Shown one piece after another: positions 1-64,000 of a stretch of DNA of 64,000 nt. Each line of letters starts with the position of its first letter. Positions within the stretch are counted from its first letter, which is position 1. Both the position numbers and the translations under genes were made by a program. The notes below the pieces were generated by a model. That model was given only the letters and a program-made list of their open reading frames with translations, had not been told where the DNA came from and searched no databases. Origin of the DNA: a virus (lineage: Duplodnaviria > Caudoviricetes); IMG/VR virus record IMGVR_UViG_3300033463_005840, positions 32,001-96,000 of that record. One strand, given 5' to 3'.

Positions 1-147
1 TTAAACGGTGATTTTGGAGGCTATCAAGACTATAATGAATATGCAATAGCTGATTTTCTTAGAAAATATTACAGTGATAAATTTTCAAAGAATGACCTTG
101 ACGTAATTATTCGTAGTTTGCCTGACCATCCTGAATATGAATACTAA
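1..147 (+). CDS. 3' end of a truncated acidic hypothetical protein
   Basis: Frame 1 is open from the window edge (LNGDFGGYQDYNEY...DHPEYEY) to TAA at 145-147. Confidence 0.6.
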   Translation, partial: LNGDFGGYQDYNEYAIADFLRKYYSDKFSKNDLDVIIRSLPDHPEYEY

Positions 148-157
148 CTAATAGAAC

Positions 158-209
158 ACGTCACTATTTGTCTTATTATAGTGTTATACTAAAAAGCAGA
201 TAGTGACGT
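158..209 (+). terminator. long stem-loop after the first CDS (terminator or structured RNA)
   Basis: ACGTCACTATTTG (158-170) pairs with CAGATAGTGACGT (197-209) with one G-U pair, followed by a T-rich tract. Confidence 0.5.
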
Positions 210-267
210 TATTTTTAGGAATTACAAAGAAAGACTTCGTATCAATTCATGAAAAGGGACTATCCCT

Positions 268-277
268 TATATATTTA
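268..277 (+). promoter_or_regulatory. putative late promoter TATATATTTA (first of 18 copies)
   Basis: Exact intergenic + strand copies start at 268, 3109, 9112, 9199, 13311, 14071, 16777, 18419, 18745, 18829, 23402, 24043, 25957, 32159, 32933, 40911, 54897 and 60763; they lie upstream of sheath, portal and fibre genes. Confidence 0.75.
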
Positions 278-302
278 TAAAGTATTTGAATGAGGTGTAA
301 TA

Positions 303-1157
303 ATGCCGGTTTTAGTAATTAGACCATATCCCGAAGATGCTACCGTTACTGTAAATGGTAATACAGCAACTAATAATTATTTTACGATTACAGCAGGTGA
401 TTTTGCTTTAATTAACGTATCAAAAAATAATTATGTCACTAGCTCTTCACGGATTCAAATTAATGAAGACTTATATCTTAATGTTAGATTAGAGAAAGTC
501 AAAGATTCTGGAGGCGGTGGCTCTGGTGATATGAATAACCCCATGACTACTCAGGGTGATATTATTGTAGGTGGCACTGGTGGAGACCCTACCAGACTTG
601 GTATAGGCTCTGCTGGTGAAGTGCTTAAAGTCAATAGTTCCGGCACTGGCTTAGAATATGGCACTGGTGGTGGTTCTGGTGATATGACGAATCCTATGAC
701 AACTGCTGGTGATATTATAGTAGGTGGTGCTAATGGAGACCCTGCCAGACTTGGAATTGGCAATAACGGACAGATTCTAAAAGTAGTAAGCGGAGCATTA
801 GCTTACGCAGACGATGCTACCGGTGATATGAATAACCCTATGACTACTCAAGGAGATTTAATTGTCGGGGGTGCTTCTGGTACTCCGCAAAGATTAGGCA
901 TTGGTACTGCAGGACAGATTCTCAAAGTAAATAGTCAGGCAAATGGTTTTGAGTTTGCTAATGAAACGGGTGGTATGTCTAACCCGATGACAACTGCTGG
1001 CGATGTTATTGTAGGTGGTGCAAGCGGTACACCTACAAGACTGGGAATGGGAACAGCAGGACAAGTATTAAAAGTAAACGCTTCTGCTACTGGACTTGAA
1101 TTTGCTGATGAATCCGGCGGTGGCAGTGGCTCTGTTGATATCGTTTATTGGGATTAG
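303..1157 (+). CDS. virion fibre/whisker-like repeat protein
   Basis: N-terminal beta-rich domain, then four ~48-aa repeats MxNPMTTxGDxIVGGxxGxPxRLGIGxxGQxLKVN..GLEF joined by Gly linkers; follows a late motif. Confidence 0.65.
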   Translation: MPVLVIRPYPEDATVTVNGNTATNNYFTITAGDFALINVSKNNYVTSSSRIQINEDLYLNVRLEKVKDSGGGGSGDMNNPMTTQGDIIVGGTGGDPTRLGIGSAGEVLKVNSSGTGLEYGTGGGSGDMTNPMTTAGDIIVGGANGDPARLGIGNNGQILKVVSGALAYADDATGDMNNPMTTQGDLIVGGASGTPQRLGIGTAGQILKVNSQANGFEFANETGGMSNPMTTAGDVIVGGASGTPTRLGMGTAGQVLKVNASATGLEFADESGGGSGSVDIVYWD

Positions 1158-1163
1158 TTTTTT

Positions 1164-1202
1164 GAAAGTCTCTTGAAAAATTTCGAGAGGCTTTCTTTTT
1201 TC
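1164..1202 (+). terminator. intrinsic terminator
   Basis: GAAAGTCTCTTGAAA / TTTCGAGAGGCTTTC stem followed by a T-run. Confidence 0.7.
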
Positions 1203-1237
1203 TTGCGTTTTTCCAAAAAATTTTGTAATTATATTTT

Positions 1238-1597
1238 ATGGAAAAACTTTTAGAAAAACTTAATCTTTCTTTTAATAATCAAGTTGGTGATTTGGAGTTT
1301 GTTAATTCCCGAATGACTTTAACCCAGATTGCTCTTAAAATCGGTGTATCTCAATCTGACTTGAAGAAGTCTTATTTAAGGGGTCTCCGTTTGTTAAGAC
1401 TTTTGGTGCAAGCTCACTCCTTATTTGAACGTTATGAGAAAATAGATTTTGTTAACAAAGATACTGAGAAAGCTTATGCTGATTGTAGCAGACGACTTAG
1501 TTATATCCCTTATATCGGGATAGACGAATTTTCTGTTCTTTATTATAAAGATAAAAAGCTTTTAGAAGCTTTAATGAAAATTTTTGATAAAAAATGA
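1238..1597 (+). CDS. hypothetical protein, possible HTH
   Basis: ORF with an HTH-like segment MTLTQIALKIGVSQSDLK; sigma70-like TTGCGT-17-TAATTA just upstream. Confidence 0.5.
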   Translation: MEKLLEKLNLSFNNQVGDLEFVNSRMTLTQIALKIGVSQSDLKKSYLRGLRLLRLLVQAHSLFERYEKIDFVNKDTEKAYADCSRRLSYIPYIGIDEFSVLYYKDKKLLEALMKIFDKK

Positions 1598-1712
1598 ATT
1601 TTTCTATTGACGAATTTTAAAAACCGTATTAAAGAAAGAATTTATATTAATTTTTAAAAAAAATTTTGTATAGTAAAGGTAGCTTTTTCATAATCTAGGA
1701 AAGGAAACATAA

Positions 1713-2354
1713 ATGGAAAAAGAAAAACTCGATTATTTGATTAAATTAAACTCGATACATTATTATAAGAATAACGGAGACCACGTTTACGTTTATAATA
1801 ATACGCAAGAGTTGGATGCCTCTAAGAGACAGCTTAACATTATTATCCCGATGAAAGATAAAGACGCTCCGCCTCTTAAAATCTTTATTACTAAACTTCC
1901 GATTGACCTGACCGAACAGGCGGTTAAAGAAGACATTATTAATAATCCGTTTTTCATGCAACAGTTAAAATGCCGGAATATTTTGATTTGTTCGGATGAA
2001 GAAGCAGAGGCTAAGCTCTCTACACAAGAGGCTATTAATGAAATCACTAATTATAAAAAGAATGCTTCAATTCTTGCCAATGATGTTGCTTTTAACAAAG
2101 ACACCATTGAAATTAAAGACGAAGGCAATCTGCTTGCCACTAATGCGGATGAGGCGACCGAATTGGAATCTAAGGTTAATCTTACTGTCTTGGACACTCT
2201 ATCCAGAGAGGAATTGACTGATAATGAAAAGATTTCCATAATTTCGTCTGTTGATAAATTGACGACTGACGATTTGAAATACATTATTGATAATGCGACC
2301 AGTGATGCGGTTCGTGACTTTGCTTTAAGTAAAACGCAAGAGGCTAATGTTTAA
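1713..2354 (+). CDS. hypothetical phage protein
   Basis: 213-aa ORF with AAGGA RBS. Confidence 0.7.
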   Translation: MEKEKLDYLIKLNSIHYYKNNGDHVYVYNNTQELDASKRQLNIIIPMKDKDAPPLKIFITKLPIDLTEQAVKEDIINNPFFMQQLKCRNILICSDEEAEAKLSTQEAINEITNYKKNASILANDVAFNKDTIEIKDEGNLLATNADEATELESKVNLTVLDTLSREELTDNEKISIISSVDKLTTDDLKYIIDNATSDAVRDFALSKTQEANV

Positions 2355-3042
2355 TTCTGTCCAAACGAGGGAAAGTTACTCTTTAAAGGAGCTTTCCCTC
2401 TCTTATATTGATACTTGTGCTAAGATAACTCGTCTTGAATTAGAAAACAGTTCGGATGAATTAAACTCACTTTATCAAAGACAGGATGAAACAGAAGCCA
2501 AATTATCAAAGTGGTTTGCAAAATATTCGGATGGATTGATTGACTTATACGCCGCTTATATTGCCAAGACAATAAATTCTGATTGTATTAAAAGCTATGC
2601 GTTTATCCGTAATGATGCGTTATACTTGCATAGCTTTATTATTCTTAAAGATAAGTTTGTTGTCTTAACAAAATTTGAAGACTCTTATTATATAAACACT
2701 TTTGCAAAGATGCCGGTTCTCGACTCTTTTGACATTGGTGTTTATTTTAATTGTTTACATTTTGATTCTGATATAAGTTCTTTAAATATAATTAAACAGT
2801 GCGAGTATGATAATTATAAGTTAAAGATTCAGTTGCAGCCTTATGTAGACATTGCGAATCTGACTGCTTTTGCTTACAGCTTGTCAAATTGTATAAGTCA
2901 TGTCAGTATTGATGGTTTGAATATTATTTTGAATCTGCCAAAGATTTTAAGTTATAAGTCAATCGACTTTTTGCAGAGAGTTTTACATTTGCCTTGCACT
3001 ATTACATTTAAGATTAAGCAGGATTTCAAAATTTTATCGTAA
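2347..3042 (+). CDS. hypothetical protein
   Basis: 231-aa ORF overlapping the previous stop. Confidence 0.65.
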   Translation: MFNSVQTRESYSLKELSLSYIDTCAKITRLELENSSDELNSLYQRQDETEAKLSKWFAKYSDGLIDLYAAYIAKTINSDCIKSYAFIRNDALYLHSFIILKDKFVVLTKFEDSYYINTFAKMPVLDSFDIGVYFNCLHFDSDISSLNIIKQCEYDNYKLKIQLQPYVDIANLTAFAYSLSNCISHVSIDGLNIILNLPKILSYKSIDFLQRVLHLPCTITFKIKQDFKILS

Positions 3043-3073
3043 AGAGAAAACTTCAGTTTTTGATTTGAAAAAA

Positions 3074-3121
3074 TTTCCCTCCTTAAAAAGTGAGGGATTT
3101 TTGTTATATATATATTTACAG
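3074..3121 (+). repeat. terminator + late promoter cassette (variant)
   Basis: TCCCTC..GAGGGA-TTTTTG hairpin fused to TATATATTTACAG. Confidence 0.7.
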
Positions 3122-3187
3122 ATAATGTGATAAAAGTCTATCCTTTAGAGCGACTTACAAATTTTATGATGAGGTTTGTATTTTAAT

Positions 3188-4975
3188 ATGAAAACAGTAA
3201 TTACAGACAATGGAATTAACGCTTGCTTAGAAGCGGGTATGTTAGGACCCAAAATTGAAGTTGTTAAGGTTAAGATTGGCAGCCAGATTATTGATGTATC
3301 ACCTGACATGACAGATGTTGCTGGCGAAGTATGGTCTGGCGGTACTGCTTATATAACATATCAGGTTCAAGAGTCTGATTTATTTGCTTTCAAAATTACA
3401 TTAGATGAGGCCGTAGGTGACTTTGACGTTGGCAATATCGGTTTATATTTAGAAGATGGAACGTTATTCTCTATCACATCTATGGATAAACCAGAGCGTA
3501 AGATTAAAAACGCTGAAGACGTTATTGGCAATAGAAAGATTTTTGTTATTCCAATTAAACTTGCTGGAATCAGCGAATTAATTAGCACTACTTTAATCGT
3601 ACCTGATGAGGCCTCTATTCCTTTTGTGCAAACACAAAATGATTTGCCACAAGTCAATATGGCGGCATATTCCGTTTATGAAGTTTTAAATCATACTGAT
3701 TATAACTCATCTGCTTTAGCATTAAGAACACCGACAACTTGGATTTATATATCAGCTTCAGGAAATTCAAATTATGCTTTTCCAGCAACAATGTTTGATG
3801 ATGATGCAGAAGTTGGCTTTGGTGTTTATTATGATGTTAATTCTGTTATGTTTAAAGCCTCTGATGGTCTTAACGATTCAAAAGGCTTTTTAGGAATACG
3901 AACGGTTTATAATACGATAGCTTCATCTGGCGTTTATCACAATGATGACTACCACTTAAATCCTGGTTCTTATTATTATGCTGATGGGAACGCTAATGCC
4001 GGAAGATTTACAGAAACTGCGAATAATGCGCCTGTTGGTTATGCCGTTACATCTAAAGTTATTGTTGTTGGAGCTAAGCCTGAGACAATAAATAATAAGA
4101 CGCAAAATATAAGTATTAATAATCCGACTACTTATAAATATCCAAGTGAGTCTGCTGTCGTTAATTACAGTGCAGACATGAATCTTATTAAAACAAGACT
4201 TATAAGTGATTGTTGTATTAATGCTCCTAGTGGTGTAGCAAGTTATAGCGGACTTACAATAACATTACCTGCTAACTATAGAGTTTTATTTTGTAATGGT
4301 CGTGATTCTGATAATAAGCTAAAAAATATAGATTACACTACTACAAGTAATCTTACTGTTAATCTTTCTAGCACTGCAGATGATTATAGCGTATTATTGA
4401 GATTAAATGGTAGCACTCCAAGTTTAGTTGCGGTTAAGACTTCTATTTTAAAATATGAGCCTGGTAGTTATACAGGTACTTATTATAGAAAAGACTTAAA
4501 CACAAATATGTGGTATTACAAAACATCTAGTACAAGTGAGACTCAAGTAACGGTTTTTGTTGTATGGCAAGGCTTAGTTCAGAATAGTGCAGTGGCTCAG
4601 CCTAATCCTACTTATCCTGTAAATTTGTTAACCGGCGTAGGGATAGGTGGGGGTGGTGGAAGCATTGAAACCACTCTTGTTAATGTAGCTACAGAGTCTG
4701 CTTTTAAGCAGATGGTTATTGATTGGATGATGCCTAACTTTTCGTCCGCTTTAAATATTAGTAGTGGATGGACTGCTACTAAGAGTGGTTGGATTATGGT
4801 TTCTCGTGGTTATACTGCCGCCGGTGCTTATGCTTATGTGGATGGCGTTAAGGTTTGGGATTCAACTACATTCGATGCTTGCTATGGTGCTGATTTCTTC
4901 CCGATTCCAAAAGGTGGCAAATTCACATGTTCAAATTGTGATGCTGCGAAATTTTATCCTTGCAAGGGATGGTGA
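3188..4975 (+). CDS. tail fibre protein with a tail-collar/DUF3751-like N-terminus
   Basis: N-terminus TVITDNG...VKIGS...VGNIGLYLEDGTLF is typical of baseplate-attached fibres; Ser/Thr/Gly-rich body; tip ends FFPIPKG..FYPCKG. Confidence 0.75.
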   Translation: MKTVITDNGINACLEAGMLGPKIEVVKVKIGSQIIDVSPDMTDVAGEVWSGGTAYITYQVQESDLFAFKITLDEAVGDFDVGNIGLYLEDGTLFSITSMDKPERKIKNAEDVIGNRKIFVIPIKLAGISELISTTLIVPDEASIPFVQTQNDLPQVNMAAYSVYEVLNHTDYNSSALALRTPTTWIYISASGNSNYAFPATMFDDDAEVGFGVYYDVNSVMFKASDGLNDSKGFLGIRTVYNTIASSGVYHNDDYHLNPGSYYYADGNANAGRFTETANNAPVGYAVTSKVIVVGAKPETINNKTQNISINNPTTYKYPSESAVVNYSADMNLIKTRLISDCCINAPSGVASYSGLTITLPANYRVLFCNGRDSDNKLKNIDYTTTSNLTVNLSSTADDYSVLLRLNGSTPSLVAVKTSILKYEPGSYTGTYYRKDLNTNMWYYKTSSTSETQVTVFVVWQGLVQNSAVAQPNPTYPVNLLTGVGIGGGGGSIETTLVNVATESAFKQMVIDWMMPNFSSALNISSGWTATKSGWIMVSRGYTAAGAYAYVDGVKVWDSTTFDACYGADFFPIPKGGKFTCSNCDAAKFYPCKGW

Positions 4976-5186
4976 ACTATTGCCATCCCTTTTTCTTTAA
5001 ACGACATTTTTATTATAATAAAAGTTTAATTTTACTCACTTTTTAACTTTTTTGATATTATAATACAATGTTTTTATAACAGAGATATATAGTATTTATA
5101 GAGAGACATAAAAATTTTTCTATTTTAGAAAATTTTAAATCTTTCGGGAAAATTGCAATTTTTCTGTTTAAGGAGAAAAACTTAAT

Positions 5187-6575
5187 ATGCTAAAAAGTAC
5201 AAATAAGGTATTCGCATCTTCGTCTCTCCCCATTATGGCATATAGCAATGGTGAGAAAACGAAGATTCGGAGTTATATTGATAAAGAAAGCAACACTGTT
5301 ATTCTTTCTAATTTTTCTGAATTAAGACCTCGTTCCCCGATTTCCGGTAGTGTAATGGTTCCGAATATTAAAGACCGTTACATTAGAAATCTTACCAGTA
5401 AAGATTTTGAATCTTTGGTTAATGTTGCTACTTGCCCTAAATGCGGAAAAAAACTTTATACGAGTAAGTCTATCGCCGCCGTTTTAAGTAAAGCGCATTG
5501 TATTCATTGTGGGGAGCTTTTCGATATTGAAGACGGAAAGGATTATTACAATAAATTAGGTGAATTGATTGACGAAGTTGATACCGAAATCAAACATAAA
5601 ACTCCTGATGAAGTTGTAGAGTCTGCCACTAAGAAAGACGAAAAAGAAGATATGAAAGAAAAAGATAAGAATAAGAAAGATGAAAAAGAGGGTAAAAAGG
5701 CAATGAAGAAAACCGTTTCTGCCGCTGAAATTGATTCTTTGATTGATGAAGTTCTTTCGGAAAGCAAAAAGAAAGAAGATAAGAAAGACAAAAAATCAAA
5801 AGAAGTTGAAGAACAGGCAAAGAATAAAGAAAAAGCTGAGTGCGCTGTTGAGGATATTAAAGTTGATATGCTTTCAACGGTTTCTTCTTTTGATGATTTA
5901 TCCGTTATTCCTTCTGGTTCTGAAAATTTCCATTACATTATGGCTAACAAAAAGCCTGTCGCCATGTTGCATAAATTCAGAGCGATAAGTGCCGTTGCTG
6001 ATATGTTTGAGAATCTTCCGACTTTGGAAAATACTTTGAAAGAATCAGTACAGGAAAAGAAAGGTTTTACCAGAGAGATTAAATCCAGCTTTGGTATCGT
6101 TCCTGTCATTATGAAGATTAAAGCTTCAAAAGTTATTGATGAAAAAATTAATAAGAAAGTTGCTGAAATTGAAGCTAATGCTCAAAAGAAGATTGAAGAT
6201 GCTACTGAATCTTACAATCAGTGTTTGGGTATTGCAACCGCTGGACTTAACAAAGATGCTTTTGATGATTGTAATAACGTTCTCGCTAATGAATTGATTA
6301 AAAAATTCAATGCTGTTGGCGTTGAAGATGCTGAAACAATTGTTAAAGCTACTTTTGAAGCCCATGCTAATGAGTATTTGTTGCAGATAATCAATAAGGC
6401 AAATACTTTTAAAAATAAGAGTTTAGAAGAAAGAAATGAAATTGCCTCTAAGGTAATTAATTTCAGTTCTAAAGAGAGCAAAATCACGCCTTCGATGATT
6501 GAAAACATTGAAGCTGTTGAAGATGCAAAACAGAAAGAAGCCTCCGATATTTCGGCAGTCTTGTTTGGTAAATAA
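5187..6575 (+). CDS. putative prohead scaffold/core protein with Zn-ribbon
   Basis: CPKC..CIHC, a charged low-complexity centre and a helical C-terminus; first gene of the capsid operon; variant late motif at ~5086-5100. Confidence 0.55.
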   Translation: MLKSTNKVFASSSLPIMAYSNGEKTKIRSYIDKESNTVILSNFSELRPRSPISGSVMVPNIKDRYIRNLTSKDFESLVNVATCPKCGKKLYTSKSIAAVLSKAHCIHCGELFDIEDGKDYYNKLGELIDEVDTEIKHKTPDEVVESATKKDEKEDMKEKDKNKKDEKEGKKAMKKTVSAAEIDSLIDEVLSESKKKEDKKDKKSKEVEEQAKNKEKAECAVEDIKVDMLSTVSSFDDLSVIPSGSENFHYIMANKKPVAMLHKFRAISAVADMFENLPTLENTLKESVQEKKGFTREIKSSFGIVPVIMKIKASKVIDEKINKKVAEIEANAQKKIEDATESYNQCLGIATAGLNKDAFDDCNNVLANELIKKFNAVGVEDAETIVKATFEAHANEYLLQIINKANTFKNKSLEERNEIASKVINFSSKESKITPSMIENIEAVEDAKQKEASDISAVLFGK

Positions 6576-6611
6576 TTTATAAACTTAATTAATTAAGGAA
6601 GGAAAAATTAA

Positions 6612-7310
6612 ATGATTGATATTTCGATGACTACGTTTTTCCAGTCGGGCGAATATGAAATCAATGACGATGCTACCGCTACTAATATCGTAGAAGGCTC
6701 GCCGCTGGTTTTGGTTGGTGCTGATGGAAAAGGTAAAGTATCTTTGGGTACTGGTTCCAATAATGAAGTTTTCTTGGGCGTTGCTTTCGCCGGATTTGTT
6801 CGTCCGATGACTCTGGTTAACGAAGAGAAATTCACGATTGGTACTACTGCCCATGTTACTGAAAAAGTTGCTCTGAGCACTCCGCTGGTTTACATTGACG
6901 GCGTGTTTGCTACGGTTGCTACTACTGCTCCGAGTGCCGCTGGTGAAGTTCAATATACGGCTGGTACAAGCACTTTGACGTTCTATGCTGATGATGCTGA
7001 TAAGACGGCTGTTGTTCTTTACAAATATGCCGCTCCTTTGGCTCTGGCTCGTGCGGCTGCCGGTGATGGATATCCTGGTGGATTAACTCTGTCGCAGTTG
7101 AATGGAACGATAGGTGTTTTGAAACAGGGTACTGTTTACACTGACCAGTATGACCTGACTGTTGATTGGTCGGCTGCTAACATTAACAACGTGAAAGTAA
7201 ACTCCGCTGGTTTGTTCACGATTGGTGGTACGGGTGCGACTGTTGCTAATGCGAGAGTTGTTGCTGCTCCTGGCTTTGGTTCGACCTACCTTGGAATTGA
7301 ATTGAAGTAA
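6612..7310 (+). CDS. putative head decoration/structural protein
   Basis: Ala/Gly/Thr-rich, highly biased codon usage, lies directly upstream of the capsid gene. Confidence 0.6.
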   Translation: MIDISMTTFFQSGEYEINDDATATNIVEGSPLVLVGADGKGKVSLGTGSNNEVFLGVAFAGFVRPMTLVNEEKFTIGTTAHVTEKVALSTPLVYIDGVFATVATTAPSAAGEVQYTAGTSTLTFYADDADKTAVVLYKYAAPLALARAAAGDGYPGGLTLSQLNGTIGVLKQGTVYTDQYDLTVDWSAANINNVKVNSAGLFTIGGTGATVANARVVAAPGFGSTYLGIELK

Positions 7311-7331
7311 TTTGAGAAGGAGACAATTCAA

Positions 7332-8366
7332 ATGATAGAAAATATTAAATTGAAAAACTCGATGGAAAACTTTGGCGATACTCGCACGGGTGAAGTCAAT
7401 GCTTCCAGCAAAGCTGAAGTTGCTAAGAAAATCTTGGCTTCTATGGGCTTGAAACAGACGACTCGTGATGCTGACGTTGTGAAACATTCTCGTGAAGCTG
7501 TCGTTGCCGCTTATAATGATACGACTTCTAACGATTTTCATAAGATTGGTGCGGCTCTGGCCGGTCAGTTGTATGAAGTTGCGAATCGTCAGGGATTTGC
7601 TCGTAAGTTCTTGTTGAAGACTGAAACTCAGCCAGGTGCTGACATTCGTATGGATGTTAAATTCCCGTCTTCGGTTGCCGTTACTGCGGTTTCCCCGATT
7701 CAAGTTCAGGCTAAATATCTGCGTGACAAATTCTATTATCCGGCTTCCGTTGATATTATCTTCCGTTGCATGATTTCCAAACAGGAAATTGCTCGTGCCT
7801 CTGGTGATATCGTTAACGAAAAATTGCAGGAAGGTTTGGCCGCTATCGAAGTTCAGGAAGACCGTTTGTGGAAGAAATCAGTTGATTCTTTGGCTGGTGT
7901 TATGAACCCTTCGAACATTCTGGCTTCTGGCTTGACCCCTTCTTCGTTGGCTATTATGCGTAACGAAATCGGTCGTTGGAACTTGCCGGTTGCTACCATT
8001 GTTGCGGCATCGGATGTTTTGAATGACCTGTTGGGTGCATCTTCTTTCACGGCTTGGTTTGACCCGGTTACTCAGTATGAAATCATTCAGACTGGTAATA
8101 TCGGTTCGTTGCTTGGTATGGAATTGATTACCGATGCTTACAGAACTGCTACGTTGAAAGTTTTGGACCAGGGTGATGTTTACGTTCTGTCTTCGCCTGA
8201 ATATCATGGTGCTATTGCAGACCGTGGCCCTGTTGAATCGACCGAATTGAATGGTGCGATTACTGGTGAAAATGCTCGTGGATGGTTTATGTCTGAAACG
8301 ATTGCTATGCTGGTTCACAACGCTCGTTCGATTGCCAAAGGTATGAAAACTAACGGTGATGTGTAA
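7332..8366 (+). CDS. major capsid protein
   Basis: 344 aa, strongly biased codons, HK97-type size and features (ANRQGFARKFL, IEVQEDRLW, GSLLGMELITD); strong terminator follows. Confidence 0.8.
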   Translation: MIENIKLKNSMENFGDTRTGEVNASSKAEVAKKILASMGLKQTTRDADVVKHSREAVVAAYNDTTSNDFHKIGAALAGQLYEVANRQGFARKFLLKTETQPGADIRMDVKFPSSVAVTAVSPIQVQAKYLRDKFYYPASVDIIFRCMISKQEIARASGDIVNEKLQEGLAAIEVQEDRLWKKSVDSLAGVMNPSNILASGLTPSSLAIMRNEIGRWNLPVATIVAASDVLNDLLGASSFTAWFDPVTQYEIIQTGNIGSLLGMELITDAYRTATLKVLDQGDVYVLSSPEYHGAIADRGPVESTELNGAITGENARGWFMSETIAMLVHNARSIAKGMKTNGDV

Positions 8367-8374
8367 TTTGCTAA

Positions 8375-8400
8375 GAGAGTGGGATTAATTTCCCACTCTC
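8375..8400 (+). terminator. stem-loop after capsid gene
   Basis: GAGAGTGGGA / TCCCACTCTC perfect stem. Confidence 0.7.
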
Positions 8401-8452
8401 TATAACAAATTTGTGTATTAAATGTCTTATTAAATTTAAGGAGATACTAATT

Positions 8453-8980
8453 ATGAGACTGAGAAAATACAATATTGCGGCAGATTACTTGATTGCAGCT
8501 AATGTTTGCAGTAAAAAAGGCAACAAAAAAGATGCTTTGAAACTGATGTTGAAAGCCGCTGAAGAGCCTGATATGGCTGATTTGGCGAAAGCTCTTCAAG
8601 ACATTAACGAGAAGTTGGATATGCTTTTGGGTGGTGGCGATATGGATGTTGATGACGTTGCTGATGAAGAAATCGTCGATGAAACCGAAACCACTGATGA
8701 AGACGTTGATGCTGATGAAGACGTTGATGCTGATGCTGATGAAGACGTTGATGCTGATGAAGATACGGATGCCGATACGGATGATGAGGAAGAGGAAATT
8801 GGTGACGTTGAAGAAATCATTTCTTCCATTCAGAAACGTAAAGCTAAGTTGAAAGCTCGTGCTGCTGCAAAACGTGAGAGAGTTATGTCTGCTATGCGCA
8901 ATCGTTCGTTGAATCGTATGTCGAGGAGACCGGAACGCTTTGCAAGAGAAGAACGCAAACCTCTGTTGCGTAGACGTTAA
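8453..8980 (+). CDS. acidic internal head/core-like protein with basic C-tail
   Basis: AAGGAG RBS; DVDADE repeats; Arg-rich tail after RVMSA. Confidence 0.65.
   Translation: MRLRKYNIAADYLIAANVCSKKGNKKDALKLMLKAAEEPDMADLAKALQDINEKLDMLLGGGDMDVDDVADEEIVDETETTDEDVDADEDVDADADEDVDADEDTDADTDDEEEEIGDVEEIISSIQKRKAKLKARAAAKRERVMSAMRNRSLNRMSRRPERFAREERKPLLRRR
8695..8785 (+). repeat. coding tandem repeat GATGAAGACGTTGATGCT
   Basis: About three near-identical 18-24 nt units encoding DEDVDA, plus degenerate units. Confidence 0.7.
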
Positions 8981-9006
8981 TCTTAATCCTACATTGAGAT
9001 TTCGTT

Positions 9007-9050
9007 AAAGGTGCCTCGGATTATTTTTCGAGGCACCTTTGTTTTTGTTT
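9007..9050 (+). terminator. intrinsic terminator
   Basis: AAAGGTGCCTCG / CGAGGCACCTTT stem followed by a T-rich tract. Confidence 0.8.
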
Positions 9051-9111
9051 GCAAAATGCAATTTTATTGAATTAAAAACTTTCTACTTTAAAACAAGAGA
9101 AATTTTTGATA

Positions 9112-9208
9112 TATATATTTACAAGAGAGGATTATTCTTTCAAATAGATTAAGAAAATATTTTGTCTGGAAATAATCTATGCGAGGGGGATAGTTCCGTA
9201 TATATTTA
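9112..9208 (+). repeat. promoter-hairpin-promoter element, copy A
   Basis: Two TATATATTTA motifs 87 nt apart enclose an imperfect palindrome with core ATAGATTA (9144-9151) / TAATCTAT (9173-9180). Confidence 0.7.
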
Positions 9209-9240
9209 CAAGTAATAACTATTTTAAGGAGATTATTAAA

Positions 9241-9651
9241 ATGACTTTCGATGAATTGTTAGACGAATATGGGCTTGAATTTATGAATGAGGAATATCCA
9301 GATGATAGCCCACAACCTATGGAAGCATTGGATGAACTTTTCTCTTCATACGAAGCTGTAAGAGCTGCTTTTTACGGTGGTAGGTATGGATTTAAGCAAG
9401 ATGTATTTAATCCTAATGATGAGTATTTTAAATTCGATGGGAATGGGAATATTCAATCTATACCATACGTCAATGATTATCTTAATGATGTTATTGATGA
9501 AGATGACTTCATTCAATGGTGCAAAGAAAAGGGGTATGTGGATGATGAAGATGAGGGTGCAGTAGAATCTTCTCTGAAACGTAAAGCTAGAAAACCGGTT
9601 CATAGCAGACTTATTAAAAGACCCTCTCGTTTGTTTCGTAGAAAAGGTTAA
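9241..9651 (+). CDS. acidic protein, FNPND-YF family paralog 1, C-terminal basic tag
   Basis: FNPNDEYFKFDGNGNIQSI...DDFIQWCKEKGY, then AVESS and an Arg/Lys tail. Confidence 0.75.
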   Translation: MTFDELLDEYGLEFMNEEYPDDSPQPMEALDELFSSYEAVRAAFYGGRYGFKQDVFNPNDEYFKFDGNGNIQSIPYVNDYLNDVIDEDDFIQWCKEKGYVDDEDEGAVESSLKRKARKPVHSRLIKRPSRLFRRKG

Positions 9652-9670
9652 TTAAAAAGGAAACAATAAA

Positions 9671-10225
9671 ATGATTACCAGAAAAAACAAACTTACGTTT
9701 AAGAAACACAGCATAAAATCAGCTTTGCGCCGGAGACCCATATTATCGGCTAGGGATGACGCTGAATCTTTGCTCAAAAACATGATGCCTCATATAGGAG
9801 ATGAGGTAGACAAAGTAGAGTCTGGCAAAGTTTATATTAAGACAGATTATCCTTTATACGGCGGGACAGGTTATTTTGTTGCTGATATCCCTTTTATGGT
9901 GATTTATGATAGTCATAACGGAGAACTTTTAGACGTTATTATTCGTGAAAAGGACTTAAGATATTCCATGGAAGATTTATTTCAAGAAATTTTTAATGGG
10001 ATAGACTTTGGCGGTATGTCCGAGGAAGAGTTTAATGAAATCACTCCTGAAGAAGCCATAGAAATCGGAAAAGATGAGTTCGAGGCCTTTATGGACTATA
10101 TGTATGATACTTATAGCCATATAGACAAAGCCAAGTTTGTCCGTTTGGTAAAACAGTATATGGAAGAGGAAGGAATTGTTGAATCCTCTTTTAAGATACA
10201 TCGCAGATTCAAAAATTCTAATTAA
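9671..10225 (+). CDS. acidic hypothetical protein with basic N- and C-terminal tags
   Basis: MITRKNK..IKSA LRRRPILSA, acidic core, IVESS FKIHRRF. Confidence 0.7.
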   Translation: MITRKNKLTFKKHSIKSALRRRPILSARDDAESLLKNMMPHIGDEVDKVESGKVYIKTDYPLYGGTGYFVADIPFMVIYDSHNGELLDVIIREKDLRYSMEDLFQEIFNGIDFGGMSEEEFNEITPEEAIEIGKDEFEAFMDYMYDTYSHIDKAKFVRLVKQYMEEEGIVESSFKIHRRFKNSN

Positions 10226-10241
10226 GAAAGGATATTATAAA

Positions 10242-11315
10242 ATGATTAAAAGAAATTTTAACAAGCATAACGTAAAAAGCAATTTAATTAACAGAATTAA
10301 GCATAAAAGACGGATTGAATCTGCTTATGGCTTAATAGATGGTCCTACCTTCGATAAAAATAAAAAAGTATATACTTATTATACTCCTGACGTTATATAT
10401 GTTACTCAGCACCCTTTAAAAACTAATAAAAGTCTTGGTTTAATAGAGGTTTTTGATAATGTGGACGATGCGACCGCCACTATGTGGAAATGGGAAGATG
10501 AAGATACTGGTGCCGGCTGTACTTTCTATATAGATAGAAATCTTATTGATATGACAGATGAAGAATTAGAAATTGCAGAAGAGGATGATGATTCTGAAGA
10601 ATATGAGTATTTAAACAGCATTCTTATAGATTCTGGTATGCCTTTACATGGTGTTGAAGACCTTTCCGATAAATATGGAACGGGCAATGAAGAAGTATGG
10701 TATTATCCTTGGTATCTGGAGGATAAAGAGAACAATGTTGTTGACTCTCATTTAAGAGAAACAGCAAAATCTTTGCCTAAAAGAAAAAGGCTCGTTAAAA
10801 GTTCTATGGACGAAGAAAAGCTTAATAAAATTAAATTCTTTTTTATAAAAGACGTTGGTTGCACTCCTAAGTCCATAGAATTAAAAAATGGGGGCGTAGA
10901 TGTAATTGTCTCTTTACCTATGGATGAATATAATAGAACTGACTTTAATAAAAAGCTTTATGCTTTTAAAAAAGAATATAAAAACTCATCTGGAACTGAT
11001 TTAGTTACCGAAGATTTAACTACATATAAACGTGATAGTATTTTTAATAAAAAGAAAACTCCTTATACGTACTTGCATTTTTTTGAACTTAATCCTTCGG
11101 TTAAGCTTGAGTCTTCTTTAAGACCTTTCCGTAGGTTTAATATAACGGAATCTGCTTACGGTGATAAAAGAAATTATCCTAAAATTGATATTTTTGAAGA
11201 TGGAGAATACGTCGCCACTACAACATGGGCTAAAACATGTAAAGAAGCAGAGGAAAGATATAAAGAAGAACATCCAAAAGCTAAAAACGTAAAAGCTAGA
11301 AAACAGAGGAGCTAA
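10242..11315 (+). CDS. three-module putative polyprotein
   Basis: ATG 10242 after AAGGA; three payload blocks separated by basic linkers bounded by IESA, VVDS/VKSS and LESS/TESA. Confidence 0.7.
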   Translation: MIKRNFNKHNVKSNLINRIKHKRRIESAYGLIDGPTFDKNKKVYTYYTPDVIYVTQHPLKTNKSLGLIEVFDNVDDATATMWKWEDEDTGAGCTFYIDRNLIDMTDEELEIAEEDDDSEEYEYLNSILIDSGMPLHGVEDLSDKYGTGNEEVWYYPWYLEDKENNVVDSHLRETAKSLPKRKRLVKSSMDEEKLNKIKFFFIKDVGCTPKSIELKNGGVDVIVSLPMDEYNRTDFNKKLYAFKKEYKNSSGTDLVTEDLTTYKRDSIFNKKKTPYTYLHFFELNPSVKLESSLRPFRRFNITESAYGDKRNYPKIDIFEDGEYVATTTWAKTCKEAEERYKEEHPKAKNVKARKQRS

Positions 11316-11320
11316 CAAAA

Positions 11321-11557
11321 ATGGCAATAGTAATTAATAAATCAAATGTAAATAAGAATCTCGTTGCTAAAAATGGAGATTCGTGTATGGTTCGTCCTGG
11401 TAAAAGCAAAGTGGAAGATAAGTTTTGTTCCAATTTACCACCGGATGTTCAATTAGTGTCTTTGGATAAGCCTGCTGTTAAGAAAGTGCAAGTTAAAGCT
11501 AAAGAGACTAAGAAAGCTGAAAAGAAAGAAAAAACTTCCAAAGAAAACAAAGAATAA
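11321..11557 (+). CDS. small Lys-rich protein
   Basis: GAGGAG RBS, 78 aa. Confidence 0.6.
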   Translation: MAIVINKSNVNKNLVAKNGDSCMVRPGKSKVEDKFCSNLPPDVQLVSLDKPAVKKVQVKAKETKKAEKKEKTSKENKE

Positions 11558-11562
11558 AAGTA

Positions 11563-12759
11563 ATGATTACAGTAGGTAGGGGATATCGTCAGCAACATTC
11601 GATTTTAAAGCCAGCTAACAATGGTATAGCTGTTGTTGCTAACAATCGTCTTATGCAAGCAGTTGGCCAACAAAACGCCAACCATATTGAGGCATTAAAA
11701 GTTGATGGTGTTCCCTGCCCTGTTTTCATTAAGAATTTCAGTGGTAAAAAATGTTCTTGCTGTAAAGACTTAAATAAGTTAACAAGCACAGGAGCTAATG
11801 AATCGTCTTTTATGTCAGACTTTACCGTTGATGAAAGAGATGATGACACAGATGAGACATTTTTAGAGTTTCCACAATCTAAGACATCTAATACAGATGA
11901 TGTTATTGAAGACGAACCCCCATTAACGGAAGACCTTTTAGAAGAGTATGCTTTAAAAGATGATAACTCTTTAATATTCGGCGGTGATAAAACTCCATGC
12001 GGAATCTGTTTTGGTGCCGGCTATAAAGACTCTTACAGTTTGTTTAACGGCCAGAGAATTGTTTTAGATTATTACGACAATCCTGAACTCTTTGGTTTTA
12101 AGATTGAGAATACTGCTCCGCTTAGTTTTTCAGCTTCTTATAGTTCTGATAATTATATTAAGTGGAAAGTAAAGCTTCCTACATATTTTATGAAGTTCTT
12201 AGGCTTAAGAGTTAGAAACAATTTGTCAAGCTGTTCTAATTATGACGTGTTTATCAGCTTTGATGATATTAACTTTGTTAAGTATGAAGATTCTGTTTTC
12301 CAGAGCAGACAGGGACAAGACTCAATAGCTACAATCAAAGTTATTCCGAGAAGTATGAATAACTCTTTATTTTTTACTTTGACTCATATTGAGTTGTTTT
12401 ATCAATTTGCGGAATTTCCTTATGCTGATTTTAAACCGATTCAACAATCAGAAAACTGGGAATATTTTGAAGCATTAAAAACGACTGAGATTGAATTTGC
12501 CGGCGATATTAGAAATGTAAATAGGGAATCGGTTATTCTCGATACTAAAAACGCTCTTTTGTGGAAAGTTGTTTCCGTAACACCACATTATACAGTAAAT
12601 AGGCAGTTATTTAAGCAAGAGATTGACTTACGCATGATACAGCCATCAGAAGCTTTATATTGTTTGTATTTAATCCAGAGACCGTTTGTTGAAGTTGTTT
12701 ACAGAGGACTTGAACAAAAACAGGGAATGAAAACTTATTTGGGAGAGTTTAAAGAATGA
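11563..12759 (+). CDS. putative head-completion/neck structural protein
   Basis: CSCC..CGICFGAGY Zn motif of the kind seen in large-phage head-tail proteins; virion gene context. Confidence 0.45.
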   Translation: MITVGRGYRQQHSILKPANNGIAVVANNRLMQAVGQQNANHIEALKVDGVPCPVFIKNFSGKKCSCCKDLNKLTSTGANESSFMSDFTVDERDDDTDETFLEFPQSKTSNTDDVIEDEPPLTEDLLEEYALKDDNSLIFGGDKTPCGICFGAGYKDSYSLFNGQRIVLDYYDNPELFGFKIENTAPLSFSASYSSDNYIKWKVKLPTYFMKFLGLRVRNNLSSCSNYDVFISFDDINFVKYEDSVFQSRQGQDSIATIKVIPRSMNNSLFFTLTHIELFYQFAEFPYADFKPIQQSENWEYFEALKTTEIEFAGDIRNVNRESVILDTKNALLWKVVSVTPHYTVNRQLFKQEIDLRMIQPSEALYCLYLIQRPFVEVVYRGLEQKQGMKTYLGEFKE

Positions 12760-13295
12760 GTGACTACTATTCAAGAAAAGACTTTTTAAGCTTCTTGCCA
12801 AAAGAATATAAAGATACTTTTAAAGATGACTCATTTAAAGGACTTAATGACGTTTGGCTTCCAATGATGTTTAAGATGAACTTCAAAGGTGGTTGGATTG
12901 CTCCTACTGGTCTATATTATAGAATAACTGTCAAAGATAAGTTTCAAGAGATTCGGTCAAAATGTTCTTTTAAGGCTACTCCTGCAAGCATTTTTGAACA
13001 CGGTTACGTTTTGCAGGAATACTCGCAACCTATTAATAATGGGATTTTCTCTTTAAGAAATGACCGTAAGGTTTTATCATTTACATTAAATAAAGATGCT
13101 CTTCGTAATATTAGAATCTTTTTAAATATTATGGGGATTGCTAAGTTTTATGATTATGTTATGGGACATAAAATTTTATTTGAATTAAGATTTGTTGAGA
13201 CCGGCACTGACAATAAGCCCCATATTATTAAAAAATACAATAATATATTTACAACGTCTCAACTTTTATTAATTCTTACGAAATACCGATACTGA
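12756..13295 (+). CDS. hypothetical protein
   Basis: ATGA overlap with the previous gene; GWIAPTG motif. Confidence 0.6.
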   Translation: MSDYYSRKDFLSFLPKEYKDTFKDDSFKGLNDVWLPMMFKMNFKGGWIAPTGLYYRITVKDKFQEIRSKCSFKATPASIFEHGYVLQEYSQPINNGIFSLRNDRKVLSFTLNKDALRNIRIFLNIMGIAKFYDYVMGHKILFELRFVETGTDNKPHIIKKYNNIFTTSQLLLILTKYRY

Positions 13296-13352
13296 GAATC
13301 TTTTTGTATATATATATTTACAGGTAATAACTATTTTTAAGGAGATTATTAA

Positions 13353-13793
13353 ATGAGAATGATTAAAAAGCCTGTAAGACATGATTCTAAAGTTAGGATT
13401 TTGTCAAAGAAAAGGATTTTAGCTGACGAGAAAATTTCAGAGGAAGACTTTGAAGATTTGGTCGAAGAATATGGTAAAGACTTTATTTATGGTGGATATA
13501 CTGAATCCAGACTAGATAATATGGATGATTTTGACCTTATATGTGATGAAGCCTTGCATCTAAAACCCACAGACCTCGCTGAGAAGATTGCACGTTCTTA
13601 TGCTTATGAACCAAATAAAAAACCAGGTGATTGCGAAAATTTTGATGTTTATGCAGAGTATTTCGATTTTAATAGATATGAAGACAGATTTATTTCAATT
13701 TCAGAACACTTTATAGAGGATTATATGAAAGAAGAAATCGCTCCTTTTAAAGAAGATTTTCTTGACTGGTGCAAAGAACGGGGCTACATCTAG
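13353..13793 (+). CDS. acidic protein, FNPND-YF family paralog 2, N-terminal basic tag
   Basis: KVRILSKKRILA leader; FDVYAEYFDFN...EDFLDWCKERGYI; same leader/RBS sequence (GTAATAACTATTTT(T)AAGGAGATTATTAAA) as the 9241 gene. Confidence 0.75.
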   Translation: MRMIKKPVRHDSKVRILSKKRILADEKISEEDFEDLVEEYGKDFIYGGYTESRLDNMDDFDLICDEALHLKPTDLAEKIARSYAYEPNKKPGDCENFDVYAEYFDFNRYEDRFISISEHFIEDYMKEEIAPFKEDFLDWCKERGYI

Positions 13794-13851
13794 TTCTTGA
13801 AAATTTTTTTACATTAAAACCCTGTTGATTAATTTCAGAAAGGGTTTTATT

Positions 13852-13887
13852 AAAAAAAGCATGAATCGTTTAAGATTCATGCTTTTT
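13852..13887. terminator. bidirectional intrinsic terminator
   Basis: AAAAAAAGCATGAATC / GATTCATGCTTTTT. Confidence 0.8.
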
Positions 13888-14001
13888 CTAATTTTAAATA
13901 TCAATACTAAAGGAAACCTCAATGTTGTATTCAGTCGCCAAACAACATGGAACAATTTTTGGTTTTAGAAAGGATAAAGGAGGACACCTTTCTTACTTCC
14001 A
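13852..14001 (-). ncRNA. candidate small RNA with anti-Shine-Dalgarno loop
   Basis: Minus-strand TTGCCA-17-TAATAT promoter (14036-14008), no credible ORF, hairpin AGAAAGG-UGUCCUCCUUUAU-CCUUUCU, a second hairpin, ends at the terminator. Confidence 0.5.
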
Positions 14002-14118
14002 ATTTTGATATTACAAAAAATTTTTCTTTTTGGCAAGAACTTTTTTAGAAAATTCGATTTTTTCTTAATATATATATTTATAGGAAAAATCCTATAAAAC
14101 GTTTTAGAGGAAATAAAG

Positions 14119-16704
14119 ATGACTTTTAAACTATCAGCTGGTGTATACTACAAAGAGTACCAAAAGAGCTCTGGTATCTTTGACAATGTTAATAGCACTA
14201 TTGGTGCTTGCACTTTTTATTCTAAGAAAGGTCCGCTTGGACCACATTTGGTTACGGGTGGCAATGAGGAGTTTATTGACACTTATGGTCTTAATACTCC
14301 ATTAAATGCTACTTTGAGTCCTGCATTGAATTATATGACGATGTTTTATGGAAACCGAGTTGTTAATCAGGCTCGTTATGCTGGACTTTCGCTTTATTAT
14401 GACAATGTTACTAAAAAAATTATAACGACTCCATTTGCTACTGGAACTTTAGCAGATTATAAAGCGGCAATGAGAGAATCTTCATTACTTACTGTCTCGA
14501 CTGCTTTAACTACAAATGATGTTATAACATTAAATCTTGGTTCCGAAACGATTACCCAGAACTTTAATACTAATTCTAATAATACTTTGAAGTTGTTAGC
14601 TACTCAGATTAAAGGCAAATTAGATAATCTCGGCGATGGTGCTAATGTTCAGGTTATTAAAGCTTGGCCTTATTCAGACCGTAAAACAGAAATTGTTTTA
14701 TCATTTGCTCGTGAGTTTGAAGTTAATGATATTGCTAAGTTTACTTTCTCTGGTGATTATGGAATTACTTCAACAGATGTTGACTTAACATATACAACCG
14801 GAACAGCTACAGAGTTTCTTACTTCAATTGCTTCTGCATTAAATGCTAATGCAGCTATTGCGGCTACTGCAGTTGATGTTGATGCTTCTTTGGATGGACT
14901 TCCGAAAATTATCATTACTTCACTTAATGCCGGTCCTTATACATTGACGATTACGCCTGATGCTACTAATACGGTTGATATTACAACTACCGTTAATGCA
15001 GAAGGCCATGGCGTTTTTGATGACAGAGTTATTTTAATAGACTATCCTGAGAATGTTGAAGCTTTAGCAATTTCCGGTTCTATTGAAAGCACTCCGGCTG
15101 TCACACCCGCAAAAACAATCACATCTGATAATTCTGCAAAACTTATGGATGTGTTTGCCGAGAATCCTGGCGAATGGGCTTCTTCTAAATCTGAAGGTCT
15201 TGGTATTAAGATAACCAATAAGAATGAGGGTATTTGCCAAAGAACAAGACTTACGATTAATCAAGCTATTGCTGCTGATAACGTATTTACTTGTCAAATA
15301 TCTTTAGGTGAAAATGCTTGGACAACTAATCCAATTGCATTTAATACAAGTTCTGATAACACTTTGAAATTGATTGCAGATGAGATTAAGAGAGTTATGG
15401 ATGAAAACCTCGGTACTACCGGTTCTGCTACAGTTGAAGAGGTTACAGGCGGTACTGAAAACGATAGAAGTATTTTGGTTATTACGCCGAAATCTAATCA
15501 ATATATAACTATTAATGATGCTATCTTTACAGGCGGTCAAACACAGCCTATCGTTGTTGTATCAGAAATTATTCCAAATACTCCTTCTAATGAAACTTTT
15601 GACTTCAACCTTTACACAAAAGAAGATTTAAAGAATCCAAAAGAAGATTGGAAAGCTACCGTAACACCAAGACTTGACAGTAATGGTAATCAATTATTAT
15701 TATCATCTAACGTTAATGAAGGTGTTAATGCATCAAAGAATATTCGTATTGTTTTGCATAACATAGATTTTGACAAAATACAAGATATGGACGCAATCGC
15801 TTGGTTAGGTGGTGGTGATGATGGTTATATGCCAACCACTTCTCAATTCTTAGCAGGATGGGACCAATTCGCTGACCCTGAAAAGATTACAGTAAGACTG
15901 CTTATTAATGCTGGTTATACTAACGTTTCAATTCAGCAGAAAATGGCTTCTATTGCAATGAAACGTAGAGATTGCTTTGCGATTCTTGATATGCCGTCTG
16001 ATAAGCAGAATCCACAAGATGCTTACAACTATAGACAATATGAATTGAATGTTAATACTTCGTATGCTGCAATATATTCGCCTGATGTTTTGGTATTTGA
16101 TTCTGTAAGTGGTGAGAATATTTACGTTGCTCCTTCTGGATTCGTTGCTGCTCAAATATGCTATACTGTTAATAATAGTTATATTTGGTTTGCTGCTGCC
16201 GGACTTAATCGTGGTATTTTAGATAGTGCTCTTGGAGTACGTGTCGTTTATAATGAAGGTGACAGAGATTTACTTGAACCTGTTCAAGTTAACCCGATTC
16301 TCGATAAGAAAGCAAATGGTATTGCAATCTTTGGAGAATATACATTGCAAGTTGCTGATGGCCCTCTGAAAGATGTTCATGTCAGATTACTTTGCAATAA
16401 TATCTATATCTCACTTACTGACGCTATGCAATATAAACTCTTTGAGCCTAATGACGAATATATTCGTTCTGTTATGGTTAAAGAAATTACTGCATATCTT
16501 ACACCCATCAAAGAAAAACGTGGTTTGCGTGATTTTGTTGTATTCTCTGATATTACAAGAGAACCTGCTGCTGAAGTTGATGCCGGTGTCGGTTATGTTA
16601 AGATATTGATTAAACCTGTATCTTCGTTGAAATTCATTATGTTGGAAAACTATATTTTGGGTTCTGGCGTTGAATTTAATGAAGTTATTTTGAATGGTGT
16701 ATAA
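14119..16704 (+). CDS. tail sheath protein
   Basis: N-terminus SAGVYYKE..KGP; C-terminal sheath motifs RRDCFAILD, YAAIYSP, APSGFVAA, WFAAAGLNRG, VRLL, LFEPND. Confidence 0.9.
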   Translation: MTFKLSAGVYYKEYQKSSGIFDNVNSTIGACTFYSKKGPLGPHLVTGGNEEFIDTYGLNTPLNATLSPALNYMTMFYGNRVVNQARYAGLSLYYDNVTKKIITTPFATGTLADYKAAMRESSLLTVSTALTTNDVITLNLGSETITQNFNTNSNNTLKLLATQIKGKLDNLGDGANVQVIKAWPYSDRKTEIVLSFAREFEVNDIAKFTFSGDYGITSTDVDLTYTTGTATEFLTSIASALNANAAIAATAVDVDASLDGLPKIIITSLNAGPYTLTITPDATNTVDITTTVNAEGHGVFDDRVILIDYPENVEALAISGSIESTPAVTPAKTITSDNSAKLMDVFAENPGEWASSKSEGLGIKITNKNEGICQRTRLTINQAIAADNVFTCQISLGENAWTTNPIAFNTSSDNTLKLIADEIKRVMDENLGTTGSATVEEVTGGTENDRSILVITPKSNQYITINDAIFTGGQTQPIVVVSEIIPNTPSNETFDFNLYTKEDLKNPKEDWKATVTPRLDSNGNQLLLSSNVNEGVNASKNIRIVLHNIDFDKIQDMDAIAWLGGGDDGYMPTTSQFLAGWDQFADPEKITVRLLINAGYTNVSIQQKMASIAMKRRDCFAILDMPSDKQNPQDAYNYRQYELNVNTSYAAIYSPDVLVFDSVSGENIYVAPSGFVAAQICYTVNNSYIWFAAAGLNRGILDSALGVRVVYNEGDRDLLEPVQVNPILDKKANGIAIFGEYTLQVADGPLKDVHVRLLCNNIYISLTDAMQYKLFEPNDEYIRSVMVKEITAYLTPIKEKRGLRDFVVFSDITREPAAEVDAGVGYVKILIKPVSSLKFIMLENYILGSGVEFNEVILNGV

Positions 16705-16776
16705 TTTTTAGTTTCCTTTCATTTAAAATAAAAAATTCCCTCTTAGACCTTACATCTTTGGGGGAATTTTTTGTTA

Positions 16777-16865
16777 TATATATTTACAAGGAAGATGTTC
16801 TTTTTGATGATTAAAAATAGTCTATTTAAGAATAATCTATGAAAAGGGACTATTCCGTATTTAAG
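16777..16865 (+). repeat. promoter-hairpin element, copy B (second motif degenerate)
   Basis: GGAAGATGTTCTTTTT..GATTA..TAATCTATGAAAAGGGACTATTCC, near-identical to copy C; preceded by a terminator hairpin at ~16733-16772. Confidence 0.7.
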
Positions 16866-16895
16866 AATAAAACTTTTTTGAAAAGGGGAATTATA

Positions 16896-17576
16896 ATGAA
16901 AGTTGGAGAAATTAAACAAGCAGTAGACGATGGAAAGATTGTGCATTGGGCAAATGAAGGATATTTTGTTTTACCTTATGGAGACGATTATTGTATTACT
17001 TGTGCACAAAATGGTCATACTATTGGACTTACATGGAGGGACGGAAAAACTCTCAATGGAAATGAGGAAGATTTTTATATTGAAAATAATCCTTCAGAAA
17101 GAGAAATTGCTATTTATGAGGAATTAACGGGAAAACATAGAAAAAGAGTAAAGTCTTCTTTACCAACTACAAAATATTTATCAAGACATCAAGATTATAA
17201 AAAAAGACATTCAGAGTTAAGAGCCTCTTTTAGGCATAGAGTATTGAGTGCAAGAAATAATGTTATAAGGCAATTAAAAGCCTTATTAAAAGAGTATGAT
17301 GATAATTATACACGTTGGAGTGACGCTATTGAAGCAGATATAAGAAGATACCCTGATGATGAGGATTTGCCTCTGGTAAGTTTGGCTTTGGATTGCGTTG
17401 GTGATGAGCTCGCCTCTGCCATAAAAGACTATCCTAATGTTGACAGTGATGACTTTCCGTTAGAACTTGATAATTTGTCTTTTAGTTTTTTTGAACTGAC
17501 AAATAGGAAAGCTGAAAAAGAGATGTCTGACTGGTCTTATAAAGTCAGAGAATTAGTTTATCCGAGTAATCCATAA
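16896..17576 (+). CDS. two-module putative polyprotein
   Basis: Small phage domain (EIKQAVDDGKIVHW..IGLTWRDG), basic linker RVKSS..LRAS..RVLSA, then an acidic helical domain. Confidence 0.7.
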   Translation: MKVGEIKQAVDDGKIVHWANEGYFVLPYGDDYCITCAQNGHTIGLTWRDGKTLNGNEEDFYIENNPSEREIAIYEELTGKHRKRVKSSLPTTKYLSRHQDYKKRHSELRASFRHRVLSARNNVIRQLKALLKEYDDNYTRWSDAIEADIRRYPDDEDLPLVSLALDCVGDELASAIKDYPNVDSDDFPLELDNLSFSFFELTNRKAEKEMSDWSYKVRELVYPSNP

Positions 17577-17597
17577 TAATAAAAGGGTGGTCATAAA

Positions 17598-17816
17598 ATG
17601 CAGGAATCTGAAATAAAAACATATTCATCTGATTTTAAGAACTTATCAATACTGGCGAAAGCAGTTTATATTTGCGAGATTTTAGTCAGGCTTGAGGTCG
17701 AAGATTTAGATGCTTTGATTGACGCTCATAATATGGCCACCCGTGATGATATTCTTAGAGCGGTTTCTGAGTTAGAAAGCAAGGGCCTTTTAAAGAAAAA
17801 CGAAACAATTAATTAA
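17598..17816 (+). CDS. small hypothetical protein (winged-helix-like end)
   Basis: 72 aa; ILRAVSELESKGLL. Confidence 0.55.
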   Translation: MQESEIKTYSSDFKNLSILAKAVYICEILVRLEVEDLDALIDAHNMATRDDILRAVSELESKGLLKKNETIN

Positions 17817-17829
17817 GAGGGAAAAAATT

Positions 17830-18390
17830 ATGAATTTTTCTGAGTATACAGATTTGTTAGAGCTTACTCGTTTTAAGCATAAGCTTAATGAGTTGCCAAA
17901 AAAAGAAAAGTTGGATTCTTATTTAGATAAGATTAGAAAGAATTGCGGAGGTAAACCCGTTGTTAAATCTAATTATAAAACAACCGCTGCTATTTATCCG
18001 GTAGACTTAATAAATGCTACCAAAGACTTAGAAGACCCGGAAATCTTTGCCAAAGTTATTGCAGAGATTAATAAAGAACTTTGCAAGAATGGTAATCCGT
18101 ATGACATCTCCAATGATAAAGTGTTAATGCTGGGTTTAACTAACAGATACATAGATAATGCTCAGATTGCCAAATACAATAGACAATGGAGACAGTTTGC
18201 TTTTTATATGAGAGCTGTTGCTTATTATATTCCGCAACTTCTTTTGCAAGCAGGTATTACGGATGCTAATTTCATTTTAACGGCATCTTCAAAGAAAACT
18301 CGCAATAAGAAATGGTTTGAGGGTTTGCCAAAAGAGTTGCAAGACTTTGTTAATAATAACAAAGACAAGTTGAAAGATATTGTTTCTTAG
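17830..18390 (+). CDS. hypothetical protein
   Basis: GAGGG RBS, 186 aa. Confidence 0.65.
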   Translation: MNFSEYTDLLELTRFKHKLNELPKKEKLDSYLDKIRKNCGGKPVVKSNYKTTAAIYPVDLINATKDLEDPEIFAKVIAEINKELCKNGNPYDISNDKVLMLGLTNRYIDNAQIAKYNRQWRQFAFYMRAVAYYIPQLLLQAGITDANFILTASSKKTRNKKWFEGLPKELQDFVNNNKDKLKDIVS

Positions 18391-18459
18391 CGATACAAAA
18401 TTCTCTTTTTTCTCGATATATATATTTATGGAAGTTTAAATTTTAAAAGGAGACTTATT

Positions 18460-18675
18460 ATGACTGATATTATTAATTGGGTTAAAGAACATTGGGAAGA
18501 TTTGACGGCGATTTGGGCAGGTATTGTTACCGTTGCTTCCATAATTGTTAAATTGACTCCTTCGCAGAAAGATGATACGATTTTAGCGAAGATTGTCGCT
18601 TTCTTTGATTATTTCTCGATTGTTAATCCGAATGGAACGAAAGTTATTAAAGTAGACGATAAAAAAGAAGGCTAA
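18460..18675 (+). CDS. holin-like small membrane protein
   Basis: One hydrophobic helix plus LTPSQKDD motif and charged C-tail; late motif at 18419. Confidence 0.55.
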   Translation: MTDIINWVKEHWEDLTAIWAGIVTVASIIVKLTPSQKDDTILAKIVAFFDYFSIVNPNGTKVIKVDDKKEG

Positions 18676-18744
18676 GAGTTTTCGGTGCATGCTACTACCC
18701 ACCGAAAAGAATCCCTCCTGTGAAAATGGGAGGGATTTTTGTTA

Positions 18745-18838
18745 TATATATTTACAAGGAAGATGTTCTTTTTAATAGATTAAAAATAATCTGTTTAAGA
18801 ATAATCTATGAAAAGGAATTATTTCGTATATATATTTA
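18745..18838 (+). repeat. promoter-hairpin-promoter element, copy C
   Basis: Motifs 84 nt apart; ATAGATTA 18775-18782 / TAATCTAT 18802-18809; preceded by a TCCCTCC/GGAGGGA terminator. Confidence 0.7.
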
Positions 18839-18878
18839 CAGAAAGACTTTTTGAAAGTTAAACTCGAAAGGAATTAAA

Positions 18879-19883
18879 ATGTTAATTAGGAATTATATCT
18901 CTAAAATTTTATCCAATGCTCAACGCTACCCAGTTATTGCCATGACTGCAAATGACCTTATGAGAAAAGCAAGGGAGAGTGGTATAGATTTAAAAGCTTA
19001 TGGACAAGAGTTTATTAATAAATTACTAGATTTTATTGATAACGTTGATACTGTTTTTGGTGATGATTATGTAAGTGTTGCTACTGAAATTAAGAACTTT
19101 GAAAAGTATAATCCAGAAATTTGTGAAGATATGGTTAATAAAAAACTAATTGATTTGAAAATTTTCAATCCTTCTAGCCAATTCGCTACTTCTGATTTTA
19201 AAGAGTATTTTTACAATCCTTTCTTATCTGGTTTTACTAATTACTTATTTAACCGCAATCCCTTAGAGTTTCCTAAAACCAAAAAAGAGGCTTTAAAATT
19301 AATAGATGAGTACGAACAATCCTTAGACCCTGATGAACTTACTGACTATAATATATATAAATATGATTTTATAGATAATTGGGTAGGATACGCTGAGGAC
19401 AAAAAAACTCAGCAAGCTATTGATAATATTAAAGAAAACCTTAATGTTAAGAGAATTAAAAAGCTATTATCTAATGCTAGTATTTATAAAGGAGGCAAGG
19501 CTGGCGAGACGATAAAAAATAATATACAACTTTTGCTAGATAGTTCAGATGATGCTTTAAGAGATGCAATTATTAAAGCTTTGAATAAGAAACACAATCT
19601 TATTAGAGAAAAGTGGTATGGTGTAGATTTAGAAAGACGTTTTGGTAGAGATTTTAGTGATGGAAATCTTCTTGTTGGTTATATTAGTTTTAATTCAATG
19701 AAATTGCCTAATGTTATGTTGCCTCTATGTTCAGAGTTCTTTGAAAGAGACTTAGAATTTTTGCACTATAACAGGGGCAAATGGTATGATTTATCTGTGA
19801 CTAAAAATAGTATTGTAGTTGATGATGGACTTTATTATTTAAGTGTTCGGGTTGTAAATGTATTAAGAAATTTAAAAGCTTAG
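18879..19883 (+). CDS. hypothetical protein, paralog of the C-terminal module of 33690..35009
   Basis: Shared pattern F.NKL..ID..DT....Y..EIKN...FN..S....DFK..Y..FL..FT.Y...PK. Confidence 0.7.
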   Translation: MLIRNYISKILSNAQRYPVIAMTANDLMRKARESGIDLKAYGQEFINKLLDFIDNVDTVFGDDYVSVATEIKNFEKYNPEICEDMVNKKLIDLKIFNPSSQFATSDFKEYFYNPFLSGFTNYLFNRNPLEFPKTKKEALKLIDEYEQSLDPDELTDYNIYKYDFIDNWVGYAEDKKTQQAIDNIKENLNVKRIKKLLSNASIYKGGKAGETIKNNIQLLLDSSDDALRDAIIKALNKKHNLIREKWYGVDLERRFGRDFSDGNLLVGYISFNSMKLPNVMLPLCSEFFERDLEFLHYNRGKWYDLSVTKNSIVVDDGLYYLSVRVVNVLRNLKA

Positions 19884-19908
19884 AAAGGTTCTTTGAAAGG
19901 ACTTAAAA

Positions 19909-20106
19909 ATGAAACTCATAAATCCATTATATGTTATTAATAAGAAAGTGGAGGCATCCGTTAAAGTAGAGTCCTCTGCTGAGATTTCACCGGTCTCTCA
20001 TAAAGAGATGCAGCTTTGTCAACTTATTACAGTTGACAATAAAACCGTGCCAGTCTATGTTGACTTTGATAATCGTGTTTGCTTGCCTGTAAGAAAGGAC
20101 GCTTAA
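19909..20106 (+). CDS. small hypothetical protein
   Basis: 65 aa; VEAS/VESS motifs; ends NRVCLP. Confidence 0.6.
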   Translation: MKLINPLYVINKKVEASVKVESSAEISPVSHKEMQLCQLITVDNKTVPVYVDFDNRVCLPVRKDA

Positions 20107-20107
20107 A

Positions 20108-20407
20108 ATGCCAATAAATGATTATAGGGATATTGCTTTTGAAAAAGGCACTTGGGAAAATCTTGCTCTTAATAAACTTGTTAATTATCTGGGGAAAGAA
20201 AGAGCCGCATTTGAAAGTGGTAATGAGAGAGATACCTTTGTTGTCGTTGATTATGGTTTAACCGAAGATAATTCCATATCCGTTGATACTGCTATTGTGG
20301 ATGAGGACGGTTCCATCGGTATGGTTACTACTCATGAATTTACACTGGATTTAGACGGGTTAGAGGACGCTTTCAGATACTTCCATATTTCGTTTGATGA
20401 TGTTTGA
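20108..20407 (+). CDS. hypothetical protein, paralog of 44432..44713
   Basis: G.WE..ALN.LV.Y..ER...RD.FV.VDYGL...DT..VDE.G...F.L..DGLE.A.RY shared. Confidence 0.7.
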   Translation: MPINDYRDIAFEKGTWENLALNKLVNYLGKERAAFESGNERDTFVVVDYGLTEDNSISVDTAIVDEDGSIGMVTTHEFTLDLDGLEDAFRYFHISFDDV

Positions 20408-20488
20408 TTGAGAGAGCCAATTAATTTTGGCTCTTTTCAAAAATCTTTTGTATATTTAAAACATCAACCAACCAAAGGAAGTATTTTT

Positions 20489-20980
20489 ATGTCTTGTATG
20501 CAGTTTTTTTCTAAAATGGTAGTCTTCCAAGAGGTGCCAGACGAGATTAGTTTGTCTTTTTCAATTGCCGGATGCCCCTTTAATTGTGAGGGTTGTTCTT
20601 GGAAAAACAGCTCAGTTTTTAAAAAGTTAAAACCAAAGCCTCTCGATGACTCTTTATATCAGCAATATCTTAACAAGTATAAGAACTATGTGTCTTGCGT
20701 TTGCTTTCTTGGCGGCGAATGGGAACAATCAGATTTAATTAATAAGTTAAAGATTGCAAAGAATAATAAGTTAAAGACCTGTCTTTATACAGGCAAGACC
20801 TTGGAATCCGTTGACTCTGATATAATAAAAAATCTTGATTATATTAAAGTCGGTGCTTATAATAAAAAACTTGGTGGTTTAAAATGCAAAACCACTAATC
20901 AAAAAATGTATGACTTAAATAAAAAGGTTTGTATTAACGATAAATTTCAGAAAGAAGATTTAAAGAAAGGAAAACTATAA
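20489..20980 (+). CDS. nrdG: anaerobic ribonucleotide reductase activase (radical SAM)
   Basis: VFQEVPDEISL..GCPFNCEGC, FLGGEW, LYTG, TTNQ; adjacent to nrdD. Confidence 0.92.
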   Translation: MSCMQFFSKMVVFQEVPDEISLSFSIAGCPFNCEGCSWKNSSVFKKLKPKPLDDSLYQQYLNKYKNYVSCVCFLGGEWEQSDLINKLKIAKNNKLKTCLYTGKTLESVDSDIIKNLDYIKVGAYNKKLGGLKCKTTNQKMYDLNKKVCINDKFQKEDLKKGKL

Positions 20981-20982
20981 TC

Positions 20983-23343
20983 ATGGCTAATAAGAAAGGA
21001 TTAATTAGCAAATTAACGCAAGCACAGATTGACAATAAAAAGGCTTTTGTCGATTCTTATATTAACGCATACAATAATAGCGATGCCAGTTTGGTTGATG
21101 CTAATGCCAATGTTTCTAGCAAAAATGTTGCTACATTAGCCGGTGAATTTTATAAAGACTTTAATGTTCAATTTAAAAGATGTATGGTTACAGACCATAT
21201 TAAAACTTTATATGGTGAAGAACTTGCACAAGAATACAACCGACAAATTGAGAAGCATGAGATTTACATTCATGATGAAAGCAATCCTTTTACTTATTAT
21301 TGTGCAGCAGTATCCCTTTATCCATTTTTGCTTAATGGCTTAAAAGACTTAGGCGGCGAATCTTTACCTCCGAAACATCTTGTTAGTTTTTGCGGTAGTT
21401 TTATTAATCTGGCATTTGCATTATCAAGTCAATTGGCCGGAGCTTGTTTGTATAAAGACCAAAAAGTTGTTATTAACGGTAAAAACATTAAAATAAAAGA
21501 TTTTGTTTCAAGTTTTGACTTGAATAAAAGTTTTGAGTCAGATGGTCAGATTTGGGAATATACTGATTTGCCTGAAGGATATTTTATTGCGGAAGATGGG
21601 CGTAATGTTAAGCTTACTAAAGTTTATCGTCGTAAATATAATGATTATATATACGAGATAACCACAAAGAGAGGCTTAAAAACCAGAACTAGCAAAGACC
21701 ACAGATTCAAACAAGATATTAACGGAAAAGAAATTGAAACCAGAGTGGAAGATTTAGAGATAGGCGATACGGTTTGTTCTAATACCGACTTGTCTTATAT
21801 TGATGACGTTTCAAATATAGACTTTGCTAAAAAGCCGTTTAAGGGGAATGATATAATTGTTGCCATAAAAGTTTTTGATAATGATGATGATTATGTTTAT
21901 GAAGTAGAAACAGAATCCCATTGGTATAATTGTGGGGGCCTTATTACTCATAATTGTGCTACTGTTGAGTTTCTTATGTATTTTGACTATTTTGCCAGAA
22001 AAGATTACGGCGATGATTATTTAGAAAAACATCCTGACATTATTGAAGCTTGTTTCCAACAAGTGGTATATTCTTTGAATATGCCAGCTAGTGCGAGATG
22101 CTATCAGTCAATCTTTTGGAATATATCAATCTTTGATAAATACTATTTTGACGCACTATTCAGTGAATTTGTTTTCCCTGATAGCAATGATGCTAAACCG
22201 GATTATAATAGCCTTAAAAAGCTTCAAGAGTTCTTTATGACTTGGTTTAATAAAGAAAGAACACGAGCTGTATTAACTTTCCCTGTAGTTACTGCTGCTA
22301 TGCTTACTGACGGCAATGGCAAAGCCAAAGATGAAGAGTTTAAAACTATGCTTTGCAAAGAACTTAGTGAGGGAAACTCTTTCTTTATTTATATGAGTGA
22401 TAGTGCAGCATCACTTTCAAGCTGTTGTAGACTCCAATCGCAAGTGGAAGAAAACGTTTTCAGTTATTCGCTTGGTGCCGGTGGTGTTTCCACAGGCTCA
22501 ATGAATGTCATTACTCTTAATGTTAATCGTTTTGTTCAAAATCTAGTTAAGAAAGACGGCAATGCTAATAATCTTGAATCTGCTTTAAAAGAACAAATTG
22601 AAAAGATTCATAAATACCAAATTGCTACTAAGGATTATTTAGAGACATACAATAAAGCCGGATTGATGCCGATTTATTCTGCTGGTTATATATCAACTAA
22701 AAAGCAATTCTTAACAATTGGTATTAATGGCTTATTAGAGTCTGCCGAGTTTTTAGGATATGAGATATCTGATAATGAAGATTATAAAAAGTATATCGCC
22801 AGAGTCCTTAAGGTCATTTATGACACTAATAAAGAGGGCCGGATTACTTACAAGCAAAGATTTAATACTGAGTTAGTTCCCGCAGAAAATCTTGGTGTTA
22901 AGAATTATAACTGGGACAAACGAGATGGCTATGTTGTTTCAGATTCCCGTTTCTGTTATAACTCTTATCTTTATAAAGTGGAAGATACAGAGATTGATAT
23001 TGTTGATAAATTCATTTTGCATGGTGGAGACAATCTTAAATACTTAGACGGAGGTTCTGCTTTACATCTTAATTTAGAGGAATATCCAACTGCTGAGGCA
23101 TACTCTAAGCTATTTGACTTAGCTGGAAAAACAGGATGCAATTATTGGACTACTAATGTTAAGATTACGATATGTGAGGATTGCGGTAATATTGACAAGA
23201 ACACATTAACGGAGTGTCCTAAGTGCCATAGTAAAAATGTTTCTTATGCAACTCGAATTATCGGGTATCTTAAAAAGATTGATTCCTTTAGTGAAGAGAG
23301 ACGTAAAGAAGAGTCATTAAGGTTCTACGATAAGGCAGTTTAA
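20983..23343 (+). CDS. nrdD: class III ribonucleotide reductase with mini-intein
   Basis: IYIHD, YCAA, SSCCRL finger loop, VPAENL, CEDC..CPKC, TRIIGYL glycyl-radical motif; no ATP cone. Confidence 0.93.
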   Translation: MANKKGLISKLTQAQIDNKKAFVDSYINAYNNSDASLVDANANVSSKNVATLAGEFYKDFNVQFKRCMVTDHIKTLYGEELAQEYNRQIEKHEIYIHDESNPFTYYCAAVSLYPFLLNGLKDLGGESLPPKHLVSFCGSFINLAFALSSQLAGACLYKDQKVVINGKNIKIKDFVSSFDLNKSFESDGQIWEYTDLPEGYFIAEDGRNVKLTKVYRRKYNDYIYEITTKRGLKTRTSKDHRFKQDINGKEIETRVEDLEIGDTVCSNTDLSYIDDVSNIDFAKKPFKGNDIIVAIKVFDNDDDYVYEVETESHWYNCGGLITHNCATVEFLMYFDYFARKDYGDDYLEKHPDIIEACFQQVVYSLNMPASARCYQSIFWNISIFDKYYFDALFSEFVFPDSNDAKPDYNSLKKLQEFFMTWFNKERTRAVLTFPVVTAAMLTDGNGKAKDEEFKTMLCKELSEGNSFFIYMSDSAASLSSCCRLQSQVEENVFSYSLGAGGVSTGSMNVITLNVNRFVQNLVKKDGNANNLESALKEQIEKIHKYQIATKDYLETYNKAGLMPIYSAGYISTKKQFLTIGINGLLESAEFLGYEISDNEDYKKYIARVLKVIYDTNKEGRITYKQRFNTELVPAENLGVKNYNWDKRDGYVVSDSRFCYNSYLYKVEDTEIDIVDKFILHGGDNLKYLDGGSALHLNLEEYPTAEAYSKLFDLAGKTGCNYWTTNVKITICEDCGNIDKNTLTECPKCHSKNVSYATRIIGYLKKIDSFSEERRKEESLRFYDKAV
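21445..21954 (+). mobile_element. mini-intein (170 aa) in NrdD
   Basis: AGA|CLYKDQ...TSKDH...VYEVET...ITHN|C; no LAGLIDADG motifs. Confidence 0.88.
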
Positions 23344-23363
23344 GACTTAATTTTGTTTCTTTT

Positions 23364-23416
23364 AAAAATCCCTCTTGTAAAAAAGAGGGATTTTTGTTTA
23401 ATATATATTTATAGAA
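23364..23416 (+). repeat. terminator + late promoter cassette
   Basis: AAAAATCCCTCTTGTAAAAAAGAGGGATTTTTGTTTAATATATATTTATAGAA, near-identical at 25919 and 32895. Confidence 0.85.
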
Positions 23417-23484
23417 GTTATCTCTCTAACTCTTATAAGGGATTGTGGGGGTAATAAGTAATACTTATATAAGGAATTAAAAAG

Positions 23485-23952
23485 ATGTTGAAAAGAAAAT
23501 CATTAAAACAAAGAGTGGTAGCATCAAATAGAATGTTGTCTCGTAAAAGAGTTCTTTCTGAAAAAGAGCTTAGCAAAGAGGAATATGAGGAGTTATTGGG
23601 ACAGTATGGTTATGAATATTTAAGTGAGAATTACCCCGATGATGTACCTTATGAAATGGGCATGTTACCTGAAATATTCCCTGTAAATGACGGCAATGAT
23701 TATTTTAGATTATTAAATAGTGTCTTTTTCGGTTATAAATATAATCCGTATGAAAAGCCTGATGGTACCTCTCATAGAGAATCTTTCAATCCTAATGATG
23801 CGTATTTTGCGTTTAATGGTTATGCCAATCTTGTCTCTATCGATGAGTATGATTATGAAGCTTATCTGAATAACCACATTGATAAAGACGATTTTATTGA
23901 TTTTTGTAAAGAGAATGGTTATCTGGAAGATGATTCCGAGGACGAAGAGTAA
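23485..23952 (+). CDS. acidic protein, FNPND-YF family paralog 3, N-terminal basic tag
   Basis: RVVAS..RVLS leader; FNPNDAYFAFNGYANLVSI...DDFIDFCKENGYL. Confidence 0.75.
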   Translation: MLKRKSLKQRVVASNRMLSRKRVLSEKELSKEEYEELLGQYGYEYLSENYPDDVPYEMGMLPEIFPVNDGNDYFRLLNSVFFGYKYNPYEKPDGTSHRESFNPNDAYFAFNGYANLVSIDEYDYEAYLNNHIDKDDFIDFCKENGYLEDDSEDEE

Positions 23953-24068
23953 AATAGGAGAAATCTTATGCCTAAAAACAGTAATTAAATCAATTTCATT
24001 AACTGTTGTTTAAATCTATGAAATAGGTTACAATAATTTTAATATATATTTATAGAAGGAGTATTTAC

Positions 24069-25367
24069 TTGAAGACAATAAGCTTACCATATAATTGTTC
24101 TGTAGAAGATAGAAATTTTATTAAAAATGAGATTTCTAAGTCTTCTAATATGGTTAGATACTCCTTCAATAGATTTAAGGAAAATCTTTCAGAGAAAGCG
24201 ATTAGGAACCTCTCTAAGAATCTTAATAGAATACCTAATGATTCATGGTTAATCCAGTGCGCTATTAAGAAAGCTAACTACCTCTTTAAGACTAATAAAG
24301 ATTCTAAAGTAATTTTTGGTAGCAAGTTTAATTTCTTTCAGAGATTGAAGAAAAAGATTAGTAAGGAAGACTTTAAGAATAATAGATTATTAGGTATTTA
24401 TTCTCAAGGCGAGATTTTAAGAAATGGTAATAGAAAGTTTAAACTTGATTTAGATTCTAACTTAGTAATTTTTAAATTTTCACCTAAGAAACACATAAAG
24501 TTGCAACTTCCAAGACTTAGAAAAAATTATCTTTATGAGTTAACTAAGTTAGAAGGACTATGTTCTAATAAGAAAGCCCTTTTTTCAGTTGAACTAAAGT
24601 TAGATACTATATCAATAACTTTTGATGAGTCTCTTATTTATACCAGTAACTACCAAGGTTTTAATAACAGAGTAGCTGCCATAGATATGAATCCTGACTC
24701 AATAGGATTCTCAATTAGTGAATTTAACGGAGATACCCAAAAAGTTTTATATAGTGAATTGATAAACTTTTCATATTATATGAAAAACTTACATAAGAGT
24801 AGTAACTCTAAAGAATCTAAATATCAGAATAACAAACAAAAACATGAACTTAGAGAAGTAGCTAAGAGAATCATAAATATCTGTAAAAATTTTAAAGTAT
24901 CTCAATTTGGAATTGAAGACTTAAATTTCAAATCTAATAATCTAAATTCGAGAGAACTTAATCGTAGAACTAAAAACAAATGGAAACGCATTTGCTTGTA
25001 CCAAGCAATCAGAAAGCAGTGCGTTTTAAATAACATAGAGTTTAAAGAGGTTAATCCTTGCTACTCATCTTTCATAGGAAATCTATCCTATAACTATCCA
25101 GATGCTATAGCTGCCTCTTTAGAGTTAGCTCGTAGAGCTAATTTTAAGTATATCAAAGGTAAATTCTATCCTAGTCTTATAACAAAAGAAAGTCTATTTA
25201 ACCGTTGGAAGGAATCAATAGACTGGATGTATAAGTCTTGGAAAGAACTCTTTGATATAATAAAAATGTCTGAATTGAAATACAGACATTCTTTAGAAGA
25301 ATACTCTTCCAGAGTTTTTAGCAAATTCTATTCTAAATCTAAGATAACTTTGTATGGTTTTAAATAG
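24069..25367 (+). CDS. tnpB: IS200/IS605 TnpB-related (Cas12f-like) RuvC protein
   Basis: RuvC-I AIDMNP, RuvC-II IEDL, VNPCYSS..PDAIAAS; no Zn finger; TTG start after GAAGGAG. Confidence 0.8.
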   Translation: MKTISLPYNCSVEDRNFIKNEISKSSNMVRYSFNRFKENLSEKAIRNLSKNLNRIPNDSWLIQCAIKKANYLFKTNKDSKVIFGSKFNFFQRLKKKISKEDFKNNRLLGIYSQGEILRNGNRKFKLDLDSNLVIFKFSPKKHIKLQLPRLRKNYLYELTKLEGLCSNKKALFSVELKLDTISITFDESLIYTSNYQGFNNRVAAIDMNPDSIGFSISEFNGDTQKVLYSELINFSYYMKNLHKSSNSKESKYQNNKQKHELREVAKRIINICKNFKVSQFGIEDLNFKSNNLNSRELNRRTKNKWKRICLYQAIRKQCVLNNIEFKEVNPCYSSFIGNLSYNYPDAIAASLELARRANFKYIKGKFYPSLITKESLFNRWKESIDWMYKSWKELFDIIKMSELKYRHSLEEYSSRVFSKFYSKSKITLYGFK

Positions 25368-25377
25368 ATGAGAATAG

Positions 25378-25452
25378 GATTTGTATTTTATGGATGAAGC
25401 CGTTTTCTATGAAAACGAACAAGATGGATTCTATATTTATCGCATGAATTAA
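25378..25452 (+). pseudogene. possible C-terminal remnant of an interrupted gene
   Basis: DLYFMDEAVFYENEQDGFYIYRMN-stop after tnpB; orphan RBS+ATG (MPKNSN-stop, 23968) before tnpB. Confidence 0.35.
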
Positions 25453-25469
25453 AATGAGGTTTCAAGCAA

Positions 25470-25898
25470 ATGAGCGGACTTTTAGATTATACCGTAGCTA
25501 ACCAATCACAAGAGGAATATCAGGTTGATTTTCCTGCTGCCAGATGTATATGCAACATCTATGCGAAAGCCAATGAATCTTTAAATCTCGAATTTGTTTG
25601 GAAAGACGGGACCGGTGTAGTCAAAAATCTTAGTGATTACACCGGTAAAATGTCAATCAAAGAACGTAAAGACGGTCATATTGTAGTTGCTACTTGCGGG
25701 AACTCGCCAGATGACGATGGTACTTTAGAGACATTTTCTAATGGACATATCAAAATTTATATGGCTGCTGATAAATTTAGACAACTCTATAAAAGTGGCA
25801 CTTGGGTTTATGATATATTATTGAAAGCTCCGAGTGGGGATGTTACTAGATTAATAGAGGGTAATGTTTACATAGACAGAGGCGTAACAAATTTTTAA
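25470..25898 (+). CDS. putative baseplate/tail-associated Ig-like protein (BppU-N-like)
   Basis: NLSDYTGKMSIK...WVYDILL...RLIEG.V pattern. Confidence 0.5.
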   Translation: MSGLLDYTVANQSQEEYQVDFPAARCICNIYAKANESLNLEFVWKDGTGVVKNLSDYTGKMSIKERKDGHIVVATCGNSPDDDGTLETFSNGHIKIYMAADKFRQLYKSGTWVYDILLKAPSGDVTRLIEGNVYIDRGVTNF

Positions 25899-25918
25899 AC
25901 TTCAATTTCGTTTCTTTT

Positions 25919-25971
25919 AAAAATCTCTCTTGTAAAAAAGAGGGATTTTTGTTTAATATATATTTATAGAA
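25919..25971 (+). repeat. terminator + late promoter cassette
   Basis: Copy of the 23364 cassette, upstream of portal. Confidence 0.85.
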
Positions 25972-25996
25972 AACGTTTTCTATAGAAAGACTATAT

Positions 25997-28069
25997 ATGT
26001 TTAAGAATATTAGTAAATATGGTTTAGAAAAACAAGTTGATGGCAAATTAGGTTTTGCATATCGTGTTGTTTCATCTGAGTTGAAAAAGCCTGAAGCTGT
26101 CGTAGCTAACGCATTAGGTTCTTCTTTACAGAATAAAAACATCTCTAGTGAAAAGAATCTTAAAGCTGTTGAGCAACGCCTGTCTGAGTGTAGTGCGACT
26201 GAAAAACTTCCTTCCCCGTCAGGTAAGAAAAAGCACAAAGTGACAGCTTCGGGTGTTCCGGCTTTTGGTGGTATTGGCAATGCTAATAATATGGCAGGTA
26301 GTTCTGTTGGTTCTTTGACCCCCTACCTTCCGATACTGGACGGCATTATTAATGCTGACGACTGGGTTACGAAAAGAAAGATATATCGTGATATTTATTC
26401 TTACGACTTAGCAGGGGCAGTTGTTGACATATTCGCTAATTTGCCTTTCTCTGATTTTAACTTAGTCGGTATAGATGATAAAGGCGTTTTAGATACATAC
26501 GCTTCGGCAATAGCAAATTTACCTTTACGTTCTATGCTTCCGGCAATTACCGTTGACTATCTTGTTAATGGTGCTTTTTTAGGCAGTTTGGATTATAGAG
26601 ATTCAAAGTTTAATTATTTATTCCCACATAATTTAGATGATGCTATTATAAAGAACCTCGGTTTATTTGTTGGAGACCCTATTGTCGATGTTAAGTTACC
26701 ACCACAAATTTTAGAGGTTTTAGATATAACAGGGGACCCTCGTATTGATGCGTTGAAAGAAAAACTGCCTCCTTATATGACAAGTGATAGGAATGGCAAT
26801 AACGTTATTCAATTAGAGCCTGAATATACAATGTATATTCCTAGAGGCGGGATGTCTACTGCTAATATGGGTAGCTCATTTTTTAACAGAATTTTGACAA
26901 TTCATCTTGTCGAGAAAGCTCTTATTAAAGGAACGATTGAGTCGGCACAACGCAGACAAAGAGCTATTATGCACATCCAAGCAGGTATTGACGGTGTATG
27001 GGAACCTACTAATGAAGAGTTAACACAGATTGCTAACCTAGTTTTAGCTGCTGACCTTGACCCTATTTCCGGTATTGTTGTTACGAGAAATGGTGTTCAA
27101 TTTAGTGATATAAAAGCAGGTTCTGATTTTTGGAACTGGACAGAGATTTTTGATTTTGCTACTAAAGCTAAATTAGAAGCACTTGGTGTTAATGAGGGAA
27201 TATTATCTGGGGATGCTTCCTTTAATACATTAGAGGCGGCTCTTTCGAGTTTTATGGATAATATTACTTATACAAGAGAATTAATCTCTAACAAAGTTTT
27301 TGAAGAGAAATTATTTAAGATTGTTGCTAAAGATAACGGATTTTATAAAGAGAATAAAACGGGTGCAGTTCTTTCTACTATTGACGAGCCTAAAAAAGTT
27401 GAGTATATTAACCCCTTAACAATCTTAGCTGTCAATAATAACAAAGATGAAGATGGCAGAGAGTATAATATGCCTACAATTCTCTGGGAAAGACAGTTAA
27501 AGCCTCATGCCGATACTGACTATATGGAAATCTTGCAAAGACTTGAAGAGAAAGGCATTCCGATACCTTTAAGATTATATGCGGCTGCCGGCGGTGAAAA
27601 CATTGATGATTTGATTAAAGCAATGGATAATGATGCGGAGTTGCAAATAAAAATAGCTGAGAATAAGAAAGCATTGATTGAGGATGCCAAAAGAGAAAAG
27701 GTTTTAAAATTTCTTAATGTTGAAGGTGCTGATTCTTTTGATGAGGGTGGCTTCGACAACAATGATTTCGGTGGAGATAATTTTGGAAGTGATAATTTCG
27801 GTGATGATAATTTTTCGGATAACGAACCCTCCGGCGAAGAAGAGAATCCGGAAAATACTTTATCATCGTCTGTTAATAATATAAACAAAGGTATTCTTAG
27901 TAGTGCTAATAAGGCAAGACATATTACAGAGTTAGATAATCTTTATGGCCCTCGAATTAGAGATAGTGAGGGCAGACGGAGACCTTTGACTCCTGAAATG
28001 AGAAAACACATTGAAGATAAAGCTAATCAACAGATTAGTGACGCTTTGAAAAAGATGAGCGAAAAGTGA
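25997..28069 (+). CDS. portal protein
   Basis: 690 aa; IYRDIY..AVVD..LPFSDF, ALGVNEGILSGDASF and an acidic DNFG-repeat tail; late motif upstream. Confidence 0.7.
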   Translation: MFKNISKYGLEKQVDGKLGFAYRVVSSELKKPEAVVANALGSSLQNKNISSEKNLKAVEQRLSECSATEKLPSPSGKKKHKVTASGVPAFGGIGNANNMAGSSVGSLTPYLPILDGIINADDWVTKRKIYRDIYSYDLAGAVVDIFANLPFSDFNLVGIDDKGVLDTYASAIANLPLRSMLPAITVDYLVNGAFLGSLDYRDSKFNYLFPHNLDDAIIKNLGLFVGDPIVDVKLPPQILEVLDITGDPRIDALKEKLPPYMTSDRNGNNVIQLEPEYTMYIPRGGMSTANMGSSFFNRILTIHLVEKALIKGTIESAQRRQRAIMHIQAGIDGVWEPTNEELTQIANLVLAADLDPISGIVVTRNGVQFSDIKAGSDFWNWTEIFDFATKAKLEALGVNEGILSGDASFNTLEAALSSFMDNITYTRELISNKVFEEKLFKIVAKDNGFYKENKTGAVLSTIDEPKKVEYINPLTILAVNNNKDEDGREYNMPTILWERQLKPHADTDYMEILQRLEEKGIPIPLRLYAAAGGENIDDLIKAMDNDAELQIKIAENKKALIEDAKREKVLKFLNVEGADSFDEGGFDNNDFGGDNFGSDNFGDDNFSDNEPSGEEENPENTLSSSVNNINKGILSSANKARHITELDNLYGPRIRDSEGRRRPLTPEMRKHIEDKANQQISDALKKMSEK

Positions 28070-28113
28070 TACTTGAAAAGTTTTTATGCTAAAAAGAAAA
28101 GCAGAGAATAAAA

Positions 28114-28782
28114 ATGGCAGATTACTATATAAATAAAGACACTAATGCTAATACTTTTTATGTTCATAATGCGGGTAAGCAGACTGTTATTCATTACTGG
28201 AAAAAAACTAAGGTTAACTGGACACAGCCGGTATTAGCTAGTGATACGACAAATACTTCTGAAGGTACTATTCAGGTAAACGCTTCAAGTTTGTATAATA
28301 GAGCTGCAAATAATTATGCTCATAATCCTTTCAGAGGTTTTCAATACAATACTTACTGGTCATGGATTCCCTCTTATGCTTCTGCGTGGTGGCAAGTTAA
28401 ATTCCCTTATACTTTATACATAACGGGTATTCAAGTATATACTTCTATATTAAGAACATATTCAGGTGGAGGAAGTTCTAGTTACACTACTGTATCAGGA
28501 CGTTTTTACACTTCAAACAGTAAAAGCACGCCAATAGGCAATTCTTTTACGACATCTAAAACCTCTGGACAAACAATAACTACTGTAGGTGGCATTTCGT
28601 CATCCGGCATAGCTACAAGTATTCTTTATTTTGCTAAAACAGGTGGTGAGCAACATGGCGGTCTTGGACATATTGTTATAACCGCAAAAAGAGACGGTCC
28701 TGTTGTTGAGGGAACATCATCCGATTATGATTATACAACAACCGAAACTGTAACAGTTTACAAGATTAATAAAGGAGTTTAA
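28114..28782 (+). CDS. discoidin/galactose-binding-like virion protein
   Basis: VNASS..PFRGF....W....WWQVKFP..YITGI resembles an F5/8C-like fold; Ser/Thr/Gly-rich. Confidence 0.5.
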   Translation: MADYYINKDTNANTFYVHNAGKQTVIHYWKKTKVNWTQPVLASDTTNTSEGTIQVNASSLYNRAANNYAHNPFRGFQYNTYWSWIPSYASAWWQVKFPYTLYITGIQVYTSILRTYSGGGSSSYTTVSGRFYTSNSKSTPIGNSFTTSKTSGQTITTVGGISSSGIATSILYFAKTGGEQHGGLGHIVITAKRDGPVVEGTSSDYDYTTTETVTVYKINKGV

Positions 28783-28784
28783 CG

Positions 28785-29312
28785 ATGGAAAGAATAAGAC
28801 GAATCAGTGATAGACGCAATCCAAGCTTCTTTAAAAGAAGTCAATCTCCTATGAGACGTAATCGGGTATTGTCTGCTCCAAGTAAATACAAACAAGACAC
28901 TTTTAAATTCAGAGGATTCCCTGTTACTCTCTTGTTAAAGAAAGTGTGGGCAGTTCAATTAAAAACATCTAAGTATGTTAATATTGCTAAGGTTGATATT
29001 GTTTCTAATAGAGAGATTAATTTTGTTACGGTGACAAGAATCCCAGGTGAAGCTCCGAGATTACATAGAGTCAGGGTTTATTCATCGGACCCGAATTACC
29101 CAGATAGACTTGTTGACTGTAAGTCAGTTAGATATGAGTGTGATTGTGCAGACCATAAATATCGGAAAGAAGTCGCTGACTCTTTGCATTATATTTCAGA
29201 TATTAAATACAGTAATGGTAATATGCCTCTTGAAACAAATCCTGGTATGGTTCCCGGCATTTGCAAACACGCATTTAAAGCTTTAATGTATATTTATCAA
29301 CATAGGCTTTAA
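28785..29312 (+). CDS. SWIM zinc-finger protein with basic leader
   Basis: CDCAD...PGICKH; leader ends RVLSA. Confidence 0.7.
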   Translation: MERIRRISDRRNPSFFKRSQSPMRRNRVLSAPSKYKQDTFKFRGFPVTLLLKKVWAVQLKTSKYVNIAKVDIVSNREINFVTVTRIPGEAPRLHRVRVYSSDPNYPDRLVDCKSVRYECDCADHKYRKEVADSLHYISDIKYSNGNMPLETNPGMVPGICKHAFKALMYIYQHRL

Positions 29313-29352
29313 ATTTTTCTTTAAATACCAAAAATATTAAAATTCGTTAAAA

Positions 29353-30699
29353 TCAGTAAAATTGATTAACTAATTTTAAAGTTTTTGACTCAAAGACTTT
29401 TTCATCAAAAGGAAATCTATATTTAAGTTTAGATTTCTTTAACAAGGAAAATAATTCTTGCCAATTCTCAAAATCAATAAAGCACTTTACTTCTTCCAAC
29501 GAGTGTTTTACTTTATCTTTTAACGATTCTAAAATTGGTAGAACTATATTCTTTGTTTTATTCTTAATCTTCATAATGTATTGAAGATTAAATTCATAGC
29601 ACCTTCTGGATATTTCAATAGATGCTAGAATAGGGTCAGGTAACTGTAAATTTCTATAAACTAAGTTACCTATTATTGAACTGTAATTAGGAATTACTTT
29701 TAAGAATTTGATTCCTAATATTTTGCAACGTTTTTCAAGATTACTAGAAAGTTTATTTCTATTCCAGTTATTTAAAATGAGTTTATTATTAGCTCTTCCA
29801 TAACCTAAATCTTTAGATTTCATGTTCAAATCTTCAATAGCAAAGCACTCACATTGATAATGTTTAGCTAATTTGATGAGATATTTAGAAGATTCTAAAG
29901 TTTCGTATACTCTCTTATTATGAGTATAAACTCTATCATTACTATTGCTAGGTAATTTTCTGTCTTTTAGAGACTTATCATAATCATTCAACGATTTTAA
30001 AGAGATAATTCCGGTTTTAACAATCTCAAATTTTTCAGAATCTTTCCAATCTAAGATACTATAACCCATATAATTAGGATTCATGTCGATAGACATTACT
30101 CTATTTTCAATAGGCTTGACTAATTCTTCTTGAAGAATAATTTCATCGAAAGATATGTAAACATATTGTTTATCAAGCTTATAAGTTATAGGTAAATCAC
30201 AAGATAATTGATGACGATATAACTTTCTTAAAATAGAAACCCTATTTTTACCTACACCTATAAGATTCAAAGAAATTTTAGTCCCTGATTTTGGTTGAAA
30301 GATAACCCTATCTAAAGATTCAACTAATCTGAATAACCTATTACCTTTACATCTACCTTCTCCCGTAGAAGTAAAAGGAACTAATTTTTTCTCCTTAAAG
30401 TCTTCCTTAGAGATATTCTTTCTAAATCTTTGCTCAAATAGTTTCTTACCACCAAATAAAATAACCTCATCTTTAGAATCTTTTATCAAATAACTAGCGT
30501 CTTTAACACAAGATTGTCTAAACCAACTATTCATTAATTCGAGATTATTAAACTCTAAATGTTTACAAGCTGTTTCTGATATACCTTCTTTTAATCTATT
30601 GTAGAATAAATGTAATAGATTATTATACTGTCTCTGGTAATTAGAGATAGTATCTTTAAATGACTCTTGAACTGTGTATCTAATCTTTAAAGTTATCAT
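29353..30699 (-). CDS. tnpB: IS200/IS605 TnpB-related (Cas12f-like) RuvC protein
   Basis: SIDMNPN, AIEDL, PNYSSIIGN..PDPILASIEISRR; homologous to the 24069 gene; TTTACT-17-TACAAT promoter upstream. Confidence 0.8.
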   Translation of the reverse strand: MITLKIRYTVQESFKDTISNYQRQYNNLLHLFYNRLKEGISETACKHLEFNNLELMNSWFRQSCVKDASYLIKDSKDEVILFGGKKLFEQRFRKNISKEDFKEKKLVPFTSTGEGRCKGNRLFRLVESLDRVIFQPKSGTKISLNLIGVGKNRVSILRKLYRHQLSCDLPITYKLDKQYVYISFDEIILQEELVKPIENRVMSIDMNPNYMGYSILDWKDSEKFEIVKTGIISLKSLNDYDKSLKDRKLPSNSNDRVYTHNKRVYETLESSKYLIKLAKHYQCECFAIEDLNMKSKDLGYGRANNKLILNNWNRNKLSSNLEKRCKILGIKFLKVIPNYSSIIGNLVYRNLQLPDPILASIEISRRCYEFNLQYIMKIKNKTKNIVLPILESLKDKVKHSLEEVKCFIDFENWQELFSLLKKSKLKYRFPFDEKVFESKTLKLVNQFY

Positions 30700-30788
30700 A
30701 ATTTTTTCTTGCACTTTATATAATAATATTGTATATTAAATTGAATCAAAAGTAAACAGATTTTTTAATGATTTTTAGTCTTTTTTGA

Positions 30789-30817
30789 TTTACATTTATA
30801 AAATAATTATATATAAT
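30789..30817 (+). promoter_or_regulatory. sigma70-like promoter
   Basis: TTTACA (30789-94), 17 nt, TATAAT (30812-17). Confidence 0.55.
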
Positions 30818-30849
30818 TAAAGTATAAAGATTAAATTATGGAGGCTACC

Positions 30850-32115
30850 ATGTTATACAGAAACTATAAAATAGAAAATTCAAGTCTTTCGAGACTTTAT
30901 CAAAAAATGTTAGAGTCAGATTGTGGGGTTGTGTCTGCTTTTAGAGATACAAATCCTGAAGATGACAATCTGCCCCCAGAAAAACGTAGACCCTTATCCA
31001 AACAAGATAATTTAAAAAGGACTCGTGCCTTATTAAATTTCTTGAAGAATCCGTGGGTTTCGATAACACCGGTAGATGGGGCGTATCTCTATTATTTAGG
31101 CACACCGAATGAAAGAGAATCAAGGGAACTGTCTTTCTTTGTCTGCAAGCGTAACCCTAATGATGATTTTGATATTAAATCATTGGTAGTAAGTGCTGGT
31201 AAAAAATTCAACCAAGATGCTGTTCTTTTTATTCCGAAGTCTGGTAATTATGCGGAATTGATTGGCACAAGCGACAGAGAAAACGCATATCCAGGTTTGA
31301 ATAAAGTTGAAAAGTTGGATAAAAAATCCTTTGGTAAGAATAATGAATTTATGACCAAGGTAAACAACAGACCTTTTTATTTTTATAGCTGTGCTGAAAG
31401 CGACCATATCACTTCCGCTCCTGAAATTCGTTATTTGAAAACTCAATATAACAGACCATATAATGAATTAGAGCCGTATGATTTAGAAAAAGCTTTTGTT
31501 AAACGTATAAAAGCGGGATTGAAAGACAATAAACAGAAAGTTGAGAGTTCAGGATTATCTCGTCTTTATAATAAGATGTTATCAGCAGATTGCGGTATTA
31601 TTACGGCTTGCCGTGGTGAATTCACTAAGAGAGAGAATCAGCAGAGACTGAAATCCTTGAAGGCCAAATTATCCTCTCCAAGTATCAGTATTACTACTGT
31701 TACGGGGTATTTCTTGGAAAACGAGGGTTTGGAAAATGAAAAGTGGGTTAAAGAAACTGGCTATTTTGTAACGTATGCTCGCCCAGATAATCCAAATAAA
31801 GTAGATTTAAAAAATCTTTTATTAGATTTAGGCGAAGAATTTGAACAAGAGAGCATTTTTTGGATTCCGAAAAACGGAGAAGTCGGATATGAGATTGGAA
31901 CATTAAATGATGAAGACGCTCGTATTCCGTATCATGATAAACATCCATACCCTAAGAAGTCTTTTGGTAAGGAAAACAATTTTATGACCAAAATCGGTAA
32001 TAGACCATTCTATTTTGTTGAAGCATCTAAAAACTCAACGGTCCCTAGTGTTTTTGCCATGCAAGGTATTACACCCTTAAAAAAGAAACATTGGAGAGAA
32101 ATCGAGGTTGATTAA
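30850..32115 (+). CDS. tandem two-domain SAM lyase (T3 SAMase)-like protein
   Basis: Two homologous domains: [VI]S/TA.R...N..R...L...V.G.[YF]...E..[FY]FV...G..F.Q[DE][AS][VI]; pattern matches T3 SAMase as recalled. Confidence 0.6.
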   Translation: MLYRNYKIENSSLSRLYQKMLESDCGVVSAFRDTNPEDDNLPPEKRRPLSKQDNLKRTRALLNFLKNPWVSITPVDGAYLYYLGTPNERESRELSFFVCKRNPNDDFDIKSLVVSAGKKFNQDAVLFIPKSGNYAELIGTSDRENAYPGLNKVEKLDKKSFGKNNEFMTKVNNRPFYFYSCAESDHITSAPEIRYLKTQYNRPYNELEPYDLEKAFVKRIKAGLKDNKQKVESSGLSRLYNKMLSADCGIITACRGEFTKRENQQRLKSLKAKLSSPSISITTVTGYFLENEGLENEKWVKETGYFVTYARPDNPNKVDLKNLLLDLGEEFEQESIFWIPKNGEVGYEIGTLNDEDARIPYHDKHPYPKKSFGKENNFMTKIGNRPFYFVEASKNSTVPSVFAMQGITPLKKKHWREIEVD

Positions 32116-32210
32116 ATTAGACCGGAAAAATAATCTATGTGAGGGGATAATTCCCATATATATATTTATAGAGTCATTTAAAACTTGTTTAAAAAGGAAA
32201 GGAAAAAGCT

Positions 32211-32879
32211 ATGAAAGTTGATTTAAACCATCTTGTTAATTTAATTAAAGAGTATGATGAAAATTTTTATTATACTGAAAATCTGTACGCTAAATTAATA
32301 GCTAAGGAGTTATCAAAAAAATTCGGAATACATTTTTCAGTTGATAATAGCAGCATACAATGTGATTCTTTAGGTTTTGACGAAAGTCTACATAAGTTTA
32401 ACACTTATGAAAGTTTAGAACGCACTATAAAAGACTTATTAGGAAATGATTATACTGATGTGCAGTTAAAAGGACGGTATGACTACTCAATGAGTAACTT
32501 CTATTTTGATAAAAATAAAATAGGAAGGTTTAGCTATAGAGGAGTTCCGTTAGATATTAGTTATTCGATAGCGTCATTATTTGATATTTTGTTATATGGT
32601 TTAACCGGCGAGGCTACTAAAAATTTAGCAGAGGCTAATGAATTAGAGAAAAAAGCCAAAAAGAACGATGATGATAATGCTTTATTTTTTCGTACTAGAT
32701 ACTCTACTGCACTTAATTATGGCACATGGGTTGACCTCGGCAAAGCGGTGGATAAATTCTTTGATGGAATTTCCCTTAAGATATTTCAAAATCAAAATGG
32801 CCTCATAAAAGGGCTCACAGACGAAGAGTGGCAGAGAATTTTATATTTGCAAGATATTTGCTCTAAAAAGTTGCGTTAA
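32211..32879 (+). CDS. hypothetical protein
   Basis: Late motif at 32159, AAGGA RBS. Confidence 0.7.
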   Translation: MKVDLNHLVNLIKEYDENFYYTENLYAKLIAKELSKKFGIHFSVDNSSIQCDSLGFDESLHKFNTYESLERTIKDLLGNDYTDVQLKGRYDYSMSNFYFDKNKIGRFSYRGVPLDISYSIASLFDILLYGLTGEATKNLAEANELEKKAKKNDDDNALFFRTRYSTALNYGTWVDLGKAVDKFFDGISLKIFQNQNGLIKGLTDEEWQRILYLQDICSKKLR

Positions 32880-32894
32880 GTTTGTTTTGGTTGG

Positions 32895-32947
32895 AAAAAT
32901 CCCTCTTGTGAAAAAGAGGGATTTTTGTTTAATATATATTTATAGAA
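32895..32947 (+). repeat. terminator + late promoter cassette
   Basis: Copy of the 23364 cassette, followed by the same leader hairpin. Confidence 0.85.
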
Positions 32948-33014
32948 ATTATCTCTCTGATTCTTACGAGGGATTGTGAGGTAATAAGTAATATAATTAT
33001 GCAAGGTTAAATAA

Positions 33015-33674
33015 ATGCTTAGAAAACATAAATCTATTTTTAAAAGGCCTTTCTCAGTTAAATCAGCAGTTAAAGATTTACAGGCCACTCTTTTGAATGA
33101 TTTGAAAAGAGTCTTCGAGGATAAAGGTCTTTTTAACGATAAAGAGGGAATAATACCGACAGAGGTAGTAGAAATCAATAAAAATACTGTCGAAACGTCA
33201 GCTGATGTGGATTCGGTTTTCTTTTGTACTTCAGGTTATAATGTTAATTATACTAAAGCTGCCGATGCTATAGAGGATTGGATTGCCACCATGCAATCAT
33301 ACGCAAATGAAGACTTAGACTCGGATTCTTCGTCTTATGAAGAGACTGAACTTGAATATATGTATGACATGGATAATAACCACGGCTATTATATTGAATT
33401 GAAAGCCGAAGTGAGTCCGGTTAAAGATTTCAAGAGCAAAGCATTTAGAACTGGTATGCCTGTCGATACTGAAATGTGCAGGATATCTTTGTCAATGCGT
33501 TTACGTGCCAGTGATAATCCTAATTCTTATGTTGACTTCCCAAAAGAATCTCTTATAATTCGTAAGAAGAAGGATTCGGAAATTTACCGAGTCGGTAATA
33601 TTGATGCTCCAAAATACACTTCTTATTGGGATTTGTTTGATTTTATAACTTCTTATACTAAAACGATGATTTAA
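33015..33674 (+). CDS. acidic hypothetical protein with basic leader
   Basis: MLRKHKSIFKRPFSVKSA followed by an acidic body. Confidence 0.7.
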   Translation: MLRKHKSIFKRPFSVKSAVKDLQATLLNDLKRVFEDKGLFNDKEGIIPTEVVEINKNTVETSADVDSVFFCTSGYNVNYTKAADAIEDWIATMQSYANEDLDSDSSSYEETELEYMYDMDNNHGYYIELKAEVSPVKDFKSKAFRTGMPVDTEMCRISLSMRLRASDNPNSYVDFPKESLIIRKKKDSEIYRVGNIDAPKYTSYWDLFDFITSYTKTMI

Positions 33675-33689
33675 AGGGGAAATTAAAAA

Positions 33690-35009
33690 ATGAAAAATTT
33701 TAGAAGAATGACAGCCAGCATAGTGCCAGATTATAAGATGCAGATAATCACGGAAGCACAGGCTAAGAAAATCTTGAAAAAGTTTTCTCAAGAATATGAT
33801 TTCTTGTATAAACATGAAGATAATGTGGCCGGATATAGTGAAGCAGTTGCTGCATATGATGATTTTATTGATAATAAGACTTTTGAAAGACTTATTCAAG
33901 ACTGTGTTAATGTTCGTAGTGATTTTTTCAGTTCTGACCGTGAGGTGGGAGCTTTTATGTTTGCGTTAGATGCTATGGGAGTTTTAGATGCGATTGATGC
34001 TCGTGCTTCTGATGAACAAATTAAGAAAGTTATTGACAATTACAATTTCCCCTCTCGTAAAAAAACTCAAAGTAGTGTAATATCCAAGAGACATAAAGTT
34101 TTATCAGAACTTTCCACCTCTGATGTGAAAAAGGCCGCTCAAAAAGAAGGCTTATATTATTTAACTGATGATTTTCTTAATAAATTAACTGTTTACATAA
34201 ATAAATATGATACTTTATTAGATGTTTCATACTTAAATATTAAGCAGGAAATTAAAAATTATCTTGAAAATTTTGCGGATTTTAAAGATGTGCAATTTTT
34301 TATTGATAATTTTTTACAAGAAGAGTTTGTCTTTAATTTAGATAGTGATACAATTTCGGAAGATTTTAAGAAAATTTATTATAATGATTTTCTTCCTGAT
34401 TTTACAAAGTATTGTATAGAAAATAATATAATCGACAATTTACCTAAAAATAGAAAAGGGTGGACTAATTTAGTTAAGGATTATAAAGATAATTATGGTG
34501 AGTATGATTATGTTAGTGATTTAAATGATGAATTAGACTCTTGCATAAGTGATAAGGTCGAAGGTGTATACGGAGATGACTATGTTCTTAATCTATACGG
34601 GGATTTTGATTTTGATTTGGATATTAATAGCATTCAATATTGGATTAGAGATGCTTATATTCGTAACGAGCCTGATTGGCTAGAAACTTTACGCAAAGCT
34701 GATAAACACGATTTGGAAGATGCGATTGTATCAGCCATGCGAGATAATATTGATATAGACTTAGCATATAATTATTATTCACCGTTTGATAGATATCTTG
34801 AAAATGGTAAATTATTGATTGAAGACGTGTCAATTGGTGAACTTGAGATTCAATTAACGGATACAGGTTTGCCTATTTGTGAAGAACTTTTGGATTTAAG
34901 AAATAATTATACGGATGGAAAGTATATGTATATTAATCGTGAGGGGGATAGCGTTTGCTATTCAGTTAATGTTGATGACGTTTTGAAATACTTGAAAGGA
35001 AATAAATAA
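33690..35009 (+). CDS. two-module putative polyprotein
   Basis: RRMTAS leader, module 1 (..SSDREVGAFMFAL), linker RKKTQSS..KVLS, module 2 paralogous to the 18879 gene. Confidence 0.7.
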   Translation: MKNFRRMTASIVPDYKMQIITEAQAKKILKKFSQEYDFLYKHEDNVAGYSEAVAAYDDFIDNKTFERLIQDCVNVRSDFFSSDREVGAFMFALDAMGVLDAIDARASDEQIKKVIDNYNFPSRKKTQSSVISKRHKVLSELSTSDVKKAAQKEGLYYLTDDFLNKLTVYINKYDTLLDVSYLNIKQEIKNYLENFADFKDVQFFIDNFLQEEFVFNLDSDTISEDFKKIYYNDFLPDFTKYCIENNIIDNLPKNRKGWTNLVKDYKDNYGEYDYVSDLNDELDSCISDKVEGVYGDDYVLNLYGDFDFDLDINSIQYWIRDAYIRNEPDWLETLRKADKHDLEDAIVSAMRDNIDIDLAYNYYSPFDRYLENGKLLIEDVSIGELEIQLTDTGLPICEELLDLRNNYTDGKYMYINREGDSVCYSVNVDDVLKYLKGNK

Positions 35010-35404
35010 TGCTTAATTTACATCAAAAAATTATAAAACTTTTGAAAATTAAAAATTATCTGGCAAAAGACGCTTCGGAAGAATCATTCCCGCCGGAATA
35101 TGTCAGAGCTTATCAGACTTTCTGTTATGATAAAGGTGGAAAGTTTGCTATGTATGCAACTAAATTTCCGACTGAGGAGATTTTACCTTTAGAAGTTAAA
35201 ACAGAAATTGATAATATGATTGCCAAAAAGTCTGTTGCGAAAAAAATTGAGAAATCTGTTGAAAAAATTGTAATAGAGAAGAAAGAAGAGAAAAAAGAGG
35301 AGAAAGTAGAAAATGTTGAAAATACTGCTCCTGTTTCTGTCGAGCCTGTTAAAGAGGAAAAGACAGGTTTCTTTTTTAAGAAGAACAAGAACAAAAAGAA
35401 ATAA
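35009..35404 (+). CDS. Lys/Glu-rich hypothetical protein
   Basis: TAATG-coupled ORF. Confidence 0.6.
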   Translation: MLNLHQKIIKLLKIKNYLAKDASEESFPPEYVRAYQTFCYDKGGKFAMYATKFPTEEILPLEVKTEIDNMIAKKSVAKKIEKSVEKIVIEKKEEKKEEKVENVENTAPVSVEPVKEEKTGFFFKKNKNKKK

Positions 35405-35410
35405 ACGAAG

Positions 35411-35977
35411 ATGCCATTACAACAAAGCCAGCAGTCAAAAATGAATCCAACTTTAAATGTTTTATATAAAGAAACATTTGATGATAATTATTCAAAACCT
35501 AGATTATTTAGTCGTAGGTTTACAAATTATCCGAGTCTTTTGGATATTATTGATGACTGCTGTATGCTTGTTGTTGAAAACCCTGATGATGGGATTAATT
35601 TTGGCGAGTTTCTTAAGTGGCCTGATAATTTTCGCACTAAGCAAGAGCGCAAATTGGTTAAGGCGTTTTTTAAGAATCCTGTCGTAGAATCTTTTAACTT
35701 TGACTGGGATAGAATAAGTAAGTTGGCGAACGAGATTCCGCAAGGTATAGCAAAATCGCTTGATGTTTTACTGTTTACTTTATATGACTCTTATTCTAAT
35801 GAAAAATATGTACCTGTCGAAAAACTTTTAAATGATTTTGGTATCAGAGAAAAAGACGGAGAAAAAGTCAGAAAGATGTTAAAAGAACTCTCATCTAAAA
35901 ACTCAAACTTTGTTTCTTATGTCACATCATCAGGGTTTGATTTAATTAAGCTTAAGGATTTTAAAGATGGCTGCTGA
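35411..35977 (+). CDS. hypothetical protein
   Basis: 188-aa ORF in operon. Confidence 0.6.
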   Translation: MPLQQSQQSKMNPTLNVLYKETFDDNYSKPRLFSRRFTNYPSLLDIIDDCCMLVVENPDDGINFGEFLKWPDNFRTKQERKLVKAFFKNPVVESFNFDWDRISKLANEIPQGIAKSLDVLLFTLYDSYSNEKYVPVEKLLNDFGIREKDGEKVRKMLKELSSKNSNFVSYVTSSGFDLIKLKDFKDGC

Positions 35978-37397
35978 TGACACTAAAATTTCTCTAAGTA
36001 ATGTTTCACCGAGTTATGAGCAGATATATGACCAACTTGCCGCTCAATTAACTAATAAATATTCGTGGCTTTCTTTAAGCCGCTCTTCAACTGCTACCAT
36101 GTTATTGGAGGCTATTTCTGCCGTTGGCGAATCTTCTCAATATTCTACTATGATGGCAGCAAGAGAGGTTTTTCTTGAGACCGCAAAATGCGCTGACTCT
36201 ATTTATTACAATGTTAGATTTTTAGGCGTTAGAATCTCTCGTAAAATTCCCGCTACGGTTAAAGTAAATATACAAAATTCCAATATTAATTCTCCGTACA
36301 TAGAAATACCTGCTTATACTCAATTTACGGTAGGTGATAGGCAATGCTTTAATCGTATTCCTATAATTATAAATAATGCTACAGATGTTATCTCTGTCGA
36401 ACTTTATGAAGGTGAGGTTAAGAGACAAACATTTATAGCTTCGGGTGCGGAGTATCAGCGATATAATCTGGTTGATACTCCGTGGGGTATATCTAATAGT
36501 GATATTATATGCAAAGCAGATAGCCTTATTGAATATAAACGCTCTGAAGACCCTATATTTTTATTTGGTGCCGGCGAGAATAAATTTTATGAAAACACTT
36601 TGCCTGATGGGACTGTTGAGTGCCGTTTTGGTAATGGTATTTATGGTGCTATTCCGCAAGCCAATTCGTCATTAGAGTTTACATATACTGTTACGACCGG
36701 TTCTACTGCAAATAATAATGCCTTAAATTTAGAAGTGTCTTGTAATGACTTCCCTGATATTATTGGTGAATCAACTACAATATTCTATAATGGTAGTGAT
36801 GAAAAAGACATAAGATATTATTCTGAATTAGGTGCTCAAGCCGGCGCTTCTAATGGTCGTTGCATTATTCGTGATGACTTTAGACCAATAATATTACAAA
36901 CACCAGGCGTTATTGATTGTAAAGCATATGGTCAAGCTGAAATTGCACCTAATGACAAAGACTGGATGAATGTTGTTGGTTTAATGCTTTTAGTTGATGA
37001 TAGCTTTACTAATGATTCTTGGAAATCATTAATTGCTAATTTAAAGACTAAAAGAATATGGGGTTTCCAGTTTAAGAGATTCTATCCTAAAAGAGTTGCT
37101 TTAGATATAAGCGTTACTCTATATCTTAATAATAAAGCACAGCCTTCAAAATGCAGAGATAGAGTTGAAAAGGCAATCAGAGATTATATGAAATTAGGTG
37201 TAGGGAGTCTGGGTAAAAGTTTCTTTAAATCAGATTTAGACAATGTTATTCTTTCAACTTTATTAGATGACATTGATTACGATGTAATTGATGCCCCTGC
37301 TGTTGATTATGAGATTGACCCTAATACTTATATTGAATTAAATTCTTTAATTATTAAGACATATTATTCAGAAAGAGAACAAAATAATCTTAGATGA
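35967..37397 (+). CDS. baseplate wedge protein (T4 gp6 / baseplate J-like)
   Basis: REVFLETA..SI, IPAYTQF, FGNGIYG.IP, GSDE, R.IIRDDF. Confidence 0.85.
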   Translation: MAADDTKISLSNVSPSYEQIYDQLAAQLTNKYSWLSLSRSSTATMLLEAISAVGESSQYSTMMAAREVFLETAKCADSIYYNVRFLGVRISRKIPATVKVNIQNSNINSPYIEIPAYTQFTVGDRQCFNRIPIIINNATDVISVELYEGEVKRQTFIASGAEYQRYNLVDTPWGISNSDIICKADSLIEYKRSEDPIFLFGAGENKFYENTLPDGTVECRFGNGIYGAIPQANSSLEFTYTVTTGSTANNNALNLEVSCNDFPDIIGESTTIFYNGSDEKDIRYYSELGAQAGASNGRCIIRDDFRPIILQTPGVIDCKAYGQAEIAPNDKDWMNVVGLMLLVDDSFTNDSWKSLIANLKTKRIWGFQFKRFYPKRVALDISVTLYLNNKAQPSKCRDRVEKAIRDYMKLGVGSLGKSFFKSDLDNVILSTLLDDIDYDVIDAPAVDYEIDPNTYIELNSLIIKTYYSEREQNNLR

Positions 37398-40300
37398 GCT
37401 TTAATCCCGAAGACTTTGTTGCCAGTTTACTTTCTCAGGTGGATGCCCTTCCACCTGATATTTCTATTGATGACCGTGAAATTCCATTGGCAAAGAACTG
37501 CATAGAGTTTTGTCATTCAAGAGATTTTATTGGGAATATGATTCCTGATAAACTATTTCCCAGACAGATTGAGATTCTTGTCAAACTTAATGCTGAGTAT
37601 TGTCCTCATTGTACGGATATGGAGTATTTCGGAGATATAAAAACCCCATCAAAGATTATTGTTAATGATTTTGTTACAAATGTTTTATCTCATATACAGT
37701 TATTAGATTATGGTAAATGTCCGAAATGCGGTGCCAGAAAATCTGAATTGTATAAAAACGGTGAATTATATACGCCTACTGAGTATGTGGCTTGCATGGG
37801 CCAAAGATGTGTAACCGGTGATACTTTAATCCCTACTAATTTTGGAACTTTCTCTTTTAAAGAATTAGCATCTTATCAAGATAATAGTGAAGGCTTTTCT
37901 CCTTATAAGACTAAGATAAGGTTAATAACGGATAGAAAGCTGGTTCTTTTACCTAGTCATTTTTATAAAAAAGAGAATGAAGATATTTACGAAGTAAAAA
38001 CAAAGTGTGGTTTTTCTATCAAAGGAACACCTGAACATCCTCTTTATACCAAAGATGGCTTTATAAAGATTAAAGACTTAAAGACAAAGCAGATAATACC
38101 GATTTATTATAACTCCGATATCTTCGGTAATAATCATGAGTGGACAACCAAACATAGACCATTTGTTTCATTCTCTAAGTTTAGAGCAAATGCAAGAAAA
38201 GCATTTAAAGCGTTAAGACAAACAAAGCTTCTTAAAAAAATAACTTATACTGGAATCAAACCCGATGCCGATTTATGTAAGATGCTAGGCTTTTGGGTTG
38301 CCGAAGGCTGTAAAAACGCCAATATAGTCAACACCGATAAAGAGGTTTTAGATTTTTGCGAAAAGCAGTTAAAACGTTTAATCGTTCAGAAAGACTTAAT
38401 AATAAGAACGCAAAATTCCGTAGGGTCACGTCTTTTAGGTATTTGTGTTTATCTTAACGAGATTTTAGAAGGAAAAATCAAAGCGGGCAGCAGTGGAAAA
38501 CGTATTCCTAGTTGGATATTCAAATGCAATAAGAAAATGCAGGCTGCTTTTTTACAAGGTTTATTTGAAGGCGATGGCGGTACTGAGAAAAATCAAAGCA
38601 TAACTTATTATAGCAAAAGCGCCGGATTGATAGACGATTTAAAAAACATGCTATTAAATTTTGGCATAATAACTAAAACTTATTCTCGTTATAAGTGGGC
38701 GACAAATGGAAGTTCTAAGCAAAAGCCTTGTTTAGTCCATATACTAAACATTAATGGTAAATTTTTAGAGATTTTTCAAAAAGAGATTAACTTTTTCTCC
38801 GATTATAAAAAAGAACGCCTAACAAGATGTGTCGATTTTTATAAAAAGCGCCAAAAGAATTTTAGTTACTGGTATGATAAATTTCCTCATTGCATTAAAG
38901 AAGAGTTTTTCGACCTGTTAAAAGATATGGTAGCGGATATAAAAGATGTTACTATTTATAATTTTTATACACAAGGGTTAGTCTGCGGAACTTTACACCA
39001 CTTAATCTTTTTTGATTCTTTTGAAAAAGCTATAAGAGATGATGTCGAACTTACTAGAAACAACCTTACCTTTATGTATAACAAGATTAAAAGTTCGTCT
39101 AAATATGTTCATCTGTCTCTTGCCAGTAAAACGAAATTAGAAGCTTTCTATCTAAAATATATGGAAGAGGGTATTTTATGGGATGAAGTTGCTTCGATAG
39201 AATATAAAGGTAAAGATACCGTTTATGATGTTACTATACCTGAACATCATTGTTTTTTAGGGAACGGCTTTTTAAACCACAATAGCGGAAAGTCGGCTAT
39301 ATCGTCTATCCAATTAGCTTACATTATTCACAGGTTTTTAAAAACCCCTAATTTGCAAAAGGTTTATAAACTTTTGCCCTCATCTCCGTTTACGATTCCA
39401 TTGGTTGGTCTTTCTTTTGAAAAAGCGAAAGAACTCCTTTATAATGCCCTTTATAAATACGTGACAGAGGGTAATTGGTTTATTCAGTATGCTGAATTTT
39501 TAGATAAAGAATCATCTCGTATGGGATGCCAACCTCTTTATGTTATTAAAGATACTTTTATGCGATTCAGGCATAAAAATATATTAATCGCTCCGTTCGG
39601 TCCCGATAAACGTAAATTAAGAGGCAATACCTCAATTTCATCTGCTACTGACGAGGTTGGTTGGTTTTTAAAGGGTGGTATTGAAGGAATCAAGTTTGAT
39701 GCTGATGAAATTTATGCTTCCGTTAATAACTCTTTAATGACCGCAAAAGAAAGTTATCTTCGTTTATTATCAGAGGGTTATGATAATCTTCCGGTCCCGA
39801 TGAATATTAATATTTCATCTCCGTCTTCAAAAAAAGATAAGATTTGTCGTCTTTATGAAGATTCCAAACATGATGATTATATGTTCGGTATGCACTTAGC
39901 AACGTGGGAAGTCAATCCGTATCTTCCATTTGACGGACCCACAATGCAAGCTCTTTTGAAAAAACATGGTAAAAATTTTTGGCGAGATTTTGGTGCAGTA
40001 CCTCCGAATAGCAGTAACGCTTTTATTAATGATATTAAACTTTTAGAGAACTGTGCGTCTAAGAGAAATAATATATGTAATCTGGAACAATACTCGGAAG
40101 TTGTCGGTTCAAAGAATTATACGACTGCCAGAATCTCTACGGTAATCAGAGATAACAATGTTGCAAACAGAATACTGGCTCTTGATGCTGGTGTGACTCA
40201 TAATAGTTTTGCTTTTGCTATTGCCAGTCTGCAAGGAAAAAAAGTCATTTTTGATTTATTGACTGAGGTGATTCCTTCGCCGGATGCCCCGATTAATTAT

Positions 40301-40879
40301 AGTTCGGTTTTTAATAATATTATATTGAAACTCATAGAACAATATAATATAAAGATGATTTGCACTGATAGATGGCAAAATATAAAACTATTATCCGATA
40401 TAGAGAATAATGTTAATCTTAATTGTGAGACAAAAACCAAGTCAGTCAATTATGGTGATTTTGAGTTCTTTAAGACTTCTCTTATTGATAATAATATCGT
40501 ATTACCAAAACCGGAAATTCCGTTCGATAAAATTGAGAATTTTGCGACAAGCGACTATCCTGAATGTTATATTCATTATCCACTGGCGCATTTTTACTTA
40601 CAAGCTTTAACGGTGGTTGATATGCAAGGCAAGACTGTTGCTAAAGGTGATGGCCTTACAGATGATATTTTCAGGTCAGCAGTTTTGGCTCATGCAGTAA
40701 TAACGGATAATAAATATTGTGATATTTTTAATGCTCCTGTTAATGTCCTGCCAAAGATTTCTAATAGGGGATTATGCGCTGGTGCAGATGGTAATGTAAT
40801 AGGCTCATGTAATATAGGTGCTAATCCTAATGGCGCTTTTTCCGGAAATTTTTCAATAGGAGCTTTGCCGATTAGATGA
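37394..40879 (+). CDS. terL: terminase large subunit with intein
   Basis: Walker A GQR|SGKS split by the intein, LRG..DEVGW Walker B, ISSP motif, RNase H LALDAG..SFA, DDIFR. Confidence 0.9.
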   Translation: MSFNPEDFVASLLSQVDALPPDISIDDREIPLAKNCIEFCHSRDFIGNMIPDKLFPRQIEILVKLNAEYCPHCTDMEYFGDIKTPSKIIVNDFVTNVLSHIQLLDYGKCPKCGARKSELYKNGELYTPTEYVACMGQRCVTGDTLIPTNFGTFSFKELASYQDNSEGFSPYKTKIRLITDRKLVLLPSHFYKKENEDIYEVKTKCGFSIKGTPEHPLYTKDGFIKIKDLKTKQIIPIYYNSDIFGNNHEWTTKHRPFVSFSKFRANARKAFKALRQTKLLKKITYTGIKPDADLCKMLGFWVAEGCKNANIVNTDKEVLDFCEKQLKRLIVQKDLIIRTQNSVGSRLLGICVYLNEILEGKIKAGSSGKRIPSWIFKCNKKMQAAFLQGLFEGDGGTEKNQSITYYSKSAGLIDDLKNMLLNFGIITKTYSRYKWATNGSSKQKPCLVHILNINGKFLEIFQKEINFFSDYKKERLTRCVDFYKKRQKNFSYWYDKFPHCIKEEFFDLLKDMVADIKDVTIYNFYTQGLVCGTLHHLIFFDSFEKAIRDDVELTRNNLTFMYNKIKSSSKYVHLSLASKTKLEAFYLKYMEEGILWDEVASIEYKGKDTVYDVTIPEHHCFLGNGFLNHNSGKSAISSIQLAYIIHRFLKTPNLQKVYKLLPSSPFTIPLVGLSFEKAKELLYNALYKYVTEGNWFIQYAEFLDKESSRMGCQPLYVIKDTFMRFRHKNILIAPFGPDKRKLRGNTSISSATDEVGWFLKGGIEGIKFDADEIYASVNNSLMTAKESYLRLLSEGYDNLPVPMNINISSPSSKKDKICRLYEDSKHDDYMFGMHLATWEVNPYLPFDGPTMQALLKKHGKNFWRDFGAVPPNSSNAFINDIKLLENCASKRNNICNLEQYSEVVGSKNYTTARISTVIRDNNVANRILALDAGVTHNSFAFAIASLQGKKVIFDLLTEVIPSPDAPINYSSVFNNIILKLIEQYNIKMICTDRWQNIKLLSDIENNVNLNCETKTKSVNYGDFEFFKTSLIDNNIVLPKPEIPFDKIENFATSDYPECYIHYPLAHFYLQALTVVDMQGKTVAKGDGLTDDIFRSAVLAHAVITDNKYCDIFNAPVNVLPKISNRGLCAGADGNVIGSCNIGANPNGAFSGNFSIGALPIR
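37808..39283 (+). mobile_element. LAGLIDADG intein (492 aa) in terminase P-loop
   Basis: CVTGDT..GTPEHP..LGFWVAEG..FLQGLFEGDG..VYDVT..NGFLNHN|S. Confidence 0.92.
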
Positions 40880-40988
40880 TTTTTCTTAAAAAATACCATT
40901 TTTAACAATATATATATTTATAGAAAGTGAACGAAAGGACGTTTGCTAAAAATAATTAAAACGTTTTAATTTAAACATAGGTGTCAGA

Positions 40989-42332
40989 ATGTTGAATTTT
41001 AAAAAGAGAGTTAGTTTGAATTTGCAAAAAGTTTTTGACATTTCAAAGAATGTCAAAAAAGTTATGTGTGAAGTTAATACCAATGACTATACATTTAATG
41101 ATATAAAGTCGGCGGCGATTGACTTGTTTACAGTTAAGGCTTCCATGGTTAAGAGCACTTATCGGCAAGTTGCTGATAATTATGTTTCGTTTGTTCTTAT
41201 GCCAAATAAGATTTCAAAGCCTTATGATAAGACCAAGTATAAAACAATTTCCTCAGATATAATCTCTGATATTCAGGATAATAGCATTTGGAAAGTCGTT
41301 GATGTGGATGGAGAGAAGAGAATAGTTTTGATTGATGACCAAAACTTCAATAATATCTTTAAAGCGTCAACCAGAATTTCAACTTTCGCTGCAATGTATG
41401 AGCCGCCGAAAGCAGCAATAAATGATTATGTGTCTTTTTATTCGATTAAAAGCAATGCGTTGGTTTCTGGTATTGTTACAGAAGCTGAAGATGATACTTC
41501 AATTATTATTGACCGTAACTGTAAATATCACCGCATTAAAAATAATGCAATCATTGACGTTGCTGATATGCACAATTCCAGTTTGAATCAATGCTTGTCA
41601 AATCTTACTGAAACTATGGGCGACAATGTTCTTTCTTATTATAAAATGCTTTATGATAATACAGCGTTCTTTGATAAATTAGATGAATTGGTTGGTATTG
41701 ACGTTAAGAGTAATAAGGGCGGCGATACTATGACCATTCAATCCGCTTTGTTGGATGAAGATACTATTAATAATATGAAAGATGTTATTAAAGATTATTT
41801 CATTAATAATATTGACAATGAAGAAGATGTTGGTAATACGGAAGGTGATTTTGATATTGACGTTGACCCTATGTTTGAGGGCGATGACGTTTTAGAGTTT
41901 GTTGTTGATGAGAACGATGATTTGGAAACTCTTGAAGATGTACCTTCTGCTGATGTTCTTACACCTGTTGAAACGCCGGTTATCGTTGACAATCCTGCTA
42001 TTACGGATATTGGTGTTGACCATGTTGCGCCTGTTACGGATATTGCGCCTGTTGCACCCGCTATTCCGGCTGTTGAACCTGTTATACCGGAAGCCGACCC
42101 TGCAATGCCATTGATGGTTGATGAAACTATTCCAACTATTGATATGGAAACTCCTGTTGCTCCGACATACAATCCTTCTGATATTATCGTCAATCCCGAT
42201 AATTCGGTGACAAGACAAGAAATTTTGCCTTCGCAAAAAGATAATATAGTTCCCGAAGACGAGCTTTCTGTTGACGATTTGATAGATGAAGTTTTAGAGG
42301 AAGAAAAGAAGGAATTAGGTGACAATGTATAA
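40989..42332 (+). CDS. putative head-associated protein with acidic Pro-rich tail
   Basis: Late motif at 40911; Asp/Pro-rich C-half ending VDDLIDEVLEE. Confidence 0.55.
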   Translation: MLNFKKRVSLNLQKVFDISKNVKKVMCEVNTNDYTFNDIKSAAIDLFTVKASMVKSTYRQVADNYVSFVLMPNKISKPYDKTKYKTISSDIISDIQDNSIWKVVDVDGEKRIVLIDDQNFNNIFKASTRISTFAAMYEPPKAAINDYVSFYSIKSNALVSGIVTEAEDDTSIIIDRNCKYHRIKNNAIIDVADMHNSSLNQCLSNLTETMGDNVLSYYKMLYDNTAFFDKLDELVGIDVKSNKGGDTMTIQSALLDEDTINNMKDVIKDYFINNIDNEEDVGNTEGDFDIDVDPMFEGDDVLEFVVDENDDLETLEDVPSADVLTPVETPVIVDNPAITDIGVDHVAPVTDIAPVAPAIPAVEPVIPEADPAMPLMVDETIPTIDMETPVAPTYNPSDIIVNPDNSVTRQEILPSQKDNIVPEDELSVDDLIDEVLEEEKKELGDNV

Positions 42333-42555
42333 TAGATTGCGTAATCGCTTAGAGTCTAACTTAAATAGTGCTGATTATATATCTTTGAATATTCCTTTAC
42401 TTATGCGTGTTTTGGAATATGCTCATGAAGATGCTAATGATGATTTAGATTTGCACTTCATTGTTGAAAGGATGATTGATTTATCGGCTAATAAAGAAGT
42501 TTTGACAATGAGCGATTATACTTCTATCGTTGATAAGTTGCACTATCAAAAATAA
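42325..42555 (+). CDS. small phage protein with basic leader
   Basis: MYNRLRNRLESN, then IPLLMRVLEYAHEDA..DLH..ERM. Confidence 0.65.
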   Translation: MYNRLRNRLESNLNSADYISLNIPLLMRVLEYAHEDANDDLDLHFIVERMIDLSANKEVLTMSDYTSIVDKLHYQK

Positions 42556-42577
42556 CCTTTTCAAAAGGGAATAAAAG

Positions 42578-43948
42578 ATGTCGGACAATGTTTTAATCCG
42601 AGACGAAGGCAATATTATAGAGGTCGTTCAAGGTCGTGACTTAACAGTTTGTAAGATTGTTAAGTCAGACGTTGAGATTGAGAAACTTAAATTTATTCAG
42701 TTAGCAGATACGCCTGACACCTATGTTGATAATAAAGGCAAGACACTAAAAGTAAATGCTGATGAAAATGGGTTAGAGTTTACTGATTCTTATGATACTT
42801 TTATCTCTTTGACAGATACTCCGGCATCTTATACTGGTAATGAAGGCAGACTTGTTATTGTAAATAATGAGGGAACAGGTCTTAATTTTGTTAATTATTC
42901 TGCTGGCTCAATAACAATTCAATATTTTACTCAATTAGCTGATGTTCCTGCCTCTTACTCTGGAGCTGCTGGTAAAGTCGTTGCTGTTAAGCAAAGTACA
43001 AATGGATTGGAATTTAAAACTGCTAATGAGTTACTTACTACACAATCTGGCGTTAATGCTGGTGTTTATAGTTATCCTATTGTTACTGTTAATAATAAAG
43101 GACTTATTACAAGCATAGAAAATGGCGTACCTTTTGAGTTTCCTCCATTTACCGCTTATAATCTATTAATTGGTGATGGCTCAAAGACACCCGCAGAAGT
43201 GCCTCATGGTGCTATGTATCAAACACTCGTAACAACTGCAAATACAGGTGCAGTTGCTTGGAATTGGCTTGGTTCGTTATTTGATAATAATGGCCATATG
43301 ATATTCCATGCTACAAGTGATTCCTCTACAAATTATTCCACGTTAGTTGTGCATACTGACGGTTCTAATGTTAAATTATATCCTGAGACTTCCACTAATG
43401 CTTTTATATTAGGATATAATGGCGAGTTTACAATCACATCATCTTATTCAATCTTTGATAATGATGTTAAGATTTTATCAGGTAATGAGGTTGTTTCTGA
43501 AGGACCTTTATCATTAAAACCTGAGACTGTTGTTAAAATTTCTGATGATATTGACCCTGCTACTTATGCCTCTAGGATTATTAATGACAACGACCTTGTA
43601 ACAAAGAAGTACGTAGAGTCGCATCAAATTGATACAAGCAATCTTTTAAAACGGACTGCTTCTAGTGTAATGGAAGATAACACTGTTGTTTATTCATTGC
43701 CTGTTGGTGCAGAAACCGAATGTTTAATTGTTAACGTGACATCTGGTTTTAATGAGGGTGCTACAATATTATTAATGGATTCTTTAGGAAATATTCTTAT
43801 TAATGAAGATGACATCCCGTCATTAAATACATCAGATTTAATAAGATTATATTTTGATGATAAGGTTGTTGACGAGAATTATCAAATTTCTGTTGTTGTA
43901 AGCAATTATGAATTTGGTACTGCAAATGTTTATTTAACATACTTCTAA
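42578..43948 (+). CDS. fibre-like virion protein
   Basis: Three repeats F.QL.DTP.SY.G..GK.V.V....GLEF; TVNNKGLITS; DLVTKKYV fibre motif. Confidence 0.7.
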   Translation: MSDNVLIRDEGNIIEVVQGRDLTVCKIVKSDVEIEKLKFIQLADTPDTYVDNKGKTLKVNADENGLEFTDSYDTFISLTDTPASYTGNEGRLVIVNNEGTGLNFVNYSAGSITIQYFTQLADVPASYSGAAGKVVAVKQSTNGLEFKTANELLTTQSGVNAGVYSYPIVTVNNKGLITSIENGVPFEFPPFTAYNLLIGDGSKTPAEVPHGAMYQTLVTTANTGAVAWNWLGSLFDNNGHMIFHATSDSSTNYSTLVVHTDGSNVKLYPETSTNAFILGYNGEFTITSSYSIFDNDVKILSGNEVVSEGPLSLKPETVVKISDDIDPATYASRIINDNDLVTKKYVESHQIDTSNLLKRTASSVMEDNTVVYSLPVGAETECLIVNVTSGFNEGATILLMDSLGNILINEDDIPSLNTSDLIRLYFDDKVVDENYQISVVVSNYEFGTANVYLTYF

Positions 43949-43965
43949 TTTTGGAGAGGTAGTGC

Positions 43966-44439
43966 ATGGATTTTTTAATAAATGTAACACCAGTTGGCAA
44001 AGGTAGACCCAGAGTATCTTCCAGAGGTGGTTTTGCTCGTATGTATACGCCAAAAAAGACCAGTGATTTTGAAACCCTTGTTCGAAATCAAGTTATTAAA
44101 ACTATGACAGATAATAATTGGCAGATGTTTGGGGAAGACATACCGCTGATTGTTGAATTATATCTTTATTTTCCGATGTCAAAGAGCTTGTCTAAAAAGA
44201 AGAAAATTGATTTAAAGAATAAATATCATACAAAAAAGCCGGATGTTGATAATGTCATAAAAGCGGTTCTGGATGCTTGCAATGAAGTTGTTTATTATGA
44301 TGATTCACAGATTGTAACCATAACAAGTGTAAAACGCTATGTTGATGATATAGAGAGAGATACCGGTTTAATTAGTATGCGAGTCATGCAAGCTCCTGAA
44401 CAGCTCAGTATCTTTGAAAGTGGAGCTGAAAATGCCTAA
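43966..44439 (+). CDS. rusA: RusA family Holliday junction resolvase
   Basis: PVGKGRPR..YTPKKT..KKPDVDN..KAVLD..YDDSQIV. Confidence 0.9.
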   Translation: MDFLINVTPVGKGRPRVSSRGGFARMYTPKKTSDFETLVRNQVIKTMTDNNWQMFGEDIPLIVELYLYFPMSKSLSKKKKIDLKNKYHTKKPDVDNVIKAVLDACNEVVYYDDSQIVTITSVKRYVDDIERDTGLISMRVMQAPEQLSIFESGAENA

Positions 44440-44713
44440 AGTGGGAGATTTGCAAAGAGGCTCTTGGGAATTAAAAGCATTGAACTTTCTTGTTAGTTAT
44501 TGTGCAAGAGAGAGGATTCGTTACAATAATAAAGAGTGCCGAGATGAGTTTGTTATTGTTGATTACGGTCTTAATGATAATTCTCAATTAGAGATTGATA
44601 CCGGTTATGTTGATGAGGAAGGCAATCTTTCTAAAAATTGGGTGACAAATTATTTCGACTTAAATAGAGATGGATTAGAATTTGCTCTAAGATATTTGGG
44701 TTTGGATTTTTAA
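44432..44713 (+). CDS. hypothetical protein, paralog of 20108..20407
   Basis: Alignment by eye. Confidence 0.7.
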   Translation: MPKVGDLQRGSWELKALNFLVSYCARERIRYNNKECRDEFVIVDYGLNDNSQLEIDTGYVDEEGNLSKNWVTNYFDLNRDGLEFALRYLGLDF

Positions 44714-44761
44714 AAATTTTTGTATTTTAAAATGTTCTTAAATTTTAAGAGGGTTTCTTAA

Positions 44762-45001
44762 ATGTTCAATTTTCTGAAAAACACTTTTAAGCGAAGAAGC
44801 TTAACAGATAAAGAGTTTGTTCAAGTTCTTTTAAAAGAGTTAGTTGAACGAACTTTACCCAAGAATCGAGTTCATAACCAAGTTAATAAGGCTTTATTTA
44901 AACTCGACAAACTTTCAGAGAATACTTGGGATAAGAATCTTTTGAATGAGATTAAGGAAGACTTGGAATTAATTTTAGATGAGAAAGAGTTATTAAAATG
45001 A
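44762..45001 (+). CDS. small hypothetical protein
   Basis: GAGGG RBS, 79 aa. Confidence 0.55.
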   Translation: MFNFLKNTFKRRSLTDKEFVQVLLKELVERTLPKNRVHNQVNKALFKLDKLSENTWDKNLLNEIKEDLELILDEKELLK

Positions 45002-45576
45002 CAAAAAAATGTGTTATCGGAATTAATGGTAAAATTAATAGTGGTAAAGATACTGCCGCTAAGTATCTTGCAGATGTTTTAGATGGAAAGATATTTCATT
45101 TTGCTACACCTGTTAAAGAAATTGTTAATGCTGCGTTTAATGTTCCCCTTGACTGGATGGAAGATAGAACATTAAAAGAATCTAACTTTAAAGGTAGCAA
45201 TGATATAACTCTTAATGTCCGTGATTTGATGCGTTTTGTCGGACAGTCTTTTAAAGAGAAAGACCCGGATGTCTGGGTTAATATTTGTCGTAAAAAGATT
45301 AATTGCTTTTATTATGAAAACAAAGATTCTTATAAACATAAGGTTATGTATTTCATAATTCCGGATTTGCGTTTTGCCAATGAAGCAAAAATCTGTGATT
45401 ATACTATTAATGTTACAAGAGATGTGGCTATGAATAACGATACGTCAATAACAGAGAACTCCCTTAATGACTTTAAGTTTGATTACACAGTTACGAATAA
45501 CGGCAAGATGGAAGACTTCTTTATTGAGTTGTATAAGATTTCAAACGACATAGAAAGCACATTCTTAGAAAAATAA
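44998..45576 (+). CDS. deoxynucleoside monophosphate kinase
   Basis: GINGKINSGKDT, FATPVK, RDLMRFVG, PDVWV, IPDLRFANE. Confidence 0.88.
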   Translation: MTKKCVIGINGKINSGKDTAAKYLADVLDGKIFHFATPVKEIVNAAFNVPLDWMEDRTLKESNFKGSNDITLNVRDLMRFVGQSFKEKDPDVWVNICRKKINCFYYENKDSYKHKVMYFIIPDLRFANEAKICDYTINVTRDVAMNNDTSITENSLNDFKFDYTVTNNGKMEDFFIELYKISNDIESTFLEK

Positions 45577-45694
45577 TTTTTTTTTGAAAAATTTTTCTTT
45601 ACTTTTTTAAAAAATTATTTTAAATTAAATTCGTTTAAAAATTCTAACTCTAACCATTTTTAACTTAATGAAAAACACCGAGAGAGGATAATTC

Positions 45695-46903
45695 ATGCAG
45701 AGCATCGTTTGTGCGGAGATAAATGCACTCGTTAAACCTATTATTGGTTTAGATAATTTATTAACAATGCCTTATACAGAGTATGTGAATATGGTAAAGA
45801 CTTTAATTAAGGTTAAATTCGGGGTGCTTAAAGCCTCACAAATGAATAAAGAAATATCAAAGATTATACCGATTCCCAGAGACAGAATAGCTTTACGAGA
45901 AAAAATCAGGAATGATGAAGACCTTACGAATTATGTGAGCCTCTTGCATAGTGAGATGCTTGCCGGTAATGAGGTTCCTTTTTTGACATTGGATGACGTT
46001 GTATCTTTAAAGAAATTACCCAGAGCATTATCTGATAATAGTGTTAGGAAATATTGTGAAAGTGCTTTAATGTTTCTATCTAAATATATCAGGGCGATGG
46101 TTAACAGACGCTTGCATAAAATGCTAGTAAGAAACAATGATATAGACGCTGAGGATATAGTTTCTAAAGTTTATATGGCCACTTATGATAGATGTCGTGA
46201 TGCCGTAATGACAAAGCGGGGACAGTATCTTGTCAATTACTTAAAACTTAAAATCAATTCCGAGATTCTTAATATTCAAGGATATTATTTTTCTGATAAA
46301 AGAAGCGTGGTTGAAAAAATCGAGGTTAAAGGTAATAAAAAAACTGGAACCTCTGAAAATTCTGCAGATATGAAAAACAAAGCGAAAACCCTCCATAATC
46401 TTCTCGAAAAACAAGATATTACACAAGATGATATTCGAGATATTGTGCAGTGTGATTATTTGCCAGTAAAGCAAAACGATGAGCTAGGAAGTGAAGACAA
46501 GACGTTTTATTATAATAGTCGTATTGTTAATGAGTATGATGCTACCAATGATAATGGTGAGGAGTTGGATTATTTTAATTGCATACCTGATACTTCGATG
46601 CCTACGGTTATTGAAAATAACGAAATTACATATAAACTGGAAAAGAAATTAGTGGACTTAAAGCAGGATGATGCTACTAAAGGTGAGCGATTGTCAGCTC
46701 GTATCCTTGAGATTGTTATGAATAAATCAGAGGCTTTCCTTAAATATTGTTCAAATAAAGCCGGCGAGGTCTTTCATGATACTCTTAATATTTTGGAGAG
46801 ATGCGGCCGTGTCAGTTTTCTTCATTACCTTAAAGATTATATGGGAGTTTCTTTGGAAACTATACAGAGATATTCCAGAAAATTCAAAGCTTTAGTTATC
46901 TAG
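45695..46903 (+). CDS. putative divergent sigma factor-like protein
   Basis: Region-2-like IDAEDIVS..Y...LVNYLKLKINSEI; C-terminal HTH-like LKDYMGVSLETIQRY. Confidence 0.4.
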   Translation: MQSIVCAEINALVKPIIGLDNLLTMPYTEYVNMVKTLIKVKFGVLKASQMNKEISKIIPIPRDRIALREKIRNDEDLTNYVSLLHSEMLAGNEVPFLTLDDVVSLKKLPRALSDNSVRKYCESALMFLSKYIRAMVNRRLHKMLVRNNDIDAEDIVSKVYMATYDRCRDAVMTKRGQYLVNYLKLKINSEILNIQGYYFSDKRSVVEKIEVKGNKKTGTSENSADMKNKAKTLHNLLEKQDITQDDIRDIVQCDYLPVKQNDELGSEDKTFYYNSRIVNEYDATNDNGEELDYFNCIPDTSMPTVIENNEITYKLEKKLVDLKQDDATKGERLSARILEIVMNKSEAFLKYCSNKAGEVFHDTLNILERCGRVSFLHYLKDYMGVSLETIQRYSRKFKALVI

Positions 46904-46936
46904 TTTTTCTTTTTAAAAATCAGGGAGTAGCTAAAA

Positions 46937-48367
46937 ATGGAAAACACTGTCAATAGTCTAACCGTGATGGACAAACTCTTTTTTGCACTTGAACAAAGAC
47001 AGAAAGAATCTGTCCTAGTTATTATTGAGTCGATGCTTGCCGCTAATAAAAAATTAGCAGGAGTACAGGAAATTAAACAAGAGATAAAATCAAAAGATGA
47101 TGTTTTGGATTCTTTCGCTTCTGATTTAGAGGTGTTAAATAATGAAGATAATACTAACGCTGCAAATGAAACGACCATTACAAGTGACACACAAGCAGCA
47201 ACTCAATCTGACGTGTCTGATAATGAAGTGGAAGAAAGTGTTAAACAAGAGATTATTCCAGAAACAGTGCCTGAAAATGCAGCTAATACAAGTGAGTTAA
47301 AAGAGATTGTGCAGGATTCGGATATTCCGGTTGTTACTTATATTCGAAAATCACATAATATCGACATGGCGAGTAGCACTATTGATACAACTAAGTTTGT
47401 TAATTTTGGCATTTTTGATTTCTGGGAAATCAAAGCTAATAAGATTACGTTTATTGTTGATGATATTGAAAGCATTCCAGATAATGCCACAAATGTCAAA
47501 GAAATAGCCGGTGAAGAAAAAACTGAACCGAAAATTAAATCTGAGGATAGTGCTATTAAATCAGACAGTAAGGCTAAGGTTGTTAAAAAACGTAGAAGAC
47601 GTAGAAAGACAGCTGAAGTGGATGTCAAAGAATCGCAAGCTCCTGTAAAAAGAAGACGTAGACGGAAAACCAAAATTATTGACGAACATGTAAAAGATGA
47701 CATTTCTAATGTTCCAGATAATAAGAATCCTCTTGCTGATAATAGCTCTTTGCCTGTGATACAAGAGAATATTAAAGAGGAGAATACGGAAACCCCTGAT
47801 AACATAACGCTAGATGAGGTAATACCACAAGAAAATCTTGAAAGTAAAACAGACGTTAATGAAAGTTCTTTTGATAATACCCCTGCCAATAACGAGCCGT
47901 TGGTTGCAGATGCGGAGAAAACACCGGAAATATTGATTGATGATAATATGGATGCCGATACCAAAGCGTTTATACAAAAAACTCTTGCAGAGAAGCCTGT
48001 GGTTGTTGATGGGGATTATTTAAAATATGCTCGTTCTCGTAAATATGAAAACACTCCTCGCGGAAAACCGATGGGACCTATGCCAAAGTTAGAACAGGTT
48101 ATCTTTAATAATTTTGATAAGTATTTTAACGCTTTAGGTATAGATTCTTATTGTCGGGTTAATAATATTGAATCTGATGAGGAAAAAAGATTATTTGTGG
48201 GAATGTTGATTGAAAAAAGCAAAGAGTTTGATAAACTGACAATAACCGAGTTTAGAAATCTGGCAAAAGCATTTGGTATAAAATGTAAGTCTTTGAAAAA
48301 TATTCGTACTGGTTATTTACAGCGTATAAAACTCGCAGCAGTTGTTTCAAGAGTAATTAATGGGTGA
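46937..48367 (+). CDS. largely disordered acidic protein with two poly-Arg motifs
   Basis: VKKRRRRRKT and VKRRRRRKT within an acidic low-complexity region. Confidence 0.65.
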   Translation: MENTVNSLTVMDKLFFALEQRQKESVLVIIESMLAANKKLAGVQEIKQEIKSKDDVLDSFASDLEVLNNEDNTNAANETTITSDTQAATQSDVSDNEVEESVKQEIIPETVPENAANTSELKEIVQDSDIPVVTYIRKSHNIDMASSTIDTTKFVNFGIFDFWEIKANKITFIVDDIESIPDNATNVKEIAGEEKTEPKIKSEDSAIKSDSKAKVVKKRRRRRKTAEVDVKESQAPVKRRRRRKTKIIDEHVKDDISNVPDNKNPLADNSSLPVIQENIKEENTETPDNITLDEVIPQENLESKTDVNESSFDNTPANNEPLVADAEKTPEILIDDNMDADTKAFIQKTLAEKPVVVDGDYLKYARSRKYENTPRGKPMGPMPKLEQVIFNNFDKYFNALGIDSYCRVNNIESDEEKRLFVGMLIEKSKEFDKLTITEFRNLAKAFGIKCKSLKNIRTGYLQRIKLAAVVSRVING

Positions 48368-48376
48368 GAAAAAATA

Positions 48377-48646
48377 ATGGAAAATACAAATTTAAAAGAC
48401 TTGGATTATGTGATTCAGGCATTAAAACAAATCGGTAATGAACAAAATCTTTCTGTCAATGAGAGAGTTTTGGTTAGTATTGCTAAAACAAAATTAAAGT
48501 TCTTTGGCAAAGATAATTTTAAAAAATGTCCGTGTTATCCTCCTGATGACAATGAACACGGATGCAACTCCGTTAAATGTTTGAGTGAGATTGCAGATAA
48601 CGGCGTTTGTCATTGCAACCTGTTTTCAAAAAAAAGAGGTGCATGA
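48377..48646 (+). CDS. ferredoxin-thioredoxin reductase catalytic-subunit-like protein
   Basis: CPC...GCNSVKC..EI...GVCHCNLF Cys pattern of FTR beta subunit (middle CPC altered). Confidence 0.7.
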   Translation: MENTNLKDLDYVIQALKQIGNEQNLSVNERVLVSIAKTKLKFFGKDNFKKCPCYPPDDNEHGCNSVKCLSEIADNGVCHCNLFSKKRGA

Positions 48647-49011
48647 TGGCGATTGAGATTAAACCTATACGCTTAAGAGATTATAAGTACAAAGACCTTG
48701 TTATATATAAGCCTCAAAATTCAAGCGAAATTAAAAACGTTTTGGAGAATATCAAGCATAATAAGGTATATTGTGCTGCCATAAAAACCACAATGTTTAT
48801 TGCAACCTCTTATAAAGACTTGACTCAATTTGTGACGGCTCTTTATGATGAAAAGTTAATAAAGAAAGAAATAACAACAAAATATCTGGCGATATTTCAT
48901 TGTTATAATAATAAAATTTATCTTAAAGAAGACTCGGATATCAGAAAATTAAGAGGTTTTGTTTTAGCATCCGTCAAGAGACGGTTAGTTCCCAGCAAAA
49001 AGGAGGATTAA
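48643..49011 (+). CDS. hypothetical protein
   Basis: ATGA overlap, GAGG RBS. Confidence 0.55.
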   Translation: MMAIEIKPIRLRDYKYKDLVIYKPQNSSEIKNVLENIKHNKVYCAAIKTTMFIATSYKDLTQFVTALYDEKLIKKEITTKYLAIFHCYNNKIYLKEDSDIRKLRGFVLASVKRRLVPSKKED

Positions 49012-49017
49012 ATTTAG

Positions 49018-49236
49018 ATGATTTATTTAACTTGCACATTAATATTCTTTGGAGCTTTGATGCTCTATTTACTTATTTCTGTATATCGTGATTCCGGTAA
49101 ACTTCAGAATCAAATTGATATTGATAAAGAACGTGAACATCAATTAGAAGCAAGTAAAGAAAAAGATAAAATGAATGATGACCAGCTTTTAGAGTGGTTG
49201 GAAAAACAGAAGAAAAAAGAGAAAGGAAATAAGTAA
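49018..49236 (+). CDS. i-spanin (Rz)-like membrane protein
   Basis: N-terminal TM helix plus charged coiled coil. Confidence 0.45.
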   Translation: MIYLTCTLIFFGALMLYLLISVYRDSGKLQNQIDIDKEREHQLEASKEKDKMNDDQLLEWLEKQKKKEKGNK

Positions 49237-49745
49237 TGGACATTACAATAAAAAAGGAATATTTTAAAGAATCGCCATACGCTGAATATTCAGAAGATAT
49301 AACTTTAAATGCTTTGGGAATCTTTGATATTACAGCAATTCCCGGCGGTGGTACTTTATTAAAGTTTAATTTTGGACTTGAAGAGATTGAATTAAAGACA
49401 GACCTGATTGTTACGATTACAATGTTAGCTAATCTTGTTCAAGACGCTAATATGTCATTTGAGAAAAACACTGTAAATAAAAAGACTACAACTGAATTTC
49501 ATATAATTGAAAAGGGTCCACATAAAACAATTTTTAACGAACAAATAACTCTTTATGACCCAAAGACAGAAGATTCTTCGGAAAAGGAAGCTGATAAACC
49601 AAAAACCAAAAAAACGTGGAGCAGACGTAAGAAAAACGTTGAGCCACAAAATCCGAACGAGTTGGAGAGTAAAAACACACAAAATTCGCAGGAACCAGTT
49701 AAGAAAGCCAAAAGACCTTATCATCGGAGAAAGAAAAATGTTTAA
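49236..49745 (+). CDS. hypothetical protein with duplicated basic tail
   Basis: SRRKKNV and HRRKKNV repeats. Confidence 0.6.
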   Translation: MDITIKKEYFKESPYAEYSEDITLNALGIFDITAIPGGGTLLKFNFGLEEIELKTDLIVTITMLANLVQDANMSFEKNTVNKKTTTEFHIIEKGPHKTIFNEQITLYDPKTEDSSEKEADKPKTKKTWSRRKKNVEPQNPNELESKNTQNSQEPVKKAKRPYHRRKKNV

Positions 49746-49938
49746 AGGAATTATTTTATTTTCATTGATTTTATTATTAGTTTCTTGTAAAACAGAGTTA
49801 AGGAGTTCTGAATGTGTTTGGTATAGGGAGCCTTCAGCAGAGCAGTGCGAGAAACTTTATTCAGTTGACAAGGATTTGTTTAGAACTTGCACATTAAATA
49901 AGATGGACTATAATGAGTTTTGTACGTCTAAAAAATGA
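49738..49938 (+). CDS. lipoprotein, o-spanin (Rz1)-like
   Basis: Signal II MFKGIILFSLILLLVS|C; further Cys residues. Confidence 0.55.
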   Translation: MFKGIILFSLILLLVSCKTELRSSECVWYREPSAEQCEKLYSVDKDLFRTCTLNKMDYNEFCTSKK

Positions 49939-50018
49939 GAAATGATAAAAATTGATTCGCAAGATGCTCTCTCTTTAGGGTGGCAGTAGCTTATATTTAA
50001 TTTTGCAGGAATGATTTT

Positions 50019-52904
50019 ATGGCACAGGGTGTAATTAAATCTAAAATATATATCCCCTTAGAGGATGTTAAAGATTTTGAAGCTCTTAAACGAGCTTATA
50101 CAGTAGACGGCAAAGATGAGGTAATCTGTAATCGCTGCCAATATAAGCATGATGAATTAATGTGTAGTGTGTGTCCAGCAAATAACGCTATAATTAATCT
50201 CTGGGGAATGAAAACCATTAATGGGTTTGATTATGTTACCCTACCCGCCGGTAATCTTAAAAGAGTCACTAAATATACGGGAATAGACTTCAGCTCTTAT
50301 AAAGATTTGAGGTGCGAAGCTAAATTTGACTATCCGATAAAATGGACGGGCAAACTTAGAGCCGGAGAGGAAATTGATGGGATTCCGACTGCGAATCAGC
50401 AAGAGATTGTTGATACATGGTTAAGAGAGGATAAAAAATACGGGTTTATATGCGCCCCGCCCAGAACGGGGAAGTGCCTTTGTGGTAATACTTTAGTTAA
50501 TACTCAGGATGGATTTTTATATCTTAATGAATTTATTAAAGAAGATGGTGTTTCTCCGTTAGTTAAAAAGATTAGTTCTTTAGATGGAGAAGAGTTAACG
50601 GAATTTGCTTATAAGTCTAAAGCAAAAACTATTAAAATTAAAACAAATAGAGGGTATGAATTACAAGGAACTTATGAGCATCCTGTATTGACGCTTCAAA
50701 GGGATTTAACTTTTGCTTGGAAATGTTTGCAAGACATTCAGATAGGAGATTGTATAGTTGGTAAACCTAAAAATCAAAAACCTATATTTGGGACAGATAA
50801 CTCTGTTAAGCTAGATGAAGCTATCTTATTGGGGTATTTTTTAGCAAACGGACGGTGCAATATCATACATTCAAAAGATTTAGATGTTATTAAGCAGGTC
50901 CGACTAAGTTGTAAGAATCTTAATTTAGAATTTTGGGAAGGATTTAAAGCGAGTGAACCTTCTCAAAAAGAGATACATATTTTAGGTTTTTCTGAGAGAT
51001 TAAAACAATTAGGATATAAAACAGGAGCACTTAATAAAAACTTAGGTAAATTAATCCGTAGTTCCTCAAGAGAGATAATAAAAGCCACATTGGAATCCTA
51101 TTTTGAGTGTGATTCGAGTTCTAATGGGAGTTTTATACAATTAATTTCCGCCTCGGAAACCTTTGTTAACCAACTCCAAGTCATCCTTAATTTAGGCTTC
51201 GGTATATCAGGCGAAAAATTCTCTGTTAAACGCAAGCTCCGTAATAAGGACAGGGAATACTTTGGGGTTACTATCACAGGTGTTGACGCTCATAAGTTTT
51301 GTTTGGAATTTCCTAAAGCAAAGGTTGTGCGTAAATACAAAGACCGTTTTAGGAGAGATTATTATAATTATCAAGAATGTAAAGGAAAGAAGTTTATACC
51401 TTTTGTTTATGCCTATTTTGAAAAATTAGCGTCAGAGACAAAGATAAATTTTGGCAAGCATTATTTTCCTAAATCTGGTTATAAAGGGTATTTATCTCTT
51501 TCTTTTGATTTATACAGAAAAAATATTGATATGTTACTATGTCATATAGATAAATGGATAAAGTGGAATGAGAAAAAATTAAAAGATATTGATTTTAGTT
51601 CTTATGAAAAACTAAAAAGAGTTTTAGAATTATCTAATGATTACCAGATTATTACTGATAAAAACTTTATTGATAGCGAATCAGACGTTTATGATTTACA
51701 AGTTCCTAATAGTCACTCTTTTATAGCAAACGGATTAATTTCACATAATTCAGTTTTAGCTGTGAATCTTTGCTGTCAAATGGGCTTAAAAACGCTATTC
51801 GTTGTTCATCAATCCGAACTTCTTGATAACTTTATGAAGTCTTTTCTTCGAGATACTAATCTTAAAGAACTCCAATTTGATACCGGAAAAGAATTAGTTA
51901 AGATAATTGAGAGCAAAAAAGACCTTGAAGACCCTTCAATTCAAGTGGCAATGATAACATACCAAAAATTCATTCGTGAGGGTGCATCTCAAGATATTAC
52001 CAAGTTTCTTAAAGGCAAATTTGGTTTCGTCATTATTGACGAGGCACATCAGGCGGGTGCTATTGCGTATGCTAAGTTTCTTTCGCAGTTAGATTGTAAA
52101 TATCGTCTTGGAATATCAGCAACGCCAATGCGTAAAGATAGTTTGAATTATGTTTTGTTAAATCTTATCGGACCCGTGACAGTAAAATCTAATGCGGTCG
52201 GCATGATTCCAAAGGTAGAAATTGTTGAAACCGCTATCTCTTATGATAATAGTAATGTGTTTGCTCATTTTGTTAAAAACATGACCGAATGTAAAGAACG
52301 CAATGAGTTATTGGTTAATGAGGTTTTCGAAGATTTAAAAGAGCATAAGTGCATACTGATTCCTGTTGATACTGTTAAGCATATGAACTGCTTAGTAAAT
52401 ATGATTAATAAAAGAGCCGGAGATGACATTGCTCTAGCCTTTTATTCAAGAACAATGAATCGTGCTAATATTATCAAAGATATTGATGCCGGTAAATACA
52501 GAGTGGTTGTAGCGATTAAATCTATGATTAAACAAGGTATTGATTTAAAGCTTCCGACAATGATATACATCCAGATATTAATGTCTGCAAAAGATAATAA
52601 AGTTGGGGCTCCAATGTTTTATCAGATGGGGAATCGTGTTTGTACGCCATACACCGGTAAAAGACAACCGATTATTAAAATCTTCTTTGACCCTATGCCA
52701 ATCAGTTATCTCTGTTTTAGGAGTATATACTCAAAAGAGATTCTACCACACACAAAACCTAAAGACGGTGAAGACAGACCGAGATATTTAATATCAGATA
52801 AAGCTAGGAAATATGCTAGAAACGTGTTGAATAGAATTGCAAGCAAGCAGTACACACAAGAGAAATTTTTTAATCCCGACAAAGAATCAGAAAATTCCTC
52901 TTGA
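50019..52904 (+). CDS. superfamily 2 DEAH helicase with intein
   Basis: APPRTGK|S Walker A, TYQ, IIDEAH, SATP.RKD, QGID. Confidence 0.88.
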   Translation: MAQGVIKSKIYIPLEDVKDFEALKRAYTVDGKDEVICNRCQYKHDELMCSVCPANNAIINLWGMKTINGFDYVTLPAGNLKRVTKYTGIDFSSYKDLRCEAKFDYPIKWTGKLRAGEEIDGIPTANQQEIVDTWLREDKKYGFICAPPRTGKCLCGNTLVNTQDGFLYLNEFIKEDGVSPLVKKISSLDGEELTEFAYKSKAKTIKIKTNRGYELQGTYEHPVLTLQRDLTFAWKCLQDIQIGDCIVGKPKNQKPIFGTDNSVKLDEAILLGYFLANGRCNIIHSKDLDVIKQVRLSCKNLNLEFWEGFKASEPSQKEIHILGFSERLKQLGYKTGALNKNLGKLIRSSSREIIKATLESYFECDSSSNGSFIQLISASETFVNQLQVILNLGFGISGEKFSVKRKLRNKDREYFGVTITGVDAHKFCLEFPKAKVVRKYKDRFRRDYYNYQECKGKKFIPFVYAYFEKLASETKINFGKHYFPKSGYKGYLSLSFDLYRKNIDMLLCHIDKWIKWNEKKLKDIDFSSYEKLKRVLELSNDYQIITDKNFIDSESDVYDLQVPNSHSFIANGLISHNSVLAVNLCCQMGLKTLFVVHQSELLDNFMKSFLRDTNLKELQFDTGKELVKIIESKKDLEDPSIQVAMITYQKFIREGASQDITKFLKGKFGFVIIDEAHQAGAIAYAKFLSQLDCKYRLGISATPMRKDSLNYVLLNLIGPVTVKSNAVGMIPKVEIVETAISYDNSNVFAHFVKNMTECKERNELLVNEVFEDLKEHKCILIPVDTVKHMNCLVNMINKRAGDDIALAFYSRTMNRANIIKDIDAGKYRVVVAIKSMIKQGIDLKLPTMIYIQILMSAKDNKVGAPMFYQMGNRVCTPYTGKRQPIIKIFFDPMPISYLCFRSIYSKEILPHTKPKDGEDRPRYLISDKARKYARNVLNRIASKQYTQEKFFNPDKESENSS
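50475..51749 (+). mobile_element. LAGLIDADG-type intein (425 aa) in helicase Walker A
   Basis: CLCGNT..GTYEHP..LGYFLANG..LESYFECDS..VYDLQV..NGLISHN|S. Confidence 0.9.
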
Positions 52905-52959
52905 ACTTAAAAATTTTTTTGTATTTATATTAAAACACTAAACCTTTTTAGAGACACCA

Positions 52960-53487
52960 ATGGCAAAGAAAAAGACAGAACTTAAAGTAACAGAAGAAAT
53001 ATATTCAAATGTCACAGAAACAGTCGTTAAAGACCTCGCATATTCAGTGGACTCTCAGATTGCAATGTTTGAGAAATGCTTACAAGAGTTCGGAACAAAA
53101 CCGTTTATTTGCGGTATTTCATGTGACTATGATTATAGATATGCTGAAAAAATGGCTAAACAAACGTTTAATTTTTTGGTTGATAAAAATTTTAGACCTT
53201 ATTATTATAAAGTTTATGACCGTTTGGCAGACATATCTTTTCAAGACAATATTAACACTTATGGTGTACCGGACTGCTTGTTTCTTGCAACCTATTGGGA
53301 TAATATGCAATTAAAATATTATGATAAGTTAAGGGAACTGGTTACGATGTATGGAGAAAATATTCCGATTTTCATCCTTAATACTGGAATGTCGGCACCA
53401 GACTTTATGAGAGAGATTGTCAAGCTTCCTTTAGACGCATTTTTGTGTTTAAATTCCAAACATTATGGTATCGCTGATAATTTGTGA
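52960..53487 (+). CDS. hypothetical protein (possible helicase-loader-like)
   Basis: Directly upstream of DnaB; function suggested by position only. Confidence 0.5.
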   Translation: MAKKKTELKVTEEIYSNVTETVVKDLAYSVDSQIAMFEKCLQEFGTKPFICGISCDYDYRYAEKMAKQTFNFLVDKNFRPYYYKVYDRLADISFQDNINTYGVPDCLFLATYWDNMQLKYYDKLRELVTMYGENIPIFILNTGMSAPDFMREIVKLPLDAFLCLNSKHYGIADNL

Positions 53488-53498
53488 GAGATTAAAAG

Positions 53499-54890
53499 AT
53501 GTCCAAACTTACTAATTCATCTTTGGAGTTATCTTATTTAAAAGCGATTTGTGATATTAGCGAGAGAGATAAGGGAATCGCTTGTGCGATGCTTTCCGTT
53601 CTTGACGATTCTTATTTCTTTTCTCCTGTTTCTAAAATCGTTTTTGAAAAGCTGCGTAAGACTTATGATAAGACAGGCAATATAATTAATTTTGATTTGA
53701 TTGCCACCGACACAAATATAAAAGACGAAGATAAGGACATTATTAAGAGTATTGATAATGTTAATATCAATGAAAAGAATTATCGAGAAGCTTTTAACAA
53801 TTTAGATATTTTGCGTAAAGGCAGAGCCTTGCAAAGTATCGCTCAATCCATTAACGACAAGTTGTTGGCAGGTGATACCACCAATCTTGAAAAACTTTTT
53901 AACGATACCGTTAGAACACTGACTAATTCACAGACCGCCAAAGAAGATGAAGATTGTTATACGATTATTGGCAAGGGCGAGAATTACGATGGAAAAATGA
54001 TGAAGCTGTTATCAGGACAAGCTTTAAAATTTATGCCTTCTGGGTTTAATGGTTGGGATTCAAGGAATAATGGTTTGCCGTTAGGCAAACTTGGTATTGT
54101 TGCGGCAACATCCGGTGGTGGTAAATCGTTAATGGGTATTCAACTGGCTCTTAATGTTGCTAATTATGGGAATGCCGTTTGCGTGGTGCCTTTGGAAATG
54201 AATAGTATTGATATGCTACATCGTATTGCGGCGAATAAAACTCATTTAACAATGTCAGAGATTGCCAAAGGTAAAGATATTGACAGAGAAAACAGACTAC
54301 GTGCTTTTAAGGCTTTAAAAGCTTATTCAAAAACCTTAGAGAATAAAAATGCCTCTATTACAATATATAATCCGAAAGACGACTTAGATATGGAAGGCTT
54401 ATTGCTAAGGCTGGACCAAAAGCGTTATGATATGGTCATCATTGATTATATCGGATTGTTAAAAGGGTTTGAAGGTGACAATCAATGGCGTAAGATGAGT
54501 GAGGCTATGAGAACCGCAAAAGTGTGGGCTGAAAGCCGGATGACAACCGTTATTGTTATGGCACAGTTAAACGATGATATGATGTTAAAATTCAGTAAAT
54601 CAATGAAAGACCATGCCGACTTAATGTGGAGCTGGAATCCTGGCAAAATATCTCAATTAGAAAACGGTGAGGCCATTATCAGGATAGAACCACAAAAAGG
54701 CAGAAACCAAGAACAAGCTGTTTTTTATCTTCATTCGTCTTTTAAAAAGATGCAGATGTATGATGCAACGCCGGATGAGATAACGGCGTATGAAACAAAA
54801 ATGAAAGCCGCAGGTGATGGCAAAGGCTTTAATAATGCCAGAGGCCAAAAATTTATTATTGATGGAGGCAAAAGCAAAATCAAAGTTTAA
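53499..54890 (+). CDS. dnaB: DnaB-like replicative helicase
   Basis: AATSGGGKS, PLEM, IIDYIGLL, MAQLN, HAD, KGRN. Confidence 0.9.
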   Translation: MSKLTNSSLELSYLKAICDISERDKGIACAMLSVLDDSYFFSPVSKIVFEKLRKTYDKTGNIINFDLIATDTNIKDEDKDIIKSIDNVNINEKNYREAFNNLDILRKGRALQSIAQSINDKLLAGDTTNLEKLFNDTVRTLTNSQTAKEDEDCYTIIGKGENYDGKMMKLLSGQALKFMPSGFNGWDSRNNGLPLGKLGIVAATSGGGKSLMGIQLALNVANYGNAVCVVPLEMNSIDMLHRIAANKTHLTMSEIAKGKDIDRENRLRAFKALKAYSKTLENKNASITIYNPKDDLDMEGLLLRLDQKRYDMVIIDYIGLLKGFEGDNQWRKMSEAMRTAKVWAESRMTTVIVMAQLNDDMMLKFSKSMKDHADLMWSWNPGKISQLENGEAIIRIEPQKGRNQEQAVFYLHSSFKKMQMYDATPDEITAYETKMKAAGDGKGFNNARGQKFIIDGGKSKIKV

Positions 54891-54970
54891 ACGATATATA
54901 TATTTACAGATAATGTGATAAAAAGATTTCACCATTTTAGGGTGGGAGTATATTCATTTAGGAAAAACTT

Positions 54971-55303
54971 ATGCTTAATACGATAGTTACAGAAACCAAA
55001 ATTTATAAAAGCTGTCAGAACGTAAGATTCGCTCTTGTTGATTCAAGACAAGCTTTTAATCTTGATGATGCGACCCAGACCAGTAAGACTTTAAAACAAA
55101 ATGAAATATTTGCAGTAAATAATTTCAAGTATCTGCATTTTCATTCTGATAATTCCATTATATTGTCTTTGGTTGGGGATAATGATAATACAATGACATT
55201 GACGACAAAGATGCTGACTTTATATAACGAGGCGAGCATCAATGCTGCAACGATTACGAATACTAACGAGAATCCTGCAAATATTTATGTCGTTTATGCT
55301 TGA
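54971..55303 (+). CDS. small hypothetical (likely virion) protein
   Basis: Late motif at 54897. Confidence 0.6.
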   Translation: MLNTIVTETKIYKSCQNVRFALVDSRQAFNLDDATQTSKTLKQNEIFAVNNFKYLHFHSDNSIILSLVGDNDNTMTLTTKMLTLYNEASINAATITNTNENPANIYVVYA

Positions 55304-55315
55304 TGGAGATTTTTA

Positions 55316-55588
55316 ATGGATTACGATTACGGCGATAATTGGCATGACTTAGCTGATAAATGCAAGCAACGTTATAATTATATCTGTCAGAAATGTGGAA
55401 AGTCTTTTAAAGAAAATAAAATCAAACTTCACGCTCATCATGTGATACCCTTGTCAAAAGGCGGGCGCAACGTTCTTTCTAATCTTATAGCTCTTTGTGA
55501 AGATTGCCACAGTAAAGTCCATAATAAAGAAATTATTACATCAAGACGCAGAGGAAAAAGCAATGCCAAATCCTTCAGAAAATTCTGA
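55316..55588 (+). CDS. HNH endonuclease
   Basis: CQKCG..HAHHVIPLSKGG.N..SNL..LCEDCHSKVH. Confidence 0.9.
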   Translation: MDYDYGDNWHDLADKCKQRYNYICQKCGKSFKENKIKLHAHHVIPLSKGGRNVLSNLIALCEDCHSKVHNKEIITSRRRGKSNAKSFRKF

Positions 55589-55880
55589 TATTAACTTCTT
55601 ATTCAAGTTGTTGGATAAACAACAATCACATTTAATAACAGAGCTCCAAGCAGAGATTGTGACTGTAGACGCTGCGTTTAATGCTGTTGACAAATACGAC
55701 CGTATTTATTTCAGCAATCTTCCGGCCTCAGTAGACTTTAAAGCAACATTGGCAGAGAATTTACTGAACTTATGCGGGAATTTCGGTGTTAAATGCAATC
55801 TTTGGAGTCTTATAAAGAATAAACATAAAAACATAATTCCGGTGATAGATATTTGTGTTAATAAAAACAATTTCATTTAA
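55563..55880 (+). CDS. hypothetical protein
   Basis: GAGGA RBS before ATG 55563. Confidence 0.55.
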   Translation: MPNPSENSDINFLFKLLDKQQSHLITELQAEIVTVDAAFNAVDKYDRIYFSNLPASVDFKATLAENLLNLCGNFGVKCNLWSLIKNKHKNIIPVIDICVNKNNFI

Positions 55881-55895
55881 GAGGGAATTGAACTC

Positions 55896-58800
55896 ATGGA
55901 TTTTAATCCTTTAGAAACAGACATAAACGAAAACGTTTGGAAGTTATTAAAAGACGCTTCATTAGCTATTTTTACGGCTTTTAAAAAAGAAACGGATGAC
56001 TTAGGTGTTATAAGAACTTACTCTGTGTCAGACTTTTCCGAATTAAGTGGCAATTCCGTTATTAATTGCCTTTTGTCGAGTTTTGAGTATGAGGTTGAAT
56101 ATCCTGAAAACATGATGAATTGGAAAGTTAAAAGTGTTTTCGGTAAAAAGAAAGATAACGTTGAAAAGCTCTTTAAAAAAATATTCCCTGACTTTATTCT
56201 CCCTTCTTATACAAAGAGCATACAAATCAACCCTTTGAAAGACATTACCTTTGTCCCCAGAGTAGACATGAAAGATTATGAGAGTCAAACACTCACAATT
56301 AAAGATTTGAATAATATTTTTAAATCACGTTTGAAAGACGAAGACTCAAGACTTTCCTTCAAATTTTATTTGAATAAAGAAGAGGTCGCGTTTAAAAATA
56401 CTGATATAAATAGTGGAATAAATCTTATCGAGAACAATACGGTTATTTTTACCATAAAGATTAATGTCTTTTTAAAGAGCGAATCTGATATGGTTAAATT
56501 TGTGACGAACTCAAATGTTTTATGTTTACCTATATATAAGCAGTTTATTGCAAAACAACTTAGTTCCTTACAGCAATATACGGATAAACCGTTTAACCAG
56601 ATGAATAACATCCCTGTTTATGATGTTAAAGCTTTCGACTATACGAATAAGTTTATTCAATTATATGAACAAGGCAAGATTTTTTGGGTGCCGGATTGTG
56701 ATTTGCTTTACGCCGATTATATTAATAACTATAATCTTATGTATAATGCGGACAGCAAGACCATAAAAGAGGGGATTCCTGAGGGCAATATTAATAAAGT
56801 TCTGTATGTTGATGGTGTTACCAAAACCCTTGTTTATACAGATGAGCAAGCTAATATATGTTCTTTTTCTTTTTATGGGGGAGAGCTTTTAGGTAAAGAC
56901 GTACCGCCAAAAAAGCCAGAGTCTTTCGATAATTTTATGAAAATCGCTTCTCTTGAGTTTGGTCTCTTAAACACCTCTTACGAAAATCAGATATTAAAGA
57001 TTTATGAGAACTTCTCGGTTTTAAAAATCAATGTTCTTTTAAAATGCGAAAATAAGTATTATTTGAAGTTGGAGTATGACAGGATTAAAAATGTCATTCC
57101 TTTTTACGACAAAGAACCTACTCTTAAACTGGATAAAGATTTAATTAAGCCTCCAAGATTCAATCTCGGCAGATTACCTGTTATTTATAATACTTTCTTT
57201 ACGGATTTTTCCAAGAATAAAGTATTGTTTGATTTTGACTTGTCTTTGCGAGACACCTTCTTTATCAATCATATCTATACATTGTTAGCGAATTATATTA
57301 TTAAAAGAGCGGTCATTTTAACAAATGACACTTCAATTTTATTTGAAAAGCTTACAACAAAAGGGGTCAATCCGTTTATAATAGACGAAGTTACTTTACC
57401 AAATCTTATATCTGTATTAAAAGACGGAATCATTGATTATATAAAGCAGCTTCCAAAAGAGGTGATAATCTTAATCAACCCCTCGATATTTTCTGCCGAG
57501 AATATAACTAATGTTAAAAAAGAACTGGTCGGCAATAAACCTGCTTACAGACATTTGGTTATTGAACTGCTTTCAAAGATGGATTACGATTATTTTGTTT
57601 ACTACCAGACTACGATAATCAATGAGTCATCCGAGACGGTTTTATGCTTAAAGGAATTATTTAATGTTGCTAAATACCGTTATATGTGGTCTCACTCCAA
57701 CTTTAACATTAAACTCTTAGGTGATGGTTATTCTGATTTCAAGACCAAAGAGATTGTCTTCTATGAGCTTGAGTATGAAAACGTGCCTGTTAAGCTTGGG
57801 GATAATAAATTAAAGTTTTATGCAGAAACATTAAAGAAGATTGCTATTGATATTATTAATGATGAAAATTATCACTCTTTGGTGGAAGAGTCGGATTTTA
57901 ATAAACGTAATTGGAAGATAAACAATTATCTGTATAATCGTTTATCTTTGCCATTAAACTTTATTAATAACCCAAATGATAAAGACTATGTTTATGTGGA
58001 ACAGTTTGACCAAGAGGACTCTGGCCTTATCTCCGATAAAGTTTTATTTATAAATCAAATAATATACGCACATACATACGGCGGCCTTATTAATAATGTT
58101 AAACGTAACACGGTTGCCGGCAAGATTATGATAATCTGCAAAGACCATACGACACGCCAATATCTTAAAGAGAAAATCAGCGCTTATGGCAATAACGATA
58201 AAATCATTCTGGAGATTGCGGATTCGTTTATCGCTTCTGCCGATTATACGGATGCTGATGTTTATATCATATATGATACCCCGTTTGACTCTTCTTATCT
58301 CAATAATATCATTAATGCCATTCAGTATCAGAAATTAAACGGCTTATATGATTATAAGAAATCTTATATATATACGCTAACTTATGAAAATACTTTAGAA
58401 ACAACTATCTTGAACGACAATCTCAATTATATTTTGTCACAGGGTATGAATCATAATTATAATGATTTGTTTTATACTGATGAGAAAGATTTTATATCGC
58501 AAGACATATCTTATCAGAGTATAGATGCGTTAAACGCTCTGTTATATAAAAAATATACGGACTCCAAAGATGTCATTGAATCTTATAAAGAGTTTATCTT
58601 TAATAAATTTTATGCTACTTATACGGATGCAGATGTTATTGAGGTTACGACCGTTGTACCGACAGATGACTCTTTTAATCCTCCGTTACCTGATTATTTT
58701 TACCCGATTAACGAAGAAACTTTCATTACCGATAATGGTGTGAAACTGGATAGCGTTTACACTTTTAATTGCTTAGACTTTAAAGGCAATCCCCTTTATA

Positions 58801-59585
58801 AAGAGAATTATAAGGTGGAAATTAATGATACGGTATTCACGGAATATGGTAATGCGGTTTTAAAAAGCGTAAATGACTGTTTTGCCTTAGTTCAGTTAAA
58901 AGATACGCAGATTTCGCTCCGTAAAGACAAGATATTTACGGCATTGACACAGAAGCTGAATCCGGATTTCGTAAAGATTAATGATTATATGATTAAGTTT
59001 ATTAAGAATGATGAGATTGTTGATAATGAGGCCAAAGAGGATGAGTGTATAGAATTGGATGCGGCAATTGTTGATGGTTTCCCCACATTATTAACTTTTA
59101 TTCAGGATAAGGATAATGAAAAATTATCTGCCTTTGACTTTAAGTGTTTAAAGAATATCTCAATGGCTAATATAATTAACCTTAACGATGCTAACCTGAT
59201 TCTTAATACCATAAAGAGTTACGTTTCAGAAGACCGTTTTAATTATATGCGTGGAGTCTGTCTTAAATTCTTTAACGGAGAGAAAATCAAACTCCCGCAG
59301 AAAAATTCGTTTTATAATCAATTCGGGGAAACTCTTACAGTCAGTATAATAGATGGTAAATTATATTTTGTGTTTAATTCGGAGGCTAAATATGCCGGTA
59401 AGATTAAAAACAAAATGGATATTGCTTGTATGTATATAAAAACGTTTACGAATTTGCAGGATATAAGATTAGAAATTTATCGCATAAACAAATTTTTAAC
59501 TATTGTAAATATAAACTCTTTATTGGAAAAACTTTCAAGAGACTCTTTCAAAAACTTGTTTGAATTTAAGCCCTTTAAAAGTTAA
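55896..59585 (+). CDS. large protein with degenerate SNF2/helicase-C-like segment
   Basis: GKIMIIC..ADVYIIYDTPF....IYTLTYENTLE; no recognisable Walker A or DExx. Confidence 0.55.
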   Translation: MDFNPLETDINENVWKLLKDASLAIFTAFKKETDDLGVIRTYSVSDFSELSGNSVINCLLSSFEYEVEYPENMMNWKVKSVFGKKKDNVEKLFKKIFPDFILPSYTKSIQINPLKDITFVPRVDMKDYESQTLTIKDLNNIFKSRLKDEDSRLSFKFYLNKEEVAFKNTDINSGINLIENNTVIFTIKINVFLKSESDMVKFVTNSNVLCLPIYKQFIAKQLSSLQQYTDKPFNQMNNIPVYDVKAFDYTNKFIQLYEQGKIFWVPDCDLLYADYINNYNLMYNADSKTIKEGIPEGNINKVLYVDGVTKTLVYTDEQANICSFSFYGGELLGKDVPPKKPESFDNFMKIASLEFGLLNTSYENQILKIYENFSVLKINVLLKCENKYYLKLEYDRIKNVIPFYDKEPTLKLDKDLIKPPRFNLGRLPVIYNTFFTDFSKNKVLFDFDLSLRDTFFINHIYTLLANYIIKRAVILTNDTSILFEKLTTKGVNPFIIDEVTLPNLISVLKDGIIDYIKQLPKEVIILINPSIFSAENITNVKKELVGNKPAYRHLVIELLSKMDYDYFVYYQTTIINESSETVLCLKELFNVAKYRYMWSHSNFNIKLLGDGYSDFKTKEIVFYELEYENVPVKLGDNKLKFYAETLKKIAIDIINDENYHSLVEESDFNKRNWKINNYLYNRLSLPLNFINNPNDKDYVYVEQFDQEDSGLISDKVLFINQIIYAHTYGGLINNVKRNTVAGKIMIICKDHTTRQYLKEKISAYGNNDKIILEIADSFIASADYTDADVYIIYDTPFDSSYLNNIINAIQYQKLNGLYDYKKSYIYTLTYENTLETTILNDNLNYILSQGMNHNYNDLFYTDEKDFISQDISYQSIDALNALLYKKYTDSKDVIESYKEFIFNKFYATYTDADVIEVTTVVPTDDSFNPPLPDYFYPINEETFITDNGVKLDSVYTFNCLDFKGNPLYKENYKVEINDTVFTEYGNAVLKSVNDCFALVQLKDTQISLRKDKIFTALTQKLNPDFVKINDYMIKFIKNDEIVDNEAKEDECIELDAAIVDGFPTLLTFIQDKDNEKLSAFDFKCLKNISMANIINLNDANLILNTIKSYVSEDRFNYMRGVCLKFFNGEKIKLPQKNSFYNQFGETLTVSIIDGKLYFVFNSEAKYAGKIKNKMDIACMYIKTFTNLQDIRLEIYRINKFLTIVNINSLLEKLSRDSFKNLFEFKPFKS

Positions 59586-59721
59586 ACTGTTTGGCTCTGT
59601 TTAACAATAGTGTTGAATTTAATTCTCCTTAATCAAATTTTTTGTTAAAGAAAAGTGTTGATTTACTCTCATTCTTTTAATACAATAAATAATAGGAAGT
59701 CAAGAGAATGAGAGGCTTATT

Positions 59722-60762
59722 ATGGACCAAGTAACAATACTCAGACAAATGTTTAAAACCCTTTCTCCAGAAGAGCAGAAGACATTTTTAAAATCATTGA
59801 AGCAAAAATCCGATGAAACGGAAGACTTTAAATCCTTCAAAGAAACGATTTTAAAACATAGCAATCATCCGTCTTCAGACCGGATTTGCTGTCCGCATTG
59901 TCATAGTGCTAATGTAACCAAGAACGGACACAAAGACCATGTTCAAAGATTCAGATGCAAAGATTGTGGTAAAACGTTCACTTACTCTAATAACACTATA
60001 ATCTTTTCAACGAAAAAGGACATAAGCAAGTGGGAGAAGTATTGCGAGTGTCTTTTGCATAAATTTACGTTACGGAAATCCGCTGAAATCTGTGGGATAT
60101 CCCTGCCGACCGCTTTCAGTTGGAGGCATAAAATCTTAGACGCTTTACAGAATATGCAGAATGACATTACCTTATCGGGAGTTGTTGAAGCGGATGAGAC
60201 GTTTTTCTCTGTCAGTTTTAAGGGACAAAAGAAAGAAAATTTTAGCATTCCCCGTGAGAGCAGACATAGAGGACATTCCAACTCTGTGCGGGGACTTTCT
60301 TACGAACAGGTTTGCGTACCGTGTATGGTAAACCATGAAGGAATGTCCGTTGGTAAAATCTCTAACTTAGGAAAACCTAATATTATGGACTTAGGGAAAG
60401 TAATCAATAACAAGATTGAAAAAGGTTCCGTCTTTGTCACTGATTCTTTAAAGAGCTATCAAAAAGTCGCTTTTGAGAATGAGTTAACCCATGTAAGAAT
60501 ACCCAGAGGCAAATATAAATCAGGAGCTTTTAACATTCAGACCATAAACAGCTATCACTCTGAATTAAAAAGACTGGTTATCGGTATCTTTAAGGGAGTT
60601 GCCACTAAGTATCTTAATAATTACATCGTTTACAATAATTTTTCTAATTTTTCCAAGAAAAATTTTTGTAATAAGTTAAATGAGCTGAAAGATTTTGTAT
60701 TCAGTACCTGCTGCAATACAAGAGGTTATTCAATAAGTTCACGAAAGGCGATACCGGTTTAA
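59722..60762 (+). CDS. IS1595-family transposase
   Basis: Zn finger CPHC..CKDC, HTH, VEADETF, VTDS..SY, IQTINSYHS..KR, GVATKYLNNY. Confidence 0.92.
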   Translation: MDQVTILRQMFKTLSPEEQKTFLKSLKQKSDETEDFKSFKETILKHSNHPSSDRICCPHCHSANVTKNGHKDHVQRFRCKDCGKTFTYSNNTIIFSTKKDISKWEKYCECLLHKFTLRKSAEICGISLPTAFSWRHKILDALQNMQNDITLSGVVEADETFFSVSFKGQKKENFSIPRESRHRGHSNSVRGLSYEQVCVPCMVNHEGMSVGKISNLGKPNIMDLGKVINNKIEKGSVFVTDSLKSYQKVAFENELTHVRIPRGKYKSGAFNIQTINSYHSELKRLVIGIFKGVATKYLNNYIVYNNFSNFSKKNFCNKLNELKDFVFSTCCNTRGYSISSRKAIPV

Positions 60763-60787
60763 TATATATTTATAGAAGGAAAGGAAA

Positions 60788-61033
60788 ATGGCTATGATTA
60801 CTAGAAAACGCACAAACAAAGATGTAGACGCTCTCATAGATGAAGTTCTTGCCGAAAACAACGAAGGGAACGAAGTCGAAAGCGGAACTATGACTGCTTT
60901 GGATAGGTATATTGTTGAAACATCTGACGAAATCTATCAGGACTATTTAAACGGCAAAAATTATGTTTCGCTGGAAGAAGCTATTGCTGAAATGGAAAGA
61001 GAGACGGGAAAGAGATATCATGTCAAAATATAA
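60788..61033 (+). CDS. putative antitoxin with phage-type N-terminal extension
   Basis: Acidic, 81 aa, overlaps toxin start; ends QDYLNGKNYVSLEEAIAEM; late motif at 60763. Confidence 0.6.
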   Translation: MAMITRKRTNKDVDALIDEVLAENNEGNEVESGTMTALDRYIVETSDEIYQDYLNGKNYVSLEEAIAEMERETGKRYHVKI

Positions 61034-61439
61034 AGTTAACATCTCAAATAAAGCTAAGGCTGAAATTAAAGACCAATACAAGTATATCTGTAGCTACGCT
61101 GATACTATAGATGTAGCAGATAATTGGTATGAGCAAACTATGAATGAGATTGCTAAATTAGCTTATATTCATGGATTCTCTGAATACCCGTTTATCAAGA
61201 AATTTAAAGCTCAAAAGAAAATTTTCGGTAAGGGAAGGCATTTTCAATTTATTCTCATTTATACCGTTAATGATGAAAAGGAAGAGATACTTATTATCCA
61301 TTGCCTTAACTGTAAACAAAAGCCTGTTAAATCTAATCTGATTCTAAGCCGTCATATACAAAGACATATACCTATAAACAGGCGTATTGCTTTTATCAGA
61401 TACAACAGGCGAAAAGTGCTTTGTAGGCATGGTAATTAA
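61020..61439 (+). CDS. RelE/ParE-family toxin with basic C-terminal extension
   Basis: YKVNISNKAKAEIKDQYKYI...A..W...I.KL...FILIYTV..E..ILIIH. Confidence 0.75.
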   Translation: MSKYKVNISNKAKAEIKDQYKYICSYADTIDVADNWYEQTMNEIAKLAYIHGFSEYPFIKKFKAQKKIFGKGRHFQFILIYTVNDEKEEILIIHCLNCKQKPVKSNLILSRHIQRHIPINRRIAFIRYNRRKVLCRHGN

Positions 61440-61511
61440 TGCTACTATTTCTAAAACAATAATTATTGAAAGGTGAATATTGATGTTTGATTTTGTCTAT
61501 TTTGTCCAACT

Positions 61512-61521
61512 GGGGGGGGGG
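61512..61521 (+). repeat. G10 homopolymer
   Basis: Ten consecutive G in AT-rich DNA upstream of the R-M gene. Confidence 0.85.
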
Positions 61522-61575
61522 AATCACATAGTTTAATAGATAATGGCTGTACCGATTATACGGGAGGTACAGTTA

Positions 61576-63843
61576 ATGTCTAAAGTCTCAGAGACCGTTA
61601 CAGAAAACATTTTTAGAAATTTTTACGGTTCAAATACTTTTATTGAAAAATCAGCAATCCCTAATAAGTATGGATTTAAAAGTAAAAATCAAACAGACGC
61701 ACAAGGTTATCCTGATTTTTTTATAGAAAGAAATAATTACTTAATAATTGTTGAAGCAAAAGCAGAGTTGATAAAAGATGCGGAAAATGACATCGAGTTC
61801 TATCTAAATAACAACTCTACCGAATGTAACTTGTTAGGCATAGCAATAGCTGGACAAAGTGAAAACTCGATAAAAGTGAGATATTATTTCAAACATAAAA
61901 ACACAGCTAAGATTGAAAAATTACCAATTAAAGATTGCTTAAAAAAATTAGACGACATCGACATTATTATAAATAGGCTTTTATATGGCGATGATATATC
62001 TAATAAGGATTTACAGAAGCTTTTGAGTAATTTGAATAACCAATTTCATGATTACAACATTAGAGATACTGATAGGAGTTTATTCTTTTCTTCACTTTTA
62101 ATATCGCTGAAGGATGATAATTTCAGAGCTATCTATGATAAAGTTAAACCATGTATTTCAAATTCCAATCAAAATATTTCAATTCAATGTTCAAACTTAA
62201 ATAAATTGATTCTGGATGCTGTTGATAAACAACTGGAAGATAAAGTAAATTCTAATTCTAAACAAATTACATGGCTATCGAGATTTAGCTTTATATCAAA
62301 TATAGATATTCCTTTAGATAGTTACATTGCAATAATAAAAAGGATTGAAAATAGCATATTCAATTTGGTCGAGAAGAAAGAGAAGCAAGACATTTTAGGA
62401 AAGGCTTACAAAATATTCTTAGCAAGAGCTGGTGCAGCAGAAAATAAGAATATTATCTTTACCCCTGACCACATAAAATCATTGATGGTACGATTAGCGA
62501 GAGTTAATCATAAATCCATTATATTAGATACTTGTACCGGTTCAGGTGGTTTCTTAATGGAAGCGATGGAGCGAATGATTTCTGACGCTAATGGCAATGA
62601 CCAAGTTATTGAAAGCATTATTAATAAACAATTAATAGGGATTGAAAATGACCCCGTATTATTTTCACTAGCTTGTTCTAATATGTTTCTGCACGGAGAT
62701 GGAAAAACCAACTTAATTTTCAGAAATAGTTTGTTAGATTTAAAGATTGCAGATGATGTAAACTTGCTAAAGTATATAAAATCATTATCTCCTACACATG
62801 TAATTATAAACCCACCGTATGAAAACGGTAAACCAATAAAATTTACTAAACAAGCTCTTGATTATTTAAATTCTAACGGTAAGTTGATAATAATTATGCC
62901 CAGTATTACACTAATGCAGAATATAAAAAACGGCGAACCAACTGAAATTTTAAGTGAAATTCTTAGTGTTGCAAAACTTGATTATGTTATTAACTTGCCT
63001 AAAACTATTTTTAAAGAACAAAAAAGGGATGTATATCCATCCATCTTTGGATTTACTAAAACCCCTCACTGTCCTTCAGATGAAGTAATCTTTTGCAATA
63101 TTGAAGATGATTGTTTGGTTACTATTCAACATAAAGGCAGGATTGATAAGAATAAACTATGGTATGATAAACCTGGTATGAAAAATTTAGAGTTTCAAAT
63201 TTTTGATACTGTAACTAACCATAAACAGCAAGATATTATTATCAATAATAAAATAGTAGGTAAATCATATATAAAGCATATATTTCATAACAATCATATC
63301 AAACTATTCTACGGCATTAATGATGATAAACAAGATTTAGTCAAGTTTGGTGATATTTTTGATGTAAACGAAAAAGGCTCTTTGCAGTCTGAAAAGAATG
63401 ACCCTAACGGAGATTTTGATTTTATTACAGCATCAGAAGTATGGAAGAAACATAGTGCCTATGACCATGAGCAAGAAGCGATTATATACGCTGTTGAAGC
63501 TGAAGGTTCATTAGGCAGAGCACATTATGTCAATGGAAAATTTATTGCTAGTAATCTGTGTTTAATTCTTAGACCAAAAAATCCAAACAAATACCCGATT
63601 GATTTAGAGTTTTATTCCTATTATTTAATGAAGATTAGAAGTCGGTTAATTATGGATTTGGCTTACGGAGCATCTAAGAGAACCATAAATCCTGCTAATC
63701 TGGCAGAATATAGAATTAAATACTTTCCATATAATGAACAAATAAAATGCAAGAATGAGATTAAAAGCAAATTAAGTATAATCAGAATAAAAGCATTGGA
63801 ACTAGAAGAACTAAAAAATACAGCTTATGATGTAATAGCTTGA
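61576..63843 (+). CDS. fused type IIG-like restriction-modification enzyme (nuclease, N6-MTase, TRD)
   Basis: GYPDFF..IVEAK nuclease motif; FTPDHI, LDTCTGSGGFL, NPPY; HsdS-like C-terminus; GGGAGG RBS before ATG 61576. Confidence 0.85.
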   Translation: MSKVSETVTENIFRNFYGSNTFIEKSAIPNKYGFKSKNQTDAQGYPDFFIERNNYLIIVEAKAELIKDAENDIEFYLNNNSTECNLLGIAIAGQSENSIKVRYYFKHKNTAKIEKLPIKDCLKKLDDIDIIINRLLYGDDISNKDLQKLLSNLNNQFHDYNIRDTDRSLFFSSLLISLKDDNFRAIYDKVKPCISNSNQNISIQCSNLNKLILDAVDKQLEDKVNSNSKQITWLSRFSFISNIDIPLDSYIAIIKRIENSIFNLVEKKEKQDILGKAYKIFLARAGAAENKNIIFTPDHIKSLMVRLARVNHKSIILDTCTGSGGFLMEAMERMISDANGNDQVIESIINKQLIGIENDPVLFSLACSNMFLHGDGKTNLIFRNSLLDLKIADDVNLLKYIKSLSPTHVIINPPYENGKPIKFTKQALDYLNSNGKLIIIMPSITLMQNIKNGEPTEILSEILSVAKLDYVINLPKTIFKEQKRDVYPSIFGFTKTPHCPSDEVIFCNIEDDCLVTIQHKGRIDKNKLWYDKPGMKNLEFQIFDTVTNHKQQDIIINNKIVGKSYIKHIFHNNHIKLFYGINDDKQDLVKFGDIFDVNEKGSLQSEKNDPNGDFDFITASEVWKKHSAYDHEQEAIIYAVEAEGSLGRAHYVNGKFIASNLCLILRPKNPNKYPIDLEFYSYYLMKIRSRLIMDLAYGASKRTINPANLAEYRIKYFPYNEQIKCKNEIKSKLSIIRIKALELEELKNTAYDVIA

Positions 63844-63948
63844 TTGCTACTTTTAGTCTCTCCCTGCCAATATTCCCCCTCCCTTTAAAAACTTTGCATT
63901 GGCAGGGTCGGTTTCAATACTATTGTTAAACAGAGCGAACTGTTTTTT

Positions 63949-63980
63949 AAAATCCCTCTTGCAAAAAAGAGGGATTTTTT
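63949..63980 (+). terminator. phage repeated terminator
   Basis: AAAATCCCTCTT-GCAAA-AAGAGGGATTTT, same family as 23364. Confidence 0.85.
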
Positions 63981-64000
63981 CTTTGTCTTTGATTTTTATT

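Follow-up and report, generated by a model that had tools for sequence, protein, structure and literature searches.

A short motif common to head proteins and small acidic late proteins of an uncultured phage: a most likely head-protease site and, perhaps, part of a loading tag

Background

Herpesvirus assemblins (MEROPS S21) act on maturational and release sites that follow the rule (V/L/I)-x-Ala↓Ser, where the arrow marks the scissile bond. In bacteriophage T4, the capsid-targeting sequence (CTS) is a single conserved N-terminal sequence, not Arg/Lys-rich, whose cleavage follows the (L/I)-x-E rule, with Glu in front of the scissile bond. It is present on the internal proteins IPI-III and Alt, and is removed from them by the prohead protease gp21 (PMC3012670; PMC9026906), while the phiKZ/SPN3US proteases (gp175, gp245) process numerous proteins of the head and of the ejected set, cutting after A-x-E (PMC10052503; PMC5694885).

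Here we describe a 64,000-nt window, corresponding to positions 32,001 to 96,000 of IMGVR_UViG_3300033463_005840 (Duplodnaviria; Caudoviricetes), the source being an uncultured phage with a 214-kb genome. As judged from the encoded sequences, a short motif is common to its capsid, scaffold and portal proteins and to about ten late proteins that are small and very acidic, and it usually accompanies Arg/Lys-rich end peptides. The candidate tag system would be a variant of the T4 capsid-targeting/prohead-protease scheme, with its own cutting rule and tag layout. As in T4, there is a phage-encoded protease of the assemblin fold, the tags appear removable, one short cleavage rule (here a pattern only) extends over capsid, scaffold and varied accessory proteins, and the payloads evolve fast and plausibly act against host defences. 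Unlike in T4, the tags are variable and polycationic and may occupy either end or linkers, the predicted P1 residue is Ser/Ala, and the payloads are very acidic, whereas T4 internal proteins are basic. The P3-P1-P1′ rule, with a putative scissile bond, is essentially that of herpesviruses, in which the protease cuts itself and the scaffold, as it would here; herpesviruses, however, do not process diverse cargo via this site. With phiKZ and SPN3US the phage has in common its type (jumbo myophage), the presumed use of one protease for many head and ejected proteins, and the possible occurrence of several sites per propeptide, but in SPN3US every substrate other than the protease is shortened by an N-terminal propeptide under a rule ending in Glu, and the head module here is of the PaBG/phiRSL1/BcepSauron type rather than the phiKZ type. 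A literature search on cultured relatives found no proteomic or biochemical data. That the sites are cut, and at which bond, is inferred, as are targeting to the prohead and injection.

Conservation of the motif in core head proteins

Coordinates below are those of the window, genes given with both ends lie on the + strand, and arrows mark putative scissile bonds. The major capsid protein (7332..8366; phrog_2522 at 2e-70) carries EVNA↓S (nt 7392-7406) and KILA↓S (nt 7428-7442), and 13 relatives with 32-69% identity, as well as BcepSauron, retain the sequence G-E-[VIFL]-N-A. The scaffold-like protein (5187..6575), encoded two genes ahead of the capsid protein, an arrangement that its homologues in relatives share, has an N-terminal site KVFA↓S (nt 5205-5219), which is kept as IFAS, ILSS or VFAS in L001, G001 and G003, and internal sites VVESA, KTVSA, EIKSS and KIKAS, of which EIKSS is present in all four sequences compared. 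Its KTVSA is followed by DSLIDEVLSE, a motif that recurs as DDLIDEVLEE at the C-terminus of a late acidic protein (40989..42332; core net charge -53; late promoter at 40911). The latter contains DIKS↓A and TVKA↓S (41100-41144), and its orthologues have DFVSA at the same place in G001 and IIAS in the same N-terminal region of G003. In the portal protein (25997..28069; phrog_16240 at 6e-121), homology begins at residue 93, and RVVS↓S (26063-26077), AVVA↓N and KVTA↓S (26237-26251) are found; the N-terminal extension of about 85 residues is missing from G003, while the corresponding position in G001 reads QVVSS. A small conserved head-module protein (19909..20106) bears KVEA↓S and KVES↓S near its N-terminus; its G001 orthologue adjoins the portal gene and has KVTAS, and in G003 LISA is located further upstream in the N-terminus.

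The gene following that for the capsid (8453..8980) codes for an acidic protein with a core net charge of -27, in which RVMS↓A (8879-8893) precedes a +9 basic C-tail. The acidic core, the site-like peptide and the basic tail are all kept in its orthologues from G001, G002, G003 and L001, the peptide fitting the motif in the first three (KVMAN, DVIAA and NVTSS, respectively) and reading EVVSK in L001; the BcepSauron counterpart, gp081, has NRVLAA. This protein also contains an Asp/Glu tract of about 60 residues.

For the capsid, scaffold-like, portal and post-capsid proteins, the motif position is held in orthologues at 33-69% identity, and the conserved head-protein sites, including that of the protease described below, read E-[VIFL]-N-A-[SHVG], [KE]-[VI]-[FL]-[AS]-S and V-L-A-[SAG]. 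The initial annotation had pointed out similar motifs near the N-termini of capsid, portal and scaffold; they are indeed there, and are positionally conserved among relatives. These comparisons support the view that, in the capsid, scaffold, portal and post-capsid proteins and in the protease itself, the motif has the behaviour expected of a site for the head protease.

The head maturation protease

The lineage's own head maturation protease corresponds to phrog_18299 (E 9e-66), which is encoded outside the window and is found in all three complete relatives; genomes with it include G001, G003, G004 and BcepSauron. P0040, encoded on a contig of 213,785 bp, the length also given for the contig of the window's own proteins, is probably the copy of the source phage. 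H117, S174 and an E225-x-S-x-V segment are invariant. The structure model of P0040 (pLDDT 86.6) aligns with T4 gp21 (5jbl) with Z 10.7 and rmsd 2.7 over 132 residues, and with herpesvirus assemblins with Z 7-8.7 over about 120 residues, which makes it a Ser/His enzyme with the herpesvirus-assemblin/T4 gp21 fold and a candidate for the prohead protease that the initial annotation had left to be identified. It is not a herpesvirus assemblin by sequence, is structurally closer to gp21, and differs from the herpesvirus enzymes in having a zinc-ribbon-like Cys/His insert. Unlike T4 gp21, it lacks a Peptidase_S77 match, a Pfam scan of the protease having returned nothing; a PF03420 profile search of the relatives' genomes gave no match, and neither did its controls. 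The disordered N-terminal linker of the protease contains K-x-V-L-A-[SAG], which is conserved among closer homologues, and similar motifs are seen in many distant homologues as well. At the level of sequence, the motif most likely marks where the herpesvirus/T4-type head protease of the phage cuts.

Basic tags on accessory late proteins

The strongest tags reach +8 to +12, and the cores -15 to -22 per 100 residues, compared with a proteome median of -1.1. Tags resemble each other in composition and layout (Met, a basic run, one or two sites) and occur at the N-end, at the C-end or in linkers; no conserved N-terminal targeting peptide and no common tag sequence was found across the cargo. Every peptide quoted in the initial annotation was located in its ORF, and the pattern it described is present, but the roughly 15 ORFs are not all otherwise unrelated, as two sets of paralogues are among them.

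The first set comprises an acidic payload of family phrog_4534 (9241..9651), in which AVES↓S (9559-9573) is followed by a 26-residue +12 tail, and its paralogues 13353..13793, with a +8 N-terminal tag ending in RILSK and RILA↓D (13395-13427), and 23485..23952, with a +9 N-terminal tag containing RVVA↓S and RVLS↓E (23512-23562); late promoters are located at 9112 and 9199, 13311 and 23402, respectively. The proposal that a tag may occupy either end is supported within one payload family. Five outside homologues (P0121-P0124 and a PMBT4 protein) are untagged, one of them belonging to a small Lactobacillus phage, where it is encoded in the early region, and the domain must therefore have a function of its own. 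In the second set, a two-module acidic protein (33690..35009) has an N-terminal tag ending in RMTA↓S (33705-33719) and an internal junction KVLS↓E (34095-34109), and its C-terminal module exists as a stand-alone paralogue (18879..19883), of which residues 14-321 align to 132-435 of 33690 (BLASTP 5e-15); this paralogue begins at a motif (KILSN, PVIA↓M), its start coinciding with the internal motif of 33690.

Two orphan acidic proteins are tagged as well. The first (9671..10225), for which no relatives were found among 1.84 billion representative proteins, has tags at both ends, with SIKSA and PILS↓A (9710-9751) in the +9 N-terminal tag and IVES↓S (10175-10189) ahead of a basic tail. The second (33015..33674; late promoter 32933) has a +6 N-terminal tag ending in SVKS↓A (33054-33068), and its upstream cassette is common to 23485. 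Multi-module protein 10242..11315 combines a basic leader containing NVKSN and RIES↓A with basic linkers bounded by LVKSS, KLESS and ITESA, and the two modules of 16839..17576 (late promoter 16777) are connected by a basic linker with RVKSS, ELRAS and RVLSA (17145-17252). In the portal operon, 28785..29312, with an apparent SWIM-type Cys/His pattern recognized by eye, carries at its N-terminus a tag of 30 residues and charge +8, which ends in RVLS↓A (28863-28877); its G003 homologue is without the extension, and that of G001 has a different basic N-terminus with no motif. The small acidic protein 42325..42555, with its short basic leader MYNRLRNRLES↓N and no relatives, is a weak example. Two further candidates are doubtful: KIENS of 30838 falls in a conserved domain start, behind a sigma-70-like promoter and with no late motif, and for PVKSN of 61020 only the pattern itself speaks for a site.

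The late promoter, TATATATTTAYRR, occurs 18 times, always on the + strand, where 0.18 occurrences would be expected; besides the tagged genes, it stands ahead of those for the sheath and the portal. This supports the placement of most tagged genes behind a late motif in the initial annotation, 30838 being an exception.

The same tag criteria that select 6 of 64 genes in the window were applied to G001 (255 genes), G003 (304 genes) and G002 (73 genes), yielding 0, 1 and 1 N-terminal and 4, 4 and 1 C-terminal hits, respectively; the conserved post-capsid protein is the sole hit in relatives that we regard as real. The basic tags are no lineage-wide code, since accessory tags are missing from G001 and G003, two relatives with complete genomes, and for the same reason the tag must be dispensable for head assembly.

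Enrichment of the motif and alternative explanations

In window proteins, [VILM].[SA][SAN] occurs 166 times versus 121.7 expected from within-protein shuffles (z 4.2), with 46 versus 22.4 within the first 60 residues (z 4.8), 37 versus 14.7 when R/K is at P4 (z 5.9), and 42 versus 25 when the N-terminal 55 residues alone are shuffled (z 3.6), all z-scores being inflated because the motif was defined post hoc. Reversed motifs and those with altered P1 or P3 showed no enrichment in the same shuffles, and the pattern first noticed in the initial annotation stands above its shuffled controls. That annotation had cited T4 and phiKZ head proteolysis as known cases. Neither the phiKZ rule [SAG].E (z 1.2 overall, 1.5 in the first 60 residues) nor the T4-type Glu rule, [VILM].E / [LI]-x-E (z 0.8 and -0.5), is enriched, and the putative cutting rule resembles the herpesvirus rule more than these two. 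P1′ is sometimes outside S/A/N, as in RILA↓D, RVLS↓E and PVIA↓M. In the whole genome of G001 the motif is barely enriched (z 2.5, or 1.2 with P4 basic), and a generic orthologue-conservation test gave 31% for the motif and 24% for control motifs, with no separation.

These figures bear on an explanation that we consider unlikely, although it has to be taken seriously, namely that the motif is a true site in core head proteins only, while the accessory basic ends are ordinary disordered tails, nucleic-acid-binding or self-neutralising, which are not head cargo and match the motif by chance or composition. The low information of the motif (about 0.6% per position) would agree with it, as would its presence, in strict form, in only 5/8 basic N-termini versus 22/56 other proteins, the ability of relatives to build heads without such tags, and the plainly structural nature of some matches, such as the domain start in 30838 and LIAAN in 8453, the latter probably representing conserved helix residues rather than a site. 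Ordinary tails, however, would hardly account for the 11 P4-basic motifs within the first 60 residues where 2.7 are expected, nor for the nine proteins with site pairs 4-16 residues apart (1.1-1.7 expected; 0/1000 shuffles reach nine). Moreover, the charge switch carries the motif in 7/7 strongly bipolar N-tagged proteins, module boundaries of paralogues coincide with it, and the genes follow late promoters.

Adenovirus Mu and pVII stay with packaged DNA after cleavage by the adenovirus protease, and one could imagine that here, too, the basic peptides are the product, with acidic domains serving as neutralising pro-regions until the head protease releases short polycations that remain with packaged DNA as counter-ions. 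The released peptides would be 12-30 residues long with charges of +4 to +12, double sites would excise them cleanly, and expulsion of the acidic cores would resemble that of scaffold fragments; in T4, lysines of internal proteins contact DNA phosphates (PMC3012670). We nevertheless find this improbable, as the payload of 9241, 13353 and 23485 is a conserved folded domain found tag-free in five other sequences, and tag sequences are poorly conserved and missing from relatives. Finally, signal peptidase I prefers hydrophobic or small residues at -3 and a Ser/Ala-type residue at -1, which the motif matches, and basic N-ends resemble n-regions, but it is very hard to believe that the host reads these peptides as secretion or degradation signals (signal peptidase I, ClpXP), given that tags are also C-terminal or between modules, that cytoplasmic head proteins and the head protease bear the same motif, and that none of the tags has a Sec h-region (a hydrophobic stretch at least 7 residues long).

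Loading and release of acidic payloads

The explanation that we favor as a whole, with moderate confidence, combines a lineage head-protease site with basic tags that load accessory proteins into the prohead. Hydrophobic-x-(Ser/Ala)↓(Ser/Ala/Asn/Gly) would be the recognition site of the lineage's own head maturation protease, and the capsid, scaffold-like, portal and post-capsid proteins, together with the protease itself, would be trimmed in the prohead at conserved sites. Arg/Lys-rich peptides (about 10-30 residues, +3 to +12) would have been added to about ten late accessory proteins or modules via one or two motif copies, at either end or between modules, the payloads being mostly very acidic. 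The motif-bearing peptides would perhaps double as a head-loading tag, keeping proteins in the core of the prohead, where their charge would probably bind them to polyanionic components; the protease would then remove them, and the released acidic payloads would remain with the DNA or exit the head. A point against this reading is that a head filled with DNA is an unfavourable place for very acidic proteins. The cargo-loading interpretation given in the initial annotation is partly supported, by the head-protease-like site, the encoded protease, the late genes and the tag at either end of one family.

A more specific version, put forward here with little confidence, is that cargo loading is electrostatic and independent of the tagged end, so that any polycation with a protease site could dock a protein onto a polyanionic prohead core, which would consist of the post-capsid protein with its Asp/Glu tract and the charged scaffold. 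If true, the phage could load its head with very acidic anti-defence proteins, possibly DNA mimics, in a set that changes, and the protease would free these payloads, which would enter the host with the genome.

Motif enrichment and charge distribution

All peptides quoted in the initial annotation were found in the ORFs to which they had been assigned (ORFs are named here by their start coordinates), and the motif that it had placed at the boundaries between basic and acidic segments, tested here in the form [VILM]-x-[SA]-[SAN], proved enriched over shuffles of each protein. Window proteins contain 166 matches vs 122 expected over all residues (z 4.2), 46 vs 22 in the first 60 residues (z 4.8), and 37 vs 15 with Arg/Lys at P4 (z 5.9), although these figures overstate the significance, since the motif is short and was picked post hoc. 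The same shuffles yielded no enrichment for the reversed motif, for other residues at P1 or P3, or for the T4 and phiKZ rules. When shuffling was restricted to the first 55 residues, preserving N-terminal composition, 42 matches were observed vs 25 expected.

On balance, we lean toward an explanation in which the motif is a head-protease site: late accessory proteins would be retained within the prohead core by their basic peptides until the head protease, which would recognize the motif, removes those peptides, with targeting, cleavage and injection all being predicted steps. A reading of the tags as ordinary basic tails that match the motif by chance appears unlikely, and has to be weighed against a feature unused in the initial annotation, the pairing of sites close to the N-terminus at a spacing of 4-16 residues, which was seen in nine proteins vs 1.1-1.7 expected, with 0/1000 shuffles reaching nine. 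On the other side, motif enrichment is weak over the whole genome of G001, a related phage from IMG/VR. A generic alignment-based test of orthologue conservation did not separate the motif from control motifs, so that the argument rests on the particular N- and C-terminal regions of the core head proteins described below, which are otherwise poorly conserved.

Charge is distributed in a strongly bipolar way in the tagged proteins: the Arg/Lys-rich tags carry +8 to +12 and the cores -15 to -22 per 100 residues, the proteome median being -1.1. Polycationic peptides could themselves be the product, serving as DNA counter-ions, which we regard as improbable. Host secretion or degradation signals are very improbable indeed, and both signal-peptide and host-degron readings were discarded because the tags have no h-region and also occur at C-termini.

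Conservation in the core head proteins

The window is part of a contractile-tailed jumbo phage of low GC content (~33%), with nearly all genes on the + strand. Its major capsid protein (7332-8366) shares ~35% identity with its counterparts in phiRSL1, PaBG, Yoloswag and BcepSauron, and relatives in IMG/VR span capsid-protein identities from 69% to 32%; three of them (G001, G003 and G004) are complete with terminal repeats, and G001, G002 and G003 were compared in full. The N-terminal capsid peptide G-E-[VIFL]-N-A-[SHVG] is retained in 13/13 relatives and in BcepSauron, while its flanking residues drift. A virion structural protein is encoded at 6612-7310 and a scaffold-like protein at 5187-6575; residues 7-11 of the latter read KVFAS, KIFAS, EILSS and EVFAS across four genomes, at an overall identity of ~31-32% in the two genomes measured, and an internal E-[IV]-x-[SA]-[SN] is present in 4/4 sequences. 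In the portal (25997-28069), KVTAS or QVVSS lies directly ahead of the start of family homology, and the G003 portal has no N-terminal extension. The acidic protein encoded after the capsid gene (8453-8980) keeps a constant layout of acidic tract, motif or similar peptide, and basic tail, the peptide being RVMSA, KVMAN, DVIAA or NVTSS, EVVSK in the related sequence L001 and NRVLAA in BcepSauron; LIAAN in the same protein belongs to a conserved helix and is a weak instance of the motif.

A different sequence, D-x-L-I-D-E-V-L followed by x-E, has three copies in the window, at 5733 in the scaffold-like protein (directly after the putative site KTVSA), at 42273 in the C-terminal end of 40989 and at 60827 in the N-terminal end of 60788, and zero copies in G001-G003. 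This eight-residue motif could serve as a second element for docking.

Head maturation protease

The prohead protease on which the initial annotation had relied could be traced in the lineage, but not within the window, where tblastn with BcepSauron gp085 found no homologue. In BcepSauron the annotated head maturation protease adjoins the scaffold gene, and its phrog_18299 homologues are present in G001, G003 and G004; the family occurs in PaBG, phiRSL1 and BcepSauron-type phages and in many uncultured jumbo phages. One of 93 homologues, P0040 (250 aa), is probably the enzyme of this very phage. Invariant in the family are a His and the Ser of Y-S-M-G; its members also have a Cys/His insert and end in E-x-S-x-V-x-x-P-A, with no match to Pfam S77 or other Pfam models. 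An AlphaFold model (pLDDT 86.6) is best matched by T4 gp21 (Z 10.7, rmsd 2.7 over 132 residues), with herpesvirus proteases next (Z 7-8.7). K-x-V-L-A-[SAG], which looks like a self-cleavage site, lies in the disordered N-terminal linker of the enzyme; closer homologues conserve it, and many distant ones have similar motifs.

The T4 head-protease rule ends in Glu, and to our knowledge all studied T4-like or phiKZ-like head proteases follow a Glu rule. The cleavage rule that we infer, hydrophobic-x-Ala/Ser with Ser/Ala/Gly/Asn at P1′, instead equals the consensus of herpesvirus assemblin, an enzyme that is also similar in fold. The proposed scheme works like the T4 system of a capsid-targeting sequence (CTS) and gp21 (PMC3012670), but shows neither of its defining features, a conserved N-terminal CTS and cleavage after Glu. 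SPN3US likewise obeys a Glu rule (PMC10052503), as opposed to the Ala/Ser at P1 inferred here. No experimentally measured sites from these phages turned up in literature searches.

ORF 11563-12759, whose G001 counterpart lies between the portal and scaffold genes, was considered as a protease for this position and rejected, its model being a beta-sandwich with no protease match. This conserved 398-aa protein has Cys clusters and a predicted C-terminal beta-sandwich resembling carbohydrate-binding modules, gave no PDB or Pfam matches, and could be a component of the head or a decoration protein.

Tagged accessory proteins and late transcription

The window contains 18 copies of a late-promoter-like motif, TATATATTTAYRR, vs 0.18 expected, 18/18 being on the + strand (at 3109, 9112, 9199, 13311, 14071, 23402, 25957, 32933, 40911 and 60763, among others). 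Fibre, sheath and portal genes have the motif in front of them, as do ORFs 9241, 13353, 16839, 18879, 23485, 33015 and 40989, the small ORF 60788, and the probably TnpB-like gene 24069; its position ahead of tagged genes indicates that these are late genes. A repeated cassette of the terminator hairpin AAATCCCTCTTGTAAAAAAGAGGGATTT and the late promoter lies at 23344-23484 (ahead of 23485), 32875-33014 (ahead of 33015) and 25899-25996 (ahead of the portal gene). It could be a mobile cassette for late genes or act as a regulatory RNA; ~50 nt of 5′ leader are common to 23485 and 33015 as well.

ORFs 9241, 13353 and 23485, of family phrog_4534, are paralogues; the tag is N-terminal in two of them and C-terminal in the third. 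The check proposed in the initial annotation, whether payload homologues in other phages lack the tags, came out positive for this family: five homologues, four metagenomic and one a 99-residue protein encoded in the early genome region of Lactobacillus phage PMBT4, are all untagged. Searches with this family gave no match in Pfam, among PDB sequences or in the ESM Atlas, and neither 9671 nor 23485 has a relative in IMG/VR. ORF 28785 is tagged and its G003 homologue is not; 18879 is paralogous to the C-terminal module of 33690, the alignment beginning at the internal motif of the latter; and 16839 and 10242 contain basic linkers flanked by motif copies.

Fixed criteria, applied alike to the window and to G001, G002 and G003, identified 6/64 window genes as tagged, vs 0, 1 and 1 N-terminal and 4, 1 and 4 C-terminal hits in the three relatives, respectively. 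Among the latter we take only the post-capsid protein to be genuine, indicating that the accessory tags expanded in this phage rather than forming a lineage-wide code.

Two examples from the initial annotation fared less well. ORF 61020 carries the pattern and nothing beyond it, and is doubtful. ORF 30838-32115 was ruled out as cargo: it lacks the late motif, has a sigma-70-like promoter (11/12 positions), and carries K-[IV]-E-[NS]-S within the start of a conserved domain. It encodes two tandem copies of an S-adenosylmethionine-lyase-like domain (PF23780), both with K-[IV]-E-[NS]-S-x-LSRLY-x-KML in front, while G001 has a single-domain version; its promoter points to what is probably an early anti-restriction gene.

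Other features of the window

The tail sheath (14119-16704), baseplate wedge (35967-37397) and large terminase (37394-40879) genes are accompanied by nucleotide-metabolism and replication genes further along. Large insertions, probably inteins or homing elements, distinguish the terminase (1161 aa vs 661 aa in the G001 orthologue), the helicase (50019-52904; 961 vs 568 aa) and NrdD (20983-23343; 786 vs 628 aa). Two paralogues of ~440 aa with 34% identity, 24069-25367 (+) and 29353-30714 (-), have no PHROG match and are probably TnpB-like. Two 99-aa paralogues (42% identity) lie before the nrdG-like gene (20108-20407) and after RusA (44414-44713). A run of about ten Gs at ~61510-61530, just 5′ of a 766-aa methyltransferase-like gene (61543-63843), is a possible phase-variable tract.

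Implications

If correct, the proposed scheme would provide a testable cleavage rule for phrog_18299, a large and unstudied protease family, mirroring that of herpesviruses and departing from the Glu rule of T4-like and phiKZ-like phages. Capsid loading would then be possible via simple polycationic tags at either protein end, which would help in designing proteins for delivery by phages, and the orphan, extremely acidic proteins would become candidates for pre-made, injected counter-defence factors.

Follow-up and report, generated by a model that had tools for sequence, protein, structure and literature searches.

A predicted three-module precursor with bracketed basic linkers near the head genes of a phage with a phiRSL1/PaBG-type capsid protein

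In bacteriophage T4, the internal proteins IPI, IPII and IPIII as well as Alt combine a capsid targeting sequence (CTS) with processing by gp21 (PMC3012670, PMC9026906). We propose a related fate for the product of ORF 10242-11315 in a 64-kb window (the whole stretch of DNA that was analysed) of an uncultured jumbo phage from the bovine gut. The T4 internal proteins resemble the proposed system in being small, late proteins of accessory or anti-defence type that a removable address peptide brings into the prohead core, that the head protease frees and that are injected with the DNA, and in being variable cargo that shares only the tag. The T4 CTS, however, is a single N-terminal peptide of ~10 aa that ends in L/I-x-E and is served by a Peptidase_S77 protease, whereas the tags at this locus are 13-27 aa long, strongly basic, placed N-terminally, C-terminally or internally, and bracketed by phi-x-S-[S/A]. 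The 27-aa leader of the target protein (pI 12) ends in R-I-E-S-A, with no L/I-x-E near residue 10, and several cargoes would share one chain. Judged from two complete relatives (G001 and G003), in which Pfam Peptidase_S77 (PF03420) had no match, the lineage has a BcepSauron gp085-like protease instead of one of the gp21 type.

In the jumbo phages phiKZ and SPN3US, packaged proteins are processed at multiple sites by the head protease, with some propeptides being cut into several pieces and with paralogous families involved (PMC10052503, PMC13282480). The phiKZ inner-body proteins and SPN3US ejection proteins, which are processed by gp175/gp245, are like our proposal in being head-internal and subject to multi-site cutting by the prohead protease. 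Their motif differs, being S/A/G-x-E with Glu at P1, and they usually give one mature product while long propeptides are discarded. None of the six sites in the target protein fits S/A/G-x-E, and the major capsid protein (MCP) is of the phiRSL1/PaBG type (phrog_2522) rather than belonging to a phiKZ-like head gene set. Beside the T4 and phiKZ cases, the target stands apart by its motif and by basic spacers that could be excised.

A 2017 study described multi-domain polyvalent proteins for which packaging and processing are predicted; their conflict-type modules are predicted to travel with the DNA, some being released by proteolysis (Iyer et al. 2017, PMC5512222). Given these and the phiKZ and SPN3US cases (PMC10052503, PMC13282480, PMC5512222), the remark in the initial annotation of this ORF that polyproteins of accessory effectors are unusual in dsDNA phages was overstated. 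Like polyvalent proteins, the target combines several unrelated modules in one polypeptide and places at least two distinct modules in a packaging context, with three compositionally distinct modules and head genes nearby. Polyvalent proteins are nevertheless typically very large, with recognisable enzyme domains and often a peptidase of their own (zincin-like MPTase or assemblin-like), whereas the target is 357 aa long with no recognisable domain or peptidase, and its protease would act in trans; Pfam and PHROG searches found no conflict or hub domain (zincin-like MPTase, ART, methylase or helicase). In adenovirus, pX/pre-Mu yields a short, highly basic peptide that is excised inside the capsid by adenain at two flanking motifs and is a functional DNA-condensing product. 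The likeness to our proposal lies in a basic peptide between paired maturation-protease motifs, the virus and the protease family being unrelated.

Anatomy of the precursor and its junction motif

The predicted three-module precursor is encoded on the + strand (10242-11315; 357 aa plus stop), with an ATG at 10242, a stop codon at 11313-11315 and a Shine-Dalgarno-like AAAGGA, read from the sequence, at 10227-10232, 9 nt before the ATG. No comparable site stands in front of the internal Met189 codon (10806). The order of parts is a basic leader, an acidic module, a basic linker, module 2, a second basic linker and a 53-aa module, and the strings on which the initial annotation was based are all present, namely NVKSN..RRIESA (aa 10-28), VVDS-HLRETAKSLPKRKRL-VKSS (aa 166-188), LESS-LRPFRRFNI-TESA (aa 289-305) and YPKIDIFEDGEYVATTTWAKTCKEA (aa 311-335).

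Charge, as computed pI, varies sharply from piece to piece along the protein. The basic N-terminal leader (10242-10322, aa 1-27; pI 12.0, 9 K/R) holds the motif twice, as VKS|N (aa 11-14) and as IES|A (aa 25-28). Module 1 (10323-10748, aa 28-169; 16.4 kDa) is acidic, with a pI of 4.1 and 35 D/E in 142 aa, and starts with AYG and ends with VVDS. Basic linker 1, HLRETAKSLPKRKRLVKS (10749-10802, aa 170-187; pI 11.7), is bracketed by VDS|H and VKS|S and leads into module 2 (10803-11114, aa 188-291; 12.2 kDa, pI 8.6), which is predicted as mixed alpha/beta and ends with KLES. Basic linker 2, SLRPFRRFNITES (11115-11153, aa 292-304; pI 11.7), is bracketed by LES|S and TES|A and resembles the C-terminal tail of ORF 9671, IVESSFKIHRRFKNSN. 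Module 3 (11154-11312, aa 305-357; pI 9.1) has a beta-beta-alpha-beta fold.

The whole protein had no Pfam or PHROG match and no tblastn match in 50,697 cultured-phage records, and neither it nor any module fell into a Pfam or PHROG family even at E<=10. Modules 1 and 2 are orphans by sequence: among 1.84 billion representatives module 1 had no relative at E<=1e-3 and module 2 had no sequence relatives, and neither has a paralog in the window. The ESM Atlas neighbours of module 2 are generic ferredoxin-like folds, returned for a low-confidence query model, and were set aside. A full-length AF2 model made without an alignment (pLDDT 33, pTM 0.21) is unusable for inter-domain contacts.

Every junction of the protein bears a [VILT]-x-S-x motif. 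In the form [VILT][EKD]S[SANH] it occurs 6 times against 0.28 expected, and none of 20,000 composition-preserving shuffles reached 6, although this loose 4-residue motif was taken after the fact from the target protein itself, which makes the test partly circular. The initial claim that two motif copies bracket each basic linker is borne out, with 2 bracketed stretches against 0.0004 expected. A second pattern, [RKHP][VIL][LEK]S[AESK], for whose definition leader ends in other ORFs alone were used, has 2 matches in the target (RIESA and KLESS) against 0.07 expected (P=0.003). Across the window proteome there are 33 motif copies, the target included, against 17.4 expected, and the surroundings of the copies outside the target are K/R-rich (P=0.004).

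All six Ser codons are used for the motif Ser (AGC, AGT, TCT, TCA, TCG and TCC), so the motif is conserved at the protein level; the same codon diversity rules out a DNA repeat or recombination scar. Flanking residues vary while the Ser stays, and the motif stands at the exact edges of independently defined domains, namely module 3 and both copies of a SAM-lyase domain. Three of the six target sites are without any Glu (VKSN, VDSH and VKSS), while in the Glu-bearing sites the residue two before Glu is R, K or I (RIE, KLE and ITE). The final Ala of IESA and TESA is part of the module consensus A-Y-G.

About 12 further window ORFs also carry a basic tag with the motif, whether as a leader at the N-terminus, a tail at the C-terminus or a linker inside the protein. 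Two of these are the upstream operon partners of the target (9241-10225, + strand), which carry terminal tags. ORF 9241-9651 ends with AVESS and 27 basic-rich aa, and ORF 9671-10225 has both an N-leader, MITRKNKLTFKKHSIKSALRRRPILSA, with IKSA and ILSA, and a C-tail of IVESS followed by FKIHRRFKNSN; C-tails after [VI]-ESS are found in this pair. Leaders of the target type were recognised by eye in ORFs 9671, 13353, 23485, 28785, 33015 and 18879, with those of the first four ending in R-[VI]-[LE]-S-[AEK] and the last two being shorter variants. Internal bracketed linkers occur in ORF 16839 (RVKSS..LRAS..RVLSA) and ORF 33690 (TQSS-VISKRHK-VLSE), and in ORF 30838 the two SAM-lyase domain copies begin directly after IENS and VESS. 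The tag is not lineage-wide, since no comparable basic-leader family was seen in G001, the complete relative with a protease homolog, or in G002, a 59-kb fragment.

Module 3 and its stand-alone relatives

An exhaustive HMMER search of 1.84 billion representatives gave 148 relatives of the target at E<=1e-3. The initial proposal, that one ORF delivers three independent small proteins, was open to challenge by homologs that are always full-length; instead, every real match is limited to aa ~302-355. Module 3 is an autonomous unit by this sequence evidence, because its real homologs match it alone and are mostly stand-alone proteins of 50-80 aa from phage; of 149 representatives, 95 stand alone and are <=95 aa long. 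The initial proposal is thus supported in part: module 3 has stand-alone homologs, and modules 1 and 2 gave no detectable relatives.

The family consensus reads M-x-YGDKRDYPKIDIY..G.Y..STTWA.TCKEA, and the best stand-alone match to module 3 has 71% identity (7.5e-14). Module 3 is significantly similar to the family along its full ~50 aa, and none of the conserved positions (G, K-I, G-x-Y, T-T-x-W and A) is lacking; W329 is invariant, and G307, K314, I315, G321, Y323, T327 and A336 are >=90% conserved. Stand-alone relatives begin with M-x-YGDKRDYP, which puts their start within 1-2 residues of the site where the target is predicted to be cut (TES|AYGDKRNYP). Cleavage at TES|A would leave module 3 with AYGDKR... 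at its N-terminus, just as stand-alone copies have once Met is removed. These relatives sit in tiny-gene arrays that resemble early or accessory regions.

Related jumbo phages have module 3 after another N-domain, the junction in proteins P0002-5 being IKIES|AYG. The module-3 copies of the window and P0002 are 83% identical, so their shared ESA may be plain inheritance. By eye only, the N-domain of P0002-5 resembles window ORF 17830-18390. In a set of marine T4-like proteins (P0006-13, P0052 and P0073) module 3 lies at the C-end, directly after I/L/V-x-E-A; for the genome L022, the T4-like assignment is based only on tblastn neighbours. The marine proteins have Glu at the presumed P1 and another head type, whereas the target has Ser/Ala and paired sites around a basic peptide.

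Folded alone with a 94-sequence alignment, module 3 gave an AF2 pLDDT of 86.7. Pfam and PHROGs hold nothing for module 3 or its stand-alone relatives, and a cluster look-up gave no name for the family. Foldseek of the model against PDB and BFVD found nothing at E<=0.001, VIA-align found nothing significant (best Z 5.5, PaaB, 4iit_B), and the ESM Atlas returned no feature matches. Many other VIA-align matches are generic small beta-beta-alpha-beta proteins (Z 2.6-4.6), among them phage portal-vertex proteins, T7 Gp2, several anti-CRISPRs and Dmd, which were rejected as relatives by fold on account of their weak scores. Structural neighbours in the ESM Atlas are small viral hypotheticals and DUF6793.

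Operon, head genes and maturation protease

A late-type promoter motif, TATATATTTA, at 9199-9208 (+ strand) is the likely start of an operon that runs from 9241 to ~13793 and includes the target, with a second copy at 9112-9121. The window holds 18 exact + strand copies, some of them before the sheath (14071), portal (25957) and tail-fibre (3109) genes, and 51 matches with <=1 mismatch against 28.8 expected. Terminator-like hairpins at 9006-9041 and 13854-13887 bound the operon, which from these sequence features we infer to be expressed late.

The target ORF lies 1.9 kb downstream of the major capsid gene (7332-8366, + strand; phrog_2522, E=2e-70), whose product has its best cultured matches in BcepSauron, phiRSL1, Yoloswag and PaBG at 33-38% identity. 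In relatives of 33-68% identity the MCP retains GE-[VIFL]-N-A-[SHV] at its N-terminus, and its GE-phi-N-A|S is a small-residue junction between a variable N-extension and the conserved body, with Ala where the cargo motif has Ser. Directly after the capsid gene is a gene for a highly acidic protein with a basic tail (8411-8980, + strand), and the homologs of this protein in L007 and L008 have [IVA]-[IL]-[SA]-[SA] at the boundary between acidic part and basic tail. The basic tags may dock onto this protein electrostatically. In the relative L007, the trio of genes at 9241-11315 is absent between the capsid and sheath genes, which argues that these genes encode accessory cargo.

A head-maturation protease of the BcepSauron gp085 type is present in the lineage (E=3e-31 in G001 and 6e-34 in G003), and these homologs have, by eye, conserved His and Ser motifs. 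Neither the BcepSauron nor the G001 protease has a homolog within the window. ORF 28114-28782, after the portal gene, was tried as a protease and had no match, and phmmer of ORFs 5187, 6612, 32211 and 33015 against PDB gave nothing meaningful. Pfam S78 is absent from the relatives, and the literature searched yielded no cleavage-site data for phiRSL1/PaBG-type phages. The MCP and its acidic neighbour both keep phi-x-[SA]-[SA] junctions; the resident enzyme may be an assemblin/HK97-type prohead serine protease that takes small residues at P1/P1' and would cut phi-x-(S/A)|(S/A).

Proposed processing and its alternatives

We hypothesize, as a reading of the sequence to which we give an even chance, that ORF 10242-11315 encodes a late precursor of several cargoes that would be carried into the capsid and cut by the head protease. 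The leader at the N-terminus and the two linkers would act as short, strongly basic address peptides that join globular modules of 16, 12 and 6 kDa, with a hydrophobic-x-Ser|(Ser/Ala) site bounding each peptide. These peptides would anchor the precursor in the prohead as it assembles, perhaps by way of the very acidic protein whose gene adjoins the capsid gene, and the phage head-maturation protease would then cut at the paired sites, freeing the three modules and excising the 13-18-aa peptides. The predicted junctions are RRIES-AYGLIDG, LVKS-SMDEEK and NITES-AYGDKR, with predicted N-termini after cutting of AYGLIDGPTFDK, SMDEEK and AYGDKR. The modules would be retained in the head and delivered to the host together with the DNA, and the excised basic peptides may, by analogy with adenovirus Mu, stay on the DNA. 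What we infer in this scheme is the cutting itself, which protease acts and with what specificity, packaging and injection, and each function of the cargo. More tentatively, the basic peptide between Ser/Ala-type sites might be a position-independent, plug-in capsid-address cassette that recruits any small accessory protein (e.g. stand-alone "early" mini-proteins or a SAM lyase) as injected cargo.

If the precursor is cut, it would offer a first glimpse of the way in which internal cargo is loaded and released in jumbo phages with phiRSL1/PaBG-type heads, with a cleavage rule and tag logic unlike those of T4 and phiKZ. Cutting would also provide a first functional handle on the very widespread, unnamed family of ~55-aa phage proteins to which module 3 belongs, and the presence of this module in a late, head-linked precursor suggests that the family acts as soon as infection begins. 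A tag that is functional at both protein ends as well as between modules would help in packaging foreign proteins into capsids.

The same architecture might instead belong to an uncut multi-domain protein, in which flexible basic linkers tether the modules and bind nucleic acid or a scaffold, and in which the motif reflects common descent of a duplicated cassette spread by recombination in the phage. We consider this unlikely, albeit plausible. Leaders and linkers do look related (the ORF 9671 leader to the target leader, and the ORF 9671 tail to linker 2), the lack of the tag family in G001 and G002 fits a recent local expansion, and packaging in uncut form is on record for N4 vRNAP and several polyvalent proteins (PMC5512222). 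A linker, however, needs no paired motif copies around its basic stretch, and C-terminal tags placed after the motif, as in ORFs 9241 and 9671, are ill-suited as linkers. The retention of the motif Ser through six codons while its flanks vary, and its position at the exact edges of module 3 and both SAM-lyase copies, also count against an uncut protein.

Cutting might also take place in the cytoplasm, by a host or non-head phage protease, as a way of obtaining several proteins from one late message with no capsid loading. Module 3, lacking both a start codon and an RBS of its own, would be made only within the precursor, and its stand-alone relatives lie in tiny-gene arrays of early or accessory look, both of which suit such a polyprotein. 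Yet the gene belongs to a late head and tail cluster behind a late-type motif, early-acting proteins from a late gene are sensible mainly if packaged (cf. T4 IPI*; PMC3012670), and position-independent basic tags resemble address labels more than spacers, which together make cytoplasmic release improbable. We regard as very improbable a decaying fusion or artefact, with three tagged genes joined by stop loss or mis-assembly and having no function as a unit. The neighbouring ORFs 9241 and 9671 are indeed single tagged modules, removal of the stop codon of ORF 9671 would yield a motif-tail-leader-motif junction, and the sequence is present in one sample only (a sequencing-run search found the DNA in a single bovine-gut sample, its probable source, and listed no RNA run). 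Against such an origin, 357 codons are open behind a proper RBS with no internal frame breaks, three other ORFs have similar internal junctions, and in-frame fusions of module 3 occur in related phages too. Even if the protein is not cut, the locus remains plain evidence of modules being shuffled between accessory phage proteins.

A predicted single-chain precursor and its modules

The ORF at 10242-11315 (+) is clean, encodes 357 aa, and has AAAGGA 9 nt 5' of its ATG. Every string quoted in the initial annotation, which had proposed three payloads with linkers bounded by paired motifs, was found in its translation. A leader (aa 1-27, 10242-10322, pI 12.0) precedes module 1 (142 aa, 10323-10748, pI 4.1), linker 1 (18 aa, 10749-10802, pI 11.7), module 2 (104 aa, 10803-11114, pI 8.6), linker 2 (13 aa, 11115-11153, pI 11.7), and module 3 (53 aa, 11154-11312, pI 9.1). 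Since module 3 lacks a start codon and the internal Met189 is not preceded by a ribosome-binding site, translation can only yield the modules as one chain.

Six copies of the motif [VILT][EKD]S[SANH] are present in this chain (VKSN, IESA, VDSH, VKSS, LESS, and TESA) against a mean of 0.28 in composition-preserving shuffles, none of which reached six in 20,000 trials, and motif-bracketed basic stretches are about 1000-fold above expectation. As that pattern was derived from the precursor itself, a retest used a pattern drawn exclusively from leader ends in other ORFs, giving two matches where 0.07 were expected (P=0.003). The rest of the window proteome shows enrichment of the motif too, and the copies there lie in K/R-rich surroundings (P=0.004).

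When 1.84 billion representatives were searched exhaustively with HMMER, 148 proteins were returned at E<=1e-3. Barring the query and one spurious PKD-repeat protein, all matches were confined to aa ~302-355, so that homolog coverage bears out the proposed independence for module 3. For modules 1 and 2 no relative was detected among these representatives, and neither has a paralog in the window; their independence is suggested only by composition and junctions. Among 149 representatives, module 3 was a stand-alone protein of <=95 aa in 95; in the longer proteins it was C-terminal in 31, internal in 16, and N-terminal in 5. Stand-alone proteins start M-x-YGDKRDYP, most commonly with Ala as second residue, and hence begin AYGDKR... 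after Met removal, which is the exact product expected from a cut (↓) at TES↓AYGDKRNYP in the precursor. On phage-like contigs, their genes are grouped in arrays with other tiny genes. The module was modelled with confidence as a beta-beta-alpha-beta fold (AF2, 94-sequence alignment, pLDDT 86.7); fold searches gave weak, generic matches only. Neither Pfam nor PHROGs has a model for the family, and the sources searched give it no name.

Module 3 has also been shuffled into longer proteins of other phages. In related jumbo phages (P0002-P0005) it is internal and 83% identical to that of the precursor, and locus L003 is from a phage with several genes in common with the window. The preceding N-domain resembles, by eye and unaligned, the separate window ORF 17830-18390; the junction reads IKIES↓AYG, and module 3 is followed by a short basic stretch with ..KS↓.. 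and then another domain. In marine T4-like phages, module 3 terminates long chains of small modules with EEVELDE-type spacers between them and I/L/V-x-E-A immediately before it. These proteins (P0006-P0013) have 546-625 aa, except for P0008, a fragment of 260 aa; in P0009 (L022:10001-11830) and its relatives the terminal YGDKRDY module comes right after I-D/E-E-A, and one N-terminal module of such chains (CWKDYKMVG..VPNCVP) recurs widely among cyanophages and pelagiphages. The T4 protease gp21 follows the cleavage rule L/I-x-E. The marine junctions and spacers match this rule.

Basic tags and probable late gene order in the window

A basic peptide with the motif was found at three kinds of position in window ORFs. 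N-terminal leaders occur in ORFs 9671 (..HSIKSALRRRPILSA), 13353 (..RILSK), 18879 (..KILSN), 23485 (..RVLSE), 28785 (..RNRVLSA), and 33015 (..FSVKSA), while C-terminal tails follow [VI]-ESS in ORFs 9241 and 9671. Internal bracketed linkers are present in ORF 16839-17576 (RVKSS..LRAS..RVLSA), the N-domain of which matches the function-unknown family phrog_35422, and in ORF 33690-35009 (TQSS-VISKRHK-VLSE). The C-tail of 9671, IVESSFKIHRRFKNSN, is similar to linker 2 of the precursor, KLESSLRPFRRFNITES, and the two leaders are also similar; the precursor thus resembles an in-frame fusion of three units, each with a single tag, of the neighbour type. Three acidic paralogs (9241-9651, 13353-13793, and 23485-23952) have the common ending ..DF..WCKE.GY, with 9241 and 23485 matching phrog_4534, and carry the tag C-terminally in 9241 and N-terminally in the other two. 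In ORF 30838-32115, S-adenosylmethionine-lyase domains (Pfam PF23780) occur as a tandem pair; each begins S/G-LSRLY right behind a motif copy (IENS and VESS), and this anti-restriction-type enzyme may likewise be tagged cargo. No comparable family of basic leaders was found in a complete relative genome (G001) or a 59-kb relative fragment (G002), which indicates that the tag family is peculiar to this phage rather than lineage-wide.

The window belongs to an uncultured jumbo phage; a protein identical to the precursor is encoded on a contig of 213,785 bp. The major capsid protein of this phage (MCP; 7332-8366, phrog_2522) shares 33-38% identity with those of BcepSauron, phiRSL1, Yoloswag, and PaBG. 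The gene unit of the precursor lies behind a strong terminator (9006-9041) and two exact copies of TATATATTTA (9112 and 9199); genes 9241, 9671, 10242, 11321, and onward follow at tight spacing as far as 13854, where the next + strand terminator stands. TATATATTTA, a candidate late promoter element, also precedes the sheath (14119-16704), portal (25997-28069), and tail-fibre (3176-4975) genes. Its 18 exact + strand copies stand before both virion genes and accessory genes with tags (e.g. 268, 3109, 13311, 14071, 16777, 23402, 25957, 32933, 40911, 54897, and 60763); with <=1 mismatch, there are 51 matches in the window against 28.8 expected. The closest relative with data (L007, MCP 68% identical) passes from capsid and acidic-protein genes to sheath without the trio at 9241-11315, which argues that the trio is accessory. 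Directly after the portal gene, ORF 28114-28782 encodes 222 aa rich in Ser, Thr, Tyr, and Trp; PHROGs and Pfam scans gave no match for it, and neither did cultured phages.

Predicted maturation and alternative readings

We give roughly an even chance to the reading that the ORF encodes a late precursor loaded through basic address peptides, cut by the head-maturation protease at paired sites, and delivered as modules with the DNA. The address peptides would carry the precursor into the prohead, possibly docking onto the strongly acidic protein 8411-8980. The cleavage and packaging that we infer would yield free modules of 16, 12, and 6 kDa, with basic peptides of 13-18 aa cut out, and the freed modules would travel with the DNA into the host, as does T4 IPI* (PMC3012670). 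The predicted function resembles that of T4 CTS cargo, but the precursor lacks an L/I-x-E CTS and the relatives lack an S77 protease. Head proteins of phiKZ and SPN3US are processed at multiple sites (PMC10052503, PMC13282480), as predicted here, whereas the precursor lacks their S/A/G-x-E motif. Polyvalent proteins (PMC5512222) are conceptually similar, although recognisable conflict domains are missing from the precursor. The theme is already known; judging from sequence, the novelty lies in four features occurring together: a non-Glu motif; paired sites flanking a predicted excisable basic peptide that is placeable between modules or at either end; a small chain with three cargoes; and a mini-protein family, widespread in stand-alone form, that has been captured.

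It is rather unlikely, yet the strongest of the alternatives, that the chain stays uncut as a tethered multi-domain protein in which the motif reflects a duplicated cassette. Evidence against the cleaved-precursor reading includes the shortness and degeneracy of the motif and the absence of a comparable tag family from G001 and G002; in IESA and TESA, moreover, the last Ala is part of the module consensus, and the ESA common to the precursor and P0002 may have been inherited together with module 3. In the other direction, the motif serines use six different codons across copies (AGC, AGT, TCT, TCA, TCG, and TCC), which points to conservation of the amino acid and not to a DNA repeat. Processing of a cytoplasmic polyprotein by some other protease appears improbable. 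No prohead protease is recognisable within the window, and the place corresponding to that of the BcepSauron protease, annotated as 'head maturation protease' two genes upstream of the capsid gene, is taken by the tail-fibre gene. Two complete relatives, G001 (E=3e-31) and G003 (E=6e-34), have homologs of this protease at other genome positions; the comparison with BcepSauron covered L026:1375-2112 (G001:27352-27909), L025, and L024:5271-6164. The His and Ser motifs of the homologs appear conserved by eye, Pfam S77 and S78 have no match in the complete relatives, and the literature searched holds no report of cleavage specificity for this protease type. A non-functional fusion or assembly artefact is very hard to credit for a clean ORF with its own AAAGGA; in a sequencing-run search, the runs holding this DNA all came from one bovine-gut sample.

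Small-residue junctions in head proteins

Across relatives of 33-68% identity, the MCP keeps GE-[VIFL]-N-A-[S/H/V] between a variable N-extension of 20-45 aa and the conserved body (window 7332-7410; L004-L019), a likely maturation site. The acidic neighbour directly after the capsid gene is conserved (window 8411-8980; L007:1393-1890; L008:9044-9466). Its centre is extremely acidic and its C-tail basic, and [IVA]-[IL]-[SA]-[SA] is kept just before the tail; the protein may be a scaffold or core component and may also provide the docking site for the basic tags. Both proteins thus have small-residue junctions where propeptide or tail removal would fall. These fit, without proving, a phi-x-(S/A)↓(S/A) rule, which is reminiscent of herpesvirus assemblin, a protease that cuts A↓S.

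Follow-up and report, generated by a model that had tools for sequence, protein, structure and literature searches.

Toxins of the RelE/ParE superfamily act on different targets, gyrase in the case of ParE and ribosome-bound mRNA in the case of RelE and YoeB, and structures of RelE/ParE–antitoxin complexes have been solved. The PaaA2–ParE2 system of E. coli O157 has a small antitoxin without a DNA-binding domain, and phd–doc of phage P1 is an addiction module borne by a phage. The pair of genes described here, from a tailed-phage contig of which we analysed a single 64,000-nucleotide stretch (‘the window’), recalls both of these systems. As with PaaA2, its antitoxin is a short acidic protein that would only wrap the toxin, and regulation must come from elsewhere; unlike PaaA2–ParE2, the pair is not adjoined by a PaaR2-like regulator gene, and PaaA2 and the antitoxin have no significant sequence match (an Atlas feature score of 0.76 is a lead only). 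As with phd–doc, a predicted type II toxin–antitoxin (TA) pair on a phage genome could penalise loss of that genome, whereas the toxin family differs and the pair here is transposon cargo.

Two groups of mobile elements offer further points of comparison. In transposons of the Tn3 family, TA pairs are embedded in the transposition module beside the transposase gene, and in Tn5401 and TnBth4 a ParE toxin is accompanied by a ParD that lacks the DNA-binding domain, ‘ParD-noDBD’ (PMC7157771). There, as in our locus, a RelE/ParE-superfamily toxin and a small antitoxin adjoin the transposase gene, expression is possibly from neighbouring promoters, and an addiction role has been proposed for the transposon; unlike those transposons, ours is a DDE element of the IS1595 family without resolvase or res site, its antitoxin is of an unclassified family, and its putative promoter is a phage motif (PMC7157771). 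IS1595-type elements that carry passenger genes have been termed transporter IS, or tIS (Siguier, Gagnevin and Chandler, 2009, via PMC3129680). Such a tIS encodes one IS1595-type transposase that includes a zinc ribbon, is bounded by short terminal inverted repeats and an 8-bp target duplication, and places its passenger genes between the transposase and the right end (PMC3129680), all of which we find here. Compared with these elements, the present one has two cargo modules (the TA pair and a type IIG restriction–modification, R-M, gene) and sits in a large phage with a copy of a phage late-type promoter inside it.

Our interpretation, to which we assign a probability of roughly 0.7 on the strength of sequence, structural models and analogy, is that an IS1595 transporter IS carries the TA operon alongside a second cargo module, and that the operon is placed under a late-type promoter and serves as addiction or conflict cargo. 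The locus shows a route by which defence and addiction genes enter phages, namely a small IS1595-type transposon carrying both TA and R-M genes. Cargo transposons of the IS1595 family are a known kind, and the capture of a promoter is the one unusual feature: an exact copy of a putative phage late-gene promoter inside a transposon, ahead of a TA pair with a non-self-regulating antitoxin.

The transposon and its insertion site

The window derives from a 213,785-bp metagenome contig (~214 kb) from bovine gut samples, which encodes a tail sheath, portal, tail fibre and virion protein as well as a DnaB-type helicase and HNH genes; the contig is therefore a large tailed phage. A megablast search with the stretch found no match in the phage collection. 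Within it lies a complete, 4,345-bp IS1595-family cargo transposon (59593–63937). Its ends were located by aligning the upstream region with that of relatives, where similarity starts at a shared GGCTCTGTT, and by searching the window and several relatives for the reverse complement of this GGCTCTGTT start. The left inverted repeat (59593–59617, + strand) starts with GGCTCTGTT, as do those of the bacterial relatives, and pairs with the right one (63913–63937, − strand) at 23 of 25 positions. Outside them stand two perfectly matching copies of an 8-bp target-site duplication, AACTGTTT, at 59585–59592 and 63938–63945, the left of which shares one base with a 1229-aa phage gene, the final one of its stop codon. 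The inner motif of the repeat, AAAAGTGTTGATTTA, has a second copy at 59640–59666, 47 nt inside the left end, and this inner copy includes the -35-like TTGATT of the transposase's sigma-70-type promoter (59658–59686).

The transposase gene (59722–60762, + strand) is intact, and its 346-aa product has a zinc ribbon at the N-terminus as well as a DDE domain. It matches the family model NF033547 at 179 bits (E 9.7e-53, cut-off 75), the zinc-ribbon model NF050000 at 50.9 bits (cut-off 28) and PF12762 at 58.9 bits (E 7.8e-16, cut-off 27). The element thus combines what marks an IS1595-family transporter IS, that is a transposase with a zinc ribbon, inverted repeats with an 8-bp duplication, and passenger genes inside. 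A preliminary description of this DNA had placed the TA pair inside an IS1595 element, and the ends, the duplication and the NF033547 match bear this out. Relatives of the transposase occur in genomes of Succinivibrio, Succinatimonas and other Succinivibrionaceae (59–75% identity), in Turicimonas (46%) and on one other viral contig (L001), where the gene is split into two ORFs. Perfect 8-bp duplications also flank relatives L010 and L015, as well as the Turicimonas copies, which are bare insertion sequences of 1.16 kb.

Because the duplication is perfect and surrounds all 4,345 bp, both the TA pair and its promoter copy must already have been cargo when the element moved here. This settles part of what the preliminary description had left as alternatives, that the pair either landed inside the IS or was domesticated there: whichever occurred, it preceded the move to this site. 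Landing of an IS beside a resident phage TA gene does not fit this arrangement of the target duplication, and we reject it. In our interpretation the entire element would have transposed together into the space that separates the 1229-aa gene's stop codon from a hairpin terminator (63949–63978, + strand), an intrinsic terminator of the phage that the insertion has parted from that gene; no phage gene is broken. The protein directly 5′ of the insertion (55896–59585) has no Pfam or PHROG match, and no relatives of its gene were found among the viral contigs searched. Neither the reconstructed empty site nor the motif–TA junction has an exact match in viral contigs, none of the assembly contigs checked contains a joint that skips the element, and the empty site and the inverted repeat have no match in a collection of metagenome contigs that evidently lacks even the source sample.

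The toxin–antitoxin pair and its relatives

Judged from its sequence and from the predicted complex of its products, the region 60788–61439 is a type II TA operon, consisting of two small co-oriented genes, antitoxin first, with a 14-nt overlap. The antitoxin (60788–61033, + strand) is an acidic protein of 81 aa (pI 4.5), of which residues 33–81 are the predicted toxin-binding part and residues 1–32 a short region outside the modelled interface and without a recognisable DNA-binding domain. Searches of Pfam, NCBIfam, PHROGs and PADLOC gave no family match and no RHH, HTH, AbrB or Phd domain; the nearest named clusters, PaaA2, RelB3_C and DUF6290, are leads only. Lacking a DNA-binding domain, the antitoxin is therefore expected not to autoregulate, and the operon to depend on an outside promoter.

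The toxin ORF (61020–61439, + strand; 139 aa) starts M-S-K-Y-K-V like its relatives and comprises a core (61020–61322, residues 1–101), the start of which overlaps the end of the antitoxin, and a C-terminal tail with the stop codon (61323–61439, residues 102–139). We consider that the toxin probably belongs to the RelE/ParE sequence and fold family. As a single sequence it matches PF05016 (ParE_toxin) at E 0.0078 and 17.2 bits, below the curated 23-bit cut-off, and phrog_5232 (‘toxin’) at E 1e-3, while a single-sequence search of the PDB returned noise only. An exhaustive HMMER search found three relatives; two of these, P0006 and P0007, carry PF05016, one has a RelB-family partner, and the profile built from the four sequences matches YoeB (7v5y) at E 2.5e-4. 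The core is full-length, aligning end to end with these relatives; the alignments, including that with YoeB, gave no assignment of catalytic or target-defining residues. The ESM Atlas model of the toxin superposes on a 102-aa ParE-like cluster with a TM score of 0.88 over residues 1–103, and the AlphaFold model, from a four-row alignment, is poor (pLDDT 45, and about 27 in the tail).

Modelling of the two proteins together gave a score of 0.82, against 0.02 for the best of three controls, with a mark for this score that is reached by 58 of 80 solved complexes and by 2 of 110 mismatched pairs. Contacts agreed between runs to at least 81%, the pLDDT of the partner was at least 71, the interface was formed by antitoxin residues 33–81, and the model was confident across the whole toxin core. 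This result may in part reflect likeness to the RelE/ParE–antitoxin complexes already solved.

Both proteins are very divergent: across billions of sequences no more than four or five relatives came up, and word-based searches returned the proteins themselves and a single antitoxin homologue, P0003. The latter, encoded on small contigs (L002–L004), is 71% identical to the antitoxin over the whole protein. At the DNA level, L002 (1520–1790) is 83.6% identical over 238 nt, keeps the antitoxin–toxin junction and continues into the first 10 toxin codons before the similarity breaks off; the two genes are therefore ancestral partners, and the antitoxin of L002 is an orphan. The pairing is conserved also in L016 (136–627), where the partner of the closest toxin relative is homologous to the C-terminal half of the antitoxin. 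The contigs with P0003 have 42% GC and carry oxidoreductase, DUF1828/1829 and DUF6978 genes; no phage structural genes were seen on them, and L002 has no complete tRNA. Searches with the antitoxin profile and the toxin found no match in 98 genomes of the transposase relatives' family, nor in the four genomes with L006, L009, L011 and L013, in both cases without a positive control, so that these results say nothing about absence. The antitoxin belongs to no named family, and once cloned the pair would extend the RelE/ParE systems by a new branch.

Related modules appear to be decaying. In contigs L002–L004 the antitoxin remains but just 10 toxin codons are left, and the closest toxin relative, P0005, matches up to residue 71 only, beyond which it continues, in antisense, into a gene for a lipid A acyltransferase.

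The late-type promoter motif and the restriction–modification cargo

A copy of the late-type promoter motif (60758–60780, + strand; core TATATATTTA at 60763) overlaps the transposase stop codon (TAA, 60760–60762) and ends 7 nt before the antitoxin start. The preliminary description had reported a 20-mer at the transposase stop that is identical to one at 24041. The 20-mer starts inside that stop codon, the match is exact (60761–60780 and 24041–24060) and the identity in fact extends to 23 nt (60758–60780 and 24038–24060); a further copy with two mismatches lies at 23400 (0.01 expected), and when one mismatch is allowed a 21-mer is found five times. Across the window the + strand has 18 occurrences of the core TATATATTTA, from 268 to 60763, and the − strand has none (0.47 expected). 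All occurrences are intergenic, 16–125 nt and once 451 nt before the next ORF, the genes downstream include those for the sheath, portal, tail fibre and virion protein, and the transposon-borne copy is the 18th. This fits a late, -10-only type of promoter, and the earlier observation that the TA pair stands directly behind the phage's own late-type signal is upheld. A ribosome-binding site lies between the motif and the antitoxin start, with a spacing like that of site 24038 before its ORF. Three other sites (23397, 25952 and 32928) are each preceded by the same hairpin as that at 63949–63978 (AAAATCCCTCTTG...), and so form repeated terminator–promoter units.

In comparison with relatives L007 and L013, about 16 nt of the motif stand exactly between the conserved transposase stop and the GAAAGGAAAAT ribosome-binding stretch. 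Bacterial relatives of the element lack the motif at this position, with no copy behind the transposase stop in 7 relatives; it is also missing from about 40 kb of Succinivibrionaceae loci, and its exact form is absent from L002, the homologous antitoxin locus. The motif–antitoxin junction is conserved in contigs from two other studies (runs X3 and X4, both at a depth of 2–3.5x): the X4 contig is identical over 60763–60905, and in the X3 contig, which covers 60720–60855, all differences fall at 60790–60815 and none in the motif. Read from the listed differences, the X3 copy has lost the first ATG of the antitoxin gene and starts at the second, with a different N-terminus. We propose that the transposon lineage captured the phage's late-type promoter, a copy of which now separates the transposase stop from the ribosome-binding site of the antitoxin. 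As the antitoxin lacks a DNA-binding domain, the operon is probably transcribed by the late machinery of the phage. The + strand lacks a terminator from the motif up to 63949, which makes the hairpin at 63949–63978 the first 3′ of the promoter copy; transcription would thus meet no terminator inside the element and probably continues into the R-M gene. None of the sequencing runs found to contain the stretch was an RNA run. If the promoter is active, the locus would clearly exemplify how a transposon takes on the transcription programme of its viral host, and the TA and R-M cargo would act in phage–phage or phage–host conflict at a defined time of infection.

The second cargo gene (61543–63843, + strand) encodes a type IIG-like fusion of nuclease, N6-methyltransferase and specificity domains of 766 aa. 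Its product matches PF02384 (E 4.5e-23) and the PADLOC model REase_MTase_IIG (E 1e-42), with a Specificity_I match on residues 612–759. Just 5′ of this gene is a leader ORF of 17 codons (61483–61536, + strand) with a tract of ten G residues (61512–61521), which, from its sequence, is probably a phase-variation switch of the type IIG gene. With G8 or G11, the 17-codon leader would be extended to a stop that overlaps an internal ATG at 61576, and that ATG has a GGAGG ribosome-binding site; in run X3 we find a version of the poly-G tract that is 5 G shorter. Simple-sequence tracts after the transposase stop are also present in relatives, as poly-G in L007 (4039–4120) and L013 (4037–4115) and as CAAT repeats just after the stop in L008, L009 and L014.

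All relatives with enough flanking sequence (L006, L007, L009, L011 and L013 from Succinivibrionaceae genomes, and the viral contig L001) carry R-M genes inside GGCTCTGTT repeats. This cargo, directly after the transposase stop, is of type I, II or III: a type II methylase with its partner, a ScaI-like enzyme with a C protein, a type III Mod/Res pair, or type I HsdM/HsdS. From these sequences, the transposase lineage looks specialised in moving R-M systems. None of the transposase relatives compared has a TA pair, which makes the pair here an additional cassette, placed between the transposase and the leader and R-M gene that usually follow it.

The stretch between the toxin stop and the leader ORF (61456–61481) coincides with a break in two independent assemblies, the JGI contig L005 and the Logan contigs of run X2. 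The sequence GAAAGGTGAATAT there echoes the GAAAGGAAAAT found 3′ of the promoter copy at 60775, and GAAAGG..AAT flanks the TA pair on both sides, at 60775 and 61467. This stretch may mark the edge of a cassette, or else a variant within the population.

Competing readings of the locus

We envisage that the pair would make it costly to lose the element or its carrier phage genome, and would stabilise the neighbouring R-M gene. Most likely, by analogy with the TA pairs of Tn3-family transposons and the addiction modules of phages and plasmids, the pair acts in addiction or conflict, with a promoter that would be active late and a product that would be toxic; a virion payload is most likely not what the pair is. 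Set against this are the sub-threshold Pfam match of the toxin, its poor AlphaFold model and the existence of orphaned or truncated relatives (L002, P0005). The tail bears on this point. The toxin relatives are 97–114 aa long and the 38-aa tail, with a pI of 12, ten K+R and no D or E, has no counterpart in any of them, so that the extra basic tail noted earlier does lie past the relatives' ends, by ~38 residues. Among the loci examined we found no DNA or peptide homologue of the tail and no vestigial right end. It may be a true basic extension, or it may be translated only because the stop was lost where two cassettes meet, and it could mean that the toxin gene is damaged. A rival reading is that of a decaying module, in which a cassette boundary would have cost the toxin its original stop and perhaps its activity as well, while a retained antitoxin may neutralise ParE/RelE-type toxins of the host or of rival elements. 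We regard this as unlikely, though the unmodelled, homologue-free tail agrees with it, as do the two nearest loci (L002 and P0005/L016), where the toxin is lost or truncated and the antitoxin retained, and the two assembly breaks just past the toxin gene; runs X3 and X4 likewise show the antitoxin region but not the toxin, at a coverage of about 2–3x that is too low to show absence. Against decay, no part of the toxin core is missing when it is aligned with its relatives, the complex model is confident over all of it, and a frame that stays open for 38 codons in DNA of 33% GC, which by our own estimate has a chance of roughly 5%, is mildly unexpected for junk. Alternatively, the promoter copy may serve mainly the R-M gene, so as to methylate progeny DNA and cut rivals late in infection, with the TA pair a bystander insert that is expressed incidentally. 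The placement of R-M cargo directly after the transposase stop in all relatives would suit this, together with the lack of a terminator between the TA pair and the R-M gene and the repeated GAAAGG..AAT, which gives the leader region the look of having received a cassette. The motif, however, ends just before the antitoxin with a ribosome-binding site in between, spaced as at 24038, and its junction with the antitoxin is conserved in two other studies, and we think this reading improbable; it is in any case compatible with the interpretation of late-expressed addiction or conflict cargo.

The preliminary description had gone further, proposing a phage-adapted TA module with phage-specific extensions that is made late, packed into the virion and injected, either for host shut-off or to neutralise host TA defence. 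We hold this to be very improbable. The promoter copy directly upstream and the toxin tail speak for it, the latter also by its open frame (~5% by chance, as above), and so does a slight excess over shuffled sequences of short peptides shared with phage ORFs: nine 5-mers where 2.9 are expected and two 6-mers where 0.15 are expected, with no shared 7-mers. The antitoxin, though, argues the other way. Its N-terminal extension, thought to be specific to phages, is present in P0003, outside any phage context seen, with a matching K-R-T-N-K-D basic patch and acidic helix and a 3-residue gap, so that in the comparison with homologues the tail of the toxin was absent as foreseen and the N-terminal region of the antitoxin was not. 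This N-terminus is moreover acidic (residues 1–33: pI 4.3, with four K+R against eight D+E), in contrast to the K/R-rich leaders of the phage's candidate payload proteins, and those putative leaders are N-terminal whereas the toxin tail is C-terminal. Nor do the individual peptides carry the proposal. The short matches MITRK, VKSNLI and LIDEVL have no DNA-level homology behind them, and the closest relative does not keep them. MITRK does occur at 9671 and EVESG in the antitoxin, but neither is kept in P0003 or X3; VKSNLI is indeed shared, with a copy at 10272 rather than at 10242, its serine codons being AGC in one and TCT in the other. A variant of the proposal, that a phage-adapted transposon lineage has captured the late promoter and expresses the TA pair late, with the basic-tailed toxin and/or the antitoxin loaded into virions or acting on the next host or co-infecting phages, seems to us just as hard to credit; were it true, a virion-loaded late TA pair would be a phage weapon and not a plain addiction module.

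The 11-mer VDALIDEVLAE, which had been described as shared with a putative scaffold protein, occurs in no other ORF of the window, and only LIDEVL recurs, at 5739 and 42279. At both positions it is part of a D-x-LIDEVL-x-E acidic helix, common to a K/E-rich 462-aa protein (ORF 5187–6575) and a 447-aa protein, in which it lies at the C-terminus (ORF 40989–42332), and the antitoxin stretch is similar. The presence of such a helix in two phage proteins would favour the phage-adapted, packaged module discussed above, and it may be just a common amphipathic helix.
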